Assembly: GCA_902522015.1 (NCBI GenBank)
Contig: CABYTX010000003.1
Coordinates: forward strand, 1 to 57,646
DNA from: an uncultured Alphaproteobacteria bacterium
Lineage (GTDB): Bacteria; Pseudomonadota; Alphaproteobacteria; HIMB59; GCA-002718135
DNA: 57,646 bases
Direction: 5' to 3'
The position numbers were made by a program, and so were the translations under genes. The first letter of the stretch is position 1; each line of letters starts with the position of its first letter. Positions 1 through 57,646 of this stretch are shown here, piece after piece. The notes below the pieces were generated by a model. The model was not told where the DNA came from and did not search any database. It saw only the letters and a list, made by a program, of their open reading frames with translations.

Positions 1-1
1 A

Positions 2-1438
2 AAACTATTTGCTGGAGAATTTAATATTCCTGATCCACTAAAACCATTACCAACAACTGGTGGTAATATGCGATGGATTGATAGTGGTGACATGAAAGGT
101 GTCTTTTGGAAAAAATTATTTCCAGAATATGCAGCTTCAAGAGGTATCACTATTGAATATGATGGTTTGCCATGGAAAGAAATAAATAAAATTGTTCCAA
201 TTGCTATAAGAAATGGAACTGTTCATGATGTATTCCAATTACCGATAGGAATGGATCCGGGTGTTGCAGTATCTGAAGGTTGGGTGCAACCATGGGATGA
301 CTACATTGAAAACATCGACGAATGGTTAGGTGCGTTTCCTAGTGGTGTTTATCTTCCTGGTGTCAACCAATTCAATGGAAAGACCTATGGAACATGTTTA
401 ACAGCAAATAAGAGAACGGGAACGTGTCTTCTCTATAGTGAAAAATATATGAGTGAGGCTGGTTATGATCCTCAAGCTGGTCGTATGACATATTCTGAAA
501 TCAGAGATGCTGCTAAAAAAATTACTAAAAATGGTAATGGTCAGTATTATGGTTGGATCATTGGTGGAAACCAAGTTAATCGATGGGAAGATGTTGTCCA
601 TACATTTGGACAAGTAGGTGGAGCACATAGTGGAAGAGGTGGTTTTACAAATAGACATATTAACTTCCAAAATGGTAAATTCCAAATTGCATCTGATCAA
701 TACATGGAAGCAGTTGAATTACTTCTTCAATTAAAATCAGATGGAAGCGCTTTCCCAGGAGTTATGAGTATGAATGCTCCTCAAGCTAGAGCTTTGATGC
801 CACAAGGTGCAGCAGGAATGATATTCCAAGGTCCTTGGTGTATTGGAGTTTGGGGAAGAGATGCTCCAGATTGGAAATATGGTATTGCAAGTGAACCAGT
901 TCCAGATGGAAAAGAAGCACAACCACTTTACATTGCAGAAGGTGGATCAAATACTTTTTGGTTAAGTGCTAATAGTACAATGGGACCATTTGCTGGTGAC
1001 CTGATTAGATTTATGGGAACTGAGCAAGGTCAAATTTACTGGGCTCAGACTGTTGGTGCCGCAGATCCAGCTGTTAATCCAGATGCAGTTGCTAAAGCTG
1101 GTTTAACCGGACCATCAGCACAAGCTTTAGCTATGTTTGCTGAAAACATACTTGTTGGACCTAATCCAATTGTAAGAAATAAAGATGTTGGTATTGTAGC
1201 TGCAAAGTCTAGAGTACCAGATCCTTCTTTGGCTCTAGTTATTCAAGGGTTGTATACTGGACAACTTAAAGGTGTGGAAGCACAGCTTAAAGATTGTAAT
1301 CAAAGGTATGAAGATGCTCTTGATAAAGCTGTTGAAGAGGCAAGAGCAGACGGTGCTAATGTAACTCGTGATGATTGGGTCTTCCCTAATTGGGATGTAT
1401 ACTCAAATTACGGTGCTGAAAAGTATCAAGAACTTTAA
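2..1438 (+). CDS. ABC transporter extracellular solute-binding protein, family 1 (CUT1 sugar type), 5' partial
   Basis: The frame is open from the window edge through the ATG at 68. No signal peptide follows M68, so the N-terminus lies upstream. The W/G/P-rich SBP-like sequence is followed by two MalF/MalG-type permease genes. Confidence 0.85.
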   Translation, partial: KLFAGEFNIPDPLKPLPTTGGNMRWIDSGDMKGVFWKKLFPEYAASRGITIEYDGLPWKEINKIVPIAIRNGTVHDVFQLPIGMDPGVAVSEGWVQPWDDYIENIDEWLGAFPSGVYLPGVNQFNGKTYGTCLTANKRTGTCLLYSEKYMSEAGYDPQAGRMTYSEIRDAAKKITKNGNGQYYGWIIGGNQVNRWEDVVHTFGQVGGAHSGRGGFTNRHINFQNGKFQIASDQYMEAVELLLQLKSDGSAFPGVMSMNAPQARALMPQGAAGMIFQGPWCIGVWGRDAPDWKYGIASEPVPDGKEAQPLYIAEGGSNTFWLSANSTMGPFAGDLIRFMGTEQGQIYWAQTVGAADPAVNPDAVAKAGLTGPSAQALAMFAENILVGPNPIVRNKDVGIVAAKSRVPDPSLALVIQGLYTGQLKGVEAQLKDCNQRYEDALDKAVEEARADGANVTRDDWVFPNWDVYSNYGAEKYQEL

Positions 1439-1450
1439 ACAAAATATCTA

Positions 1451-1480
1451 AAGGCGAATTTTTTAAATTCGCCTTTTTTT
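1451..1480 (+). terminator. Stem-loop with T-tail between the SBP gene and the first permease gene (intra-operon attenuator or terminator)
   Basis: AAGGCGAATTT/AAATTCGCCTT forms a perfect 11-bp stem with a 3-nt loop and is followed by a T7 run. The permease ATG at 1484 comes 3 nt after the T-run. Confidence 0.7.
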
Positions 1481-1483
1481 ACT

Positions 1484-2398
1484 ATGCACAAAAAACCTCT
1501 ATCTAAACAAATATATGATGCAAGATGGTGTTACTTATTTGTTTTACCATGCTCAATTCTTACAGGAATGTTTGTCATTTATCCTATTGGAATGTCTTGG
1601 TATTTTTCTTTATTAGATTGGAGTGGTTTTACAAAAGAAGCAAAATTCATTGGCCTTCAAAATTATTATGAAGCTGTTAATGATGAATTCTTTTGGGATG
1701 CATTCATTCGTTCTTTTATTTTTATGTTTGGAACAGTTCCAGTAAAAATTGTTTTAGGATTTATAATTGCAGTATTTTTAAATAATCAAGTTTTGAAACT
1801 TGCTCCTTTCTTTCGTACTGTAATCTTTATGCCTGTAGTTACTGCAATTGCTATCATTGGTATTGTAATGACTTTTGTATTTAGCCCTTTTAATGGACCT
1901 GCTAATAAATTTTTAATGTCTACTAATTTAACTTCTGCTCCAATTGATTTTCTTGGAAACCCAGATACGGTGCTTCCAACTGTAATGGGAGTGTATGTTT
2001 GGAAATGGCTAGGGATAACTATGATGTATTGGCTTGCTGCTTTACAAACAGTCCCACAAGATGTTTACGATGCCGCAAAAATTGATGGTGCTGAAGGATA
2101 TAGATTATGGATCCATATTATTCTACCTATTGTACTACCTTTTGCTATTGTCATTATTCTTGTTGAGGCAGTTGGAGCGCTAAATGTTTTTCCTTTAATT
2201 GAAACTATGACTGCTGGAGGACCATTCTTTAGTAGTGAAGTTATGGAAATATATATTTTTAGAACAGCTTTTGTAACTGATTCTGGAACAATGCCTAGGC
2301 TTGGATATGCTTGTGCTGCAGGAGTATTTTGGGGTGTTGCTGTTTTATTTATTACAGTTCTTCAGGGATTATGGATGAGGAGAACTCGAAGAATATGA
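1484..2398 (+). CDS. ABC sugar transporter permease (MalF/UgpA-like)
   Basis: Multi-TM protein with an EAA-type loop (DAAKIDGAEGYRLWIHIILP) and operon context. Confidence 0.9.
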   Translation: MHKKPLSKQIYDARWCYLFVLPCSILTGMFVIYPIGMSWYFSLLDWSGFTKEAKFIGLQNYYEAVNDEFFWDAFIRSFIFMFGTVPVKIVLGFIIAVFLNNQVLKLAPFFRTVIFMPVVTAIAIIGIVMTFVFSPFNGPANKFLMSTNLTSAPIDFLGNPDTVLPTVMGVYVWKWLGITMMYWLAALQTVPQDVYDAAKIDGAEGYRLWIHIILPIVLPFAIVIILVEAVGALNVFPLIETMTAGGPFFSSEVMEIYIFRTAFVTDSGTMPRLGYACAAGVFWGVAVLFITVLQGLWMRRTRRI

Positions 2399-3246
2399 GT
2401 AGATACTTAAATTTTATTGCTGAAAAAAACCAAGTTAAATATTTAATTATAACTATAGCTTTTATTATTTTCTCTTTCTTTTGGATCTATCCATTACTGT
2501 GGGTACTTTCAGCCTCTTTCAAAACAGATTTTGAAATTTGGGGAGGCTTAGGTTTAATCCCTGACCGGCTTGTTTGGGAAAATTTTGAAAGAGCATGGTT
2601 TGGTGCAAACATGGGTAGGTATTTTTTTAATACCCTTATTATTACAGTTGTTTCTGTAATTATAGTTGTCGTAACAACTGGTATGTTTGGTTATGTAATT
2701 GGAAGATATTCTTTTCCAGGAAAAAAAATACTTATTGGAATTTTAATTAGTACAATTTTTATTCCTCAAGGTTACACAATTATTCCTGTTTTTGATTTAT
2801 TAAATAATTTAAATATTTCTAAAAACTTAATTGGACTAACACTCGCAACGGCAGGACACACCCCTGTAATTTATATTTTATTATTTGCAGGATATTTTTC
2901 AAGAGTTCCTGTGGAGCTTGAAGAAGCAGCTAAAATGGATGGAGCGGGCTTTGTTCGAACATTTATTTCAATCATGTTACCTTTAACCAAACCAGTAGTA
3001 GCTACAGTTTCTATTCTACAAGTTTTACATGCATGGAATGACTTTTTATTACCAGTCGTTATCACTCTAGGTAATCCTGATATACGAACACTATCCGTAG
3101 GTGTGTACGCTTTTAAAGGCGAATACTTTGTCGATTGGTCTGGTATGGCAGCTGCATCTGTTATAACTATTTTGCCTATAATTATATTGTTTTTGTTTAT
3201 GCAAAAATATTTCGTTGAAGGTGTTCAAGGAGCTGTAAAAGGGTAA
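2395..3246 (+). CDS. ABC sugar transporter permease (MalG/UgpE-like)
   Basis: The ATGA overlap with the upstream stop places the start at 2395 (MSRYLNF...). EAA loop EEAAKMDGAGFVRTFISIMLP is present. The ORF-track start at 2311 would overlap the previous gene by 88 nt. Confidence 0.88.
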   Translation: MSRYLNFIAEKNQVKYLIITIAFIIFSFFWIYPLLWVLSASFKTDFEIWGGLGLIPDRLVWENFERAWFGANMGRYFFNTLIITVVSVIIVVVTTGMFGYVIGRYSFPGKKILIGILISTIFIPQGYTIIPVFDLLNNLNISKNLIGLTLATAGHTPVIYILLFAGYFSRVPVELEEAAKMDGAGFVRTFISIMLPLTKPVVATVSILQVLHAWNDFLLPVVITLGNPDIRTLSVGVYAFKGEYFVDWSGMAAASVITILPIIILFLFMQKYFVEGVQGAVKG

Positions 3247-3248
3247 AG

Positions 3249-4790
3249 ATGAAAAGACCAAATATTTTATTAATAACTTCCGATCAACAGCATCACGATA
3301 CCATTGGAAAATTTAATTCAAAAATACAAACACCGTATTTAGATAAGCTTTGTAATGAAGGAATGAATTTTACAAGAGCTTATTGTCCATCACCAGTTTG
3401 CACACCATCAAGAGCAAGTATTATTACTGGACAATATCCGTCTTCTCATGGAGCTTGGACAATTGGTGTTAAATTAGATGAAGAAGTAGAAACTATTGGA
3501 GAACTTTTATACAAAAATGGTTACTCTACTGGTTTAATTGGTAAAGCGCATTTCCAGCCATTAACTTCAGTTCCAGGTCAGGAATCTATAGAAGGACAAC
3601 CAACTTTAAGAGATTTAGAATTTTGGAAAAATTTTAAAGGACCTTGGTATGGCTTTGAACATATTGAGCTAGCACGTAATCATGCAGATGAAAGTCATGT
3701 AGGTCAACATTATGCAATTTGGATGGAACAAAACGGTCTTAGTGATTGGAAAGAATATTTTCAACCAGTGCCTGGTGAAACTTCTAAATATGCTCCTCCA
3801 ATTGCTCGTGAATATGACTACTGGGCAAGACCGGATAGGGTTTGGAAGTTAGACGAAAAACATCATTACACAAATTGGACAGCCGAAAGATCAATTGAAT
3901 TTTTAGATCAACAAAAAGATGACAAGCCATTTTTTCTTTGGACAAGCTTTCAGGATCCACATCCACCATATGTATTAAGTGAACCATGGGCATCAATGTA
4001 TAATCCAGAAGACATGTCACCTGGAACTTTAAAAGAAGGTGAACACGAATTAAATCCACCACATTTTGGCAAAACACAAACGACAAATCCTGATTTCGAG
4101 AATTGGCATTCACCATTTAACGCTCATGGTTGCATGAGTCATCTGTATCCTATGGAAGAATTAAAAAAAGACATGGCAATTTATTATGGCATGGTTAGTT
4201 TTATGGATAATAATATTGGAAAAATTATTAATAAGTTAGATCAAATGGGTGAACTTGATAATACCATAATTATTTTTACTACTGATCATGGTCACTTTAT
4301 AGGACAGCATGGTTTAATTGCTAAAGGACCTTTCCACTATGAAGATATGCTCCGTTTACCTTTTATTGTTAGATGGCCAGATAAAGTTCCTCAAAATTCA
4401 TCATCTTCATCTTTATTGAGTTTAGTTGATCTTGCGCCAACATTTTTAAAAGTCGCGGGCATTGATATACCAACCCAAATGCAAGGAGTGGATCAAACGG
4501 ATGTATTTTATGGCAACAAGGACAGTATCCGTTCACATATATTTGTTGAAAACAGACATAATCCAAGAATGCCACATTTAAAAACTTACATAAATAATAA
4601 TTATAAAATTTCTATTTACCGAGAAGCTAACTACGGTGAACTTTTTGATTTAGAAAATGATCCAAACGAATATAATAATTTATGGGATAATACAAACGCA
4701 CAAACATTAAAAAAAGATTTATTATTTAAGTTTGCGCAAGCCACATTAAAAGATGAAACATCAAAAATGAAAAGAGTTTCAGGCGCTTAA
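3249..4790 (+). CDS. Sulfatase (Cys-type, formylglycine-dependent family S1), no signal peptide
   Basis: N-terminus is MKRPNILLITSDQQ. FGly motif is CTPSRASIITG, and TTDHG is also present. There is no hydrophobic leader. Confidence 0.92.
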   Translation: MKRPNILLITSDQQHHDTIGKFNSKIQTPYLDKLCNEGMNFTRAYCPSPVCTPSRASIITGQYPSSHGAWTIGVKLDEEVETIGELLYKNGYSTGLIGKAHFQPLTSVPGQESIEGQPTLRDLEFWKNFKGPWYGFEHIELARNHADESHVGQHYAIWMEQNGLSDWKEYFQPVPGETSKYAPPIAREYDYWARPDRVWKLDEKHHYTNWTAERSIEFLDQQKDDKPFFLWTSFQDPHPPYVLSEPWASMYNPEDMSPGTLKEGEHELNPPHFGKTQTTNPDFENWHSPFNAHGCMSHLYPMEELKKDMAIYYGMVSFMDNNIGKIINKLDQMGELDNTIIIFTTDHGHFIGQHGLIAKGPFHYEDMLRLPFIVRWPDKVPQNSSSSSLLSLVDLAPTFLKVAGIDIPTQMQGVDQTDVFYGNKDSIRSHIFVENRHNPRMPHLKTYINNNYKISIYREANYGELFDLENDPNEYNNLWDNTNAQTLKKDLLFKFAQATLKDETSKMKRVSGA

Positions 4791-4806
4791 TTAAGAAAGG
4801 ATAAAG

Positions 4807-6306
4807 ATGAGAATTTTATACGTAGACATAGACTCTTTAAGACCTGATCATTTAGGATGTTATGGTTATCATAGAAACACATCTCCTACGATTGACTCAA
4901 TAGCAAAAGAAGGGGTCAAGTTTACAAATTTTTATTCAACTGACACACCGTGCCTACCTAGTAGAACTGCTTTGTTTGGAGGTAATTTTGGTTTCAAAAC
5001 TGGAGTTGTCAATCATGGCGGCGAATTCTCTGATATTGCTCCTAGAAAAAATATTTGGAATAGAGAATTTAAAGGGGGTTTAAGAGGAGAATATGCTTTT
5101 ACATCTCTTGGAAAAGTTCTTCGAGATGCAGGATATTATACAGCAAGTATCAGTCCTTTCCCTGAAAGACATACAGCTTATCAAGTTTGGTTTGGTTTTA
5201 CCGAAACGTATGACACTGGAAAAGGTGGTTTAGAAAATGCTGATGAAGTCTATCCTGTTATAAAAAAGTGGTTAGAAAATAATGGAGAAAAAGAAAATTG
5301 GTTCTTACATGTAAATATGTGGGATCCTCATACTCCGTATGATACGCCTGAAGACTTTGGAAATCCTTTTAAAGATGATCCTATCGAAGAATGGGTGACA
5401 GAAGAATTAATTCAAAAACAAAGGAATAGTTTCGGACCGCATAGCGCTAGAGAAGTTCCAGGATTTGATGAAGATCTTCGAGGAAAGTATACAATGGGAG
5501 TAGGCGAAATTAAAAATACTTCTGATGCTAAAGAACAAATTGATGCATATGATACTGGAATTAAGTACGCTGATTTTTATTTAAATAAAGTTTTTGAAGA
5601 CTTAAAAAAAATGAACCTTTGGGATGATACAGCAATAATTATTTCAGCAGACCACGGAGAAAATCAAGGCGAGTTAAATGTATGGGGAGATCACCAAACA
5701 GCTGATCATATAACTAATAGAGTCCCATTAATAATTAGATGGCCGGGGATAACAGATACAAATACAGGAAGTACTGTAGAAAATAAATTTTATAATTTAG
5801 ATTTAACTTCAACTATTTCTCAAATTACTTCATCTTCACAACCTGATAGATGGGATGGTATTAATTTCACTGAAAATTTAACTAATAGTAAATCATCAAA
5901 TGGAAGGGATTATTTAGTTATTAGTCATGGTGCTTGGAGTTGTCAAAGATCAGTAAGATGGGATAATTGGTTACTGATAAGAACGTACGACACTGGTTTA
6001 AAAGATTTTCCAAAATATATGCTTTTTGATATTGAAAAGGATCCTCATGAGTTGAATAACCTAGCAGATCAGCATAAAGATCTCGTAGCACATGGAATGT
6101 TTTTAATCGATGAGTGGATTGAAGAAAATATGTATGAGGCTGATAGAGGAGATCCACTTCAAGGTGTAATTAGAGAAGGCGGTCCTCATCATGCAAATAT
6201 TTATTCAAAAGTCTGGAATACATATGTTGAGCGTCTTGAAAAAACAGATAGAAAAAAACACGCTGACAATCTTAGGAAATATAAAGGAAAACCTTTTAGT
6301 AAATAA
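4807..6306 (+). CDS. Sulfatase (Cys-type), no signal peptide
   Basis: N-terminus is MRILYVDIDSLRPDHLG. FGly motif is CLPSRTALFGG, and SADHGE is also present. Confidence 0.9.
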   Translation: MRILYVDIDSLRPDHLGCYGYHRNTSPTIDSIAKEGVKFTNFYSTDTPCLPSRTALFGGNFGFKTGVVNHGGEFSDIAPRKNIWNREFKGGLRGEYAFTSLGKVLRDAGYYTASISPFPERHTAYQVWFGFTETYDTGKGGLENADEVYPVIKKWLENNGEKENWFLHVNMWDPHTPYDTPEDFGNPFKDDPIEEWVTEELIQKQRNSFGPHSAREVPGFDEDLRGKYTMGVGEIKNTSDAKEQIDAYDTGIKYADFYLNKVFEDLKKMNLWDDTAIIISADHGENQGELNVWGDHQTADHITNRVPLIIRWPGITDTNTGSTVENKFYNLDLTSTISQITSSSQPDRWDGINFTENLTNSKSSNGRDYLVISHGAWSCQRSVRWDNWLLIRTYDTGLKDFPKYMLFDIEKDPHELNNLADQHKDLVAHGMFLIDEWIEENMYEADRGDPLQGVIREGGPHHANIYSKVWNTYVERLEKTDRKKHADNLRKYKGKPFSK

Positions 6307-6318
6307 ATCTAAATCATA

Positions 6319-7686
6319 ATGAATATTAAATCTAAACCAAATATTATTGTATTTTTTACTGATCAACAACGTTGGGATACTTCTGGTTTACATGGCAATC
6401 CATTATCCTTGATGGAGAACTTTGATCATTATGCAGTTGAAGGTACACATCTTTATAATTCATTTACATGTCAACCAGTTTGCGGGCCTGCAAGAGCATC
6501 ATTACAATCAGGAATGTATGCAACAAAAACTGGATGTTTTAAAAATAGAATACCTTTAAAAAAAAATATTAAAACTCTTGCAAAATATCTATCAAAAGAA
6601 GGTTATGCCACTGGATATATTGGAAAATGGCATCTCGGCTCTTCTGAACCAGTTAAAAAAGAGGATAGAGGTGGTTATGATTATTGGTTGGGATCAAATC
6701 TATTAGAATTTACTTCTGATGCTTATGAAACATATGTTTATGATGGACAAAATAAAAAAGTATTTCTTCCAGGATATAGAGTTGATGCAATAACTGATGC
6801 AGCTATAAATTTTATAAAACTAAATCAAAAAAAACCATTTTTTCTTTTTGTTTCTCTTATTGAGCCACATCATCAAAATAATTCAGATGATTATCCACCA
6901 CCTATTGGATACAGAGAAAAATATACAGGCAAGTGGTCACCACCAGATCTTTCAACTCTAGTTGGATCTTCTCCTCGCCATTTAGGTGGTTACTATGGAA
7001 TGGTGAAGAGAATAGATGAAGCTTATGGCAGAATGATTGATGTCATCAAAAGTTTAAAATTATTTGATGATAGTGCCATTATTTTTACATCTGATCATGG
7101 AAATAATTTTAAAACACGAAATAGAGAATATAAACGTTCATGTCATGAAAGTTCAATACGAGTTCCTACATCTTTGATTGGAAATGTTTTTCAGCAAGGT
7201 GGACGTATAAAAGAACTTACCAACATTCTAGATATTCATGCAACAATATTAGATTTAGCAAAAGTCAAAAATACTTCTCATTGCGATGGTAGATCAGTAT
7301 TGCCTTTAGTGAATAAAACTTCCAAAAAATGGGATAACGAAATTTTTATCCAAATTAGTGAAAGTCAATTAGCTAGAAGTTTAAGAACTGAAAAATGGAA
7401 ATATTGTATTGCTGATCAAGATTCTAATGGAAGTGACAAACCTTCATCAAATCAATACACAGAAACAAATCTATACGATCTTGATGCTGATCCGTACGAA
7501 TTAAATAACTTAATTGGTATTAGTACTTATGATGAAATAGTAAACTCCTTAAGAAAAAAGATTAAAAGTAAAATTAGAAAAGTTGAAAATATTACAACTA
7601 AAATTACAAAAGCTAAAAATGTAAATAATCCTGGTCAAATGGGATTAAATCCTGATTCTTTTCATAGATTAAAGAAAAAACTTTAA
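6319..7686 (+). CDS. Sulfatase (Cys-type), no signal peptide
   Basis: N-terminus contains PNIIVFFTDQQRWD. FGly motif is CGPARASLQSG. GKWHLG and TSDHG are also present. Confidence 0.92.
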   Translation: MNIKSKPNIIVFFTDQQRWDTSGLHGNPLSLMENFDHYAVEGTHLYNSFTCQPVCGPARASLQSGMYATKTGCFKNRIPLKKNIKTLAKYLSKEGYATGYIGKWHLGSSEPVKKEDRGGYDYWLGSNLLEFTSDAYETYVYDGQNKKVFLPGYRVDAITDAAINFIKLNQKKPFFLFVSLIEPHHQNNSDDYPPPIGYREKYTGKWSPPDLSTLVGSSPRHLGGYYGMVKRIDEAYGRMIDVIKSLKLFDDSAIIFTSDHGNNFKTRNREYKRSCHESSIRVPTSLIGNVFQQGGRIKELTNILDIHATILDLAKVKNTSHCDGRSVLPLVNKTSKKWDNEIFIQISESQLARSLRTEKWKYCIADQDSNGSDKPSSNQYTETNLYDLDADPYELNNLIGISTYDEIVNSLRKKIKSKIRKVENITTKITKAKNVNNPGQMGLNPDSFHRLKKKL

Positions 7687-7716
7687 TAATTTTTTTTTCG
7701 TATTAATCTAATTTTT

Positions 7717-9219
7717 ATGAAAACAGTTTTCCTTTTATTTGATTCATTAAATAAAAGAATGTTAAATTCTTATGGTGGTAAATATATTGAAACACCAAAT
7801 TTTAACCGATTAGCAGAAAAATCAGTTCAATTTAATAATCATTATATTGGAAGTATGCCATGTATGCCCGCAAGACGTGATATGCACTCGGGACGCTTAA
7901 GCTTTTTGCACCGTGCATGGGGTCCTTTAGAACCTTTTGATAATTCATTTCCAGAAATCTTAAGACTTAATAATACATATACTCATCTTGTAACTGATCA
8001 TTATCATTACTTCGAAGATGGTGGTGCAACATATCATAATAGATTTAATTCTTGGGATTTTATTAGAGGACAAGAGAGTGATCCATGGAAAGCTATGGTT
8101 CAACCACCTCTTGAAAAATTGAGAGAAAAATATCATCAATCTCAATTAAATTTAACTGATAGGGAAACAGGTTATTATCATTACGCAATCAATAGTGAGT
8201 TTATTAAAGCAGAAAAAGATTTTCCTTCAGTCAAATGCTTTCAATCTGGATTAGATTTTATTAATATCAATAAAGATGCTGATAACTGGTTTCTTCAATT
8301 GGAAACTTTTGATCCACACGAACCTTTCTTTGCACCTGAACGCTTTAGAGAAAAATTAAAAACTAATTACAAAGGTCCAAGATTAGATTGGCCTCAATAT
8401 GACAGAGTTAAAGAAACAGATGATGAAGTTGCGGAATTAAAAGCCAACTACATTGCTTTAATTGGTTTATGTGATTACTTGTTAGGTACTGTCTTAGATT
8501 ATTTTGATAAAAATAATTTATGGGATGACACTGCATTGATTTTAACTACTGATCATGGCTTTATGCTCGGAGAACATGATTGGTGGGCTAAAAATAGAAT
8601 GCCTTTATATAATGAAATTGCCAATATTCCGTTCTATTTCTATCATCCTGAATTTAAAGATCATTCTGGTGAACAAAGAAATGTTGTAACACAAAATATT
8701 GATCTGATGCCTACGTTTATGACAATGCACGGTCATGATGTTCCTAAAGAAGTAAAAGGTAAGTCCATTTTAAATTTTTTAGATAAAGATAATGAAAATG
8801 ATTATTTTGCTTTGTATGGATATTGGGGCGGTGGAATTAATATCTCTGATGGGAAATATTCGTATTTTCACTATCCTGAAAATTTTGACCAGTATGATAG
8901 AAGTAGATTTCAATATACTTTAATGCCTACAAATATGAGACAATTTTTTTCACATGAAGAGTTACAAACAGCAACTATGCATGAGCCTTTTGATTTTACT
9001 AAGAACATACCAGTAATGAAAGTAAACAGAATACTTCGAAAGACTGATCCTCATAAATCTTTAGAAGATACTAAAAGTGCACTTTATGATTTAAAAAATG
9101 ATCCAGGTCAATTAAGCCCAGTTAATGATATTGCCTTAATGACTAAATATAAAAATATCATGTTGGAAGAAATTAAAACTTATGATCCCCCTGAAGAATT
9201 ATTAAAAAATTATTTCTAA
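7717..9219 (+). CDS. Sulfatase-family hydrolase (Cys-type), no signal peptide
   Basis: N-terminus is MKTVFLLFDSLN. FGly motif is CMPARRDMHSGR, and TTDHG is also present. Confidence 0.85.
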   Translation: MKTVFLLFDSLNKRMLNSYGGKYIETPNFNRLAEKSVQFNNHYIGSMPCMPARRDMHSGRLSFLHRAWGPLEPFDNSFPEILRLNNTYTHLVTDHYHYFEDGGATYHNRFNSWDFIRGQESDPWKAMVQPPLEKLREKYHQSQLNLTDRETGYYHYAINSEFIKAEKDFPSVKCFQSGLDFININKDADNWFLQLETFDPHEPFFAPERFREKLKTNYKGPRLDWPQYDRVKETDDEVAELKANYIALIGLCDYLLGTVLDYFDKNNLWDDTALILTTDHGFMLGEHDWWAKNRMPLYNEIANIPFYFYHPEFKDHSGEQRNVVTQNIDLMPTFMTMHGHDVPKEVKGKSILNFLDKDNENDYFALYGYWGGGINISDGKYSYFHYPENFDQYDRSRFQYTLMPTNMRQFFSHEELQTATMHEPFDFTKNIPVMKVNRILRKTDPHKSLEDTKSALYDLKNDPGQLSPVNDIALMTKYKNIMLEEIKTYDPPEELLKNYF

Positions 9220-9340
9220 AAAATACTAGAAATCCTAGGAAAATATCTTTGTTTTAAAAAAAAATTGCCATTTTAAATTATTGTATAAATTTCTATATCG
9301 GCTAGATTAAATTTATCATTTTAATAATTTGGGAGGAAAA

Positions 9341-10636
9341 ATGAATTTTTTAAAATTTATTACAAAAAAAATTTACTTATTTATTTTCTCATTTTTTTTA
9401 TCATTTGGTTTTATAACAACTAGTTATGCTATTGATATAACAATATGGGATTTAAGTGGTAGAAACGGTCAGGATGAGTTTTATGATAATCTCAATAAAG
9501 AATACAAAAAAATTAATCCTGATGTAAATATTATTCTACAAACATTTGAAAATGAAGCTTACAAAACTCAAATTCAAGTGGCCTTAAATGGTAATGATGG
9601 ACCAGACGTATTCTTTAACTGGTTTGGGGAAGATAGTGCTCGTTTAGCAAGAGCAGGATTAGCATTAGATATAACTCCTTACGCAAATGTTGAAGGTGGA
9701 TATGGTAACTACATTAGTGAAGGATTATCAAACACAACTGCTGTTAATGGTAAAATATATGGAGTACCAAATACTTCAGTCTCAAAATATTTTCACTATG
9801 ACCCTGCTTTTTTTGAAGCAAACAGTTTGGCAGTACCAAAGACATTTGATGACTTATTAAATCTTTGTAGAGATATTAGAGCAATTGATTCATCTATTGT
9901 TCCATGGCCTCTAGGAAACTCAGAAAGATGGAAACTCAATCACGTTATAACTATGTTAAACCAAAGAGTTGTAGGTGAAGAAAATACTGCGGCAGATTAT
10001 AACTTATCTGCATCAGAAGATGAGTTATTCACTAACCCAGCGTATGTTGAGGCTTGGCAAAAAGTTGTAGATCTGCAAGATGCAGGTTGTTTCCAAGATG
10101 CTCCAAATGCTACACATCCAGATCTAACAAGATCAATGTTTGCATCACAAATTTCACCAATGATTTATTGTGGTACATGGTGTGGAGGTATCTTTAATGG
10201 TGAAGGTTTTTCTGACTTTAGCTATTTTAGATTCCCAGAAGTAGTTGGTGGTGCTGGTGCAGCAACTGTAGGTTTCCTTGTTCCATCTGGTATGATGGTA
10301 TCAGCAAAAACCGCACATCCTGAAATTGCAGCACATGTTGCCTCGTTTATGGTTTCAGATGATATGGCATTGCAAGCAGCTGAACTAATGGGTTTCATGC
10401 CTTCTAATCCAACAAAAATTGGCGAAATGAGTAATCCAACTCATTGGTTTAATTTTTATGTTAATGATATTGCAGACAAAACAGGTCACGTAAATGTTTT
10501 GGATGTTTTATTAGAAGCTAATGTTTCAAATGCTTATCTTGATATGGGTACTGAAATTCTAAATAGAACGAAGACTCCACAAGAAGCTATGGATTTTATT
10601 AGGCAGGTTGCTTTAGAAGCTAAAGCAGCGATGTAA
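9341..10636 (+). CDS. ABC transporter solute-binding protein, family 1 (CUT1), with N-terminal signal/anchor
   Basis: ATG at 9341 follows SD GGGAGG (9331-9336). There is a hydrophobic leader ending ...TTSYA. SBP-like sequence is followed by two permease genes. Confidence 0.88.
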   Translation: MNFLKFITKKIYLFIFSFFLSFGFITTSYAIDITIWDLSGRNGQDEFYDNLNKEYKKINPDVNIILQTFENEAYKTQIQVALNGNDGPDVFFNWFGEDSARLARAGLALDITPYANVEGGYGNYISEGLSNTTAVNGKIYGVPNTSVSKYFHYDPAFFEANSLAVPKTFDDLLNLCRDIRAIDSSIVPWPLGNSERWKLNHVITMLNQRVVGEENTAADYNLSASEDELFTNPAYVEAWQKVVDLQDAGCFQDAPNATHPDLTRSMFASQISPMIYCGTWCGGIFNGEGFSDFSYFRFPEVVGGAGAATVGFLVPSGMMVSAKTAHPEIAAHVASFMVSDDMALQAAELMGFMPSNPTKIGEMSNPTHWFNFYVNDIADKTGHVNVLDVLLEANVSNAYLDMGTEILNRTKTPQEAMDFIRQVALEAKAAM

Positions 10637-10646
10637 ATCTTTTATT

Positions 10647-10680
10647 AATTTCGGCTATTTCTTAATAGCCGAAATTTTTT
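10647..10680 (+). terminator. Stem-loop with T-tail between the SBP gene and the first permease gene
   Basis: AATTTCGGCTATT/AATAGCCGAAATT forms a 13-bp stem with a 4-nt loop and a T-run ending at 10680. The permease ATG is at 10681. Confidence 0.7.
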
Positions 10681-11586
10681 ATGAACAAAAATAATACACA
10701 AATAAATAGTTTTTCTTTGTCAAATGACAAAGTATCAGCCACTATACTTCTTGTACCGGCTTTAATATTTTGTACGATTTTTATCTTTATTCCTGCCATT
10801 GGTACAATTGTAGGATCATTTTATAGCTACAGCCTTACTTCAATGAACAATTGGAAATGGGTTGGCTTTGGGAATTACGTTAAAGCAACGCAAGACGAGT
10901 ATTTTTGGGTAGCGTTGAAAAATAACTTTATAATAGTTTTTGCTTCAATTGTGCTTCAGGTAGGTGTTGGAACAATTTTAGCAGCAATTCTTGATAGAGG
11001 AATAAAATATGGAAGAGTAATTTTTCGAACCATAATATTTACTCCAATGGTCATATCATCAGTTGCAGTGAGTTTAATTTGGTTAATAATCTATGACCCA
11101 AATGTTGGTATATTAAATGCTATCGTTAAATCTATTGGTTTATCAACACCGTCTAAGGGGTGGTTAGGAGATCCTAATATTTCAATTTGGATGATAATGA
11201 TAACAGCTGCATGGCAAAATACAGGGTTTATGATGGTCTTAATTCTTGCTGGTCTGCAAGGAGTTTCTAAAGAGGTGTATGATGCAGCTGAAATAGATGG
11301 TGCAACTGGAGTTAAAGCTTTTTGGTATATTACGCTTCCAATGATTAGAAATGTTTTGATTGTTGCAATTTTAATAACAACCATCGGAGCATTTAAAGTT
11401 TTTGAATTTATTTTTGTATTTACTCAAGGAGGGCCATCCAATGCAACTCAAGTTTTAGGTACTTACATTTATTTACAAGCATTCAATTTGCTTCATATGG
11501 GATACGCCAACGCATTATCTGTAATACTTCTTATCATCGCATTATTTTTAGGGTGGTTACAACTTAAATCCAGTAGGAAAGCTTAA
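10681..11586 (+). CDS. ABC sugar transporter permease (MalF-like)
   Basis: Multi-TM protein with EAA loop DAAEIDGATGVKAFWYITLP. Confidence 0.9.
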   Translation: MNKNNTQINSFSLSNDKVSATILLVPALIFCTIFIFIPAIGTIVGSFYSYSLTSMNNWKWVGFGNYVKATQDEYFWVALKNNFIIVFASIVLQVGVGTILAAILDRGIKYGRVIFRTIIFTPMVISSVAVSLIWLIIYDPNVGILNAIVKSIGLSTPSKGWLGDPNISIWMIMITAAWQNTGFMMVLILAGLQGVSKEVYDAAEIDGATGVKAFWYITLPMIRNVLIVAILITTIGAFKVFEFIFVFTQGGPSNATQVLGTYIYLQAFNLLHMGYANALSVILLIIALFLGWLQLKSSRKA

Positions 11587-12404
11587 TGAGTCGATTTAAA
11601 ATAGCAAATATAATAGCTTATGGTTTTGTAACACTGTTTAGCATCTATGTTTTAATGCCAATTTTAGTAATGGTATTAACAACATTTAAATCTAAAAGAG
11701 AAATTTTTTTAGAACCTTTGGGCATTCCTAGTCAATTTGGAATTTCTTCTTTTGAAAAAGCTCTAACTGTTGGACTGGGAAGTTTTATGTTGAATTCTTT
11801 CATAGTATCTTTTTTTGCCGTCTTTTTAATTGTTACAATTTCAGGAATGGCAGCGTACGTACTATCAAGAATCGATTTTAAAATTAATAAATTTGTTTAT
11901 CTATTGGTAGTAGCAGGTTTTGCAATTCCACCCGCTGCAGTTCTTGTTCCCTTATATACGATGGTTTCAAACTTAAATTTATTAAACAGTTTATTTGGAG
12001 TTATTATGCCTCTTACTGCATTTGGAATTCCTTTTACCGTTATACTTTTTTATGCTTTCTTTCTGGATTTTCCAAAAGAAGTAGAAGAGGCTGCCACTAT
12101 TGATGGTTGTACAAAGCTTCAAATATTTTTCAGAATTATTGTACCCCTGTCTGGACCAGTTATTGCAAGTGCTGCAATTTTTCAAACTGTTTGGATTTGG
12201 AATGAATTTTTATTAGCCCTAATAATGTTAACTTCAGACGACTTTAAAACTTTGCCTATAGGTCTATTAAAACTAAGAGGAGAGTGGACATCTGATTGGG
12301 GGGCAATTATGGCAGGACTTACAATAGCGGTAATTCCTGTGTTAATAGTATTCCTAATATTCCAAAAGTATTTTGTTAGATCATTGGCAGGATTAGGAAA
12401 ATAG
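11586..12404 (+). CDS. ABC sugar transporter permease (MalG-like)
   Basis: TAATG coupling to the upstream gene. EAA loop EEAATIDGCTKLQIFFRIIVP is present. Confidence 0.9.
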   Translation: MSRFKIANIIAYGFVTLFSIYVLMPILVMVLTTFKSKREIFLEPLGIPSQFGISSFEKALTVGLGSFMLNSFIVSFFAVFLIVTISGMAAYVLSRIDFKINKFVYLLVVAGFAIPPAAVLVPLYTMVSNLNLLNSLFGVIMPLTAFGIPFTVILFYAFFLDFPKEVEEAATIDGCTKLQIFFRIIVPLSGPVIASAAIFQTVWIWNEFLLALIMLTSDDFKTLPIGLLKLRGEWTSDWGAIMAGLTIAVIPVLIVFLIFQKYFVRSLAGLGK

Positions 12405-12418
12405 TATAGATTTATTTT

Positions 12419-12697
12419 ATGGCAAAAAGACAAAAGGTTTTAGTTCTCTATTTAAAGTTTCCTAGTTTAGAGGCTGAAGTTATTTCTTGGGCTACTTTTG
12501 ATGGTACCGGAAAAAAACTACATATGACGGGTGATAGTGATGAGCCCCCTTATCCAACAGGTCTTGATGCATTATTAGATGGTTGGAGATTATTTCAATC
12601 GAGTCAAGCTATTCCAGAATATCCAGGTCAAGAATTTAGAACATCATATTTAAAACATGAGTTCTTTTTTGAAAAATTAGAAGAAGGAGATTTTTAG
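12419..12697 (+). CDS. Hypothetical 92-aa soluble protein (family not recognised)
   Basis: The ORF sits 14 nt after the permease stop and ends 1 nt before the dioxygenase ATG. It has no TM segment or recognisable motif. Confidence 0.55.
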   Translation: MAKRQKVLVLYLKFPSLEAEVISWATFDGTGKKLHMTGDSDEPPYPTGLDALLDGWRLFQSSQAIPEYPGQEFRTSYLKHEFFFEKLEEGDF

Positions 12698-12698
12698 T

Positions 12699-13619
12699 AT
12701 GCCAAAATTATTAACTACAGAACAAATGGCAGAATTTGCCAGCAGCGGATGTCTATTTTTTGAGGAACTAATTGATGAACAAACTAATAAAGAATTTTTA
12801 GATGATATTGGTCATACCAGTGTAGAAAATGTTGAGAGTGTTCAAACATACTTTGATAATATTAAATCAACTAGCAGCATTCCAAGAATACCAGCTGGAA
12901 CTCCACTTAAAGACTCTTATCCTAAGAATTCACCTCTTGAAAAAATTTTAAAAAATGAGGTTGTAGATGGAGCAATAAAAAGCTTAGTTGGATCTAATCC
13001 ACTTGTAGATCACCAGGCTCTTCATTTAACTTTTCCAACTAAATATTTCAAAGGAGCCAATCAAAGACAAATGTCTCAACAAAATCATCAGGATAGCACT
13101 ATTGATCCAAGATCTACATTTGACATTCAGGTTTTCTATTTTCCAACCGAGGTAACAAAAGAAATGGGAGGTACAAGATATCATCCTGGAACTCATTTAC
13201 GAGTTGTTAATGAGTTTGGCATTGCAAAATATCAGAATATCAAAGGCCAAAAAAGTATTGTTTGTAAACCAGGCACAGTTGGAATATTTCATAACGGATT
13301 GTGGCATGGCGCAGGTGTTAATTTCTCTGAAGAAATTAGATATATGTTTAAAGTAAGGTTACAACCAACAGAGAAACAAGAATTATTATGGGATCCAGAA
13401 AAAAAATATAAGCCCTTACCAAATAGAGCACTTTATTGGTCTGATGAAGTAAAGGAAGTAACCATCAATGATATTTTAATGAAATCTTATCCTTGGCAAG
13501 AAGCAGATACAAATAGACTTGATAAAATTAATGTTGTTAAGTTTTGGAGATTGCTCACTGGTCACAAGAAAATGGATGTTGACTATTGGCTTACAAGAAT
13601 TGAAAACGAATTATATTAA
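12699..13619 (+). CDS. PhyH (phytanoyl-CoA dioxygenase) family Fe(II)/2-oxoglutarate oxygenase
   Basis: Contains an HxD motif (NHQDSTID), a distal His (GLWHGAGVN), and PhyH-like length and N-terminus. Confidence 0.75.
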   Translation: MPKLLTTEQMAEFASSGCLFFEELIDEQTNKEFLDDIGHTSVENVESVQTYFDNIKSTSSIPRIPAGTPLKDSYPKNSPLEKILKNEVVDGAIKSLVGSNPLVDHQALHLTFPTKYFKGANQRQMSQQNHQDSTIDPRSTFDIQVFYFPTEVTKEMGGTRYHPGTHLRVVNEFGIAKYQNIKGQKSIVCKPGTVGIFHNGLWHGAGVNFSEEIRYMFKVRLQPTEKQELLWDPEKKYKPLPNRALYWSDEVKEVTINDILMKSYPWQEADTNRLDKINVVKFWRLLTGHKKMDVDYWLTRIENELY

Positions 13620-15124
13620 TTAAAATTTCTTTCATCACCTTTAAATGGAACAACATCACAAGTTTCTTGATACCATGAAAGCATTTTTTCTTTTAAGTGT
13701 TTAAGCTCTGATGCATATTGAGGATCGTCAATAACATTATTAATTTCTCCAGGATCTTCAATTAAATTATAAAGTTCATCTTTTTCGTAAGCTCTTTTTA
13801 TATATTTAAATTTTTTATTTCTGCACATTGTTGCTTTGGTGTGCATTAAAATTTCATCCTCTTTACCTTGTAAGTTTACTCTTGGAAAATATAAGCCATG
13901 GGGTAAATTTAAACTTTGACTTTCACTTGCCTGTCTCTCTAATCTAAGTCTGCCACCTTCAGTAAATACTTCTTCTCTATGATTATCAGTTTTCTGTTCA
14001 ATAAAATTTTTTATACTTTTGCCAAAATGCCAATATGAAGGATCGATATTACTGTAATCATATATAGTTCCAGCGATATCAATTAACTCAATCATTGTAT
14101 CACTTACACCATTTAACGTATTTTCACTTTTTGGCGGCTTAATAATAAGAGGAACATTCGTAAGACAATCTTGAAAAGTATTTTGTGTTTTTTCAACTAA
14201 ATTATAGTCACCTGTAAAGTCACCATGATCAGATAAAAAAATTATTAAAGTATCATCATATAAATTATTATCTTTAAGTTGATTGACCAAAAGTCCAAAT
14301 TGATAATCTACCCTTGCACACATACCAAGATATACCGCTCGTAATTCATTCCAGCGTTCATCAGTCCAATCTTGCATTCTTTGTCCATCCATTATTCCTT
14401 TTAAAAGACTTGGTTTATCCTCCCATGTTTTGTATTGATATCTTTTAGGAATTACATTTCGATCAATTGAAGAGAACCATGGATCCTCGACACAGTAAGG
14501 GGGATGTGGATAGCCAAGTGGTAGAAATAAACAGAATGGTTTTTCTTTTTTATAATCTTTTATAAAATCTAATGCTCCATAAACCATGGACCAATCATCA
14601 TCGAAATAAATATCTTTATCTTTTTTATCTAATTTTCCTTTAAAGAAACTATAATAATTATCTCCATCCTCAGGTCCTCGCCATAATAGATCTCCACCAT
14701 GTGTACCTGGTTGTTGAGAGTAACCCCATTTTTGATAATCGCTATCCGTTGGTTCAAAGTAAATATCACAATGATTACGATATCCTTCTTGACCTGCTAT
14801 CAAATCATTTTTTCCACCCCACCAAATAAAGTAATCTTTATCTTTTAGTTCTGATAAAATACTAGAGTCACCTTGATCTGTATGTAACATATAATGCATT
14901 GTTCTATGACCATGAACATGTGGATACCAACCAGTCATAAATGAACACCGACTTGGTGTACAAACTGTTGCTTGGCAAAAAGCATTCTTAAATGCAATTG
15001 CATCTTCTTTAATAATATTATCTAAATTAGGAGTTTGTGCACCAGGATACCCTAGATATCCCAGCATATCTCCTCTCCACTGATCAGGGTTAAAAATAAC
15101 AATATTTGGTTTTTTCTGGTTCAT
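13616..15124 (-). CDS. Sulfatase (Cys-type), no signal peptide
   Basis: N-terminus is MNQKKPNIVIFNPDQW. FGly motif is CTPSRCSFMTG, and LSDHGD is also present. Its stop codon shares the TTAA at 13616-13619 with the convergent dioxygenase gene. Confidence 0.92.
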   Translation of the reverse strand: MNQKKPNIVIFNPDQWRGDMLGYLGYPGAQTPNLDNIIKEDAIAFKNAFCQATVCTPSRCSFMTGWYPHVHGHRTMHYMLHTDQGDSSILSELKDKDYFIWWGGKNDLIAGQEGYRNHCDIYFEPTDSDYQKWGYSQQPGTHGGDLLWRGPEDGDNYYSFFKGKLDKKDKDIYFDDDWSMVYGALDFIKDYKKEKPFCLFLPLGYPHPPYCVEDPWFSSIDRNVIPKRYQYKTWEDKPSLLKGIMDGQRMQDWTDERWNELRAVYLGMCARVDYQFGLLVNQLKDNNLYDDTLIIFLSDHGDFTGDYNLVEKTQNTFQDCLTNVPLIIKPPKSENTLNGVSDTMIELIDIAGTIYDYSNIDPSYWHFGKSIKNFIEQKTDNHREEVFTEGGRLRLERQASESQSLNLPHGLYFPRVNLQGKEDEILMHTKATMCRNKKFKYIKRAYEKDELYNLIEDPGEINNVIDDPQYASELKHLKEKMLSWYQETCDVVPFKGDERNFN

Positions 15125-15141
15125 GTATCCCTAAAATTCAG

Positions 15142-15171
15142 TTGACAATTTACCAGAAAAATTCATGTTAA
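15142..15171 (+). promoter_or_regulatory. Possible sigma70-like promoter for the third ABC operon
   Basis: TTGACA at 15142-15147, an 18-nt spacer, then TGTTAA at 15166-15171, in the 80-bp divergent intergenic region. Chance matches are likely in AT-rich DNA. Confidence 0.3.
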
Positions 15172-15204
15172 AACAATAATATTAACAAATTTCTGGGAGG
15201 AAAA

Positions 15205-16455
15205 ATGAGATTAATAAAATTATTTTTAAGTGTCATTTTTTTGTTAGGAATATCATTTAATGCCAATGCAGTAACAATCAAATGGCTTGGATTGGCACAA
15301 GATGACTCTGCGCATAAAGAAGACATTGATGCAGCAATTGCTGATTGGGAAGCAAAAACTGGCCATGAAGTTAAATGGCAGTATATGGCTGGTCCAGACT
15401 TAAAACTGAAATTACCTACAATGTTACAAAGTGACGATGCTCCTCATTTATTTTATAGTTGGGGTGGAGGAGTTATGTTTGATCAAGCAGATGCTGGATT
15501 TTTACAAGACATTTCTGCTATGGTTCCAGATAGTTATTTAGAAAATTTAAGTCCTGCAGCAGCAGACGCTTTTACATACAAAGGTGAAAGAGTTGGTCTT
15601 CCAAATTTATTTAACCAAGTAGTATTTTGGTACAATAAAGATTTAACTGAAAAAGCAGGAGTAGATCCCTCAAAGGTTGTTATGTGGAACGATCTTTTAG
15701 AAGTAGTAAAAGATATAAAAGATGCTGGCATAACACCAATTTGTGTTGGTGGTAAAAATAAATGGCCTATTCATTTCTATTGGACGCTACTCCATGTAAG
15801 AAACGGAGGCAAAGCAGCTTTCTTTGACGCTTTAGAAAATGGTGGATGGGATAGAGAAGAATACATTAAATCTGGATATGAATTCCAACAGCTTGTTGAC
15901 CTTGAACCTTTTCAAGATGGTTTTATGGCAGTTGAATATGGTGATGCTTCAGCAGCATTTGGTAACGGAGAATGCGCACTTCATCTAATGGGAAGTTGGG
16001 ATTACAATGGTGCTAAAAGAAGAAGTACTTCTGGGGAAGGAATTCCTGATGATAGAATGGGAACATTCCAATTTCCAATGACAGAAAATGGAAAAGGAAA
16101 TCCTTCAGATACACTTGGTGGAATTAATGGATGGTTAGTTTCTAAAAATGCACCAAAAGAAGCGGTTGATTTCTTAATGCATTATATTTCAATGAAATAT
16201 CAATCAATGGGAGCAAAAAGTGGAGCGTATATGCCTATTTACAAAGGAGCTGAAACAGAAATGGGTAACAGATTCTTTAAGCAACAGGCGCTTAACGTTG
16301 CAAACTCAACCTTCCATTCTATTTTCTGGGATCAATATCTCGGAAGAGATATTGGTGAGGTTGTAAATGACGTTTCAGTTGAACTAGCAACTAAAGACAT
16401 CACTCCAGAAGAAGCTTGTCAAAGAGTACAAGAGGCTTGGGAGTTTAATCAATAA
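15205..16455 (+). CDS. ABC transporter solute-binding protein, family 1 (CUT1), with signal peptide
   Basis: SD GGGAGG lies upstream. Leader is MRLIKLFLSVIFLLGISFNANA. SBP-like sequence is followed by two permease genes. Confidence 0.9.
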   Translation: MRLIKLFLSVIFLLGISFNANAVTIKWLGLAQDDSAHKEDIDAAIADWEAKTGHEVKWQYMAGPDLKLKLPTMLQSDDAPHLFYSWGGGVMFDQADAGFLQDISAMVPDSYLENLSPAAADAFTYKGERVGLPNLFNQVVFWYNKDLTEKAGVDPSKVVMWNDLLEVVKDIKDAGITPICVGGKNKWPIHFYWTLLHVRNGGKAAFFDALENGGWDREEYIKSGYEFQQLVDLEPFQDGFMAVEYGDASAAFGNGECALHLMGSWDYNGAKRRSTSGEGIPDDRMGTFQFPMTENGKGNPSDTLGGINGWLVSKNAPKEAVDFLMHYISMKYQSMGAKSGAYMPIYKGAETEMGNRFFKQQALNVANSTFHSIFWDQYLGRDIGEVVNDVSVELATKDITPEEACQRVQEAWEFNQ

Positions 16456-16464
16456 ATATCAAAT

Positions 16465-16490
16465 AGAGGGGCAAATAATTTTGCCCCTCT
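16465..16490 (+). terminator. Stem-loop after the SBP gene (attenuator or mRNA stabiliser)
   Basis: AGAGGGGCAAA/TTTGCCCCTCT forms a perfect 11-bp stem with a 4-nt loop. There is no immediately adjacent T-tail; the nearest T-run is about 12 nt downstream. Confidence 0.55.
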
Positions 16491-16512
16491 GTATAAAAGT
16501 TATTTTTTTTGA

Positions 16513-17409
16513 ATGATAAAGAAAAACATCACATCTGCATTTGTTGAAAAATATTCCACAATAATAATTTTTTTAGTTCCAGCATTAACTTTATTTACTG
16601 TTTTTGTTGTTATGCCAATTTTTGAAGCAGCTTATTTCAGTTTTTATCGATGGAATGGAATGGGAGCACCAGAAAAATATGTTGGATTTAAAAATTACGC
16701 TTTTTTATTTAAGAACGGTATTTTTTTAAATGCTCTTAAAAATAATTTTTGGATTATATTTGTTTCACTTTTTATTCAATTACCTTTTGCATTATTTCTC
16801 GCACTTTTTTTAGCCAATAATTTTAGAGGAGCAGCTGTATTTAGAAGTTTGTTTTTTTTACCATATATTTTAGCAGAAATTGTTGCGAGTTTGATTTGGG
16901 TTTACATTTATAAAGGAGATTATGGATTAGTCGGTGCAATTTGGGGTTTGTTTGGAGCTGACGCACCTTGGATTACTGCAGACAAAGAGTGGGCATTGAC
17001 AGCCATACTAATAGTTGTCGTATGGAAATATTTTGGAATACATATGATGATTATGATTTCAGGTCTTCAAGGAATATCAAAAGAAGTAATAGAGGCTGCA
17101 AAAATTGATGGAGCTGGTCCAATAACCACTGCTTTAAGAATAAAAATACCAATTTTATGGCCAACAATTACTTTATCTATTTTCCTTTCTACACTTGGAA
17201 GTTTACAACTATTTGATTTAATTATGCCTTTAACAATGGGAGGCCCCTCAAATGTTACTCACTCAATGGTTACTTACTTGTATGATTTTGGTGTTGGAAG
17301 AATGAGACTTGGTTTTGGAAGTGCCATTAGTGTGGTAATTTTTATTATTTGTTTTGTTGTTGCTTTAATTTATCAAACAACAATTTTAAAAGATAAAGGA
17401 TATAACTAA
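16513..17409 (+). CDS. ABC sugar transporter permease (MalF-like)
   Basis: Multi-TM protein with EAA loop EAAKIDGAGPITTALRIKIP. Confidence 0.9.
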   Translation: MIKKNITSAFVEKYSTIIIFLVPALTLFTVFVVMPIFEAAYFSFYRWNGMGAPEKYVGFKNYAFLFKNGIFLNALKNNFWIIFVSLFIQLPFALFLALFLANNFRGAAVFRSLFFLPYILAEIVASLIWVYIYKGDYGLVGAIWGLFGADAPWITADKEWALTAILIVVVWKYFGIHMMIMISGLQGISKEVIEAAKIDGAGPITTALRIKIPILWPTITLSIFLSTLGSLQLFDLIMPLTMGGPSNVTHSMVTYLYDFGVGRMRLGFGSAISVVIFIICFVVALIYQTTILKDKGYN

Positions 17410-18233
17410 TGCAATCAAAATTATCAAAATTTTATATGTATCTTTTCTTATCCTTCTTAGCAGGAATAATTTTAGTCCCTTTATACTTAACTTTTATAAG
17501 TAGCTTTAAAACATTAGGTGATTTAAGTTCAAATGTTATTGGATTACCAAGAGAGTGGATTTTTTCAAATTATACAGATGTTTTTGGTATGGAATATTTT
17601 TGGTCATTTGCCTGGAATTCACTTGTATATGGAGTTTTAACGACAGTGTTAACTTTAATTTGTGCATCTATGGCAGCATTTGTATTCGCTCATATTAGAT
17701 TTTTTGGAAATAGATTTTTATTTAATTATTTGTTGATTGGATTAATGTTTCCTTTTGCTTCAGCAATCATTCCTTTATTTCTAAAGGTAAGAGATTTTGG
17801 ATTACTTGGAACTTATTGGGCAGTAGTTTTACCTCAAATTGCTTTTGGTCTTGGATTTGCTATTTTACTTTTTAGAGGTTTTTTCAAACAAATACCGCCG
17901 GAATTATTTGATGCTGCATACGTTGATGGTTGTAATTATTCAAATTTCTTTTTCCGAATAACTATCCCACTATCTGTTCCAATATTTTCTACTGTAGCAG
18001 TTGTAACTTTTGTGACAAGCTGGAATAATTATCTACTTCCATTAATTATGGTTAGCAATGAGGAGTTATACCCCTGGCCTATGGGTATAATGTTTTTTAG
18101 AGGTGAGTATGACACAGATTGGTCAATGGTTCTAACTTACGTTTCTTTAACATTAATACCTGCGATAGTATTTTTTCTCTTAGCTCAAAAATACATCATA
18201 GCTGGACTTACTGGCGGAGCAGTAAAAGAGTAA
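17409..18233 (+). CDS. ABC sugar transporter permease (MalG-like)
   Basis: TAATG coupling to the upstream gene. EAA-like loop DAAYVDGCNYSNFFFRITIP is present. Confidence 0.9.
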   Translation: MQSKLSKFYMYLFLSFLAGIILVPLYLTFISSFKTLGDLSSNVIGLPREWIFSNYTDVFGMEYFWSFAWNSLVYGVLTTVLTLICASMAAFVFAHIRFFGNRFLFNYLLIGLMFPFASAIIPLFLKVRDFGLLGTYWAVVLPQIAFGLGFAILLFRGFFKQIPPELFDAAYVDGCNYSNFFFRITIPLSVPIFSTVAVVTFVTSWNNYLLPLIMVSNEELYPWPMGIMFFRGEYDTDWSMVLTYVSLTLIPAIVFFLLAQKYIIAGLTGGAVKE

Positions 18234-18946
18234 TGCTGAAAGAAAATGAAGTAAAATTCTATAATCAAAATGGTTATTTAATTTTAAAGGATAAATTGGA
18301 CAAGAATACGTTATCAAACTTGAAAAATTCAACGACACAACTGATAGAGGAGTTTAAAAAAAATCAATCGACTTTTATAAGAGATAAAAATAGAAATATA
18401 TCTAAGCATGGTAAAATGTTTTTATCCAATCGTTGTGAAGATTTTCCTTTGATGGAAAAATTCACTAAAGGTAATTTTGTTAAATCTATTTGTAGGTCAA
18501 TTTTAGGTGAAAAAATTTACTTATTTAATGAACAGGTAGTTAATAAGGAGCCACAAACTGAAAGTAAATTTGCTTGGCATCAAGATTCTGGTTATGTAGG
18601 GCATGATCATAAGGCATATCTATCTATTTGGATTGCCTTATGTGACACAAATGAAAATAATGGAGCATTAAGAATATTGCCAATAAATCTAGAAAGAGAA
18701 GCTAAGATTGAAGAACATGTTTGGTCCGAACAATCATCAGATTTAAGTATGAAAGTTCAGGAAGAGAAGTCAATTTCGTGTACAATTGAGGAAGGTGGAT
18801 TAGTCTTATTTTCGAGTAGAACACCTCATGCTTCTTTTCCAAATAAATCAAACAAAAACAGACCTGCATATTTATGTCAGTACTCATCTGAGCCAATTAT
18901 ACCTCCGCCTGGTTCAAATAAAAAATTTAGAGCAGAGTTAATTTAA
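18233..18946 (+). CDS. PhyH-family Fe(II)/2-oxoglutarate dioxygenase
   Basis: Start MLKENEVKFYNQNGYL is at the TAATG overlap with the permease stop. HxD motif is WHQDSGY and the distal His is in RTPHAS. The ORF-track start at 18119 lies inside the permease gene. Confidence 0.75.
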   Translation: MLKENEVKFYNQNGYLILKDKLDKNTLSNLKNSTTQLIEEFKKNQSTFIRDKNRNISKHGKMFLSNRCEDFPLMEKFTKGNFVKSICRSILGEKIYLFNEQVVNKEPQTESKFAWHQDSGYVGHDHKAYLSIWIALCDTNENNGALRILPINLEREAKIEEHVWSEQSSDLSMKVQEEKSISCTIEEGGLVLFSSRTPHASFPNKSNKNRPAYLCQYSSEPIIPPPGSNKKFRAELI

Positions 18947-20088
18947 TGAAAGTTGGAATTATAGGATGTGGAAATATAGCAGATATATATTTTAAAAATT
19001 CTCAAAAATATTTTAATAATTTTGACATCATTGCATGTGCAGATATTAAAGAAGATGCTTCCGTTCATTATTCCAAACTTTATGGAGTGGAAAATTTATC
19101 AGTGGATAAATTATTAAATCATAGTGAAATAGAATTAATTATTAATTTAACAATTCCTGACGTCCACTTTGAAGTTTCGCAATCAATTCTTCAAGCTGGA
19201 AAGCATTCATACTCTGAAAAACCTCTTTCAATTGAATTTAACCACGGAAAGCAATTGTTAGATTTATCGAAAGAGAAAAATTTGTATTTAGGTTGTGCGC
19301 CCGATACATTTCTGGGAGCAGGTATCCAAGAATCAAAGAAAATTTTAGAAAATAACATTATTGGAAATATTAATATGGGTAGTATTGCAATGGGTGTTGC
19401 GGGTCACGAAATATGGCATCCTAATCCAGATTTTTATTATAAGTATGGTGGAGGACCAGTATTGGATATGGGTCCTTACTATTTTACAGCATTAGTCAAT
19501 TTATTAGGTCCAGCAAAATCTGTCTATTCTCAATCTAGAACAGTTTATAAAAAAAGAATTATTGGAAGTGGTAGTAGAAAAGATGAAGAAGTAATTGTAG
19601 AAATTCCAACAACTCTAATTTCTCAAATTGAGTTTGACAATGGCGCGCTTATAGACTCTTTTTTCTCTTTTGATACATGGAAGCATAATAAAAACCATAT
19701 TGAGCTTTATGGAGATAAGGGATCAATAAATATTCCAGATCCTAATACTTTTGGTGGTTCAATAAATATTTGCACATCAAAAAATGGAGAATGGGAAACT
19801 ATAGCAACTGATAAAAATAATTTAGGAAAGATCAATATACATAATAGTAAAAAAACAAATGAAAATCCAGGCATTGCCAATTATAGAGGAATTGGTGTTA
19901 GTGAGATGGTTGATTCTATAAATCACAAAAGATTAAACAGGTGCAGTGGTGAATTAAGTTTACATGTTTTAGATATATTAGATACAATTATTAAATCTTC
20001 TGAAAATGATAAAAAATTACAATTAAGAAGCTCCATCAATAAAGTTAGTTATTTTGCTGAGGATGAAATAAGTAAATTATTAAACTGA
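18946..20088 (+). CDS. Gfo/Idh/MocA family NAD(P)-dependent oxidoreductase (ThuB-like)
   Basis: N-terminal Rossmann motif MKVGIIGCGNIA and an EKP motif (YSEKPL). TAATG coupling to the upstream gene. Confidence 0.85.
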   Translation: MKVGIIGCGNIADIYFKNSQKYFNNFDIIACADIKEDASVHYSKLYGVENLSVDKLLNHSEIELIINLTIPDVHFEVSQSILQAGKHSYSEKPLSIEFNHGKQLLDLSKEKNLYLGCAPDTFLGAGIQESKKILENNIIGNINMGSIAMGVAGHEIWHPNPDFYYKYGGGPVLDMGPYYFTALVNLLGPAKSVYSQSRTVYKKRIIGSGSRKDEEVIVEIPTTLISQIEFDNGALIDSFFSFDTWKHNKNHIELYGDKGSINIPDPNTFGGSINICTSKNGEWETIATDKNNLGKINIHNSKKTNENPGIANYRGIGVSEMVDSINHKRLNRCSGELSLHVLDILDTIIKSSENDKKLQLRSSINKVSYFAEDEISKLLN

Positions 20089-20099
20089 AAGGAATATGA

Positions 20100-20813
20100 A
20101 TGAAAAAAGCTCTTATAGTTTATGGTGGCTGGCCTGGCCATGAGCCAGAGAAATGTACTGAAATAATTAAAGGTATGCTTGAGCCTGAAGGATACGAAGT
20201 TAGAGCTGAATATCAAACTTCAGCATTTGCACAGGATTATGTTCACGAAATGGATTTGTTAATACCCATAGTCACTATGGCTTTTCATTTTGATCCTCGA
20301 GGAGAAATAAAAAAAACTGCTGTTAACAATGTTATAAAAGCCGTTCATAATGGTTGTGGCCTTGCCGGTCACCACGGTGGAATGTGTGATTCATTTAGAC
20401 AGTCAATCGATTGGCAGTTTTTAACAGGAGGTCAATGGGTAAGTCACCCAAATGGTATCCATGATTATAAAGTCAATATAACAAAAAAAGATGATCCAAT
20501 CATGGAAGGTATTGAAGATTTTGATTATCATTCAGAGCAATATTATATGCATGTTGATCCATTAAATGAAGTTTTGGCAACGACAACTTTTAAAGGTAAT
20601 GAAGTTTGGAAGCTTGAACAAGAACCTGGTTCATCAAGTGGTGAGGCATATACCACAGAATGGTTAAAGGGCGTAGAAATGCCAGTTGCTTGGAAAAGAC
20701 GAATTGGGAAAGGTAAAATTTTTTATATCTCTCTTGGTCATTTTGCACATGAATTAAACCATCCACAAATGAATAAAATTTATAAACGTGGTTTACTTTG
20801 GGCATCAAGATAG
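20100..20813 (+). CDS. ThuA-domain protein (trehalose-utilisation-like, GATase1-like fold)
   Basis: N-terminus KKALIVYGGWPGHEPEKCTE is typical of ThuA-domain proteins, and it is adjacent to a Gfo/Idh/MocA gene. Confidence 0.75.
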   Translation: MKKALIVYGGWPGHEPEKCTEIIKGMLEPEGYEVRAEYQTSAFAQDYVHEMDLLIPIVTMAFHFDPRGEIKKTAVNNVIKAVHNGCGLAGHHGGMCDSFRQSIDWQFLTGGQWVSHPNGIHDYKVNITKKDDPIMEGIEDFDYHSEQYYMHVDPLNEVLATTTFKGNEVWKLEQEPGSSSGEAYTTEWLKGVEMPVAWKRRIGKGKIFYISLGHFAHELNHPQMNKIYKRGLLWASR

Positions 20814-20836
20814 AGTAATATTATATAGGAAATCAT

Positions 20837-22150
20837 ATGACAGAATACTTTAGTAAAATACCAGAGATTAAATTTGAAGGCGAAGAAAGTACAAACCCAT
20901 TCGCTTTTAAGTTTTATGATGAATCTAAAAAAGTTTTAGGCAAGTCTATGAAAGAGCATTTAAGGTTTGCTACTTGCTATTGGCATACATTTACTTGGCC
21001 TGGCCTCGATCCATTTGGCGGTCAAACATTTGATAGGCCTTGGATGCAAGCAGGTGATGAAATGAAAATGGCTGAAATGAAACTTGATGCTGCATTTGAT
21101 TTTTTCACTAAAATAAAAACACCTTTTTTCTGCTTTCACGATAGAGATATTTCTCCTGAAGGTTCAAATTATGCTGAGACACAAAAAAATTTTTTTCATA
21201 TTATAGACTTAATGGAACAAAAAATTAATGACTCAGGAATGAAATTACTTTGGGGAACAGCAAATGCTTTTTCTCATAAAAGATATATGAGTGGTGCTTC
21301 TACCAATCCAGACCCAGAAGTTTTTGCATATAAAGCTGCACAAGTAAAAGATTGTATGGATGCAACTATGAGACTGGGTGGTCAAAACTATGTTCTTTGG
21401 GGTGGAAGAGAAGGATACGAAACTATCCTAAATACTGACATGACGAAGGAAACTGCTAATCTTCAAAGATTTTTAGAATTAGTCGTTAATTATAAACACA
21501 AGATAGGATTTAAAGGTCAAATTTTATTGGAACCAAAACCTCATGAACCAACTAAACATCAATATGACTTTGACTCTGCAACTTGTTTAGCGTTTTTACG
21601 AAAGGCAGGTTTAGAAAATGAGATTAAACTAAATGTTGAAGTTAATCATGCAACTTTATCTGGTCATAATTTTGAACATGAAATTGCTTACGCTACTTCA
21701 AACAGCGCCTTAGGAAGTATTGATATTAATAGAGGTGATACTTTGATAGGTTGGGATACTGATCAATTCCCAAATAATCCTGCAGACTTAATTATGTCAT
21801 TTTATTTTATTTTTAAGAATGGCGGCTTAGGCCAAGGAGGCATGAACTTTGATGCAAAAATAAGAAGACAATCTATTGATGCTGAAGATTTATTCTTTGC
21901 TCATATTGGAGGCATGGATGTTTGTGCAAAAACACTTATTGCTGTTGAAAAAATGATGAATGATAATGTTATTCCTAAGTTTATTGAAGACAGATATGAA
22001 GACTGGAATAAAAGTTTGGGGCAGTTTATTCATAATAAAGATACTGGATTAGAAGATATAAATAAAAAAGTAATCGATGACAATATTGAACCAGAACCTC
22101 GTTCAGGAAGACAAGAATATCTGGAAAATATCTTAAATAAATATTTGTAG
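20837..22150 (+). CDS. xylA: Xylose isomerase
   Basis: 437 aa. XylA-like motifs are present, including RFATCYWHTF, FCFHDRD, LEPKPHEPTKHQYDFD, VNHATLSGH and WDTDQFP. Confidence 0.93.
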   Translation: MTEYFSKIPEIKFEGEESTNPFAFKFYDESKKVLGKSMKEHLRFATCYWHTFTWPGLDPFGGQTFDRPWMQAGDEMKMAEMKLDAAFDFFTKIKTPFFCFHDRDISPEGSNYAETQKNFFHIIDLMEQKINDSGMKLLWGTANAFSHKRYMSGASTNPDPEVFAYKAAQVKDCMDATMRLGGQNYVLWGGREGYETILNTDMTKETANLQRFLELVVNYKHKIGFKGQILLEPKPHEPTKHQYDFDSATCLAFLRKAGLENEIKLNVEVNHATLSGHNFEHEIAYATSNSALGSIDINRGDTLIGWDTDQFPNNPADLIMSFYFIFKNGGLGQGGMNFDAKIRRQSIDAEDLFFAHIGGMDVCAKTLIAVEKMMNDNVIPKFIEDRYEDWNKSLGQFIHNKDTGLEDINKKVIDDNIEPEPRSGRQEYLENILNKYL

Positions 22151-22192
22151 TTACTAGCCATAAGTTTCTATACTAATTGATTTATAAATATT

Positions 22193-23122
22193 ATGAAAAT
22201 TTATAAATTAGACACAGAATCAGAGTTTGAAAAATTAAACCTTTGTCTCGCAATAGGTAATTTTGATGGAATACATAAAGGGCATCAAGAAATAATAATA
22301 AAAATTAAAGAGATTGCATCAAATAATAATTTATTATCTTCTATAATGAGTTTTAATCCTCATCCTCGTGTTTACTTTAATCAAATTAATGAGTCTTTTA
22401 ATATTTATACTCAAAGTGATAAAATAAATTTTCTTGAACGATTGGGTTTAGACATATTTATAGATTTTTCTTTTGATAAAAATCTATCAATATTATCAGC
22501 TGATGATTTTGTAACTAAAATTCTTATTGATAAATTAAATATAAAATACTTAGTTATAGGTAGTGACTTTAAGTTTGGAAAAGACAGAAAAGGTAATTTT
22601 AAAACATTAGAAAAATATGCTGAAAAAAATAATTTTAATATTCATTTAATCGATCCTATTATGCTTGCTGATAAATCGGATAAATATTCATCTTCAATAA
22701 TTCGATCTCAAATAAAAGATGGCTATATGGAAGATGTTACAGAGTCTTTAGGTAGGCCTTGGCATATGCATGGAACAATAATTGAAGGTGATAAAAGAGC
22801 TAGAGAAATCAATTTTCCGACTGCTAATATGATACCAGATCAACACATATTACCAAAAAATGGTGTTTACTGTGTGGAAGTGCTATTAGAAGGCAAAAAA
22901 TACAAAGGTGTTTCAAATTTTGGTTTAAGACCAACAGTTGACGGAAGCAAACTCCTTCTAGAGACACATATTTTTAATTTTAGTGAAGAAATATATGGTA
23001 AAGAATTGACTGTTGAATTCCTTACATTTATTAGGTCTGAACAAAAATTTAATAATTTTGAAGAATTAACCAAGCAAATCAACAAAGATATAAATACAGC
23101 TAAAGAATATCATCAACTATAA
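22193..23122 (+). CDS. ribF: Bifunctional riboflavin kinase / FAD synthetase
   Basis: Contains GNFDGIHKGHQ, PTANM and a C-terminal riboflavin kinase region. It lies directly upstream of ileS, the classic synteny. Confidence 0.9.
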   Translation: MKIYKLDTESEFEKLNLCLAIGNFDGIHKGHQEIIIKIKEIASNNNLLSSIMSFNPHPRVYFNQINESFNIYTQSDKINFLERLGLDIFIDFSFDKNLSILSADDFVTKILIDKLNIKYLVIGSDFKFGKDRKGNFKTLEKYAEKNNFNIHLIDPIMLADKSDKYSSSIIRSQIKDGYMEDVTESLGRPWHMHGTIIEGDKRAREINFPTANMIPDQHILPKNGVYCVEVLLEGKKYKGVSNFGLRPTVDGSKLLLETHIFNFSEEIYGKELTVEFLTFIRSEQKFNNFEELTKQINKDINTAKEYHQL

Positions 23123-25899
23123 TGGAATATAAAGATACAATTTTTCTTCCCAAAACATCTTTTGAAATGAGAGCTAACCTTCCAGCAAAAGAACCTGCAA
23201 TATTAGAGGAGTGGGATAAAGAAAATATTTTTAAAAAGCTAAGAGATAAATCTAAAGGTAGAGAAAAATTTGTTCTTCATGATGGTCCACCATACGCAAA
23301 TGGACATATTCATATGGGAACTGCTCTTAATAAAATTCTAAAAGACGTCATTGTGCGAACACAACAAATGGCAGGTAAAGACTCTATTTATGTACCTGGA
23401 TGGGATTGTCACGGCTTACCAATTGAATGGAAAATAGAAGAAGAATATAGAAAAAAAGGAAAGAACAAGGATGATGTTCCAACTGTTCAATTTAGGAATG
23501 AGTGTAGAGAGTTTGCAGAAAAATGGATCGATATACAAAAAAAAGAGTTTAGGCGACTTGGTGTTGAAGGTGATTGGGAAAATCCTTACCTCACAATGTC
23601 AAATCAAGCAGAAGCACAAATTGTTCGAGAGCTTGGAAAATTTCTTCTTGATGAAAGTTTGTATAAAGGAGCAAAACCAGTTCTCTGGTCTGTTGTTGAA
23701 AAGACAGCTCTAGCTGATGCAGAAGTTGAATATGAAGATCATACGTCTAACACTATATATGTTAAATTTTTAATTAAAAATTCTACTGATAAAGATTTAA
23801 TTGATTCTAATATTGTTATTTGGACAACAACTCCTTGGACTATTCCAGGTAATAGAGCTTTGGCTTTTGGTAAAGAATTAGATTATTCACTAATTGTTGC
23901 TGAAGAATTAGAAGAAAATAGTTTAGTCAAAAAAAATGATAAATTAATATTTGCTTCAGAACTTTTAGAAAATGTAACTAAAGAAATTGGAATTAAAAAA
24001 TTTAGTACAAAAAAGAAATTTAAAGGAGATAATTTATCTTCATGTGAATGTGAACATCCATTTAAACAACTGGGATACGATTTCATTGTAAAACCATTTC
24101 ACGGGGATTTTGTAAACTTAGAACAGGGAACAGGAGTTGTGCATATAGCTCCTGGACACGGAGATGACGATTATGTTTTAGGTATAGAAAATAATGTTGA
24201 TATTATCCAGACAGTTCAAGATGATGGAAAATATAATCAACATGCCGTTGGTTTTGAAGGCGAGCATATTTATAAAGTAGATCACAAAATTGCAGATAAA
24301 TTAGAAGAATTTTCAAAATTGTTATTTAAAGGTACTCTTCGTCATAGCTACCCACATTCATGGAGGTCTAAAGCTCCCCTTATTTATAGAAATACTCCAC
24401 AATGGTTCATTTCCATGGAAAAAAATAATTTAAGAGACATTGCTCTCAAATCAATTGATGAAACTATTTTCTATCCTCCTCAAGGCCAAACAAGGCTTAA
24501 ATCAATGATTGAAACTAGACCAGATTGGTGTGTATCTAGACAAAGAGTGTGGGGAGTACCTTTGCCATTATTTGTAAATAAAAAAACAGGTCAACCTTTA
24601 AGAGATGAAAATATTATCAATAGAATAGCTGATATTTATGAAAAAGAAGGAAGCAATACGTGGTTTACCGAAGATCCACAAAGATTTTTAGGGGATGAAT
24701 ATTCACTTGATGATTATGAACAGGTAAAAGATGTAGTTGAAGTATGGTTTGACAGCGGCTCAACACATGCTTTTTGCCTAGAACAAAGAGAAGATTTGAA
24801 ATGGCCTGCATCAATGTACTTAGAAGGCAGTGATCAACACAGAGGATGGTTTCATTCATCTCTTTTAGAATCTTCCGGTACTAGAGGCAAAGCACCTTAC
24901 GAAAGTGTTCTAACACACGGGTTTGTTGTTGATGGAAGAGGACGTAAAATGTCTAAATCTTTAGGTAACGTTATTTCTCCAGATGATATATTAAAAAAAT
25001 ATGGAGTAGATATTTTAAGATTGTGGGTCGTTGCCTCTGATTATTATGATGATCTTAAACTTGATAATGCTATTCTACAATCACAAGCTGAGTCTTATAG
25101 AAGAATAAGAAATACCTTTCGTTTTTTAATCGGCAATTTAAGTGATTTTACTGAAGAAGAAGCTATTGATGAGAGTGAGTTTCCAGAGTTAGAAAGATAT
25201 CTTCTACATCGTTTGTGGGAAGTTGATAAAGTCGTTCAAAAATGTGTATCAACATTTAATTTTCACTTGATGTTTACTACACTACTGAACTTTTGTTCAA
25301 GTGATCTTTCAGCTTTTTATTTTGATATTAGAAAAGACACAATATATTGTGATAGTAAAGAGTCGGTTAAAAGAAGGTCTACTAGAACTCTATTAAATAT
25401 AATTTTTAATCATTTAGTAAGATGGTTTGCCCCATCTATTTCCTTTACTTCTGAAGAAGCTTGGAAAGCAATGGGAAATAGAGAAAGTATTCACCTACAA
25501 GATTTTTTACAATGTAAAAAAGAATATGAAGATAATCAATTAAATGAAAAATGGAATATAATTAAAAATATTAGAAAAGTTGCCACTGGAGCTATTGAAA
25601 AAATTAGAGAAGAAAAAACTATTCGTTCAAGTCTTGAAGCACACATAGATATTTTTGTTTCTGCAGAAAGTTATAAAAAACTTGAGAAAGTAATGTTTGA
25701 TGAAATTACAATTACTTCATCATTTTCTTTGTTTGTTATTGACGAAAAATCCAATGGTTTCTCTATTGAAGATATTTCTGATGTTATCGTAAATGCATCA
25801 AAGGTAAATGGAGAAAAGTGTCAAAGATGTTGGAAATATGAGGCAAAGTTAATAAATGATGAAGTTTGTAACAGGTGTAATACTGTAATATTTAAGTGA
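23122..25899 (+). CDS. ileS: Isoleucine--tRNA ligase
   Basis: 925 aa. HIGH-type motif PYANGHIHMGT, KMSKS motif and a C-terminal Zn-finger (CQRCW...CNRC). Confidence 0.97.
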   Translation: MEYKDTIFLPKTSFEMRANLPAKEPAILEEWDKENIFKKLRDKSKGREKFVLHDGPPYANGHIHMGTALNKILKDVIVRTQQMAGKDSIYVPGWDCHGLPIEWKIEEEYRKKGKNKDDVPTVQFRNECREFAEKWIDIQKKEFRRLGVEGDWENPYLTMSNQAEAQIVRELGKFLLDESLYKGAKPVLWSVVEKTALADAEVEYEDHTSNTIYVKFLIKNSTDKDLIDSNIVIWTTTPWTIPGNRALAFGKELDYSLIVAEELEENSLVKKNDKLIFASELLENVTKEIGIKKFSTKKKFKGDNLSSCECEHPFKQLGYDFIVKPFHGDFVNLEQGTGVVHIAPGHGDDDYVLGIENNVDIIQTVQDDGKYNQHAVGFEGEHIYKVDHKIADKLEEFSKLLFKGTLRHSYPHSWRSKAPLIYRNTPQWFISMEKNNLRDIALKSIDETIFYPPQGQTRLKSMIETRPDWCVSRQRVWGVPLPLFVNKKTGQPLRDENIINRIADIYEKEGSNTWFTEDPQRFLGDEYSLDDYEQVKDVVEVWFDSGSTHAFCLEQREDLKWPASMYLEGSDQHRGWFHSSLLESSGTRGKAPYESVLTHGFVVDGRGRKMSKSLGNVISPDDILKKYGVDILRLWVVASDYYDDLKLDNAILQSQAESYRRIRNTFRFLIGNLSDFTEEEAIDESEFPELERYLLHRLWEVDKVVQKCVSTFNFHLMFTTLLNFCSSDLSAFYFDIRKDTIYCDSKESVKRRSTRTLLNIIFNHLVRWFAPSISFTSEEAWKAMGNRESIHLQDFLQCKKEYEDNQLNEKWNIIKNIRKVATGAIEKIREEKTIRSSLEAHIDIFVSAESYKKLEKVMFDEITITSSFSLFVIDEKSNGFSIEDISDVIVNASKVNGEKCQRCWKYEAKLINDEVCNRCNTVIFK

Positions 25900-26348
25900 T
25901 TAAAACAGCAGTATTTATTTTATTGATATTATTAGATTTATTAACAAAATTTTTTATTCAGAATAATTTATTTTTAAATCAATCAATAAAAATCAATGAA
26001 TATTTTGAGTTAGTTTATGTTCAGAACTTTGGTGTTTCTTTTGGTTTATTTTCTGGTTATGTTTCTCATTGGATATTAATACTTATAGCCTTAATAGTTG
26101 TTATATTAATTTTTTATTTATTTATTAAATCAGATAAACAACTAGAAAAACTGGCTTATTTCTTTGTTATAATTGGGGCTTTATCAAATATCATTGATAG
26201 ATTGATAAATAGTTATGTTGTTGATTTTATCTTACTACATTATGAAAATTTTTATTGGCCAGCATTTAATCTAGCAGATATCTATATTACAATTGGAATT
26301 ATCATGTTAATAATGAGTTTTTTTATAAAATCAAAAACAGTAAAATGA
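25896..26348 (+). CDS. lspA: Lipoprotein signal peptidase II
   Basis: GTG start in a GTGA overlap with the ileS stop. 150 aa, four TM segments, contains NLADIYI, and shows ileS-lspA synteny. Confidence 0.88.
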   Translation: MIKTAVFILLILLDLLTKFFIQNNLFLNQSIKINEYFELVYVQNFGVSFGLFSGYVSHWILILIALIVVILIFYLFIKSDKQLEKLAYFFVIIGALSNIIDRLINSYVVDFILLHYENFYWPAFNLADIYITIGIIMLIMSFFIKSKTVK

Positions 26349-26845
26349 AAAAAGTTATTTTTGCAATAATTATTTCCTCAATTTTTCTATCTTCTTGTAA
26401 TACTATAAGAAGTAGTGCCGGTGTAGAAAGAAAAGTAATAGATGAATATAATGTAGTTGAAAATCCTCCATTAGTAATTCCACCAAATTTTAATTTACTA
26501 CCACCTGATCAAATTGAATCAAAAGATATTGATGATACCGATAGTGAGCTTGCAAAGGAAATTCTCTTTGGTCTAGATGAAGAAAGTGATGAAACACCTT
26601 CTGAAAATTCTGTTATTGACAATATTTTAAAAGAAACTGAAGCAGATCAAATAGATAATAGTATCAGGGAAGATCTTGATGGAAACTCAGAAGATGAAAT
26701 AAGCCAAGATAATACAGATGTTGAAAGTGAAAATATAGAAGAGCCAAAAAAGAAAAAAAGATTTTTCTTTTTCAACAGTAAAGAAGAAAATGAAGATGAC
26801 GGGGAAGGTAAACCTAAAAAGAAAAAAAGATTTTTCTTCTTTTAA
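26345..26845 (+). CDS. Acidic lipoprotein (DUF3035-like) with duplicated KKKKRFFFF C-terminal motif
   Basis: Lipobox is FLSSC. The region is D/E-rich, with two KKKKRFFFF repeats at the C-terminus. ATGA coupling to lspA. Confidence 0.75.
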   Translation: MKKVIFAIIISSIFLSSCNTIRSSAGVERKVIDEYNVVENPPLVIPPNFNLLPPDQIESKDIDDTDSELAKEILFGLDEESDETPSENSVIDNILKETEADQIDNSIREDLDGNSEDEISQDNTDVESENIEEPKKKKRFFFFNSKEENEDDGEGKPKKKKRFFFF

Positions 26846-26853
26846 TTTTATAA

Positions 26854-28053
26854 ATGGAAATAAAATACTTTAATTCAAATTTTGACAAAATTACTCAAAA
26901 TAAAGATACTGATCAAAGTATAACTAATTTAATAGAAAAACTTCCTTCTCTGAATATTGTTTCAGAAAAAAATTTATTAGAAGAAACCATAAAAATTTCG
27001 AATCAATTTAAAGAGAAAAAGGAAAAAATAATTGTATTTGGTACAGGAGGTTCAAATTTAGGAGCTAGAGCATTAAATAATATTATTTCCAATAATAAAA
27101 TTATCTTAGAATTTTATGATAATGTTGACCCTATTAATTTTGAAAAAAATTTTCAAAATATTAATTTTGAGCTAACTGGCTTCTTGGTTATTTCAAAATC
27201 GGGTACTACACCAGAGACATTATCTCAATTTTCATGTCTCTATCAAAAGGCAATAGAAGCTAACAAAGTTGAAGATTTTTTTTCAAATACTCTAATCATA
27301 ACTGAATTTAAAGAATCACCACTTTTTAAAATTGCAAAAGATAATAATTGTATACTATTAGAGCATCATAAAGATGTTGGAGGCAGATATTCTATATTTA
27401 CCAATGTTGGTATAGTTCCTGCAATCATTTCTGGATTGAATATTGATGCACTTTTTGCTGGAGCATCTGAAGTAATTAATAACATTGATAATTACAAACC
27501 GTACGATCTTGGAAGATATTTAACTCAAAAAGTAAATGCAAAATTTACTAATAATGTTTTAATGACATATTCTGATTCACTTTATTTTTTTGGAAAATGG
27601 TATCTGCAACTTTGGGCAGAAAGTATTGGAAAAAATAATAAAGGTATTACGGCAATTCATTCAGTAGGGACCACTGATCAACATAGTCAATTACAATTGT
27701 ATTTAGATGGACCTAAAGATAAATATTTCACCTTTATCACTACAGATCATTCAAATAAGGGCATAAAAATTAATAATGATATGTTTCAAGGTACCGATAT
27801 TGACTATTTTAAAGATAAAACAATGGGTGATTTAATGGAGGCTGAACAGCGTGCAACCATCGAAACTTTTAAATTAAATAATTTTAGTTTTAGAGAAATT
27901 TATATTCCTAAAATAGATGAACAAAACTTAGGTAAATTATTATCGTTTAGTATTATAGAAACAATTGCTTCTTGTATGTATTTAGATGTAGATCCTTTTG
28001 ATCAACCTGCTGTTGAACAAGGTAAAAAACTAACAAAAACTTATTTAAGATAA
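26854..28053 (+). CDS. pgi: Glucose-6-phosphate isomerase (short form)
   Basis: Contains motifs ISKSGTTPET and VGGRYS. 399 aa. Confidence 0.85.
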   Translation: MEIKYFNSNFDKITQNKDTDQSITNLIEKLPSLNIVSEKNLLEETIKISNQFKEKKEKIIVFGTGGSNLGARALNNIISNNKIILEFYDNVDPINFEKNFQNINFELTGFLVISKSGTTPETLSQFSCLYQKAIEANKVEDFFSNTLIITEFKESPLFKIAKDNNCILLEHHKDVGGRYSIFTNVGIVPAIISGLNIDALFAGASEVINNIDNYKPYDLGRYLTQKVNAKFTNNVLMTYSDSLYFFGKWYLQLWAESIGKNNKGITAIHSVGTTDQHSQLQLYLDGPKDKYFTFITTDHSNKGIKINNDMFQGTDIDYFKDKTMGDLMEAEQRATIETFKLNNFSFREIYIPKIDEQNLGKLLSFSIIETIASCMYLDVDPFDQPAVEQGKKLTKTYLR

Positions 28054-28605
28054 TTTTAAAAAATAAATTATTGTTTTACCGTAAGTCTTTTTTTGAAGCA
28101 GATTTAAATTTTCAGGAATTACAAAATTTTCTTTAATACTCGTCTCCAAACCAATCAAAGTAGTATCTTTAATTTTATTTGATAAATTTTCTAAAAGCTT
28201 TGTTAAATTATACTTTGTGTATGGTGGATCGATATAAACAATTGAAATATTTTGAAATTCTATTTCTAATTTAGAATTAATAAGGTCTTCTTCATAAATT
28301 TTAAATTGATTATTTTTACAAATATCTAAACAATTTTTTCTTAAAATATTAATAACCTCATTATTATTCTCAAAAAAAACTACCTCATTCACGCCTCTAG
28401 AAATTGCTTCTAAACCCATTGTGCCGATACCTGCGAAAAGATCTAAAAAAATTTTATTTTTATATAATTCAATTGAATTTTTGATTGCATAACTTTCAAT
28501 AACTGAAAAAAAAGCTTCTCTTTTTAGAGAAGAAGTTGGTCTTACAAAATCATTAATACTAGCTAATTTTTTTTGTTTAAATTTTCCTCCAGTAATCCGT
28601 ATCAT
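28045..28605 (-). CDS. rsmD: 16S rRNA (guanine966-N2)-methyltransferase
   Basis: Contains RPTSSLKREAFF, the SAM motif LDLFAGIGTMGLE and DPPY. Confidence 0.88.
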   Translation of the reverse strand: MIRITGGKFKQKKLASINDFVRPTSSLKREAFFSVIESYAIKNSIELYKNKIFLDLFAGIGTMGLEAISRGVNEVVFFENNNEVINILRKNCLDICKNNQFKIYEEDLINSKLEIEFQNISIVYIDPPYTKYNLTKLLENLSNKIKDTTLIGLETSIKENFVIPENLNLLQKKTYGKTIIYFLKLS

Positions 28606-29294
28606 TTTATTTTTGTATTTAATTTTTGAAATTGCCCCTCTTTAAGCTTACCAAGCTTGTAAGGGCCATATCCTATTCTTATTAACTTAACTATATTCCA
28701 TGAAAAATAATTACAAATATTTCTAATCTCTCTATTTTTTCCTTCTTTTAGTTTAAAAATTAACCAACTCTGATTTTTTAATTTTTTTTCAAAGGCAACT
28801 TTGATTTTTCTATAACTAATTTCTTTAATTGTAATGCCTTTATTTATTTTTTGCAGATCAATATTTTGTACTTTGCTATTTATACAAACTCTATAGATCC
28901 GCTCAACGTTTGAAGATGGATGTTCTAAATATCTTGAATAATCACCATTATTAGTTAGCAAGATCAACCCTTCACTCATATAATCTAATCTTCCTACACT
29001 TATTAATTGACCAATATTTTTTGGTAATAAATCAAAAATTTTTTTCCTACCTAAATTATCTTTTGTACTACAAATATACTTAATTGGTTTGTATAACTTC
29101 CATACTTCAACTTTATTTATTTTTTTAACAATTTTATTATTTACTTTAATAATATCTAAATCACTTACTTTATGACTTGGGTGAGCACATATTTTATTAT
29201 TAATTTTAATTTTCTTTTCAACAATTAATTTTTCTGCATCTCTTCGTGAACAAATTCCAGCACTTGATAGATATTTTGAAATTCTAATATTCAC
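28602..29294 (-). CDS. Pseudouridine synthase, RsuA/RluB family, with S4 domain
   Basis: The N-terminus is S4-like (RISKYLSSAGICSRRDAEKLI) and the catalytic motif GRLDYMSEGL is present. Confidence 0.88.
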   Translation of the reverse strand: MNIRISKYLSSAGICSRRDAEKLIVEKKIKINNKICAHPSHKVSDLDIIKVNNKIVKKINKVEVWKLYKPIKYICSTKDNLGRKKIFDLLPKNIGQLISVGRLDYMSEGLILLTNNGDYSRYLEHPSSNVERIYRVCINSKVQNIDLQKINKGITIKEISYRKIKVAFEKKLKNQSWLIFKLKEGKNREIRNICNYFSWNIVKLIRIGYGPYKLGKLKEGQFQKLNTKIK

Positions 29295-29989
29295 TTTGCT
29301 ACATTAATAAAATTTTTTATTATTTTTATATCAGATTTTGTAATTAAAAATTCAGGGTGCCATTGTAAACCAATACACCATTTGTGTTTTTTGTGCTCTA
29401 TTCCTTCTATAACACCATCATTGGCTGCACATGAAACATTAAGGTCTTTACCAATTTTTTTTACTGACTGATGATGTGCACTATTAACTTTAATTTTTTG
29501 AGTCCCACATATTTTATATAATTGAGTATTTTTTAAAATATTAACACTGTGACTGGTTTGATTTCTTGGATTTACTTGTTCATGGTTTATCGGATTTCTT
29601 TTTAAATCTTGTATTAATGTTCCACCACATGCAACATTGATAAGTTGCGCACCACCACAAATTCCCAATATAGGTTTGTTATATTTAAAAAAATTATTGA
29701 AAATATTTAATTCAAAATTTGTCCTCTTATTTTTTATGTTTTTAGATTGAGTATTACTTGTTTTATATAATTTAGGATTAATATCAAAATCACCTCCAGT
29801 AATAATTAGACCATCAATTAAATCACAAAAATCTTCAATATATTTTTTTTCATGTAACAGAGGAAAGGGAATAGCATTAAATTTTGTTAGGGAAGTTAAG
29901 TAATTTTCCCTCAATGCATACCATGGAAATTTTGAGTATGTTTTCTTTTTTTCACTATCAAGAGTTATTCCAATAATTGGTTTTTTCAT
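29291..29989 (-). CDS. Gamma-glutamyl-gamma-aminobutyrate hydrolase family peptidase C26 (class I GATase)
   Basis: Nucleophile elbow GICGGAQ and the LQWHPE motif are present. Confidence 0.85.
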   Translation of the reverse strand: MKKPIIGITLDSEKKKTYSKFPWYALRENYLTSLTKFNAIPFPLLHEKKYIEDFCDLIDGLIITGGDFDINPKLYKTSNTQSKNIKNKRTNFELNIFNNFFKYNKPILGICGGAQLINVACGGTLIQDLKRNPINHEQVNPRNQTSHSVNILKNTQLYKICGTQKIKVNSAHHQSVKKIGKDLNVSCAANDGVIEGIEHKKHKWCIGLQWHPEFLITKSDIKIIKNFINVAK

Positions 29990-30029
29990 TATAATTCAAT
30001 TATAATGTACAACATAAGTGTGTTCCACA

Positions 30030-30485
30030 ATGAACGTTGATTTTTTTATGAAAGAAGCAATTATTGAAGCAGACAAGGCTTATAATTTAAATGAGGTTCC
30101 AGTTGGAGGAATACTTGTTGATAATACAACGAACAAGATTGTAGCCAGAAGTTACAATACAGTAAATAAAGATAAAAATGCTATCAAACATTGTGAGTTA
30201 AATCTAATTCAAGAAACTTGCGAAAGACTAAAGTTAAAATATTTAGAGAATATGACATTATTTGTAACATTAGAACCATGCACTATGTGTGCTAGTGCAA
30301 TAAGTGAAGTACATATTAAAAATGTTTATTTTGGTGCGTATGATGAAAAAAATGGAGGAATTGAAAAACTCCGAGTTGCTTTTCAAAGAGAAAATATATT
30401 TATGCCAACTATTTATGGTGGCATTATGGAAAAAGAATGTAGTAATTTATTAAAAAAATTTTTTAAAAATAAGCATGATAGATAA
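30030..30485 (+). CDS. tadA: tRNA-specific adenosine deaminase
   Basis: Deaminase motifs HCE and TLEPCTMC are present. The start is uncertain among GTG 30018, ATG 30030 and ATG 30048. Confidence 0.85.
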   Translation: MNVDFFMKEAIIEADKAYNLNEVPVGGILVDNTTNKIVARSYNTVNKDKNAIKHCELNLIQETCERLKLKYLENMTLFVTLEPCTMCASAISEVHIKNVYFGAYDEKNGGIEKLRVAFQRENIFMPTIYGGIMEKECSNLLKKFFKNKHDR

Positions 30486-31806
30486 AATTAATATTCCAGA
30501 ATTTGAAGTTTCAGAATTTAATCAAGCATTTAAAGAAGTAATTGAGTCAAATTTTAATTATGTAAGAATTAAAGGAGAAATTTCTGAGGTAAAAACCGCA
30601 ACAAGAGGGCAAATTTATCTAACACTTAAAGACGAAGATTCAATTTTAAGTGGAGTTATTTGGGATCAGAAAAAAAAATATTTAGATATAAATCCAGAAA
30701 TAGGACTAGAAATAATTGCAACTGGGAGAATCACCACATGGTCTCGTTATAAAACTACCTACCAGATAGATATTGATAAAATTGAAATTGCAGGAGAGGG
30801 AGCACTTTTAAAACTCATTGAAGAAAGAAAAAAAAGACTTCAAAAAAAAGGCTATTTTGATGAAGATAAAAAAATTCCATTACCTTTTTTGCCTGAGAGA
30901 TTAGGTATAATTACATCTCCCACTGGTTCTGTAGTACACGACATAATTAATAGAGTGAATGATCGTTTTCCAATGCCTGTAGATATATGGCCTGTTTCTG
31001 TACAAGGTGTTGACGCAGCAGATAGCATTATAAATGCTATCGCAGGTTTCAATAAACTTAAATTAGGCAAACCAGACATTCTTATTGTTGCTAGAGGTGG
31101 AGGAAGTACGGAAGATTTAATGGCATTCAATGATGAAAATCTTGCAACAAGTGTTTTTGATTCAAAAATACCAATTATTTCAGCAATAGGTCATGAAACA
31201 GATACAACAATTATTGATTTAGTATCAGATTTAAGAGCGTCTACACCAACTGCGGCAGCTGAAAAAGCTACTCCAGTTAGATTTGAATTAATAGAAAAAA
31301 TTAAAAATTTACAACTTAGATTAAACTCAAAAGTTAATTCGCAAATTCAGTCCAAAAAGGAAAATTACGAATATTTAAATAAGTTTCTTAAATCTCCAAG
31401 CTTGATAGTTAATAATTATAAGGAGAAGCTTTTAGACGATTTTAAAAATTTAACATTATCAATTGAAAATAAATTTAGTATATCAAAATTGAATCTTCTT
31501 AACCTGGGAAAATCTATTGTTTCACCAGATTCATCAATAAATTTAAAACAAACAAAGATTAACAATCTTTCAAAAAATCTTAATTTGAATATAGCCAATA
31601 ATTACAAAGATAAACTTGAGAAATATAAGTCTAATATAAGATTGCTCAATTCCAATTCTATTTCTTCAAATCTTAAAAAAGGATACTCAATTTTGATGAA
31701 TAAAAAGAAAATTGTTAAGACAATTAAAAAAATTACTACTGACGATCAATTATCAGTGAAACTTATTGATGGTACAATTGATATAAAAATAACAAAAATT
31801 AACTAA
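30475..31806 (+). CDS. xseA: Exodeoxyribonuclease VII large subunit
   Basis: N-terminal OB-fold (IKGEISEVKTATRGQIYLTLKD), ITSPTGSV, ARGGGS and IGHETD are present. Confidence 0.9.
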   Translation: MIDKINIPEFEVSEFNQAFKEVIESNFNYVRIKGEISEVKTATRGQIYLTLKDEDSILSGVIWDQKKKYLDINPEIGLEIIATGRITTWSRYKTTYQIDIDKIEIAGEGALLKLIEERKKRLQKKGYFDEDKKIPLPFLPERLGIITSPTGSVVHDIINRVNDRFPMPVDIWPVSVQGVDAADSIINAIAGFNKLKLGKPDILIVARGGGSTEDLMAFNDENLATSVFDSKIPIISAIGHETDTTIIDLVSDLRASTPTAAAEKATPVRFELIEKIKNLQLRLNSKVNSQIQSKKENYEYLNKFLKSPSLIVNNYKEKLLDDFKNLTLSIENKFSISKLNLLNLGKSIVSPDSSINLKQTKINNLSKNLNLNIANNYKDKLEKYKSNIRLLNSNSISSNLKKGYSILMNKKKIVKTIKKITTDDQLSVKLIDGTIDIKITKIN

Positions 31807-32662
31807 ATCTTTTATGCTGCCAGAACCATTGACTAGGTTCTGCTTTAATCCACTGTTCAATCTTATTATGAATTTCTTCCATCATCTGAGTATCATTAAT
31901 TTCTAAATTATTATGATAAAGTGGCTGTAAAAATGTTAGTTCAATATTCCCATTATCAATTCTTTTATTTTGTATTGGAACTATTGGTAAGTTATATTTT
32001 CTAGCGATTTTTAAAAAACCTGTTTGTGTTTTAACTTTTTTATTAAAAAACATTACTTCTTCTCCTGAGGAGTCTTTTTGATCTATTAATAATACAATTG
32101 ATAAAGAATTGTTTATTGCATCAACAATATCTTTAGCACTTTTCTTACCTTTGGGAGTGTAAAAGCTATTTTTAGAAACAAGAGAATTTTGTCTAATATT
32201 AAGTATTAGTTTATCAATAAAATTATTGTTTATATGCCGATAAATGCCACCAATATTAATTCCAATTCTATCTAAACCTGGAACTAATACTTCCCAATTA
32301 GATTGATGAATACTAATAAAAATTGCTTGTTTTTTGTTTTTAATAAAATCTTCTATATTTTCAAGATTGATATATTTTATTTTATTTTTAATAAAAATAT
32401 CATTTATTCTTAGAAGTTCACAAATTGTAATTCCTAGATTGTTCCAACTTTTTTTAATAATATTCTGTATTTCTTCATCTTTAAGATTTGGGAAAACATA
32501 CTTACAATTATTTATAGCTGTTTTATTGGCTCGTGAAAATTTGCCAAAAGTTCTAAATAAAAATGATGAGACTTTCAAAGATAGATTGAGTGGTAAAATC
32601 TTATATAAAAAATAAATAAAAATAAATCCAATATACTGTAAAAAGTAAATTATCTGTTTCAT
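31799..32662 (-). CDS. Lipid A biosynthesis lauroyl/late acyltransferase (LpxL/HtrB family)
   Basis: N-terminal TM segment and an HxxxxE-like motif (HQSNWE). It is adjacent to lpxK and waaA. Confidence 0.8.
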   Translation of the reverse strand: MKQIIYFLQYIGFIFIYFLYKILPLNLSLKVSSFLFRTFGKFSRANKTAINNCKYVFPNLKDEEIQNIIKKSWNNLGITICELLRINDIFIKNKIKYINLENIEDFIKNKKQAIFISIHQSNWEVLVPGLDRIGINIGGIYRHINNNFIDKLILNIRQNSLVSKNSFYTPKGKKSAKDIVDAINNSLSIVLLIDQKDSSGEEVMFFNKKVKTQTGFLKIARKYNLPIVPIQNKRIDNGNIELTFLQPLYHNNLEINDTQMMEEIHNKIEQWIKAEPSQWFWQHKRFS

Positions 32663-33657
32663 ATTGCAAAATCATTAATTTTATTTTCTAGTACATTACT
32701 TAAAATCTCTTTTAGCAAATTTTCATCTTCAAATTTGATTTCACCATTAAGTGTGCTGACTAAAGAACGATATGATTTTGGTATTCTTACAAAATCTTTT
32801 TTTGTAGTAACCAATACAGATTTTGTAAGATTAGCATTTTCTGCAAGATTTAACATGTCATTTTCATCAAATATATGATGATCTGGATAGCTTATTTTTT
32901 TTTCTAAAATAGCGCCTTGTTCACTTAGTGAATTATAAAATTTTTCAGGATAAGCAATGCCTGCAAAAGCTGTTACTTTTTGGTTTTTATAAATTTTATT
33001 ATCTGTACTAATTTGAAATTTTGCATGAATAATAGGAACAGTGCTAGGAATTTTATCTTTAACATCTTGAGTAATTTCACCAATTACAATTACTAAATTT
33101 GCTCTAGAAATACCTCTTGATATGCTTTCCCTAAGAGGTCCAGAAGGAATAACTCGTTTATTTCCAAATCCTTGTTCACCATTAATTACTATAATTGAAA
33201 AATCTTTCTGAAGAGTTGGATTTTGAAAGCCATCATCCATAATTATACAGTCAGCACCTTTTTCTTTAGCTAAAATAAAGGATTTATTTCTATCCTGACC
33301 AATCCAAGTTGGAGCAACTTCAGCTAGCAACAAGGATTCATCTCCAACACTTTTTGCCGAATGCCACTCTTTAACGAGAACATTAGATGTTTCAACTCCA
33401 CCATAACCCCTTGAAACAAAGTGAGGATTGTATCCATTAAGTTTTAATAAATTTCCAATTTTTAATGCAACAGGTGTTTTACCAGCACCTCCTACCACTA
33501 TATTCCCAATACAAATTACAGGAATTCCAGAGGATGTTTTTCTACTAACAAAATTTCTTATTTTAGTTCCAAATCTAAATAGTAATGAGAGAGGATATAA
33601 GGAATTTGATAAGTATGTGTCATTTTTTTTATACCAAAATTTAGGAGCTTTAAGCAT
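32659..33657 (-). CDS. lpxK: Tetraacyldisaccharide 4'-kinase
   Basis: Start MLKAPKFWYKK lies 1 nt after the waaA stop. P-loop GNIVVGGAGKTP is present. The longer ORF-track start at 33735 would overlap waaA by 77 nt. Confidence 0.88.
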   Translation of the reverse strand: MLKAPKFWYKKNDTYLSNSLYPLSLLFRFGTKIRNFVSRKTSSGIPVICIGNIVVGGAGKTPVALKIGNLLKLNGYNPHFVSRGYGGVETSNVLVKEWHSAKSVGDESLLLAEVAPTWIGQDRNKSFILAKEKGADCIIMDDGFQNPTLQKDFSIIVINGEQGFGNKRVIPSGPLRESISRGISRANLVIVIGEITQDVKDKIPSTVPIIHAKFQISTDNKIYKNQKVTAFAGIAYPEKFYNSLSEQGAILEKKISYPDHHIFDENDMLNLAENANLTKSVLVTTKKDFVRIPKSYRSLVSTLNGEIKFEDENLLKEILSNVLENKINDFAI

Positions 33658-33658
33658 T

Positions 33659-34879
33659 TTAATTAATGTACTTTTCGATGTCTTTGAAAAGCTTTTCTTT
33701 TTCAAAGAAAGATCTATTAGAAAACTCAATTGCATTTGCTTGAATTTTTTTTAATTCAAAATTATTATTTAGTAATTCTTTCATCTTTACATCAATATCT
33801 TCAAACTTATTTACCATTATACATGAATTTGCTTTTACCATATCTTCATAAATATTAGTCCAATTATCAACATAATTACCGCTAATAATAGCACATCCAT
33901 AACTTGCAGGCTCTATAGGATTATGTCCACCAATATTTTTTAAAAAAGAACCACCTAAAATAACTAAATCACTAATTTTAAAATATTGATCTAATTTTCC
34001 AAAACTATCAATTACTACGATATTATTTTCTTCAATTTCTTTTTTAGATTCTAAAGAAATATTAAATCCTTCTTTATTTAATTCTTGCTTAATTGTACCA
34101 ATTCTTTCTGGATGCCTTGGTGCAAGATAAATTTTTAAATTAAATTCATGTATTGTTTTTTTAATACATTTAATTATTTCTTTTTCTTCATTAGAATGAG
34201 TACTTGCAATCATAATTGTATTTGATTGATCTTTATTTATTGAAGAATTATTTTTATTCTTAGCTAATTTTAAATTTCCAATATAGTCAATTTGAAAGTT
34301 TGTTAATTTTTGAATTCTTTTTTTGTCATCTTTGCTCTGTGCAAAAATTTTATTAAAACTCTTTAATGAATTTCTATAGAAATTTTTTCTACTTTTCCAT
34401 TTTTTAAAAGAAGTTGGAGAAATCCTTGCATTTAAATATAAACAATTGATATTTTTAACTCTAATTTTATTAAGCATATTTGGCCAAATATCTGACTCTA
34501 TCCATATAATAAGATTTGGCTTCCAAAAGTTTAAAAATCTTGAACACCACAGAGACACATCAAATGGGATGTATTGATGGATAATTTTATTTTTATAAAA
34601 CTCCTCAACATATTCTGCTGAAGATTTTGTTGTTGTAGTAACTAAAATATCAAATAGTTTATGATATCGTTCTATAATTAAATCTGAAGATTTAAATTCG
34701 CCAATACTTGCTGCATGTATCCATAAAATTTTTTTCTCACTATTTTTTTTTACCGTTGGCTTCCCAAACCTTTCAATAAATCTTACTCTATCCTCTTTTT
34801 TTCTATAGAGGCGAATTAATATATTAAAAATAATTACAGGTATGAGAAGAGTACTAAGTATTTGATATATTCTAAGCAT
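33659..34879 (-). CDS. waaA: 3-deoxy-D-manno-octulosonic acid (Kdo) transferase
   Basis: N-terminal anchor, WIHAASIGE motif and LPS cluster context. Confidence 0.88.
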   Translation of the reverse strand: MLRIYQILSTLLIPVIIFNILIRLYRKKEDRVRFIERFGKPTVKKNSEKKILWIHAASIGEFKSSDLIIERYHKLFDILVTTTTKSSAEYVEEFYKNKIIHQYIPFDVSLWCSRFLNFWKPNLIIWIESDIWPNMLNKIRVKNINCLYLNARISPTSFKKWKSRKNFYRNSLKSFNKIFAQSKDDKKRIQKLTNFQIDYIGNLKLAKNKNNSSINKDQSNTIMIASTHSNEEKEIIKCIKKTIHEFNLKIYLAPRHPERIGTIKQELNKEGFNISLESKKEIEENNIVVIDSFGKLDQYFKISDLVILGGSFLKNIGGHNPIEPASYGCAIISGNYVDNWTNIYEDMVKANSCIMVNKFEDIDVKMKELLNNNFELKKIQANAIEFSNRSFFEKEKLFKDIEKYIN

Positions 34880-35543
34880 CTAGATTTTTTTCTGCTTTTT
34901 CTATGCAATTATTAATTTTTTCTTCCAAGAAATTCTTATATTTGTCTAAATCATTATCTATTGTTGAAGAAGGAATAATAATTGGCTCACCCCAAACAAA
35001 ACTACATTTTGAAAATGGATATGTAATTAAAAATGAGTCCCAAGATTTAAGTTTAAGATTTTTATTTGAAGCAAAACCAAGTGGTATAATTGGGGCTTGA
35101 GAATGTACTGCAATTTTTATAATTCCTTCTGAGACTTTCTTATTTGGACCTCTTGGTCCGTCAGGAGTAATACCGATATAATTATTATCTTTTAAAATTT
35201 TAAATACTTTTCTTAATGAAGGTGATTTATTTTTTGACATTATAGAAACATTTTTTAAATTGAAATGACCTGCAATATATGCACCAAAACGACCATCACT
35301 ATGACTAGATGCTAACATATTTAACACAGCTTTACTTTTCCATACATGTCCTATCATCATTAATTGACCATGCCAAAATGCTAAAATAAATGGTTTATTT
35401 TCTCTCCACAATTTTTCTGGTAATTCAGAGTTTATAATCTGTATTTTAGAAGTGTAACACACGAATAAGATATACAGATAACCTATAAAAGCTAAAATTT
35501 TTTGAGATATAGAAAATTTAAAAATTTTTTTTTTAAAACTCAT
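34872..35543 (-). CDS. DUF374-domain lysophospholipid acyltransferase-like protein
   Basis: Contains FWHGQ and ITPDGPRGP motifs. It has the conserved position between msbA and waaA seen in alphaproteobacteria. Confidence 0.8.
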   Translation of the reverse strand: MSFKKKIFKFSISQKILAFIGYLYILFVCYTSKIQIINSELPEKLWRENKPFILAFWHGQLMMIGHVWKSKAVLNMLASSHSDGRFGAYIAGHFNLKNVSIMSKNKSPSLRKVFKILKDNNYIGITPDGPRGPNKKVSEGIIKIAVHSQAPIIPLGFASNKNLKLKSWDSFLITYPFSKCSFVWGEPIIIPSSTIDNDLDKYKNFLEEKINNCIEKAEKNLDA

Positions 35544-37281
35544 TTTCCAACTGTTCTCTTAGTTGTAATTTTTTATAAATAGTTGATTTTGAAATTAATT
35601 CCTCATGTGATCCTTGACTTTCAATTTTGCCTTTATCCAAAACGTAGATTATGTCTGCGTCTTCTATTGTGCTTAATCTATGTGCAATTATTAATTTGGT
35701 CTTATTTTTCATAAGATTATTTATTGTTTCATGAATTTTATTTTCAGTTATATTATCAAGAGAAGATGTAGCTTCATCCATTATTAAAAGTGGCGCATTT
35801 TTTATAAGAGCTCGGGCAATAGCAATTCTTTGTCGTTGTCCACCTGATAATTTTATGCCGTTTTCTCCAATAACAGTGTGTAGTTTTTGATCTAATTTTT
35901 CTGAAAAACTATTTACCCCAGCATTTTTAGCGACTAAATTAATCTCTTCATCAGTTGCTTCAAGGTTTCCATATTTAATATTATTAAATATACTCTCATT
36001 AAATAAAATTGTTTCTTGAGTTACTATTGAAATACTATTTCTTACATCTGTCAGATCTAATTCTTTTATATCTTTAGAATTTATTAATATAGAGCCTGAA
36101 TAATTATCATATAATCGCAAAATTATATTTGCTATCGTTGATTTACCAGATCCAGATAAGCCAACTAATGCAACTTTTTTTCCTTTTGGTATTCTTAAAC
36201 TTATTTTATCAAGTACTGCATTATTATTATATGCAAATGAAACGTCTTTAAAAACAATGTCTCCATCTAGATCTATGTATTTTTTTGGAGAAATATTTTC
36301 CATATTTTTTTCGCTTGTATCTAGAAGTTTAAAAATTCTTTCAGCTCCAGCTAGTCCTTCTTGGACACTAATATTTAGATTGCCAAGTGCCTTTACCGGT
36401 TGATAAGCTAGAAGAAGACTTACTAGAAAACTCATAAATTGACCTGTTGTCATACTTTCATTTAAGACAAAAACACCCCCAGCATAAATTGAAAGTGCTA
36501 CAGCTAAACTTCCAATGAACTCCATCAAAGGGCTTAAGCGATTGCTAATAAAAGCAGATTTTGTAAAATATTTTTGAATGAAACTAATTGTTTGAAAAGC
36601 TCTTTGTTTTTCATAATTTTCTCTGGAGTATGCTTTTACTTGTCTAATACCTTTAATGCTCTCAGCTAATACATTGGAAAAAACTGCAATTTCGTTTTGG
36701 ATAGTGTAAGTAATTTTTCTAATACTCTTTCCAATTTTTCTTATGGGCCAGATTGCTAAAGGGAATGCAAAAAAAGCAAAAAGAGTTAGGGTCCAACTTT
36801 GGTAAAACATATTACCTAGTAAAAAAATAATAACTAAAACATCTTTTATAATTCCTGTTACAGATTTAACTATTGCAAGTCTTAAGTAGTAAGTATCATT
36901 TATAAGTCTTGAAATTAAATTACCTGACTTAGAGTCATTATAAAATTTCATATTCAAATACATGAGTTTTTCAAACATCTGAGTTTGAAGTTTTGCAATA
37001 ATAGAATGTGCAACTTTACTCATTTGATAAGAGTGAGTATATGTCGCCAATCCTTTACAGAGGGTCACTACAATAATTGCAATTGGTATCAAAAATAACA
37101 TTTCTTTATTCCCTTTGATTAAGACTTCATCAAGCGCAGGTCTTACTAACCAAGCATGTAAACCTGTTGCTGCTGCTGAGATAACCATCATCAATAAAGC
37201 TAATATTATTTTTAGTTTATGATTCATTAAATAATGAAAAACTATTCTTGAAGTAACTGACTGTTTTTTATCTGAAGACAT
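35533..37281 (-). CDS. msbA: Lipid A export ABC transporter, fused permease/ATPase
   Basis: Six-TM domain plus Walker A GLSGSGKST, signature LSGGQRQR and Walker B LLIMDEATS. Lipid A cluster context. Confidence 0.88.
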   Translation of the reverse strand: MSSDKKQSVTSRIVFHYLMNHKLKIILALLMMVISAAATGLHAWLVRPALDEVLIKGNKEMLFLIPIAIIVVTLCKGLATYTHSYQMSKVAHSIIAKLQTQMFEKLMYLNMKFYNDSKSGNLISRLINDTYYLRLAIVKSVTGIIKDVLVIIFLLGNMFYQSWTLTLFAFFAFPLAIWPIRKIGKSIRKITYTIQNEIAVFSNVLAESIKGIRQVKAYSRENYEKQRAFQTISFIQKYFTKSAFISNRLSPLMEFIGSLAVALSIYAGGVFVLNESMTTGQFMSFLVSLLLAYQPVKALGNLNISVQEGLAGAERIFKLLDTSEKNMENISPKKYIDLDGDIVFKDVSFAYNNNAVLDKISLRIPKGKKVALVGLSGSGKSTIANIILRLYDNYSGSILINSKDIKELDLTDVRNSISIVTQETILFNESIFNNIKYGNLEATDEEINLVAKNAGVNSFSEKLDQKLHTVIGENGIKLSGGQRQRIAIARALIKNAPLLIMDEATSSLDNITENKIHETINNLMKNKTKLIIAHRLSTIEDADIIYVLDKGKIESQGSHEELISKSTIYKKLQLREQLENEF

Positions 37282-38144
37282 TAAAAAGTATGTAAAAGTA
37301 AAAATAACATAATTGCAAAAATATTATTTTGTCTGAAATAATAATTTGAACTTAACGGCGATGTTATATCCCATTTCTGAATTGCTATATACGTACAAAT
37401 TGCGATAGTGGCTATAATAATTGAACTAAGTAAAAAATTTGAGGAATTCCATACGAAATAAGACAATATAATTAAGATAATAAGATAGCATGTTTGAACA
37501 AATCTTTTACCATTTTTATCAAAATAAACTGCAGTAGATTTGATTTTATTTAAAACATCATCTGACCAATCTTGGTAGGCATAAATAGTATCATATGCTA
37601 ACGTCCAAAAAATACATACAAAATACAATAAAAGAAAATCAAATGTAATGCGTGTATTAAATTGTATTGAAACTATTAGCACACCCCAACTAAAAATAAT
37701 TCCAAGGAATAATTGTGGGAAGAAAGTTATTCTTTTCATAAAAGGATATAAAATAACAAATGGCACACTTAACAAACCTAATACAATTGATTTAAAATTA
37801 AACTGGAGAAGAATGAAAAAACTAATTACCAATAATATTATTAATAATAATATCGCTTCAGTAATAGAAATCTTTTTTGATGCTAAAGGTCTAAATTTAG
37901 TACGTGTAACTTTTTGATCAAAATCAATATCAATAATGTCATTAATTATACAACCAGAACTTCTCATTAAAAAAGAACCAATTAAAAAAAGTATATACCA
38001 AAATAATAGTTTAGAAGTTTCTGTTTTTAGTAATGCTAAACCAAACCAGCAAGGCCACATTAATAGAAGGAAGCCAATAGGTTTGTTAAGTCTGATTAAC
38101 TCGCAGTAATCAAATATTTTTTTTACAACTAAGTTATCCCACAT
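37281..38144 (-). CDS. ubiA: 4-hydroxybenzoate polyprenyltransferase
   Basis: UbiA family: multi-TM protein with an NDxxDxxxD motif (INDIIDIDFD). Confidence 0.85.
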   Translation of the reverse strand: MWDNLVVKKIFDYCELIRLNKPIGFLLLMWPCWFGLALLKTETSKLLFWYILFLIGSFLMRSSGCIINDIIDIDFDQKVTRTKFRPLASKKISITEAILLLIILLVISFFILLQFNFKSIVLGLLSVPFVILYPFMKRITFFPQLFLGIIFSWGVLIVSIQFNTRITFDFLLLYFVCIFWTLAYDTIYAYQDWSDDVLNKIKSTAVYFDKNGKRFVQTCYLIILIILSYFVWNSSNFLLSSIIIATIAICTYIAIQKWDITSPLSSNYYFRQNNIFAIMLFLLLHTF

Positions 38145-38179
38145 ATATGAATATAATGTTATAATTCTAAACTATTGTA

Positions 38180-38911
38180 ATGAAAATGTCTAAAACACGA
38201 TTATTTGTATCAAAAAAATTATCAGCCAATATTTTAATTTATATAAAAAATAAGCAGCACCACTTTCTGAAAAATGTTCTTAGAATCAAAAAAGAAGATA
38301 ACATAAATTTATTTGATGGTTTGACAGGTGAATGGCTATCTAAAGTAATTTCTATCAATAGAGATAACATTGTTTTACAAATACAAAACAAATTGAGAGA
38401 TATTCCTCAAGAATCTGATTTATGGCTTATATTTGCTCCAATCAAATCTTATAGAATGAATATCACTATTCAAAAAGCTACCGAGCTTGGCATTTCTAGA
38501 TTTATTCCAATTTTGACAGAATATACAAATCAATCAAAAATAAATTTTAAAAATTTTGAATTAAATATCATTGAAGCATCAGAACAATCTGAGAGATTGT
38601 CAATTCCGACTTTAGAAAAAACAATTAAACTAGATGATTTAGTTGACAATTTTCCGTCTGATAGAGGGTTAGTATTTTGTGATGAAGGAAATGAAAATTT
38701 ACCAACTATTTACAATGCATTAATTAATGAAACAAAAAAATACAAAAAATGGGCTGTCGTTATTGGGCCTGAAGGTGGTTTTTCTGAAAAGGAACGAATA
38801 ACCATCTCTTCTTTGTCTTCATGTATATCCGTTTCTTTGGGAAAAAGAATTCTACGATCAGACACTGCAACTACTGCTGCAATTTTTTCTATTCAATCGG
38901 TTATTGAATAA
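38180..38911 (+). CDS. rsmE: 16S rRNA (uracil1498-N3)-methyltransferase
   Basis: Contains HHFLKNVLRIK, AEQSER-like EASEQSER and a C-terminal GPEGGF motif. Confidence 0.88.
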   Translation: MKMSKTRLFVSKKLSANILIYIKNKQHHFLKNVLRIKKEDNINLFDGLTGEWLSKVISINRDNIVLQIQNKLRDIPQESDLWLIFAPIKSYRMNITIQKATELGISRFIPILTEYTNQSKINFKNFELNIIEASEQSERLSIPTLEKTIKLDDLVDNFPSDRGLVFCDEGNENLPTIYNALINETKKYKKWAVVIGPEGGFSEKERITISSLSSCISVSLGKRILRSDTATTAAIFSIQSVIE

Positions 38912-39009
38912 ATCATAATGAGCGACAACCTGTCCTAGAATTTTGCCTCTAAATCATTGGTTAATTTACTGAATAATTTATTTATTAGTGTATAGAATAA
39001 CTAATTAAG

Positions 39010-41419
<2,410 letters not shown>

Positions 41420-41423
41420 TTTA

Positions 41424-42344
41424 GTGAATGCTAAATCCTTAGAAGCTGGTTATAGCAATAATTTTCTTTTAAGAAAATTCAAAGGTTATTACGAACTAAT
41501 GAAACCAAGAGTTATGTCTTTGGTTATCTTTACAGCATTTGTAGGAATGTTTTTGGCACCAGGGCAGATAACATTTGTAAACAGTTTTCTAGTAATTGTT
41601 GCTATTGCATTAGGAGCTGGTTCTTCAGCAGCAATCAATATGTGGTTTGACGAAGACATTGATAAAACTATGGAAAGAACAAAACTAAGACCAATTCCAC
41701 TTGGAATAGTTTCAAAAAATGAGGCACTAGTTGTAGGAATATTAACAGGTACTATTTCTTTAATTTTGATGCAATGGTTCTCAAATTCATTAGCAACAAG
41801 TTTACTTCTTTTTACAATTCTTTTTTATGTATTTATTTATACATTTTGGCTTAAACGAACAACTTCATTAAACATAGTTATTGGAGGTGCAGCTGGAGCA
41901 ATTCCTCCGATTATTGGTTGGACTGCGGTTGTTCCAGAATTAAGTTTTTTACCAATTAGTTTATTTATTATTATATTTTTTTGGACCCCACCACATTTTT
42001 GGGCCTTATCTGTATATAGATATAATGATTATAAAAATGCTAACGTGCCTATGTTACCAAATGTAAGTAGTATTGATGATACAAAAAAACAGATTGTTTA
42101 TTATGCTGTAATATTAATTTTATCGAGTTATCTTCCATACTTAGATAGTAAAGTTGGAATAATATACTTAACTATAGTTACTATATTAAATTTATTATTA
42201 TTTAATAGTTCGCTAAAGTTAAAACAATCTAAAGAAAAAAAATCAATACCAAATTCTGAAGGATTAAAATTTTTTGCTATTTCAATCCTTTACCTATTCA
42301 GTTTATTTTCAGCATTGTTGATTGATCATGTGGTATTAAGATGA
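41424..42344 (+). CDS. ctaB: Protoheme IX farnesyltransferase (heme O synthase)
   Basis: UbiA-family multi-TM protein in the cox cluster. GTG 41424 lies just after the ctaD stop, and ATG 41499 is an alternative start. The ORF-track start at 41286 lies inside ctaD. Confidence 0.85.
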   Translation: MNAKSLEAGYSNNFLLRKFKGYYELMKPRVMSLVIFTAFVGMFLAPGQITFVNSFLVIVAIALGAGSSAAINMWFDEDIDKTMERTKLRPIPLGIVSKNEALVVGILTGTISLILMQWFSNSLATSLLLFTILFYVFIYTFWLKRTTSLNIVIGGAAGAIPPIIGWTAVVPELSFLPISLFIIIFFWTPPHFWALSVYRYNDYKNANVPMLPNVSSIDDTKKQIVYYAVILILSSYLPYLDSKVGIIYLTIVTILNLLLFNSSLKLKQSKEKKSIPNSEGLKFFAISILYLFSLFSALLIDHVVLR

Positions 42345-42448
42345 AAAATAGAAAAAGAAAAAATATTATAACTCTAATTATTTTACTTTGTATTGTTGCA
42401 TTTTTTTATTTATGGACTCTGTTTAAGGCTAATATTTTTGGAGTATAA
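42341..42448 (+). CDS. 35-aa single-TM micro-protein (MKNRKRKNIITLIILLCIVAFFYLWTLFKANIFGV)
   Basis: Hand-translated; it is below the ORF-track length cutoff. It has an ATGA overlap with the ctaB stop and a TAATG overlap with the ctaG start, and exactly fills the 104-nt gap. Confidence 0.6.
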   Translation: MKNRKRKNIITLIILLCIVAFFYLWTLFKANIFGV

Positions 42449-42963
42449 TGACAAATACTAGAACAGCTTTAGGACTATCATTAATTGTTTTAACAATGAT
42501 TACTTTAGTTGCGTTTTCGGTACCCTTATATGACTTATTTTGTCGTGTTACTGGTTATGGCGGTAAGACAAGTACATCTGAGTTCCTTTCATCATCAATT
42601 TTAGAAAGAGATATTAATCTTAAATTTAATGCTGATGTTAATGATAGTATAAATTGGACTTTTACTGCACCAGAAAATATTAAATTTAAAGTTGGTGAAA
42701 ACAAACTTGTTAATTATAAAGCTACTAATCAATCTGATGTAGAAACAATCGGAACTGCGACATTTAATGTTCTACCAGAAAAGGTCGGTCCATATTTTAT
42801 TAAAACACAGTGTTTCTGTTTCGAAAAGCAAGCTTTGGAACCTGGAGAAACAGTTGAAATGCCAGTTGTGTTTTATATAGACCCTTCAATTAACGAAGAT
42901 CCAACAATGAAAGATGTTGAAGAGATAACGTTGTCATATACCTTTTTTAAATATATAGAATAA
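42448..42963 (+). CDS. ctaG: Cytochrome c oxidase assembly protein CtaG/Cox11
   Basis: N-terminal TM segment, LYDLFCRVTGYGG and a CFCF copper motif. Confidence 0.92.
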   Translation: MTNTRTALGLSLIVLTMITLVAFSVPLYDLFCRVTGYGGKTSTSEFLSSSILERDINLKFNADVNDSINWTFTAPENIKFKVGENKLVNYKATNQSDVETIGTATFNVLPEKVGPYFIKTQCFCFEKQALEPGETVEMPVVFYIDPSINEDPTMKDVEEITLSYTFFKYIE

Positions 42964-42966
42964 TAA

Positions 42967-43812
42967 ATGGCTAATAAATCAACAACAGGGCAGAAACATC
43001 CGTATCATTTAGTTGATCCAAGCCCACTTCCATTTTTATCATCAATAGCTGGTCTTGCAATGGCTGCTGGTCTTGTGTTTTATATGCATTATGGAACTTC
43101 TTGGCTCCTCATTCTAGGCACTATTGGTTTACTAACTATTATGTTTCTATGGTGGAGAGACGTAATCAAAGAGTCAACATTTCAAAAGGTTCACACACCT
43201 GTCGTAGAACTTGGATTAAGATATGGAATGGCGCTTTTTATTGCTTCAGAAGTTATGTTCTTTGTTGCTTTTTTCTGGGCTTTTTTTGATGCAAGCTTAA
43301 CACCTAAATTACCTATAGAAGAATTTTCAGAAACTTTTGATAGTAATGGTGCAGTTGGAATTTGGCCACCAGAAGGTATTAAAACCTTTGATCCACTTGA
43401 TGTGCCTTTTTTAAATACATTAATATTATTAATGTCAGGTACTACTTGTACATGGGCTCACCATGCAGTTAGAGAGGGACATAGAGATCAAGCCATTCAG
43501 GCATTATGGTGCACTGTTGGTCTTGGAATTTTCTTCTCATTTATGCAGGGTGTAGAATATTATGAGGCAGCTCATCATTATTTTAGTTTTACTGATGGAA
43601 TATATCCATCAGTATTTTATATGGCTACTGGTTTTCATGGATTTCATGTAATGGTTGGAACAGCATTCTTAGCTGTTTGTTTGTATCGTGTTTACAAAAA
43701 TCATTTTACCCCAGATAGACATTTTGGTTTAGAAGCAGCAGCATGGTACTGGCACTTTGTTGACGTAGTTTGGCTGTTCTTGTTTGTCTGCGTTTATGTT
43801 TGGGGTGCATAA
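42967..43812 (+). CDS. ctaE: Cytochrome c oxidase subunit III
   Basis: Contains HPYHLVDPSPLP and seven-TM Cox3 motifs (GFHGFHV, WYWHFVDVVWLFLF). Confidence 0.95.
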   Translation: MANKSTTGQKHPYHLVDPSPLPFLSSIAGLAMAAGLVFYMHYGTSWLLILGTIGLLTIMFLWWRDVIKESTFQKVHTPVVELGLRYGMALFIASEVMFFVAFFWAFFDASLTPKLPIEEFSETFDSNGAVGIWPPEGIKTFDPLDVPFLNTLILLMSGTTCTWAHHAVREGHRDQAIQALWCTVGLGIFFSFMQGVEYYEAAHHYFSFTDGIYPSVFYMATGFHGFHVMVGTAFLAVCLYRVYKNHFTPDRHFGLEAAAWYWHFVDVVWLFLFVCVYVWGA

Positions 43813-43875
43813 ATTAAAAACTTTCCAATAAAATTTATTTTTTTTAGTTTATTTTGTATTGCGCTGACAATATTT

Positions 43876-44502
43876 TTGGGAATTTGGCAATTGCAAAGAC
43901 TGGAATGGAAAGAAAAAATTATAGCCGAATTTAATGAACTAAAGGATCAAAAACCACTGTCACTATCAATGGGAAAAATGAAGTATCCAAACATTGATGA
44001 GTTTACTAAAGTTATCACTTTAGGAACTGTTGACAGAAGTAAAAAAATTTTTTTCCCGGCTAAAACATTGAATGGGATTTCTGGTGTTAGAATAGCCAGT
44101 TTATTGTCAGATAATCATGGTAATAATTATTTAATTGATGAAGGTTGGTTTGAGCAAAGTAGGTATGATTATTTTAAAGACAATAATGAAATAATAGATG
44201 CTGAAATTCTAGGATACATCCGATATCCAACTCAAAAACAGATGTTTACTCCTGAGAACTCTATTTCTTCAAATGAATGGTATTATTATGATCTGGAGCA
44301 AATTCAAACTTACTTAAATGTTAAGATTAATCAGAAATTTTTCATTAAAAATATGAGCAATTATGCAGAGAATTTCTTAATACCTTCATCTCAAAATCAT
44401 AGTTTTTCAAATAATCATTTGCAGTATGCAATTACATGGTTTTTGATGAGCTTTTCTTTTTTGATTATTTTTATAATTTATTTATTTAGAAAGAAAAAAT
44501 GA
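43876..44502 (+). CDS. SURF1-family cytochrome oxidase biogenesis protein (true start probably upstream and non-canonical)
   Basis: GIWQLQRLEWK is the SURF1 hallmark and a C-terminal TM segment (YAITWFLMSF...) is present. TTG 43876 is the first canonical start, but the expected N-terminal TM helix is encoded in frame at 43813-43875. Confidence 0.8.
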   Translation: MGIWQLQRLEWKEKIIAEFNELKDQKPLSLSMGKMKYPNIDEFTKVITLGTVDRSKKIFFPAKTLNGISGVRIASLLSDNHGNNYLIDEGWFEQSRYDYFKDNNEIIDAEILGYIRYPTQKQMFTPENSISSNEWYYYDLEQIQTYLNVKINQKFFIKNMSNYAENFLIPSSQNHSFSNNHLQYAITWFLMSFSFLIIFIIYLFRKKK

Positions 44503-45977
44503 AAACATATTTAAAACTTAAAGAAATCTTTAATGAAGCTTCACTGACATCAGATATTGCAGGTATTTTACACTGGGATATGGCAACAATGATGCCGAGC
44601 AGCTCAAGAGATCAAAGATCAGAGCAATTAGCCTATTTATCAAAACTTAGTCATAGTAAAATTTCATCTTCTGAAGTTGGTGATTTAATTGAAAACTCAA
44701 AGAATCTTAACCTAAATAATAGTGATCTGAAAAACTTAAATGAAATGGATAGAGAATATAAATTAGCTTCTGCTATACCAACGGAGCTTGTAGAGAAAAT
44801 TTCAAAATCTTCAGCTAATTGTGAGGGTGTTTGGCAAGAGGCAAGGGAAAAGTCAGATTTTAATTTAGTAAAAAAAGATTTAGAAGAACTTATAAATTTA
44901 ACGAAAGAAGAAGCTAATATTTTAGGAGAAACTTTTAAAGTTTCTCCGTATGAAGCTCTAATAAATAAATTTGAACCTTCTTCAGAAGAAAATAAAATAT
45001 CTGAGGTATTTGATGATTTACAAAAATTTCTATCACCACTTATTGACAAAATTATAGATAAGCAAAGAAATGAAGAAATACTTCAATTTGAAACAAGTAT
45101 AGATGAAGAAAAGCAGAAAAATATTTCTGAATATATAATGAAACAAATAGGTTTTGATTTTACAAGGGGAAGACTTGATAAAAGTGTCCACCCTTTTTGT
45201 GGAGGGTCTACAAATGATGTTAGGATTACAACTAGATATAATTATGACAATCCATTTTCATCTTTAGATGGTGTTATGCATGAAACTGGACACGCATTAT
45301 ATGAGCTAAACCTACCAAAAGATTGGATGCATCAGCCAGCAGGTAAATCTAGAGGAATGGCTATGCATGAAAGTCAATCGCTACTAATTGAAATGCAAAT
45401 CACAAGGTCTTTAGCTTTTAAAAAATTTTTATCTAATACTTTAAATAAACAATTTAATTTTAAAGACAAAGCTACAGATCCTGACAATCTTTACAAATTA
45501 GGTACTCGAGTAAACAAATCTTTTATAAGAGTTGAGTCGGATGAAGTTACCTACCCCCTGCATATTATTTTAAGATTTAATTTAGAAAGGAAAATTTTTA
45601 ACGATGAAATAAATATTGCAGACATTCCCGATGCTTGGAATGATGAATTTAATAGATTATTTAATTTATCGATAAATAAAGACACTGATGGATGTTTACA
45701 AGATATTCATTGGTTTGCTGGATTATTTGGATACTTTCCAACATATTCATTAGGAGCACTCACTGCTGCTCAATTTGCGTCTCAATTGAGAACTGATCAA
45801 AAGGAATTAGATAAGGAAATAGAAAATGGTGAATTTTCAAATTTAGTAAATTGGCTTAAAAAAAATATCCATGAAAAAGCTAGTTTTTTTTCAACTAATG
45901 AGGTTTTAGAACAGGTTACAAAGTCGCCTTTAAATGCTAAATATTTCAAAGAATATATTACTAATCGCTATCTTTAA
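44499..45977 (+). CDS. Carboxypeptidase M32 (Taq-type metallocarboxypeptidase)
   Basis: Contains the HPFCGG motif and the zinc site HETGHALYE. Confidence 0.9.
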   Translation: MKTYLKLKEIFNEASLTSDIAGILHWDMATMMPSSSRDQRSEQLAYLSKLSHSKISSSEVGDLIENSKNLNLNNSDLKNLNEMDREYKLASAIPTELVEKISKSSANCEGVWQEAREKSDFNLVKKDLEELINLTKEEANILGETFKVSPYEALINKFEPSSEENKISEVFDDLQKFLSPLIDKIIDKQRNEEILQFETSIDEEKQKNISEYIMKQIGFDFTRGRLDKSVHPFCGGSTNDVRITTRYNYDNPFSSLDGVMHETGHALYELNLPKDWMHQPAGKSRGMAMHESQSLLIEMQITRSLAFKKFLSNTLNKQFNFKDKATDPDNLYKLGTRVNKSFIRVESDEVTYPLHIILRFNLERKIFNDEINIADIPDAWNDEFNRLFNLSINKDTDGCLQDIHWFAGLFGYFPTYSLGALTAAQFASQLRTDQKELDKEIENGEFSNLVNWLKKNIHEKASFFSTNEVLEQVTKSPLNAKYFKEYITNRYL

Positions 45978-47353
45978 TGAAATATTTAAGTACAAGAGAT
46001 GATTCTCTAAGTAGATCATTCAACGACATTCTTTATCAAGGATTATCAAGAGATGGCGGTCTATATTTACCCCAAAGCTGGCCCAAAATAGACTTACCAA
46101 GTTTAAAAAATAAATCATACGAACAAGTGGCATGCGAAATTATTTTTCCTTATGTAAATGAAAATATAGAAAAATTAGAATTACAAAAAATTTTAAATGA
46201 AACTTATGCAAATTTTAATCATGAAAAAATAGCTCCATTAGTAGAATTAGAAAATAATAAATTTTTATTAGAATTAATTTATGGGCCTACTTTTGCTTTT
46301 AAAGATTACGCTTTACAATTTCTTGGTAACCTATTTTCTACAAGTTTAGAGATGTCTCCAAAAAAAATTACTGTTTTAGGCGCAACTTCTGGTGATACTG
46401 GGTCAGCTGCAATTCATTCTTTTAAATCAAAAAAAGATATAAATGTATTTATTCTACATCCTCATAATAAAGTATCACTTATTCAACAAAAACAAATGAC
46501 TACAGTAATTGATAAGAATATTTTTAATATTGCTGTAGATGGTAATTTTGATGATTGTCAAAAAATTGTCAAAGAACTATTTGTAGATGATGAAATACAA
46601 GAGTCTACCTCTTTAACTGCAGTAAACTCTATAAATTGGGCACGATTAATTGCCCAAGTAGTTTATTATTTTTGGTCTTATTTACAAACTGATAAGCATC
46701 AAATAAATTTTATTGTTCCTTCGGGAAATTTTGGCAATATATTTTCCGCCTTTGTTGCTAAACAAATGGGATTACCTATTGGTCATTTACATATTGCAAC
46801 TAATTCTAATGATATCTTGAAGTCCATAGTAGAAACTGGAGAAATGAAAAAAAAATCTGTTTCTCAAACATATAGCCCTAGTATGGATATACAAGTTTCA
46901 AGTAATTTTGAGAGGCAAATTTTTGAAAGCCTCAATAGAGATAGCAAAAAAGTAAATGAAGTATTTGAAAACTTTTCATCAAAAGGTTTTTATCAATTTG
47001 ATGACTCTGTATTAGCTAAGTTTCAGCAAATATATGAGGCTTCTTCAATTGATGATAATCAGACTCTGGAGACAATTAAATATGTATATGAAAAATATAA
47101 TTATATTGCTGATCCACATACTGCAACAGGACTAAAAGTATTACTAGATAAAAAAGATGATGAAGCCTGGGTATCTTTGGTTTGTGCACATCCTGCAAAA
47201 TTTGACAAAGCTGTGAATAAAGCAATCAATAAAGAAATTGATATACCAAAAGAATTGAGCAATCTCTTTGATAAAAAGGAAAAGATGACTATATTACCCA
47301 ATAGTACCATGGAAGTAAAAAACTTCATCTTGGAAAAAATAAGCAATGCATAA
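45977..47353 (+). CDS. thrC: Threonine synthase
   Basis: Long-form ThrC N-terminus (MKYLSTRD), PLP lysine region PTFAFKD and SSGNFG-like PSGNFGN. Confidence 0.92.
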   Translation: MKYLSTRDDSLSRSFNDILYQGLSRDGGLYLPQSWPKIDLPSLKNKSYEQVACEIIFPYVNENIEKLELQKILNETYANFNHEKIAPLVELENNKFLLELIYGPTFAFKDYALQFLGNLFSTSLEMSPKKITVLGATSGDTGSAAIHSFKSKKDINVFILHPHNKVSLIQQKQMTTVIDKNIFNIAVDGNFDDCQKIVKELFVDDEIQESTSLTAVNSINWARLIAQVVYYFWSYLQTDKHQINFIVPSGNFGNIFSAFVAKQMGLPIGHLHIATNSNDILKSIVETGEMKKKSVSQTYSPSMDIQVSSNFERQIFESLNRDSKKVNEVFENFSSKGFYQFDDSVLAKFQQIYEASSIDDNQTLETIKYVYEKYNYIADPHTATGLKVLLDKKDDEAWVSLVCAHPAKFDKAVNKAINKEIDIPKELSNLFDKKEKMTILPNSTMEVKNFILEKISNA

Positions 47354-48599
47354 AATTACAACACTAGAAAACGGATTAAGAATAGTAACTCAAAATATGC
47401 CAGGGTTGGAAACAGTATCAATGGGTATATGGAATTTTGTTGGTGGTAGAGATGAAACAAAAGATATAAATGGTGTTGCTCACCTTTTAGAGCATATGGC
47501 TTTTAAGGGCACATCAACTAAAAATGCTCTGCAAATTGCCGAAACAATTGAAAATGTTGGCGGAGATATAAATGCCTATACTTCAAAGGAAATAACAGCT
47601 TATTATGTAAAACTCTTAGCTGATGATCTACATTATGGAATAGATATTCTGACAGATATTTTGCAAAATTCTACATTTGCTGAAGATGAGCTTAATCGAG
47701 AAAGAGGAGTCATAATTCAAGAAATTGGCATGTACCTTGATACACCTGATGATATGATTTTTGATTATTGGCAAGAAAAAGCATACCCGGACCAGCCAAT
47801 GGGACGTTCCATATTGGGTAAAACTGATATTATTAAAAATATTTCAAGAGACGAAGTTAAAGACTTCATGATGAATCATTATAATCCAAAAAAAATGATT
47901 ATAAGTGCAGCTGGAAAAATTGATCATGATCAATTTGTAGAATCAATTAAAAAATCATGCACTAACCTACCAACTGGATTATCTACTGAAAGACAAAAAG
48001 CTGATTACAAATCTGGAGAATACAGAGAAGATAAAAAATTAGAACAGATTCACTTACTACTTGGTTTTGAAGGTATAGATTATCACCATGATGATTACTA
48101 TTCTTTATTGGTTTATTCTTCTTTATTAGGCGGAGGTATGTCATCAAGATTGTTTCAAGAGATAAGAGAAAAACGTGGTCTTGTATATGGAATTTCCTCT
48201 TTTAGTTCTTCTTATACTGACACGGGTGTTTTTGGTATTTATTGTGGAACAGGTGAAAATCAAATCCAAGAGCTCATACCTGTTTTATGTGATCAATTAA
48301 ATGAAAGTCCTAATTCAATTACAGATAAAGAAATAAATAGAGGTAAAGCTCAATTGAAAGCAAGCTTAATGATGGGGAGAGAAAGTGCATTTAGAAGATG
48401 TGAGAGTGCTGCTAGACAACTTCTGGTATTTAATAGAATAATTGACCCCGCTGAAACTATTAAAAATATAGATAAGGTTTCTAAAGAGACAGTTCAAAAG
48501 ATTGCTAATGAAATTGTAAAGGGGCCAATAACTATATCAAGTATCGGACCGTTATCTAAACTTGAAAATATTGATAAAATACAAAATCGTATTAACTAA
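47346..48599 (+). CDS. M16-family (pitrilysin-like) zinc peptidase
   Basis: Inverted zinc motif HLLEHMAFKG. Alphaproteobacterial thrC-M16 synteny. Confidence 0.9.
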   Translation: MHKITTLENGLRIVTQNMPGLETVSMGIWNFVGGRDETKDINGVAHLLEHMAFKGTSTKNALQIAETIENVGGDINAYTSKEITAYYVKLLADDLHYGIDILTDILQNSTFAEDELNRERGVIIQEIGMYLDTPDDMIFDYWQEKAYPDQPMGRSILGKTDIIKNISRDEVKDFMMNHYNPKKMIISAAGKIDHDQFVESIKKSCTNLPTGLSTERQKADYKSGEYREDKKLEQIHLLLGFEGIDYHHDDYYSLLVYSSLLGGGMSSRLFQEIREKRGLVYGISSFSSSYTDTGVFGIYCGTGENQIQELIPVLCDQLNESPNSITDKEINRGKAQLKASLMMGRESAFRRCESAARQLLVFNRIIDPAETIKNIDKVSKETVQKIANEIVKGPITISSIGPLSKLENIDKIQNRIN

Positions 48600-48621
48600 A
48601 CTTTTCAAAAATTTTAAAATA

Positions 48622-48828
48622 TTATTTTATTTTTATATCTTCTTTAATTGAATGATTAAGCTCTCCATCTTCAGATGATAAATTCATAGACACTTTTATG
48701 GATTCACCTGTTTTGATACTTCCTTTGGAAAATTTTTTTCGTATGTAATTTTCTATTTCACGTTGAGAGCTAATACCAACTTGTTTAAGAAATTTTCTAA
48801 TCTCTAGATTTAAATTATCTTCATCCAT
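48622..48828 (-). CDS. Small conserved hypothetical protein (68 aa)
   Basis: Isolated minus-strand ORF filling an intergenic gap. The IRKFLKQVGISSQREIE segment resembles small proteins of unknown function in alphaproteobacteria (recalled from memory, not verified). Confidence 0.55.
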   Translation of the reverse strand: MDEDNLNLEIRKFLKQVGISSQREIENYIRKKFSKGSIKTGESIKVSMNLSSEDGELNHSIKEDIKIK

Positions 48829-48881
48829 GATTTACTATAAATTATTTTGATAGATTCATTCAATAATGTTATTAATTTTAT

Positions 48882-49322
48882 ATGGAAATTGCTTCTTTTA
48901 AAACTAAACTCGGTTGGATTACGGTAAAAAAAAAGGGCGGGAACATCTTATCACTGAGTTTTGGAAAAACAAATGAAACTAATGATGTAATTAATATTAA
49001 GAATCAGATTAATTTATATGCCTCTGGAAAACTTAAAAATTTTAAGATTAACTATTCTTTCGAAGGGTCCCCTTTGCAAAAAAAAATTTGGAAAGAATTA
49101 TCTAAAATTAAATATGGTAAAGTTTCAACATATGGAGAAATAGCAAAAAAAGTTGGTACGTCTCCAAGATATGTAGGTAATGTTTGTGGACAAAATAAAC
49201 TTTTGCTTATTATTCCCTGTCACCGCATAATTCGTAGCGATGGTAAACTTGGAGGATTTTCTGGAAGAGGGGGGATCAGGTTAAAAAAAAGATTACTCAA
49301 CTTAGAAAAAAGTGTCTCATAA
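48882..49322 (+). CDS. ogt: Methylated-DNA--protein-cysteine methyltransferase
   Basis: Active site motif IPCHRII and helix-turn-helix region YGEIAKKVG. Confidence 0.88.
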   Translation: MEIASFKTKLGWITVKKKGGNILSLSFGKTNETNDVINIKNQINLYASGKLKNFKINYSFEGSPLQKKIWKELSKIKYGKVSTYGEIAKKVGTSPRYVGNVCGQNKLLLIIPCHRIIRSDGKLGGFSGRGGIRLKKRLLNLEKSVS

Positions 49323-50040
49323 TATAATTATTCTTCAACATACGCCCTTAGTAACACCTGGGTACTTTACAGAGTTAATGAATGAAGACTTAGTTGAAAC
49401 AACTATTATTCGATTGGATAAAGGAGAAAAGATTCCTGTTAATCTTGATATATATGATGGAATGATATGTTTAGGTGGACCAATGGACACTTGGATGGAA
49501 GAACAATATCCGTGGATGATTGATGAAAAAAATAAGATAAAGGAATTTGTTCTAAATAATCAAAAACCATATCTTGGAATCTGTTTAGGTTGTCAATTTT
49601 TGGGAGAAATTCTTGGCGGTAAAGTAATTAAATCTAATCCTCCAGAAATCGGGGTTTTAAATATTAATATTTTAGATAATAAAAAAAAGGATCAACTTTT
49701 TAAAAATTTTGATAATCAGATTAAAGCATTACAATGGCATAGTTACGAGGTAAGTGAACTAAATAATTCTGATGTTACAATTTTAGGTTCATCAGATATT
49801 ACAAAATTTCAAATTTTTAAGTATAAAAACCATGCTTATGGCATTCAATTTCATATGGAAGTAGATGAAAACACAATAATTAAATGGTCCAAAGTTCCTG
49901 AATTAAAAAATGCTTTAGAAAAATATTTAGGCAAAAACTCCATTGATGAACTGGATAAATTGCTAAGAAATAATATTCAAGAAATGAACTATAATACTAA
50001 AAAATTATACGAAAATTTTAAAAATTTAATGACTACCTAA
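49312..50040 (+). CDS. Class I glutamine amidotransferase-like protein
   Basis: GTG start overlapping the ogt end. Contains IIILQH, nucleophile elbow GICLGCQ, and the catalytic His region HMEV. Confidence 0.8.
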   Translation: MSHNIIILQHTPLVTPGYFTELMNEDLVETTIIRLDKGEKIPVNLDIYDGMICLGGPMDTWMEEQYPWMIDEKNKIKEFVLNNQKPYLGICLGCQFLGEILGGKVIKSNPPEIGVLNINILDNKKKDQLFKNFDNQIKALQWHSYEVSELNNSDVTILGSSDITKFQIFKYKNHAYGIQFHMEVDENTIIKWSKVPELKNALEKYLGKNSIDELDKLLRNNIQEMNYNTKKLYENFKNLMTT

Positions 50041-50074
50041 CTGTTTCGTGTTTAAATAATTATGGAGATTTAAT

Positions 50075-51127
50075 ATGAAAAAAATAAAAGGCCCAGCAAT
50101 ATTTCTTGCCCAGTTTGTAAGTGATGATGAACCTTTCAACTCATTAGAGTCAATATCAAAATGGGCTTCTAATTTAGGGTATAAAGGCGTACAGATACCT
50201 TCATGGGATTCAAGATTAATTGATTTAAAAAAAGCTTCTGAAAGTAAAGATTATTGTGATGATATAAAAGGAATTCTTGAAAATAATAATTTACAACTGA
50301 CAGAGTTATCTACTCACCTTCAAGGTCAGCTTGTTGCTGTTCATCCTGCATACGATATTCCTTTTGATGGATTTGCAGATGAAAAAGTAAGAGGTAATCC
50401 AAGTAAAAGAAAAGAATGGGCTATTGATCAATTAATGCAAGCAGCAGTTGCTTCAAGGAACTTTGGACTAAATGCACATGCAACTTTTTCTGGTGCACTA
50501 GCATGGCCATATTTATATCCATGGCCTCAAAGACCAGAAGGTTTAGTAGATGAAGCTTTTAATGAACTTGCAAAAAGATGGAAACCAATTTTAAATAAAT
50601 TCGACGAAGCTGGGGTAGATCTATGTTATGAAATCCATCCTGGTGAAGATCTCCATGATGGAATTACATTTGAAATGTTTTTAGAAAAGGTTGGTAATCA
50701 TCCAAGATGTAATATGCTTTATGACCCAAGTCATTTTATTCTTCAACATTTAAATTATTTGGATCATATTGATATCTATCATGACAAATTAAAAATGTTT
50801 CATGTAAAAGATGCTGAATTAAATCCAAGTGGGAAGCAAGGTGTATACGGAGGTTTTCAATCATGGATTAATAGAGCCGGCAGATTCAGATCATTAGGAG
50901 ATGGTCAGGTTGACTTTAAATCTATTTTTTCAAAATTATCTGGTTATAATTTTGATGGCTGGGCAGTGTTAGAATGGGAATGTTGTATAAAAAGCCCTCA
51001 ACAAGGAGCAGAAGAGGGTTCTAAATTTATTAAAGAGCATATCATCGATGTAACTGAAAAAGCTTTTGACGATTTTGCTGATTCAGGAATGGATGAAGAA
51101 ACTAATAAAAAACTTTTAGGTATTTAG
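50075..51127 (+). CDS. Sugar phosphate isomerase/epimerase (xylose isomerase-like TIM barrel)
   Basis: 350 aa. AP endonuclease 2/XylA-like TIM-barrel features (EIHPGE, HVKD, LEWE), with SD GGAG upstream. Confidence 0.8.
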   Translation: MKKIKGPAIFLAQFVSDDEPFNSLESISKWASNLGYKGVQIPSWDSRLIDLKKASESKDYCDDIKGILENNNLQLTELSTHLQGQLVAVHPAYDIPFDGFADEKVRGNPSKRKEWAIDQLMQAAVASRNFGLNAHATFSGALAWPYLYPWPQRPEGLVDEAFNELAKRWKPILNKFDEAGVDLCYEIHPGEDLHDGITFEMFLEKVGNHPRCNMLYDPSHFILQHLNYLDHIDIYHDKLKMFHVKDAELNPSGKQGVYGGFQSWINRAGRFRSLGDGQVDFKSIFSKLSGYNFDGWAVLEWECCIKSPQQGAEEGSKFIKEHIIDVTEKAFDDFADSGMDEETNKKLLGI

Positions 51128-51139
51128 GAGAAAATTTAA

Positions 51140-52291
51140 ATGACAAAAAGATTAAAACTAGGAATGATAGGTGGTGGCCAAGGAGCATTTATAGGAGCTG
51201 TACATCGTTTATGTGCAAGAATGGACGATAAGTATGAATTTGTTGCTGGTTGCTTATCTTCAACTCCAGAAAAAGCAGCTAAATCTGCTAAAGAAATTGG
51301 CCTCGATCCCTCAAGAAGTTATCCTGATTTTAAAACTATGGCTGAGGAAGAATCTAAAAGAGATGATGGAATTGATGTAGTCTCTATTGTAACGCCGAAT
51401 CATATGCATGCTGCACCAGCAATAGAATTTCTAAATAAAAATATTCATGTCATTTGTGATAAACCAATGACCTCTACAATGGAAGACGCACATAAATTAG
51501 TTGATGCAGTTTCTAAATCTGATGCTCATTTTTTCTTAACTCATAATTATTCTGGCTATCCAGTCGTTAGAGGTATGAGATCACTTATTGAAAATGGAGC
51601 ACTTGGAAAAATAAGAATTGTTAAAGGATCTTATTTGCAAGGATGGCTCGGATCAAAAGAGGAAGATTCCGGTTCAAATAAACAAGCAGAATGGAGAACA
51701 GATCCCTCAAGAAGTGGAGCTGCAGGAGGTGTGGGTGATATTGGGAGTCACACTATGCATTTATTAGAATTTATAACTCAATTAAAATTACAATCAGTTA
51801 GTGCAGATCTTACAACTTTTGTTGAAGGAAGAAAATTAGATGATGACGCGTCGATAATGATAAGATTAAATAACGGAGCTAAGGGCTCATTATCTATCTC
51901 TCAAGTTGCGACAGGAGAAGAAAATAATTTTACTGTAGCTATTTATGGAGACAAGGGAGCATTAAAATGGAGTCAAGAAAATCCAAATTATTCAACCTTT
52001 AGTCAAGTAGGAGAACCTAGCCAAATAATAACTAGAGGTGGTTCTATCAAAGTTGAGGGAACTGAAGCTAACGTTCGAATCCCTGCTGGTCATCCAGAAG
52101 GTTATCTTGAAGCATTTGCACAAATTTATTCAGATGCTGCCGATGTCATACAAAATAAGGAAAATAAGCAAGAATTATTAAAGATACTTCCAAATATTGA
52201 TGATGGTTTGCACATTATGAAATTCATCAATGCAAGTGTAGAGTCTAGTAATAATGATTCTGCTTGGACTGATTTATCAACAATAAAATAG
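51140..52291 (+). CDS. Gfo/Idh/MocA family oxidoreductase
   Basis: N-terminal Rossmann motif LGMIGGGQGAFIG and a DKP motif. Confidence 0.85.
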   Translation: MTKRLKLGMIGGGQGAFIGAVHRLCARMDDKYEFVAGCLSSTPEKAAKSAKEIGLDPSRSYPDFKTMAEEESKRDDGIDVVSIVTPNHMHAAPAIEFLNKNIHVICDKPMTSTMEDAHKLVDAVSKSDAHFFLTHNYSGYPVVRGMRSLIENGALGKIRIVKGSYLQGWLGSKEEDSGSNKQAEWRTDPSRSGAAGGVGDIGSHTMHLLEFITQLKLQSVSADLTTFVEGRKLDDDASIMIRLNNGAKGSLSISQVATGEENNFTVAIYGDKGALKWSQENPNYSTFSQVGEPSQIITRGGSIKVEGTEANVRIPAGHPEGYLEAFAQIYSDAADVIQNKENKQELLKILPNIDDGLHIMKFINASVESSNNDSAWTDLSTIK

Positions 52292-52295
52292 CTAA

Positions 52296-52320
52296 TATTC
52301 CCTGCAAAACAGGGAAATAT
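52296..52320 (+). terminator. Imperfect stem-loop after the oxidoreductase gene
   Basis: TTCCCTG-CAAAA-CAGGGAA forms a 7-bp core, extended by a bulged AT stem. A T6 run occurs about 12 nt downstream inside a second weak hairpin. Confidence 0.4.
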
Positions 52321-52399
52321 TACTATATGCGTTTTTTGCATATTAATGTTAACGATTATAATCTTACTAAAAATTAATATTAAACTAAATCAGTACTTA

Positions 52400-52518
52400 C
52401 GTTCATCACCCTTTTGGGGTGACGGAAGTAGACGAAAGTCGAAGGAACGCATGCAAAGTTATTAAATCGTTCAATTTGCCTAAGGCAAATCGGAAGTAGG
52501 TTAAAACCGAAGGAACGC
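52400..52518 (+). promoter_or_regulatory. Tandem glutamine riboswitch aptamers (glnA RNA motif) in the amtB-1 leader
   Basis: There are two units. Unit 1 (52400-52450) is CGTTCA-[hairpin]-ACGGAAGTAG-[hairpin]-CGAAGGAACGC. Unit 2 (52468-52518) is CGTTCA-[hairpin]-TCGGAAGTAGG-[hairpin]-CGAAGGAACGC. Both match the remembered glnA-motif core and lie upstream of an ammonium transporter gene. Confidence 0.85.
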
Positions 52519-52610
52519 GGATCTTATTATTTAATTTCCATAGCTAAGCATGAAAAGTAACGCATGACTCAATGTGAGCCATGTACTGTGAAATTTATAA
52601 TGGAGGATTA

Positions 52611-53897
52611 ATGTTAAAAAAATCTATATATTTCATTAGCATTCTTGCCGTCTTTATGCTCTTTAGTTCATATGCAAGAGCCGAAGTTGATGGTGAAGTG
52701 CAATACATTTTAAATACATTCCTATTTCTTGTATCTGGGTTCTTAGTCATGTGGATGGCAGCAGGATTTGCAATGCTTGAATCAGGACTTGTTACGTCCA
52801 AAAGTGTAGCAACAATAGCTGCAAAAAATATAGGCTTATATTCAATAGCTGGTTTAATGTTCTGGTTAGTTGGATACAATATGGCATATGGCATCCCGGC
52901 AGGTGGTTTTATCGGATCTCCACTTCCTTGGAGTGATGGTAGCGCTCTTGATACAGGTTATTCAGACGGTTCTGACTGGTTCTTTCAGATGGTATTTTGT
53001 GCAACAACATGCTCAATTGTATCTGGAACACTAGCTGAAAGAATCAAAATTTGGCCATTCTTTATTTTTTGTGCTTTATTAACTGGTTTCATTTATCCAA
53101 TCGAAATGGGTTGGCAGTGGGGCGGAGGATACTTAGCGGAAGCTGGTTTCTCAGATTTTGCTGGTTCAACTCTAGTACATAGTGCAGGAGCAGCAGCAGC
53201 ACTTGCTGGTGCAATTTTATTAGGCCCAAGATTAGGAAGATTCACTGATAGTGGTGAAGCAGCTCCAATGGAGCCTTTTGCAAATTCTTCAATACCTCTT
53301 GCAACTCTTGGTGTATTTATCCTATGGCTTGGATGGTTCGGATTTAATGGTGGATCACAACTTGCAATGGGTACATTTGATGATGTTACAGCAGTAGCAA
53401 CAATATATATTAATACTAATTTGGCAGCTGGTGCAGGTGTAATGGCTTGTGCAGTAATTTCAAGACTAGTAACTGGTAAAACAGACGTTGTTATGATGCT
53501 TAACGGAGCATTAGGTGGTTTAGTAGCAATTACCGCAGAACCTTTAGCTCCTTCCCCATTCTTAGCAGTAATCATTGGTGCTATTGGTGGATTAATTGTC
53601 TTCTATGGCACAAGACTTTTAATATCACTTAAAATTGATGATGTTGTTGGAGCAATTCCTGTACACGGTTTTGCTGGAATTTTTGGAACATTAGTTGTTC
53701 CAATTTCAAACAGTGCAGCAAGTTTTGGAGCTCAACTTTACGGTATAATAGCAATTAACGTCTTCGTTTTTGTCGTATCATTTATAATTTGGTACATCAT
53801 GAAAATGCTCTTTGGTATTAGAATTAGTGAAGAAGCTGAAAAACTTGGAACTGATAAATCTGAAGTAGGCGTAATGGCTTACAGCATCAGAGACTAA
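52611..53897 (+). CDS. amtB: Ammonium transporter (Amt family), paralog 1
   Basis: ATG 52611 is preceded by SD GGAGGA. Signal peptide is MLKKSIYFISILAVFMLFSSYARA. Amt motifs DFAGSTLVH and WLGWFGFNGGS are present. Confidence 0.93.
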   Translation: MLKKSIYFISILAVFMLFSSYARAEVDGEVQYILNTFLFLVSGFLVMWMAAGFAMLESGLVTSKSVATIAAKNIGLYSIAGLMFWLVGYNMAYGIPAGGFIGSPLPWSDGSALDTGYSDGSDWFFQMVFCATTCSIVSGTLAERIKIWPFFIFCALLTGFIYPIEMGWQWGGGYLAEAGFSDFAGSTLVHSAGAAAALAGAILLGPRLGRFTDSGEAAPMEPFANSSIPLATLGVFILWLGWFGFNGGSQLAMGTFDDVTAVATIYINTNLAAGAGVMACAVISRLVTGKTDVVMMLNGALGGLVAITAEPLAPSPFLAVIIGAIGGLIVFYGTRLLISLKIDDVVGAIPVHGFAGIFGTLVVPISNSAASFGAQLYGIIAINVFVFVVSFIIWYIMKMLFGIRISEEAEKLGTDKSEVGVMAYSIRD

Positions 53898-53947
53898 TGA
53901 ATTTAGTGATTAGCACATCAACTCCTTATAGTTGGTCACTAAAAAAT

Positions 53948-53967
53948 GGGAGAGCATTTGCTCTCCC
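53948..53967 (+). terminator. Stem-loop after amtB-1
   Basis: GGGAGAGCA-TT-TGCTCTCCC is a perfect inverted repeat. There is no strong T-tail. Confidence 0.55.
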
Positions 53968-53996
53968 AAACTCTTAAATATTAGTGGGAGGGTCAA

Positions 53997-54371
53997 ATGA
54001 CTGAAACAGAAATTATTAAAGAAAAAAAAAGAAACATATATTCAAGCTTTTTTTCAGAAGATTACGTTTCAAAATTTTTATTTAAATCAATTTTGCATCA
54101 CGTTATTTCTCTAGAGATCTATGAAAATAATGGATTAAATGGAATTTCATTTGAAACAATTTGTGCAAATATACCTAAGTCAATTGGTTCTAGATCTTCT
54201 ATTCAATCAATTTTAAACGAAGCCTTGGAAAAAAATATTTTCGTAAAAGAACAAAGTAAATCTGATAAACGAATTAAGAATTACTACTTAAGTAATAATT
54301 TTCTTGATATGATTAATGGTTGGTTAAAAAAAGAAGGTACATTTTTTAATAAAATGAGCTTAGAAAATTAA
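53997..54371 (+). CDS. Hypothetical 124-aa protein, possibly a winged-helix DNA-binding protein
   Basis: SD GGGAGGG lies upstream. The central segment (ISFETICANIPKSIGSRSSIQSILNEALEKNIFVKE) has an HTH-like pattern. The family was not recognised. Confidence 0.5.
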   Translation: MTETEIIKEKKRNIYSSFFSEDYVSKFLFKSILHHVISLEIYENNGLNGISFETICANIPKSIGSRSSIQSILNEALEKNIFVKEQSKSDKRIKNYYLSNNFLDMINGWLKKEGTFFNKMSLEN

Positions 54372-54439
54372 TTATATTTAATAATTAATTTTAATACTAT
54401 TTATTGATACTTTCCGAATTATAGTTATAAGTCAAATCA

Positions 54440-54557
54440 CGTTCATCACTCTTTTAGAGTGACGGAAGTAGACGAAAGTCGAAGGAACGCATGCAAAGTT
54501 ATAAAATCGTTCAATTTGCAGCTCGCAAATCGGAAGTAGGTATACCCGAAGGAACGC
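54440..54557 (+). promoter_or_regulatory. Tandem glutamine riboswitch aptamers (glnA RNA motif) in the amtB-2 leader
   Basis: Units at 54440-54490 and 54508-54557 are nearly identical to the 52400-52518 locus. The differences fall in hairpin stems and loops and include a compensatory pair. Confidence 0.85.
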
Positions 54558-54647
54558 GGATCTTAGTAATTAATTTCCATAGCTAAGCATGATGCAATGC
54601 ATAACTAAAGGTTAGTTATGTGTCTATAATTTTATATGGAGTTAATA

Positions 54648-55934
54648 ATGTATAAAAAATTTTTTAGTCTTTTTACAATTCTCTCTTTTATTTTGTTGTT
54701 AAGTTCTTCTGTGAGAGCAGAGGTTGATGCAGAAGTAGCATATATATTTAATACATTTTCTTTTTTAGTTTGTGGGTTCTTAGTCATGTGGATGGCTGCA
54801 GGATTTCTATTTTTAGAATCAGGCCTTGTTACCACCAGAAGTGTGTCAACTATTGCTGCTAAAAATATTGGAAAATTCGCAATAGTTTCAATTGTTTTCT
54901 ATTTAATTGGATACAATCTTGGATATTCTGTCCCCGAAGGAGGCTATATTGGTACACCATCCATATGGACTGATAATACTTCTATGGAAACAGGTTACTC
55001 AGACGCTTCGGACTGGTTTTTTCAAGCTTTATTTGTTTGTGCTACTGTGTCTATTGTATCAGGTGCTGTAGCAGAGCGAATAAAAATTTGGCCTTTCTTT
55101 ACATTTGCTGCGGTACTTGGAGGAGTAATTTATCCAATTCAAATGGGTTGGGAATGGGGTGGAGGATGGTTAGACGCCCTAGGATTTGCTGATTTCGCTG
55201 GCTCGACATTAGTTCACGCTTGTGGTGGTTCTGCAGCTTTAGCAGGAGTAATTCTTTTAGGTCCAAGACTTGGAAGATTCAGTGCGAGTGGAGAACCAGC
55301 TAATATGGCTCCATTTGCTCCATCGTCCATTCCTTTAGTTACATTAGGAACATTTATTTTATGGATGGGGTGGTATGGCTTTAATGGTGGATCCCAACTT
55401 GCATTAGGTTCTTATGAAGATGCAACTGCAATGTCAAAAATTTTCATGAATACACAACTTGCAGCTTGTGGTGGATGTATGGCTGGTGCCGCAATAACAA
55501 GATTGATTGGTGGCAAAACTGATATTGTTATGATGCTTAATGGAGCTCTTGCAGGTTTAGTTTCAATAACAGCTGAGCCTTTGATGCCTAGTCCATTGCT
55601 TGCAATTGGAATTGGAGCAGTTGGTGGAGTAATAATGTATTATGGAACTAACTTCTTAAACTCATTAAAACTAGATGATGTTGTTGGTGCAATACCTGTA
55701 CATATGTTTGCAGGTATTTGGGGAACATTAGTTGTTCCTCTAACTAATCCTGATGCATCATACTCAATTCAATTACTGGGCGTTGCTTCAGTGTGTATCT
55801 TTGTTTTTGTTTTCTCATATATTGTAATATATCTAATTAAAAATATTATGGGATTAAGAATTAGTGAAGAAGCCGAAAAACTTGGCACTGATAAAGCCGA
55901 GGTTGGAGTGGTAGCTTATTCAATTAGAGACTAA
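54648..55934 (+). CDS. amtB: Ammonium transporter (Amt family), paralog 2
   Basis: ATG 54648 follows SD-like TGGAG. Signal peptide is MYKKFFSLFTILSFILLLSSSVRA. Amt motifs DFAGSTLVH and WMGWYGFNGGS are present. Confidence 0.93.
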   Translation: MYKKFFSLFTILSFILLLSSSVRAEVDAEVAYIFNTFSFLVCGFLVMWMAAGFLFLESGLVTTRSVSTIAAKNIGKFAIVSIVFYLIGYNLGYSVPEGGYIGTPSIWTDNTSMETGYSDASDWFFQALFVCATVSIVSGAVAERIKIWPFFTFAAVLGGVIYPIQMGWEWGGGWLDALGFADFAGSTLVHACGGSAALAGVILLGPRLGRFSASGEPANMAPFAPSSIPLVTLGTFILWMGWYGFNGGSQLALGSYEDATAMSKIFMNTQLAACGGCMAGAAITRLIGGKTDIVMMLNGALAGLVSITAEPLMPSPLLAIGIGAVGGVIMYYGTNFLNSLKLDDVVGAIPVHMFAGIWGTLVVPLTNPDASYSIQLLGVASVCIFVFVFSYIVIYLIKNIMGLRISEEAEKLGTDKAEVGVVAYSIRD

Positions 55935-55947
55935 TACTTAAAAAAAA

Positions 55948-55975
55948 TTAAGAGAGGTAACCTTACCTCTCTTAA
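55948..55975 (+). terminator. Stem-loop after amtB-2
   Basis: TTAAGAGAGGTAA / TTACCTCTCTTAA forms a stem of about 12-13 bp with a short loop, flanked by an A-run upstream and an A-rich tail. Confidence 0.55.
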
Positions 55976-55992
55976 AATAAAGGAGATAAAAC

Positions 55993-56184
55993 ATGAAGAC
56001 AGCTTTTATGATTAATGGAAAGAAGCATATTTTAAAATATGAAAGAAAAATGCCTGAAAAAGAGGTAATAAAAATGAAATCATTTGTTACCAATAAAGGT
56101 GTTAAACTTGTAAAAACTACAAAGTTTAAAATAAAAAAAGTTTCAGAAAAAGATAAGGAAAGAGTTTTTGATATTATTCTATAA
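55993..56184 (+). CDS. Hypothetical lysine-rich 63-aa protein
   Basis: Strong SD AAGGAGA lies 6 nt upstream of the ATG. The ORF fills the gap exactly up to the convergent yqgE stop. Confidence 0.5.
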   Translation: MKTAFMINGKKHILKYERKMPEKEVIKMKSFVTNKGVKLVKTTKFKIKKVSEKDKERVFDIIL

Positions 56185-56736
56185 TTAACAACTACCTGAA
56201 AATATTGAAAGTTTACTTGCGTCTATTCCCAACAAATTAAATGCATCATTCCATTTATTGTTAACTTTTTCATCAAAAATAAAATCACTATTTGTTTTTA
56301 GCGTCATCCAACTATTTGACGCTAATTCCTTTTCAATTTGTCCTGGACCCCATCCCGCATACCCAAGAGCTAGAATACTATTCTTTGGACCATTACCCTT
56401 AGAAAGGTCTTCAAAAAATTCTGAAGTACTAGTTAACGCCACCCCTTTATCTATTGTCAGGGTTTCTTTTTGAATAACTTCATCAGAATGTAAAACAAAC
56501 CCCCTGCCACTTTCAACAGGACCACCATAGCGAATGTAAAGTTTCTTATCTTCTAAAGGTTTGTCTATACCTAGTTGTTCAAGCAAATCAGGGTAAAGAT
56601 CATAATCAATTTTTTTGTTGATTATTATACCCATAGCCCCATCTTTTGAGTGAGCACACATATAAATTACCGTTTTTTCAAATCTATCATCTTCTAATGA
56701 AGGCATTGAAATTAAGAACTGACCAGTTAAATTCAT
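56185..56736 (-). CDS. yqgE: YqgE/AlgH family protein (DUF179)
   Basis: The N-terminus LTGQFLISMPSLEDDRFEKTVIYMCAHSKDGAMGIIINK is typical of the family. Confidence 0.88.
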   Translation of the reverse strand: MNLTGQFLISMPSLEDDRFEKTVIYMCAHSKDGAMGIIINKKIDYDLYPDLLEQLGIDKPLEDKKLYIRYGGPVESGRGFVLHSDEVIQKETLTIDKGVALTSTSEFFEDLSKGNGPKNSILALGYAGWGPGQIEKELASNSWMTLKTNSDFIFDEKVNNKWNDAFNLLGIDASKLSIFSGSC

Positions 56737-56793
56737 ATAGTATATATATTCGCGTTAATTTATATTTTTCAATATTGTATTGATTTATTTTAT

Positions 56794-57646
56794 ATGGACA
56801 AGGTAATAAAAGTTATAAATCTATTAAAAATTGCAATAATATTTGCTCTTGGACTATTTAGCACAGCTGGATACTCCTTATCCTCAGATTGGGCAATTAG
56901 TGAAAAATCAAAAGTTAGATTAATTTCACCAATGACTACTTCAAATAATAATAACCAATTAATTTTAGCATTAGAATATGAACTAGAAGAAGAATGGAAA
57001 ACATATTGGAAATCTCCTGGAGGAGGAGGCTTTCCTCAAAAAATTATATGGAACAATTCATCAAATGTGAAAGATATAAAAATATTATGGCCAGAACCAA
57101 TAGAATTTGAAATACTAGGTTTAAGATCAATTGGATATAAAGATAAAGTTATATTCCCTTTGATTGTAGATATTGAAGATAATCAAAAACAAACAAATTT
57201 AAATTTAAATATTAATTATTTAGTTTGTAGAGATATTTGCATTCCAGGTAATGCGGATATATTTTTAGACTTACCATCTGGAGATGGTGAATACACAGAT
57301 TATTTTTTTGAAATTGAAAAAGTTTTATCTACTACATTAAATAATAATATTGATTTTACACCTATTTCTAATTTCTCATTCAAGGCTTTTGAAAATAACA
57401 ATAGTGTTATTTTTGATATAGAAATATCAACTACTTCTTTTTTTGATGATCCAAAAATTTTTATTCACACACCATTTGGATTGCCAGTTGTAGAACCAAT
57501 AAATAATTATTCCCTTGATTTTCAAAAATTAAAAACCTCTTTTAATTTTAGATTAGATCAATTTAATGAAAAAAAGTTTCCAATTGAAATATTTTTTTAC
57601 GATAATAACCACAGTTTTAAAGTTGAAAAAAATGTAGAAATTGAAA
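56794..57646 (+). CDS. DsbD/ScsB-like thiol:disulfide interchange protein, N-terminal domain region, 3' partial
   Basis: Hand-translated open frame from ATG 56794 to the window end, with no stop (it is absent from the ORF track). It has a signal-like leader, YWKSPGGGGFPQKI, and the NYLVCRDICIPG motif typical of the DsbD N-terminal-like domain. Confidence 0.75.
   Translation, partial: MDKVIKVINLLKIAIIFALGLFSTAGYSLSSDWAISEKSKVRLISPMTTSNNNNQLILALEYELEEEWKTYWKSPGGGGFPQKIIWNNSSNVKDIKILWPEPIEFEILGLRSIGYKDKVIFPLIVDIEDNQKQTNLNLNINYLVCRDICIPGNADIFLDLPSGDGEYTDYFFEIEKVLSTTLNNNIDFTPISNFSFKAFENNNSVIFDIEISTTSFFDDPKIFIHTPFGLPVVEPINNYSLDFQKLKTSFNFRLDQFNEKKFPIEIFFYDNNHSFKVEKNVEIE

Follow-up and report, generated by a model that had tools for sequence, protein, structure and literature searches.

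A swappable 22-kb island of sugar importers and sulfatases in Candidatus Indicimonas

A flexible island between core genes

The first 22,150 bases of the DNA analysed (a stretch of 57.6 kb; hereafter, the window) are a real, swappable 22-kb island, a flexible genomic island of Candidatus Indicimonas (AEGEAN-169/HIMB59; GTDB g__AG-337-I02, order HIMB59), which is abundant in the open ocean. The island is built of cassettes, and its core, the SBP1 transporter with sulfatases 1–5, probably serves the intracellular desulfation of imported sulfated oligo- or monosaccharides. Genomes whose sulfatase 1 is 96–99% identical to that of the window belong to this genus. An earlier note on this DNA had supposed a SAR11-type host; the assignment is to AEGEAN-169/HIMB59, not to the Pelagibacterales proper, and the count of about five sulfatases per Ca. 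Indicimonas genome was already published in 2024.

On the left, the island is bordered by a conserved glyoxalase gene, located approximately 190 nt before the first base of the window, and on the right by ribF (22193..23122, plus strand), followed by ileS and lspA. The glyoxalase gene and ribF flank all of the island variants compared. The site is empty in two members of a sister lineage (L113 and L114), where the glyoxalase gene lies about 120 nt from ribF; identities to these genomes are 83–84% for the glyoxalase, 58% for ribF and about 80% for ileS. The position of the locus between core genes is thus fixed, the empty site is seen in relatives, and close strains carry alternative gene contents of related function there. 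No tRNA, IS-like repeat or mobile element was found in the window, as the earlier note had stated for the junction of the island with the ribF block.

The phosphate and phosphonate islands of HIMB59 likewise have a fixed position, alternative related versions and no mobile-element genes, but the present locus lies between the glyoxalase gene and ribF, not at pst, and its cargo is sugar importers and sulfatases; it is not described in that work (PMC10734472). No description of the island was found in the literature.

Gene content and the three importers

The island holds 20 tightly packed ORFs, 19 of them on the plus strand, on which all features below lie unless stated. All of them are present where the earlier note had placed them, and Pfam reproduces every domain call of that note across the 20 ORFs: SBP_bac_1/8 (n = 3), BPD_transp_1 (n = 6), Sulfatase with SGSH_C (n = 5), PhyH (n = 2), Gfo/Idh/MocA (n = 1) and ThuA (n = 1). 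The proposal that the modules are translationally coupled holds for some junctions, namely those with 1-nt overlaps (at 11586, 17409, 18233 and 18946) or gaps of 1–2 nt (3246/3249 and 12697/12699), but the other intergenic gaps are of 11–109 nt.

Module 1 begins with SBP1 (1..1438), the frame of which is open from base 2; its 5′ end, some 32 codons including the Tat signal, lies beyond the window edge, and the full-length protein in a related genome (L002) has 510 residues with an SRRTVMKG Tat motif. It is followed by permease 1a (1484..2398), the exact protein of which recurs in 1907 assembly blocks, and permease 1b (2371..3246), whose start is taken from the gene calls of related contigs, the ORF being open from 2311. 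Module 2 comprises SBP2 (9341..10636) with permeases 2a (10681..11586) and 2b (11586..12404), and module 3 opens with SBP3 (15205..16455) and permeases 3a (16513..17409) and 3b (17409..18233). SBP2 and SBP3 carry Sec signal peptides. Each of the three sets, an exported SBP_bac_1 protein with two BPD_transp_1 permeases bearing EAA-loop repeats, is of the sugar (CUT1) type. The three SBPs are mutually only 21–24% identical, implying three different ligands. SBP1 belongs to no NCBIfam family, and an assignment of SBP3 to trehalose is not supported by NCBIfam.

A strong hairpin lies 3′ of each SBP gene: a 12-bp stem-loop directly after SBP1 (1450..1476), a candidate SBP-permease attenuator, a 13-bp stem-loop after SBP2 (10647..10676) and a GC-rich 11-bp stem-loop after SBP3 (16465..16490, no strand assigned). 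These mark three separate ABC units. A MalK/MsiK-type ATPase is absent from the window and its flanks (about 8.5 kb upstream, from related contigs), the sole upstream ABC ATPase being of CUT2 type and 28% identical. CUT1 importers commonly share an unlinked ATPase.

Cassettes vary independently among strains

At least seven island architectures were distinguished, with a dS mosaic between adjacent genes; the sulfatase cassette lies in a recombination hotspot, where its neighbours are further sugar cassettes. Module 1 is missing in L096 and L099, which retain the rest of the island. Of 31 informative species-level genomes, 6 carry a window-like module 2, 3 have one that is linked to GH151 (with a divergent SBP2 allele of 73% identity) and 22 have none. 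SBP3 and module 3 occur as two alleles (100% versus 54–60%) or are lacking. L012 and L034 keep five sulfatases and are without module 2, the orf92–PhyH_A pair (missing also in L008), SBP3, its permeases and PhyH_B. Sulfatase 5 is kept in every island variant compared, as are the Gfo, ThuA and XylA genes in every variant reaching that far.

The absence of glycoside hydrolases from the island, which the earlier note had pointed out, holds for this strain but is strain-specific. A gene for a putative GH151-type alpha-L-fucosidase is present in the island in 3 of the 31 genomes and in L096, and none was found in the window strain. The gene, a 686-residue GHL6 member found in variants L001, L011, L014, L018 and L096, matches the GH151 alpha-L-fucosidase 6TVK along its entire length (E 2.5e-111); Mfuc3 (PMC4723247) is a known GH151 fucosidase.

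The product of orf92 (12419..12697), formerly taken for a 92-residue orphan, belongs to a conserved family of 238 clusters at 50% identity that lacks a Pfam model. It is paired with PhyH_A (12699..13619), an Fe(II)/2OG dioxygenase with an HQD motif, and in P0294, among others, it forms a fusion with a PhyH_A-like domain; its dN/dS is 0.02–0.03. It is a conserved partner of PhyH_A, as a small subunit or domain. Module 3 continues with PhyH_B (18233..18946), an Fe(II)/2OG dioxygenase of 237 residues from its ATG (nearest PDB entries EvdO2 and PhyH), a Gfo/Idh/MocA oxidoreductase (18946..20088), a ThuA-domain protein (20100..20813, 145 bits) without a relative in the PDB, and XylA (20837..22150), the last gene of the island. 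The solved relatives nearest to the oxidoreductase include the glycoside 3-oxidase DgpA, and it is a ThuB/DgpA-like candidate sugar 3-dehydrogenase. XylA is a true xylose isomerase, scoring 652.8 bits with the NCBIfam equivalog TIGR02630, the cutoff of which is 533.25.

The thuEFGKAB operon serves trehalose, maltose and sucrose utilisation in Sinorhizobium and Agrobacterium. Module 3 resembles it in domains and order (a CUT1 SBP with two permeases, then a Gfo/Idh/MocA oxidoreductase and a ThuA-domain protein), but lacks the thuK ATPase and has an additional PhyH dioxygenase and XylA.

The earlier note had read all twenty genes as one linear pathway for one sulfated substrate, running from import through desulfation and PhyH/Gfo oxidation to isomerisation by XylA. 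The tight packing, the shared strand of 19 genes, several stop/start overlaps and the constant presence of sulfatase 5 and Gfo–ThuA–XylA in variants reaching them would fit such a scheme. We nevertheless consider it unlikely. Modules 1, 2, orf92–PhyH_A and 3 vary independently among strains, so that the island does not amount to a single pathway: L096 and L099 dispense with module 1, and L012 and L034 with much else. In addition, PhyH, ThuA, Gfo and XylA accompany the sulfatase cassette in none of about 50 sulfatase 1 loci outside the genus, orf92–PhyH_A is found elsewhere in sugar clusters without sulfatases, and the divergence of the SBPs points to three ligands.

A pared-down copy of a widespread cassette

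The order SBP1–permease–permease–sulfatase 1 recurs at 45–68% identity in Trueperaceae, Granulosicoccus, Devosia, Roseobacters, Roseibium and Martelella (also Rhizobiales), with Cys-type sulfatases that similarly lack a signal peptide; carriers of the cassette are numerous among both marine and soil bacteria. The neighbours there are a LysR or LacI regulator, MalK, FGE (adjoining the cassette in at least 10 relatives) and often a glycosidase, which is GH4 in Trueperaceae and GHL6/GH151 elsewhere, including at the cassette of Oceanicola granulosus HTCC2516. Since the glycosidase differs between lineages, the glycan may differ too. One Trueperaceae locus (L044/L091) holds homologues of all five sulfatases.

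In contrast to these cassettes, the Indicimonas island has no regulator, MalK or FGE, and the window strain no glycosidase. What the earlier note had observed for the island holds for the whole window: none of its ORFs encodes a GH or PL, a TonB or SusCD component or a transcription factor, and FGE/anSME genes were missing from the window, from some 8.5 kb of upstream sequence (related contigs) and from every Indicimonas locus retrieved. In the absence of FGE/anSME and MalK from the window and upstream region, activity depends on genes elsewhere. The missing regulator, ATPase and FGE have been lost from an ancestral cassette that was more complete and do not indicate a separate design; the island is a pared-down copy of a common cassette, not a new kind of pathway. 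A wide spread of the gene order, which the earlier note had named as part of what would count against its claim, is indeed seen in other phyla, but we found no published function or substrate for any cassette member in any organism, the cassette being known from genomes alone.

Polysaccharide utilisation loci of Bacteroidota also cluster sulfatases with glycan uptake genes. The island differs from them in relying on ABC uptake, with no SusC/SusD, TonB-dependent receptor or endo-acting GH or PL, and in having cytoplasmic sulfatases where theirs are periplasmic or surface-bound.

Five intact sulfatases

Sulfatase 1 (3249..4790) is the enzyme at the core of the conserved cassette; after it come sulfatases 2 (4807..6306), 3 (6319..7686) and 4 (7717..9219; two alleles in the population), with sulfatase 5 (13616..15124, minus strand) convergent with PhyH_A. 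All five match PF00884 with 99.5–187.6 bits (gathering cutoff 25) and keep the formylglycine motif C-x-P-x-R (CTPSR, CLPSR, CGPAR, CMPAR and CTPSR, respectively) as well as the metal-binding DHG. The Pfam domain begins at residues 3–7 in each, leaving no room for a signal peptide. Orthologues of sulfatase 1 are 58–68% identical in other phyla; in Trueperaceae, that of sulfatase 2 (60–62%) sits after sulfatase 1, that of sulfatase 3 is 57% identical, and that of sulfatase 5 is 52% identical in the five-sulfatase locus. Sulfatase 4 orthologues (48–63%) are found in Roseibium, Ruegeria and Trueperaceae loci.

The PDB neighbours, drawn from S1_30, S1_11, S1_17 and the AS/PMH group, are all distant (E 1e-22 to 1e-47) and indicate several different sugars; those nearest to sulfatase 1 are 9ihk (S1_30A) and 5g2v (GlcNAc-6-sulfatase). 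None of the five reaches an NCBIfam equivalog cutoff. Because the best of these sub-threshold matches are arylsulfatase and choline-sulfatase models, and the names choline sulfatase or arylsulfatase are attached to several of the PDB neighbours, the substrate could be a non-carbohydrate sulfate ester (choline-O-sulfate, aryl/steroid or alkyl sulfates), the sugar genes being mere neighbours. We give this only a small chance: the scores fall far under the cutoffs (197 bits versus 433 for choline sulfatase), the transporter is a sugar-type SBP_bac_1 with two BPD_transp_1 permeases, and the cassettes of relatives include GH4 or GHL6/GH151 glycosidases and LacI.

For sulfatases 4 and 5, the best PDB matches include PMH and alphaproteobacterial AS/PMH enzymes (4upk, 2w8s, 2vqr and 4uph), and PehA recurs as a sub-threshold NCBIfam match. 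Some or all of the enzymes might then be phosphonate-monoester or phosphodiester hydrolases scavenging phosphorus in P-poor gyres, and flexible islands of HIMB59 are indeed known to track phosphorus. This seems quite improbable, as PehA scores are 98–191 bits against a cutoff of 900, the cassettes of relatives carry FGE and sugar regulators without pho-type genes, and the published phosphorus islands lie elsewhere, beside pst (PMC10734472).

That the sulfatases are non-functional relics after loss of the FGE maturase, which adjoins the cassette in relatives and is lacking here, is hardly credible given ORFs and catalytic motifs intact in about 40 species-level genomes and dN/dS of 0.02–0.08 across the five at dS up to about 1 (0.02–0.04 for sulfatase 1 and 0.02–0.05 for sulfatase 2); function has in all likelihood been retained. 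In E. coli, the maturation of Cys-type sulfatases requires neither FGE nor the anSME homologues known from that species.

Proposed function and maturation of the sulfatases

As the earlier note had envisaged, the most economical and most likely reading of the sequences is that a small sulfated sugar is taken up by an ABC importer and loses its sulfate in the cytoplasm, because signal peptides are present on the SBPs but not on the sulfatases and the importers are of CUT1 type. In this scheme, Tat-exported SBP1 would be the periplasmic receptor of a sulfated oligo- or monosaccharide, and the two permeases would import this ligand, presumably energised by a MalK/MsiK-type ATPase encoded elsewhere. 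The five divergent cytoplasmic Cys-type S1 sulfatases would then, by family membership, act on different positions or sugars. Glycosidic bonds might be cut by the GH151-type fucosidase where present, and otherwise by GH29 or an oxidative Gfo/ThuA route, with the freed sugars entering central metabolism. Module 2, orf92–PhyH_A and module 3 with PhyH_B and Gfo–ThuA–XylA would be neighbouring sugar modules, not necessarily for the same substrate.

Our leading guess at the substrate is a fucose-containing sulfated glycan fragment. The GHL6 gene of some island variants, with its match to 6TVK, and the GHL6 neighbour of the O. granulosus cassette point this way. A GHL6 enzyme came out of a fucosidase activity screen, and GH29 and fucose catabolism genes are usual in sulfatase-rich Indicimonas genomes.

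With regulator, ATPase and FGE lost from the island, formylglycine would come from an unlinked or unknown system. It is conceivable, if rather doubtful, that Ca. Indicimonas has no FGE/anSME genome-wide and makes formylglycine by a maturation system yet to be identified. The Fe(II)/2OG dioxygenases of the island are long-shot candidates for this role, which the gene neighbourhoods in which they occur elsewhere make less likely. In Ca. Indicimonas, strong purifying selection maintains five to eight Cys-type sulfatases in a genome of about 1.5 Mb; if FGE and anSME are indeed lacking, so small a genome would offer an unusually small search space for the maturation system.

Gene content and layout of the island

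Every gene and domain named in the earlier note was recovered by ORF listing and Pfam scans of the window, and the proposed three-module layout was reproduced together with all domain calls. Module 1 (positions 1-9219) encodes a solute-binding protein (SBP1), two permeases and four sulfatases. Module 2 (9341-13619) encodes SBP2, two permeases, a 92-aa ORF (orf92) and a PhyH-family dioxygenase (PhyH_A), with the fifth sulfatase convergent to it on the minus strand (13616-15124). Module 3 (15205-22150) comprises SBP3, two permeases, a second PhyH protein (PhyH_B), a Gfo/Idh/MocA oxidoreductase, a ThuA-domain protein and XylA, and the ribF-ileS-lspA genes lie directly 3' of the island. The SBP1 gene extends past the 5' end of the window, the start of which falls about 100 nt inside this first island gene. 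A strong hairpin directly 3' of each SBP gene marks three separate ABC units. The translational coupling proposed for the modules is seen at some junctions, where genes overlap, and not at the others. A promoter scan of the window was uninformative (83 sites versus 96.8 expected).

The stated lack of a glycoside hydrolase, regulator or maturase extends to the whole 57.6-kb window: Pfam scans of its ORFs returned no glycoside hydrolase, lyase or TonB/SusCD component, and the window holds no transcription factor, formylglycine maturase (FGE or anSME) or MalK-type ATPase. XylA scores 652.8 bits with TIGR02630 (cutoff 533) and is thus a genuine xylose isomerase. NCBIfam gave a substrate-level name for none of SBP1, SBP2 and SBP3, and a PDB search with ThuA returned no sequence relative. 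Exact-sequence look-ups matched SBP3 and gave no recorded match for the XylA and ThuA proteins.

Import and desulfation

The Cys-type C-x-P-x-R motif and the DHG metal site are present in all five sulfatases. In each protein the sulfatase domain starts at residues 3-7, so that no signal peptide is present, in agreement with the cytoplasmic location proposed earlier. The binding proteins, by comparison, carry export signals, of the Sec type on SBP2 and SBP3 and of the twin-arginine type on full-length SBP1, and these features support the logic of ABC import followed by cytoplasmic desulfation. Pairwise identity among the sulfatases is only 21-30%, indicating old, distinct subfamilies. With dN/dS values of 0.02-0.08 throughout, all five are clearly enzymes in use.

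Borders and variability of the island

All related contigs have a glyoxalase gene on the minus strand, 93 nt ahead of SBP1. A metagenome scan with RibF recovered only 11 loci, mostly short, two of which gave glyoxalase-ribF adjacency. On these two contigs, from a sister lineage (RibF 58% and IleS about 80% identical), the glyoxalase gene (83-84% identity) is about 120 nt from ribF. This adjacency is the empty site, and the island is therefore everything between glyoxalase and ribF.

Between these anchors the content varies by cassette. Among 31 informative Ca. Indicimonas species representatives, sulfatase 4 is followed directly by orf92-PhyH_A in 20, by an SBP2 module like that of the window in six, by a GHL6 gene (a GH151-type alpha-L-fucosidase relative) with a divergent SBP2 allele (73% identity) in three, and directly by sulfatase 5 in the remaining two. 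Module 1 is wholly absent in loci L096 and L099. For SBP3 and its permeases there are two alleles (100% versus 54-60% identity), and some loci, such as L012 and L034, lack them; sulfatase 5 and Gfo-ThuA-XylA are present in every variant reaching that far. Against the related locus L035, dS is 0.91 for SBP1, 0.17 for sulfatase 1 and 0.97 for sulfatase 4; such jumps between adjacent genes of one genome pair reflect recombination and indicate breakpoints inside module 1. Over 68-9219, compared with L035, L036 and L037, dS differs five-fold between adjacent genes within the same genome pair.

Window scans found no tRNA, IS-like repeat or integrase domain in the island, as the earlier note had it, nor in the window as a whole. 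On this absence and a GC3 of 0.19 in the island versus 0.17 in the core, a mobile-element origin was rejected. The anchors, the empty site, the cassette variation, the dS mosaic and the core-like GC3 argue for a flexible genomic island and not a recent mobile insertion, of the same kind as the HIMB59 phosphate islands. In four 'pilon'-polished ENA long-read contigs (L003, L005, L006 and L010), two or three ORFs stand in place of one for several island genes; since these genes are intact in single-cell genomes, the splits look like leftover sequencing errors, not pseudogenisation.

The transporter-sulfatase cassette in other bacteria

Outside Indicimonas the identity to sulfatase 1 falls sharply to 58-68%. 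Trueperaceae, Granulosicoccus, Devosia, Martelella, Roseibium and many Roseobacters nevertheless share the arrangement SBP1-permease-permease-sulfatase 1. The locus of Granulosicoccus consists of LysR, SBP, two permeases and a sulfatase; that of Devosia of LysR, SBP, two permeases, MalK, a sulfatase and FGE; and that of O. granulosus of GHL6, a sulfatase, LysR, SBP, two permeases, MalK, two sulfatases and FGE. By tblastn, at least 10 loci have FGE next to the cassette, about 15 have MalK and about 25 have LysR; none of the three was found in the window or any Indicimonas locus. Each of the five island sulfatases has a homologue (51-68% identity) in the Trueperaceae locus (LacI, SBP, two permeases, GH4 and two sulfatases, with three more sulfatases upstream), which suggests that the five form a conserved working set. 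On the Trueperaceae MAG contig JAGQHN010000013.1 (L044/L091), a single locus unites the homologues of the five island sulfatases with LacI, the SBP1-type importer and two GH4 glycosidases; this locus may resemble the donor or ancestor of the cassette.

Database names of the cassette proteins are all generic. No functional study of the cassette was found in the literature on cytoplasmic sulfatases with ABC transporters, and a search on sulfatase, formylglycine and Alphaproteobacteria returned nothing. The earlier note would have its claim fail if the same gene order were widespread and already functionally assigned; the core gene order is indeed widespread, and an existing functional assignment was not found. 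The wide distribution of fuller versions under generic names suggests that the Indicimonas version is a streamlined derivative of a common uncharacterised cassette.

Oxidative and isomerase genes

The family of the supposedly orphan orf92 comprises 238 clusters at 50% identity. In protein P0294 and several others, orf92 and a PhyH_A-like dioxygenase are joined in a single polypeptide. Strong purifying selection acts on orf92 and PhyH_A alike (dN/dS 0.02-0.08), and they are predicted to be one two-part enzyme. Another orf92-like protein, P0331 (a match of window 12419-12697), has 3252 aa with 19 repeats of the orf92-like segment.

The best 120 matches to PhyH_A were all from the same lineage (at least 74% identity), and contexts elsewhere were reached via an orf92 representative search and P0294. 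In the three contexts examined outside Indicimonas, the pair follows a LacI-regulated sugar ABC operon or stands beside sugar enzymes (GMC, Gfo/Idh/MocA, TIM-barrel and enolase-type), with no sulfatase alongside. This setting argues for a carbohydrate-cluster oxygenase and not a sulfatase-specific partner, and makes a hidden maturase role unlikely; a maturase is also countered by genomes that keep the five sulfatases without orf92-PhyH_A.

The glycoside 3-oxidase DgpA is among the nearest solved relatives of Gfo, and Gfo, ThuA and a CUT1 importer together resemble a thu-type 3-keto-sugar route; the ThuA/ThuB papers found give no mechanism. XylA would suit xylose or another aldose. PhyH, Gfo, ThuA and XylA are absent from every non-Indicimonas sulfatase locus examined and the cassettes vary independently, which is at odds with the single 20-gene pathway first envisaged.

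Just upstream of the window, beyond glyoxalase, a related contig (L002, 716-7901) carries a cluster that consists of a Gfo/Idh/MocA protein (46% identical to the island Gfo), a CUT2 ABC importer with an SBP that weakly matches the rhizopine SBP, a third PhyH protein, a member of the FA_desaturase family and, in some strains only, a Gig2-like 2OG oxygenase; the cluster resembles moc-type (O-methyl-inositol/rhizopine) catabolism. Far from the island, a second sugar-type pair is encoded at 50075-52291: a Gfo/Idh/MocA oxidoreductase of 383 aa and an IolE-like TIM barrel of 350 aa with the xylose-isomerase fold. Two ammonium transporter genes (52581-53897 and 54636-55934) are each closely preceded by a tandem pair of glutamine riboswitch aptamers (52398-52521 and 54438-54560; four aptamers in all, RF01739, 53-64 bits); between these genes, directly before the second pair, is a 124-aa ORF with no Pfam match (53997-54371).

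Substrate

None of the five sulfatases reached the cutoff of an NCBIfam equivalog, that for choline sulfatase included. Their PDB neighbours are a distant, heterogeneous group that takes in S1_30A, GlcNAc-6-sulfatase, a mucin-desulfating sulfatase, exo-2S-iota-carrageenan sulfatase (S1_17) and the alphaproteobacterial arylsulfatase/PMH group. The best lead is the 686-aa GHL6 gene of some island versions, which aligns end to end with the alpha-L-fucosidase 6TVK (E 2.5e-111). A screen for fucosidase activity yielded a GHL6 enzyme (PMC4723247), the O. granulosus cassette has a GHL6 neighbour (31% identical), and GH29 and fucose catabolism genes are usual in sulfatase-rich Indicimonas genomes (tables of PMC11366302). 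This evidence points to sulfated fucose-containing fragments as a candidate substrate; the GH4 partner in Trueperaceae suggests that the glycan may differ between lineages.

Host and significance

The permease 1a protein is found unchanged in 1907 assembly blocks, which marks the host as an abundant marine organism. In a scan of one genome per GTDB species, about 40 species-level genomes, each a GORG single-cell genome, contained sulfatase 1 with 96-99% identity. These genomes are placed in o__HIMB59; f__GCA-002718135; g__AG-337-I02, that is, Ca. Indicimonas of the AEGEAN-169 group (PMC11366302, supplement), outside the Pelagibacterales proper. The same study reports a GH29/fucose operon, judges use of polymeric fucoidan unlikely, and tabulates 1-8 sulfatases in Indicimonas 'species 4' against zero in both SAR11 Ia and Ca. 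Nemonibacter. Two dedicated AEGEAN-169/HIMB59 genomics papers mention neither sulfatases nor xylose, and a literature search on formylglycine and SAR11 gave nothing on AEGEAN-169. The sulfatase count was thus already known, and it is the island, its transporters and the cytoplasmic logic that had not been described.

The observation stands and is sharply bounded; it does not amount to one new 20-gene pathway, and the gene order at its core is widespread. It is best classed as a flexible genomic island that carries a putative streamlined cluster of cytoplasmic sulfatases linked to ABC importers. Sulfated glycans account for a large share of marine dissolved organic carbon and are degraded slowly; as a rule their breakdown is attributed to Bacteroidota, Verrucomicrobiota and Planctomycetes, with big secreted enzyme sets. 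In the most nutrient-poor surface ocean, AEGEAN-169 can make up several percent of cells. The three SBPs and five sulfatases are small, soluble, expressible targets, which makes the idea directly testable, and the parent cassette in cultured Roseobacters and Devosia is a source of tractable model organisms. Cassette swapping among strains offers a natural experiment tying island version to environment. If an import-first, desulfate-inside minimal system is true, the AEGEAN-169 clade would be a scavenger of sulfated fragments freed by others.

What the first reader, a model, noticed from the sequence alone, without database searches (positions are those of the whole stretch)
3249..15124. All five Cys-type sulfatases are leaderless (cytoplasmic) and no formylglycine-generating system is nearby
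Each sulfatase carries a C-x-P-x-R FGly motif: CTPSR, CLPSR, CGPAR, CMPAR and CTPSR. Each begins directly with the catalytic-domain beta-strand (for example MKRPNILLITSDQQ, MNQKKPNIVIFNPDQW) and has no Sec/Tat or lipoprotein leader. In contrast, the neighbouring SBPs do carry clear leaders. Cys-type sulfatases need FGE (SUMF1-type, O2/Cu-dependent) or an anSME radical-SAM maturase, and neither is present in the 57 kb. Five paralogs acting in the cytoplasm implies several distinct sulfate positions on imported substrates. It also means the maturase is encoded elsewhere or is non-canonical.
Basis: partly seen in the sequence, partly recalled or inferred. Interest (0 to 1): 0.7.

Follow-up and report, generated by a model that had tools for sequence, protein, structure and literature searches.

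The report
Cytoplasmic sulfatase island in AEGEAN-169 bacterioplankton
Five signal-less sulfatase genes sit beside sugar importers in an abundant streamlined ocean bacterium (AEGEAN-169/HIMB59), an ordinary bacterial arrangement; whether the enzyme that activates them is encoded elsewhere in the genome could not be checked.

Summary
Five ORFs (3249-4790, 4807-6306, 6319-7686, 7717-9219 on +, 13616-15124 on -) are Pfam Sulfatase proteins. Each has one CxPxR motif at residue 49-55. Each starts 3-7 residues before the catalytic domain, with in-frame stops just upstream, so no leader is possible. Six-frame HMM searches find no FGE or anSME in the 57 kb or in about 6.7 kb further upstream.

The implied oddity is not supported. 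The window comes from AEGEAN-169/HIMB59 single-cell genomes. The module SBP-permease-permease-S1 recurs in Deinococcota, Chloroflexota, Gamma- and Alphaproteobacteria, and its sulfatase is leaderless in all 46 distant loci. A canonical FGE lies within 10 kb in 9 of those 47 loci, directly downstream in Roseibium, and is absent from the other 38. So "no FGE nearby" is the usual state for an FGE-client family.

The genes are under purifying selection and appear in seawater metatranscriptomes. The best reading is import of small sulfated carbohydrates, cytoplasmic desulfation, and maturation by an FGE encoded elsewhere. I could not test genome-wide FGE presence, so a non-canonical maturase stays a minority possibility (about 0.15). 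I rate this a new member of a known kind, with modest interest.

The parts
1..1438 (+). SBP0. CUT1-type extracellular solute-binding protein, 510 aa in full. Its first ~54 codons, including a Tat leader, lie upstream of the window.
   Evidence: PF01547/PF13416 plus TAT_signal on the full-length copy in L002. N-terminus MKKKKELKISRRTVMKGALAAGAMM. Highest metatranscriptome depth in the cluster.
1484..3246 (+). Two ABC permease genes (1484-2398 and 2395-3246) of the SBP0 importer.
   Evidence: BPD_transp_1 in the identical locus L001. Collinear with S1 in most distant loci.
3249..4790 (+). S1. Leaderless Cys-type sulfatase, CTPSR at C51.
   Evidence: PF00884 E 4e-55 over residues 4-405. Stop 1 codon upstream. 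58-68% identical leaderless orthologues in 46 distant loci. 137 synonymous vs 20 nonsynonymous codon differences against AG-337-I02.
4807..6306 (+). S2. Leaderless Cys-type sulfatase-family enzyme, CLPSR at C49. Lacks the GKxH motif.
   Evidence: PF00884 E 4e-40. Motif and upstream stop. Alignment. 61% orthologue directly after S1 in Trueperaceae.
6319..7686 (+). S3. Leaderless Cys-type sulfatase, CGPAR at C55.
   Evidence: PF00884 E 6e-48.. Nearest structures are carbohydrate sulfatases 5g2v and 9ihk.
7717..9219 (+). S4. Leaderless Cys-type sulfatase-family enzyme, CMPAR at C49. Lacks GKxH and resembles the PMH/PehA group.
   Evidence: PF00884 E 3e-28. Best NCBIfam hit is PehA, far below its cutoff. 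PDB hits include phosphonate monoester hydrolases.
9341..12404 (+). Second CUT1 importer: SBP1 with a Sec leader (9341-10636) and two permeases (10681-11586, 11586-12404). This module is present in only some sister genomes.
   Evidence: PF13416/PF01547. Leader hydrophobicity 2.57. Present in 10 of 33 sister loci. A transcript contig joins 9093 to 12675, skipping the module.
12699..13619 (+). PhyH1. PhyH-family Fe(II)/2-oxoglutarate dioxygenase, convergent with S5 and overlapping it by 4 nt.
   Evidence: PF05721 E 3e-11. Found next to S5 in 20 or more sister loci and in none of the distant loci.
13616..15124 (-). S5. Leaderless Cys-type sulfatase, CTPSR at C55.
   Evidence: PF00884 E 2e-34. Stop 2 codons upstream. 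Nearest structures are alphaproteobacterial cytosolic arylsulfatase/PMH enzymes 4uph, 4upi and 4upl.
15205..18233 (+). Third CUT1 importer: SBP2 with a Sec leader (15205-16455) and two permeases (16513-17409, 17409-18233).
   Evidence: ORFs. Leader hydrophobicity 2.90...SFNANA/VT. Homology to the other permease pairs.
18233..22150 (+). Downstream sugar-processing genes: PhyH2 dioxygenase (18233-18946), Gfo/Idh/MocA oxidoreductase (18946-20088), ThuA-like protein (20100-20813) and xylose isomerase (20837-22150).
   Evidence: Pfam hits PF05721, PF01408/PF22725, PF06283 and PF01261. The gene names other than the Pfam families are my reading of the sequences.

Best explanation
This is a modular, partly flexible carbohydrate-utilisation island of the AEGEAN-169/HIMB59 lineage (GTDB genus AG-337-I02 and relatives).

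Three CUT1 ABC importers take up small sulfated organic compounds, most likely sulfated mono- or oligosaccharides. Their binding proteins are exported by Tat or Sec.

Five mutually divergent (22-29% identical) formylglycine-type sulfatase-family enzymes stay in the cytoplasm. Each removes a different ester group. The carbon skeleton then passes to the neighbouring oxidoreductases, PhyH-type oxygenases, ThuA-like protein and xylose isomerase.

The active-site Cys in each CxPxR motif is converted to formylglycine in the cytoplasm, most probably by a canonical O2-dependent FGE encoded elsewhere in the genome.

Shown: gene identities, lack of leaders, conserved catalytic residues, the conserved importer-sulfatase module, purifying selection, and transcripts in seawater. 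Inferred: the substrate class, the actual formylglycine modification, and the existence of an FGE elsewhere.
For: All five carry the Sulfatase domain. One CxPxR each, and no room for a leader. Invariant D12, C51, P53, R55, H238, D346 and H347 across the five.

Lineage: S1 is 96-99% identical in more than 30 GORG single-cell genomes, including 'Pelagibacteraceae bacterium AG-337-I02'. AG-337-I02 is AEGEAN-169, order HIMB59 (PMC8692485). AEGEAN169 genomes are reported to carry about five PF00884 genes, and SAR11 Ia/Ib none (PMC11366302).

SBP0-permease-permease-S1 is collinear in Trueperaceae, Granulosicoccus, Devosia, roseobacters, Roseibium and unassigned Pseudomonadota MAGs. S1 is leaderless in 46 of 46 distant loci. 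A Trueperaceae MAG carries orthologues of all five sulfatases (51-68% identity).

A canonical FGE lies within 10 kb of the S1 orthologue in 9 of 47 distant loci. In Roseibium it starts 4 nt after S1.

Synonymous codon differences outnumber nonsynonymous by about 2 to 9 to 1 (about 4-9:1 for S1-S4, 2.5-4:1 for S5). Four seawater metatranscriptomes cover the cluster: SBP0 depth 360-496, sulfatases 1.4-22.
Against: No FGE or anSME was found in the roughly 64 kb examined. I could not show one elsewhere in any AEGEAN-169 genome.

Two protein searches seeded with AT-rich FGEs did not show an AEGEAN-169 copy in their best-120 lists, as far as the named hits and three of the roughly fifteen unnamed NCBI entries were checked. 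The low-GC candidates I followed up from an AT-biased DNA scan belonged to other lineages, and most of its 120 loci were never assigned to a lineage. This is weak negative evidence, because those searches could easily have missed one.

No substrate is identified. All five are only about 25-30% identical to any solved sulfatase. S2 and S4 lack the GKxH motif and resemble promiscuous arylsulfatase/phosphonate-monoester hydrolases, so not all five need be sulfatases in vivo.

Localisation rests on a heuristic, not on SignalP.
Confidence: 0.65

Rival explanations
1. The lineage has no canonical FGE or anSME at all. The Cys is converted by an unidentified system, like the still-unknown 'third' Cys-to-formylglycine activity of E. 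coli. An oxygenase encoded in the island, such as one of the PhyH-type Fe/2OG enzymes, might do this. Alternatively the enzymes work slowly with unmodified Cys.
For: No FGE or anSME in the window plus 6.7 kb upstream in 34 genomes. AT-rich FGE probes did not surface an AEGEAN-169 FGE.

E. coli modifies Cys-type sulfatases by machinery that remains elusive, and unmodified choline sulfatase still turns over (PMC6189696).

Three PhyH-family oxygenases are island-specific.
Against: 38 of 47 distant orthologous loci also lack an FGE within 10 kb, so local absence is uninformative. 9 of 47 have a canonical FGE adjacent, which shows the family is an FGE client.

The PhyH genes are absent from all distant loci, including the Trueperaceae locus that holds all five sulfatases. 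They are therefore not a conserved partner. PhyH1 also evolves much faster than the sulfatases.

The FGE hunt was not exhaustive.
Confidence: 0.15
2. Some of the five, especially S2, S4 and perhaps S5, are not sulfatases in vivo. They would be formylglycine-dependent phosphonate-monoester or phosphodiester hydrolases used for phosphorus scavenging, a strong selective theme in HIMB59. This is compatible with the main model for S1 and S3.
For: S4's best NCBIfam hit is PehA. PDB neighbours of S2, S4 and S5 include PMHs 4upk, 2w8s and 2vqr. S2 and S4 lack GKxH. P-related flexible islands are prominent in HIMB59 (PMC10734472).
Against: Scores are far below the PehA cutoff (129 vs 900 bits). The genes are embedded in sugar-importer and sugar-catabolism operons, not with pst or phn genes. 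S2 immediately follows S1 in Trueperaceae and the related unassigned MAGs (L035, L037-L039).
Confidence: 0.15
3. The enzymes are exported despite lacking leaders, by hitch-hiking on a Tat partner or by non-classical secretion, and act in the periplasm.
For: SBP0 has a Tat leader. This is the only conceivable hook.
Against: There is no evidence of any partner. The leaderless state and the importer linkage are conserved across phyla. A leaderless GHL6 glycosidase sits in the same island in some genomes, which also points to cytoplasmic processing.
Confidence: 0.03

Closest known systems
Cytoplasmic Cys-type bacterial sulfatases with dedicated importers (P. aeruginosa AtsA with the ats ABC transporter; rhizobial choline-O-sulfatase BetC)
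   Same: Leaderless, a CxPxR Cys nucleophile, the substrate is imported and desulfated inside the cell, and the maturase is not necessarily adjacent. E. meliloti has a putative FGE elsewhere (PMC6189696). The AtsA details are from my own knowledge.
   Different: None of the five reaches the NCBIfam cutoffs for arylsulfatase PRK13759 or choline sulfatase TIGR03417. Here there are five divergent enzymes with three CUT1 sugar-type importers, in a streamlined oligotroph.
Alphaproteobacterial arylsulfatase / phosphonate-monoester-hydrolase group (PDB 2vqr, 2w8s, 4uph, 4upi, 4upk, 4upl)
   Same: These are among the nearest solved structures for S2, S4 and S5 (top for S5; ranked 2nd-4th for S4 and 3rd-4th for S2) (E 1e-20 to 1e-32). 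From my own knowledge they are cytosolic, formylglycine-dependent and promiscuous.
   Different: Only distant similarity. PehA scores are far below the cutoff. The genomic context here is sugar uptake.
Orthologous SBP-permease-permease-sulfatase(-FGE) modules in Roseibium, Devosia, Martelella, Consotaella and Trueperaceae
   Same: Same gene order, 58-68% identical leaderless S1, and 48-54% identical binding protein (Trueperaceae, Ruegeria and Roseibium loci).
   Different: Nine of these loci have a canonical FGE within 10 kb, directly adjacent in some. The AEGEAN-169 island has none. It adds PhyH oxygenases, two more importers and S5 modules.
Bacteroidota polysaccharide-utilisation loci with periplasmic sulfatases matured by anSME
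   Same: Multiple S1-family sulfatases clustered with carbohydrate uptake genes. The carbohydrate sulfatases 5g2v and 9ihk are the closest structures for S1 and S3.
   Different: Those enzymes carry signal peptides and act in the periplasm or on the cell surface, with SusC/D uptake and a radical-SAM maturase (my own knowledge). Here the enzymes are leaderless, uptake is by ABC importers, and there is no radical-SAM gene.

Membership tests
S1 formylglycine-dependent sulfatases (Pfam PF00884) | Sulfatase catalytic domain | tested here: met
   All five: E 3e-28 to 4e-55, 99-188 bits against a cutoff of 25.
S1 formylglycine-dependent sulfatases (Pfam PF00884) | (C/S)-x-(P/A)-x-R signature about 50 residues from the N-terminus | tested here: met
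   CTPSR, CLPSR, CGPAR, CMPAR and CTPSR at residues 49-55, one per protein. C, P and R are invariant in the alignment.
S1 formylglycine-dependent sulfatases (Pfam PF00884) | Metal-binding and catalytic residues (N-terminal Asp, His, Asp-His pair) | tested here: met
   D12, H238, D346 and H347 (S1 numbering) are invariant in all five. The GKxH Lys/His pair is present in S1 and S3, partial in S5, and absent in S2 and S4. Mapping these onto the roles of known enzymes is from my own knowledge.
S1 formylglycine-dependent sulfatases (Pfam PF00884) | Cys actually converted to formylglycine; sulfate-ester hydrolysis | not testable with these tools
   Needs mass spectrometry and enzyme assays.
Cytoplasmic (leaderless) bacterial sulfatases | No Sec, Tat or lipoprotein signal | tested here: met
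   The domain starts at residue 3-7. In-frame stops lie 1-15 codons upstream, maximum hydrophobicity is 0.4-1.3, and there is no RR. This is heuristic; SignalP was not run.
Cytoplasmic (leaderless) bacterial sulfatases | Genetic linkage to an uptake system for the substrate | tested here: met
   Three SBP-permease-permease sets are in the island. SBP0-perm-perm-S1 is conserved across phyla.
Canonical FGE maturation (PF03781) | FGE gene in the window or its neighbourhood | tested here: not met
   hmmsearch --max on all six frames gave no hit in the window. The best E-value in 34 sister loci was 1.9.
Canonical FGE maturation (PF03781) | FGE gene anywhere in the same genome | tested here: inconclusive
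The indirect hunts found only FGEs of other lineages.
Canonical FGE maturation (PF03781) | Orthologues of the client sulfatase associated with FGE elsewhere | tested here: met
   An FGE with the catalytic Cys pair lies within 10 kb of the S1 orthologue in 9 of 47 distant loci.
anSME maturation (radical SAM / SPASM) | Radical-SAM CxxxCxxC protein similar to anSME | tested here: not met
   phmmer with anSMEcpe gave no hit in the window or sister loci. No CxxxCxxC in any window ORF of at least 80 aa. The genome-wide question is not testable here.
Choline sulfatase BetC (TIGR03417), arylsulfatase PRK13759, PehA (NF045661) | Score above NCBI's curated equivalog cutoff | tested here: not met
   Best scores were 268, 197 and 191 bits against cutoffs of 481, 433 and 900.

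The most novel reading that the evidence does not exclude
Sulfatase-bearing AEGEAN-169 genomes (streamlined, low-GC genomes per PMC10308909; about 1.4 Mb from my own knowledge) might contain neither FGE nor anSME. Their five expressed, conserved cytoplasmic Cys-type sulfatases would then depend on the still-unidentified 'third' Cys-to-formylglycine system. That would leave a very small gene set in which to find it, with the island's own PhyH-type Fe/2OG oxygenases as obvious candidates.
Probability: 0.15. Interest if true: 0.7.

Novelty: new member of a known kind. Interest (0 to 1): 0.3.

Why it matters
AEGEAN-169/HIMB59 is an abundant, barely cultured oligotroph. Its published genome analyses stress sugar transport, and their main texts do not mention sulfatases. 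Only a per-genome count has been reported.

An expressed, conserved importer-plus-cytoplasmic-sulfatase island suggests that this streamlined lineage scavenges small sulfated carbohydrates released by algae or by polysaccharide degraders. That is a modest addition to marine carbon and sulfur cycling.

The maturation question matters only if whole-genome searches find no FGE or anSME. In that case the lineage would be a compact model for the long-unidentified third formylglycine system.

Tried and rejected
1. N-terminal extensions. Rejected, because in-frame stops lie directly upstream of all five starts.

2. FGE or anSME hidden in unannotated frames. Rejected by the six-frame HMM search and the CxxxCxxC scan.

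3. Finding the lineage's FGE elsewhere.
- An AT-codon-biased DNA pattern for EAEWE...GNVWEW in metagenome contigs gave 120 loci. The low-GC cytosolic candidates belonged to other lineages: marine Chloroflexota/SAR202 (L133, L092) and Nitrososphaeraceae (L162).
- Three unnamed NCBI hits (P0076, P0059, P0325) came from non-GORG assemblies whose gene neighbourhoods differ from the window lineage; the other unnamed NCBI entries in the two lists were not traced to their assemblies.
- No single-cell sequencing runs were available to lay on candidates.
- Result: no answer. This is not evidence of absence.

4. Literature. No paper in the library links SAR11 or AEGEAN-169 with formylglycine. The AEGEAN-169 and HIMB59 genome papers do not mention sulfatases in their main text. 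The supplements of PMC11366302 list PF00884 counts only. A search for SulfAtlas subfamily 'S1_30' was mis-parsed and useless.

5. PhyH1 as a conserved sulfatase partner. The last protein search returned only close marine variants (74-91% identical), so distant contexts could not be examined. PhyH is absent from all 47 distant S1 loci, which argues against a conserved partnership.


Full report
**What is there**

The window has low GC (24-37%). It carries housekeeping genes (my reading of the translations) such as ileS, lspA, pgi, the lpx genes, coxBAC, thrC and two amt genes.

Its first 22 kb is a carbohydrate-type island:
- the C-terminal part of a binding protein (SBP0) and two permeases;
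- four tandem sulfatase-family genes, S1 3249-4790, S2 4807-6306, S3 6319-7686 and S4 7717-9219;
- a second binding protein and permease pair (9341-12404);
- a PhyH-family dioxygenase (12699-13619), convergent with a fifth sulfatase gene, S5 13616-15124 on the minus strand;
- a third binding protein and permease pair (15205-18233);
- a second PhyH protein, a Gfo/Idh/MocA oxidoreductase, a ThuA-like protein and xylose isomerase.

**Checking the observation**

All five proteins match Pfam Sulfatase (E 3e-28 to 4e-55). The match starts at residue 3-7 of the protein and position 1-3 of the profile. The catalytic domain therefore begins essentially at the initiator Met.

Each has exactly one Cys-type signature at residue 49-55: CTPSR, CLPSR, CGPAR, CMPAR and CTPSR. 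The listed ORFs are already maximal, and an in-frame stop lies 1-15 codons upstream of each start. Start-codon revision cannot add a leader.

N-terminal hydrophobicity is 0.4-1.3 for the sulfatases and 2.6-2.9 for SBP1 and SBP2. None of the five has a twin arginine. SBP0, read in full in sister locus L002, carries a Tat leader.

In an alignment of the five, D12, C51, P53, R55, H238, D346 and H347 are invariant, while overall pairwise identity is only 22-29%. They look like five intact but anciently diverged enzymes, not recent duplicates.

I validated an FGE probe against solved FGE structures (E 1e-67) and an anSME probe (exact match to 4k37). I searched both, with filters off, against every reading frame. 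There is no hit in the window, and no ORF has a radical-SAM CxxxCxxC motif.

**Where it comes from**

S1 is 96-99% identical in more than 30 tropical-ocean single-cell genomes (AG-xxx), one of them named 'Pelagibacteraceae bacterium AG-337-I02'. AG-337-I02 is the GTDB genus name for AEGEAN-169, order HIMB59, the former SAR11 subclade V (PMC8692485).

One paper reports an average of five PF00884 genes per genome in an AEGEAN169 genus and none in SAR11 Ia/Ib. It did not look at maturation (PMC11366302). The two main AEGEAN-169/HIMB59 genome papers do not mention sulfatases in their main text.

**Comparative anatomy**

The 34 sister loci extend about 6.7 kb upstream of the window. That stretch holds a Gfo/Idh/MocA oxidoreductase, a CUT2-type sugar ABC system, a third PhyH protein, a fatty-acid-desaturase-like protein and a glyoxalase-fold protein. 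It contains no FGE.

The island is modular. After S4, the sister loci fall into four arrangements:
- 20 loci go straight to PhyH1-S5;
- 7, including the window, insert the SBP1 importer;
- 3 add a leaderless GHL6 glycosidase;
- 2 have only S5.

Outside the lineage, the collinear unit SBP0-permease-permease-S1 recurs in Trueperaceae and other Deinococcota, Granulosicoccus, Devosia, roseobacters, Roseibium and unassigned Pseudomonadota MAGs; Mesorhizobium and the Chloroflexota loci carry S1 without the importer. In every one of the 46 distant loci tested, the S1 orthologue starts within a few residues of the PNILLITSDQQH strand. There is usually a stop or no plausible start upstream. The leaderless state is therefore a family trait.

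One Trueperaceae MAG (L035) has orthologues of all five enzymes: S1 68%, S2 61%, S3 56%, S5 52% and S4 51% identity. It also has the importer at 54-63%. The five-enzyme set is old and has moved between phyla.

**The maturase question**

In 9 of the 47 distant loci a canonical FGE lies within 10 kb of the S1 orthologue; seven full-length copies retain the catalytic Cys pair, while the two Devosia copies are cut off by the locus end. In Roseibium it begins 4 nt after the S1 stop. This shows that the enzyme family is served by ordinary FGE.

The other 38 distant loci have no FGE within 10 kb. Absence from the neighbourhood is therefore the commoner state and carries little information.

I tried to find an FGE belonging to AEGEAN-169 itself and could not. 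An AT-biased DNA pattern scan of metagenome contigs and two protein searches seeded with AT-rich FGEs brought up SAR202/Chloroflexota, Nitrososphaeraceae, Bacillales and other lineages only. These searches list only the best 120 matches and could easily miss the target. The result is 'not determined'.

For context, E. coli converts Cys-type sulfatases by machinery that remains unidentified. Unmodified choline sulfatase retains slow turnover (PMC6189696 citing Benjdia et al. 2007). An FGE-less solution would therefore have precedent.

**Are the genes functional?**

Against sister genomes, synonymous codon differences outnumber nonsynonymous ones by about 2 to 9 to 1 (about 4-9:1 for S1-S4, 2.5-4:1 for S5). 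For S1 against AG-337-I02 the counts are 137 and 20.

S1 words are found in many seawater metatranscriptomes. In four of them the whole cluster is covered:
- the binding-protein genes are very deep (SBP0 360-496, SBP1 76, SBP2 35 in run X25);
- the sulfatases are at 1.4-22.

This pattern is typical of ABC systems. Contig depth is only a rough proxy, and DNA carry-over cannot be excluded.

**Likely mechanism**

Small sulfated carbohydrates are bound in the periplasm and imported by the CUT1 systems. They are then desulfated in the cytoplasm by enzymes specific for different positions or sugars, and catabolised by the neighbouring enzymes.

S1 and S3 are closest to carbohydrate sulfatases (5g2v, 9ihk). 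S5 is closest to cytosolic alphaproteobacterial arylsulfatase/phosphonate-monoester hydrolases, which also rank among the top four PDB hits for S2 and S4. S2 and S4 also lack the GKxH motif. Some of the five may therefore act on other esters. All similarities are distant (E 1e-20 to 1e-47) and below every NCBI equivalog cutoff. No substrate can be named.

Formylglycine formation by a cytosolic FGE encoded elsewhere is the default inference.

**Verdict**

The facts in the finding hold. The arrangement is a new, ecologically interesting member of a well-known kind: cytoplasmic Cys-type sulfatases coupled to importers. It is not an anomaly.

The only route to real novelty is genome-wide absence of FGE and anSME. 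I put that at about 0.15, and a simple profile search of the public genomes would settle it.

Noticed in passing
L055, L054, L059, L067, L069, L071, L074, L049 (FGE genes next to S1 orthologues); also L133, L092: Cytosolic FGEs next to leaderless sulfatases carry an N-terminal Cys-Cys motif. It often reads CC(T/V/A)P(S/D/N/G)R, which looks like the sulfatase CxPxR signature itself, for example KACCTPDRG and SCCAPSRDG. SAR202-type FGEs have CCSPQSNR or CCLPSNS. It might be a pseudo-substrate or a metal-handling tail. I do not know whether it has been described.
   Followed up: partly
window 9093-12675, and sister loci L002-L034: The island is modular. The SBP1 importer module is present in about a third of sister genomes, a leaderless GHL6 glycosidase in three, and a GMC oxidoreductase plus an HpcH/CitE-like gene sits between S2 and S3 in L029-L031. 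One metatranscriptome contig joins 9093 to 12675, which matches the variant without the SBP1 module.
   Followed up: partly
L035 (Trueperaceae MAG JAGQHN010000013.1): Orthologues of all five sulfatases (51-68% identity), plus the SBP0 importer, cluster in a Deinococcota MAG. The next-best S1 relatives of this alphaproteobacterial gene are also Deinococcota. This suggests inter-phylum transfer of the whole set.
   Followed up: partly
window 12699-13619, 18233-18946; L002 4192-6137: Three PhyH-family Fe(II)/2OG dioxygenases and a fatty-acid-desaturase-like di-iron protein sit in the island. They are absent from all distant S1 loci. PhyH1 diverges much faster than the sulfatases (about 79% nucleotide identity, 52 nonsynonymous codon differences). 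Their role is unknown.
   Followed up: partly
window 1-18233: The window encodes no ABC ATPase for any of the three CUT1 importers. The only ABC_tran gene, upstream in L002 at 3452-4189, belongs to a CUT2-type system. This implies a shared ATPase encoded elsewhere.
   Followed up: no
window 1-1438: SBP0 transcripts are about 25-80-fold deeper than those of the adjacent sulfatases in seawater metatranscriptomes (depth 360-496 vs 6-14 in run X25). Its substrate may therefore be an important resource for this lineage.
   Followed up: no
window 52581-55934: Two tandem ammonium-transporter paralogues flank a 124-aa ORF (53997-54371) that has no Pfam match.
   Followed up: no
L202-L207 (marine Chloroflexota/SAR202 contigs): Low-GC marine Chloroflexota encode a leaderless FGE between gidB and hflK/C, a few kb from a leaderless sulfatase and an Old Yellow Enzyme. 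This is another oceanic lineage with cytoplasmic sulfatase maturation.
   Followed up: partly
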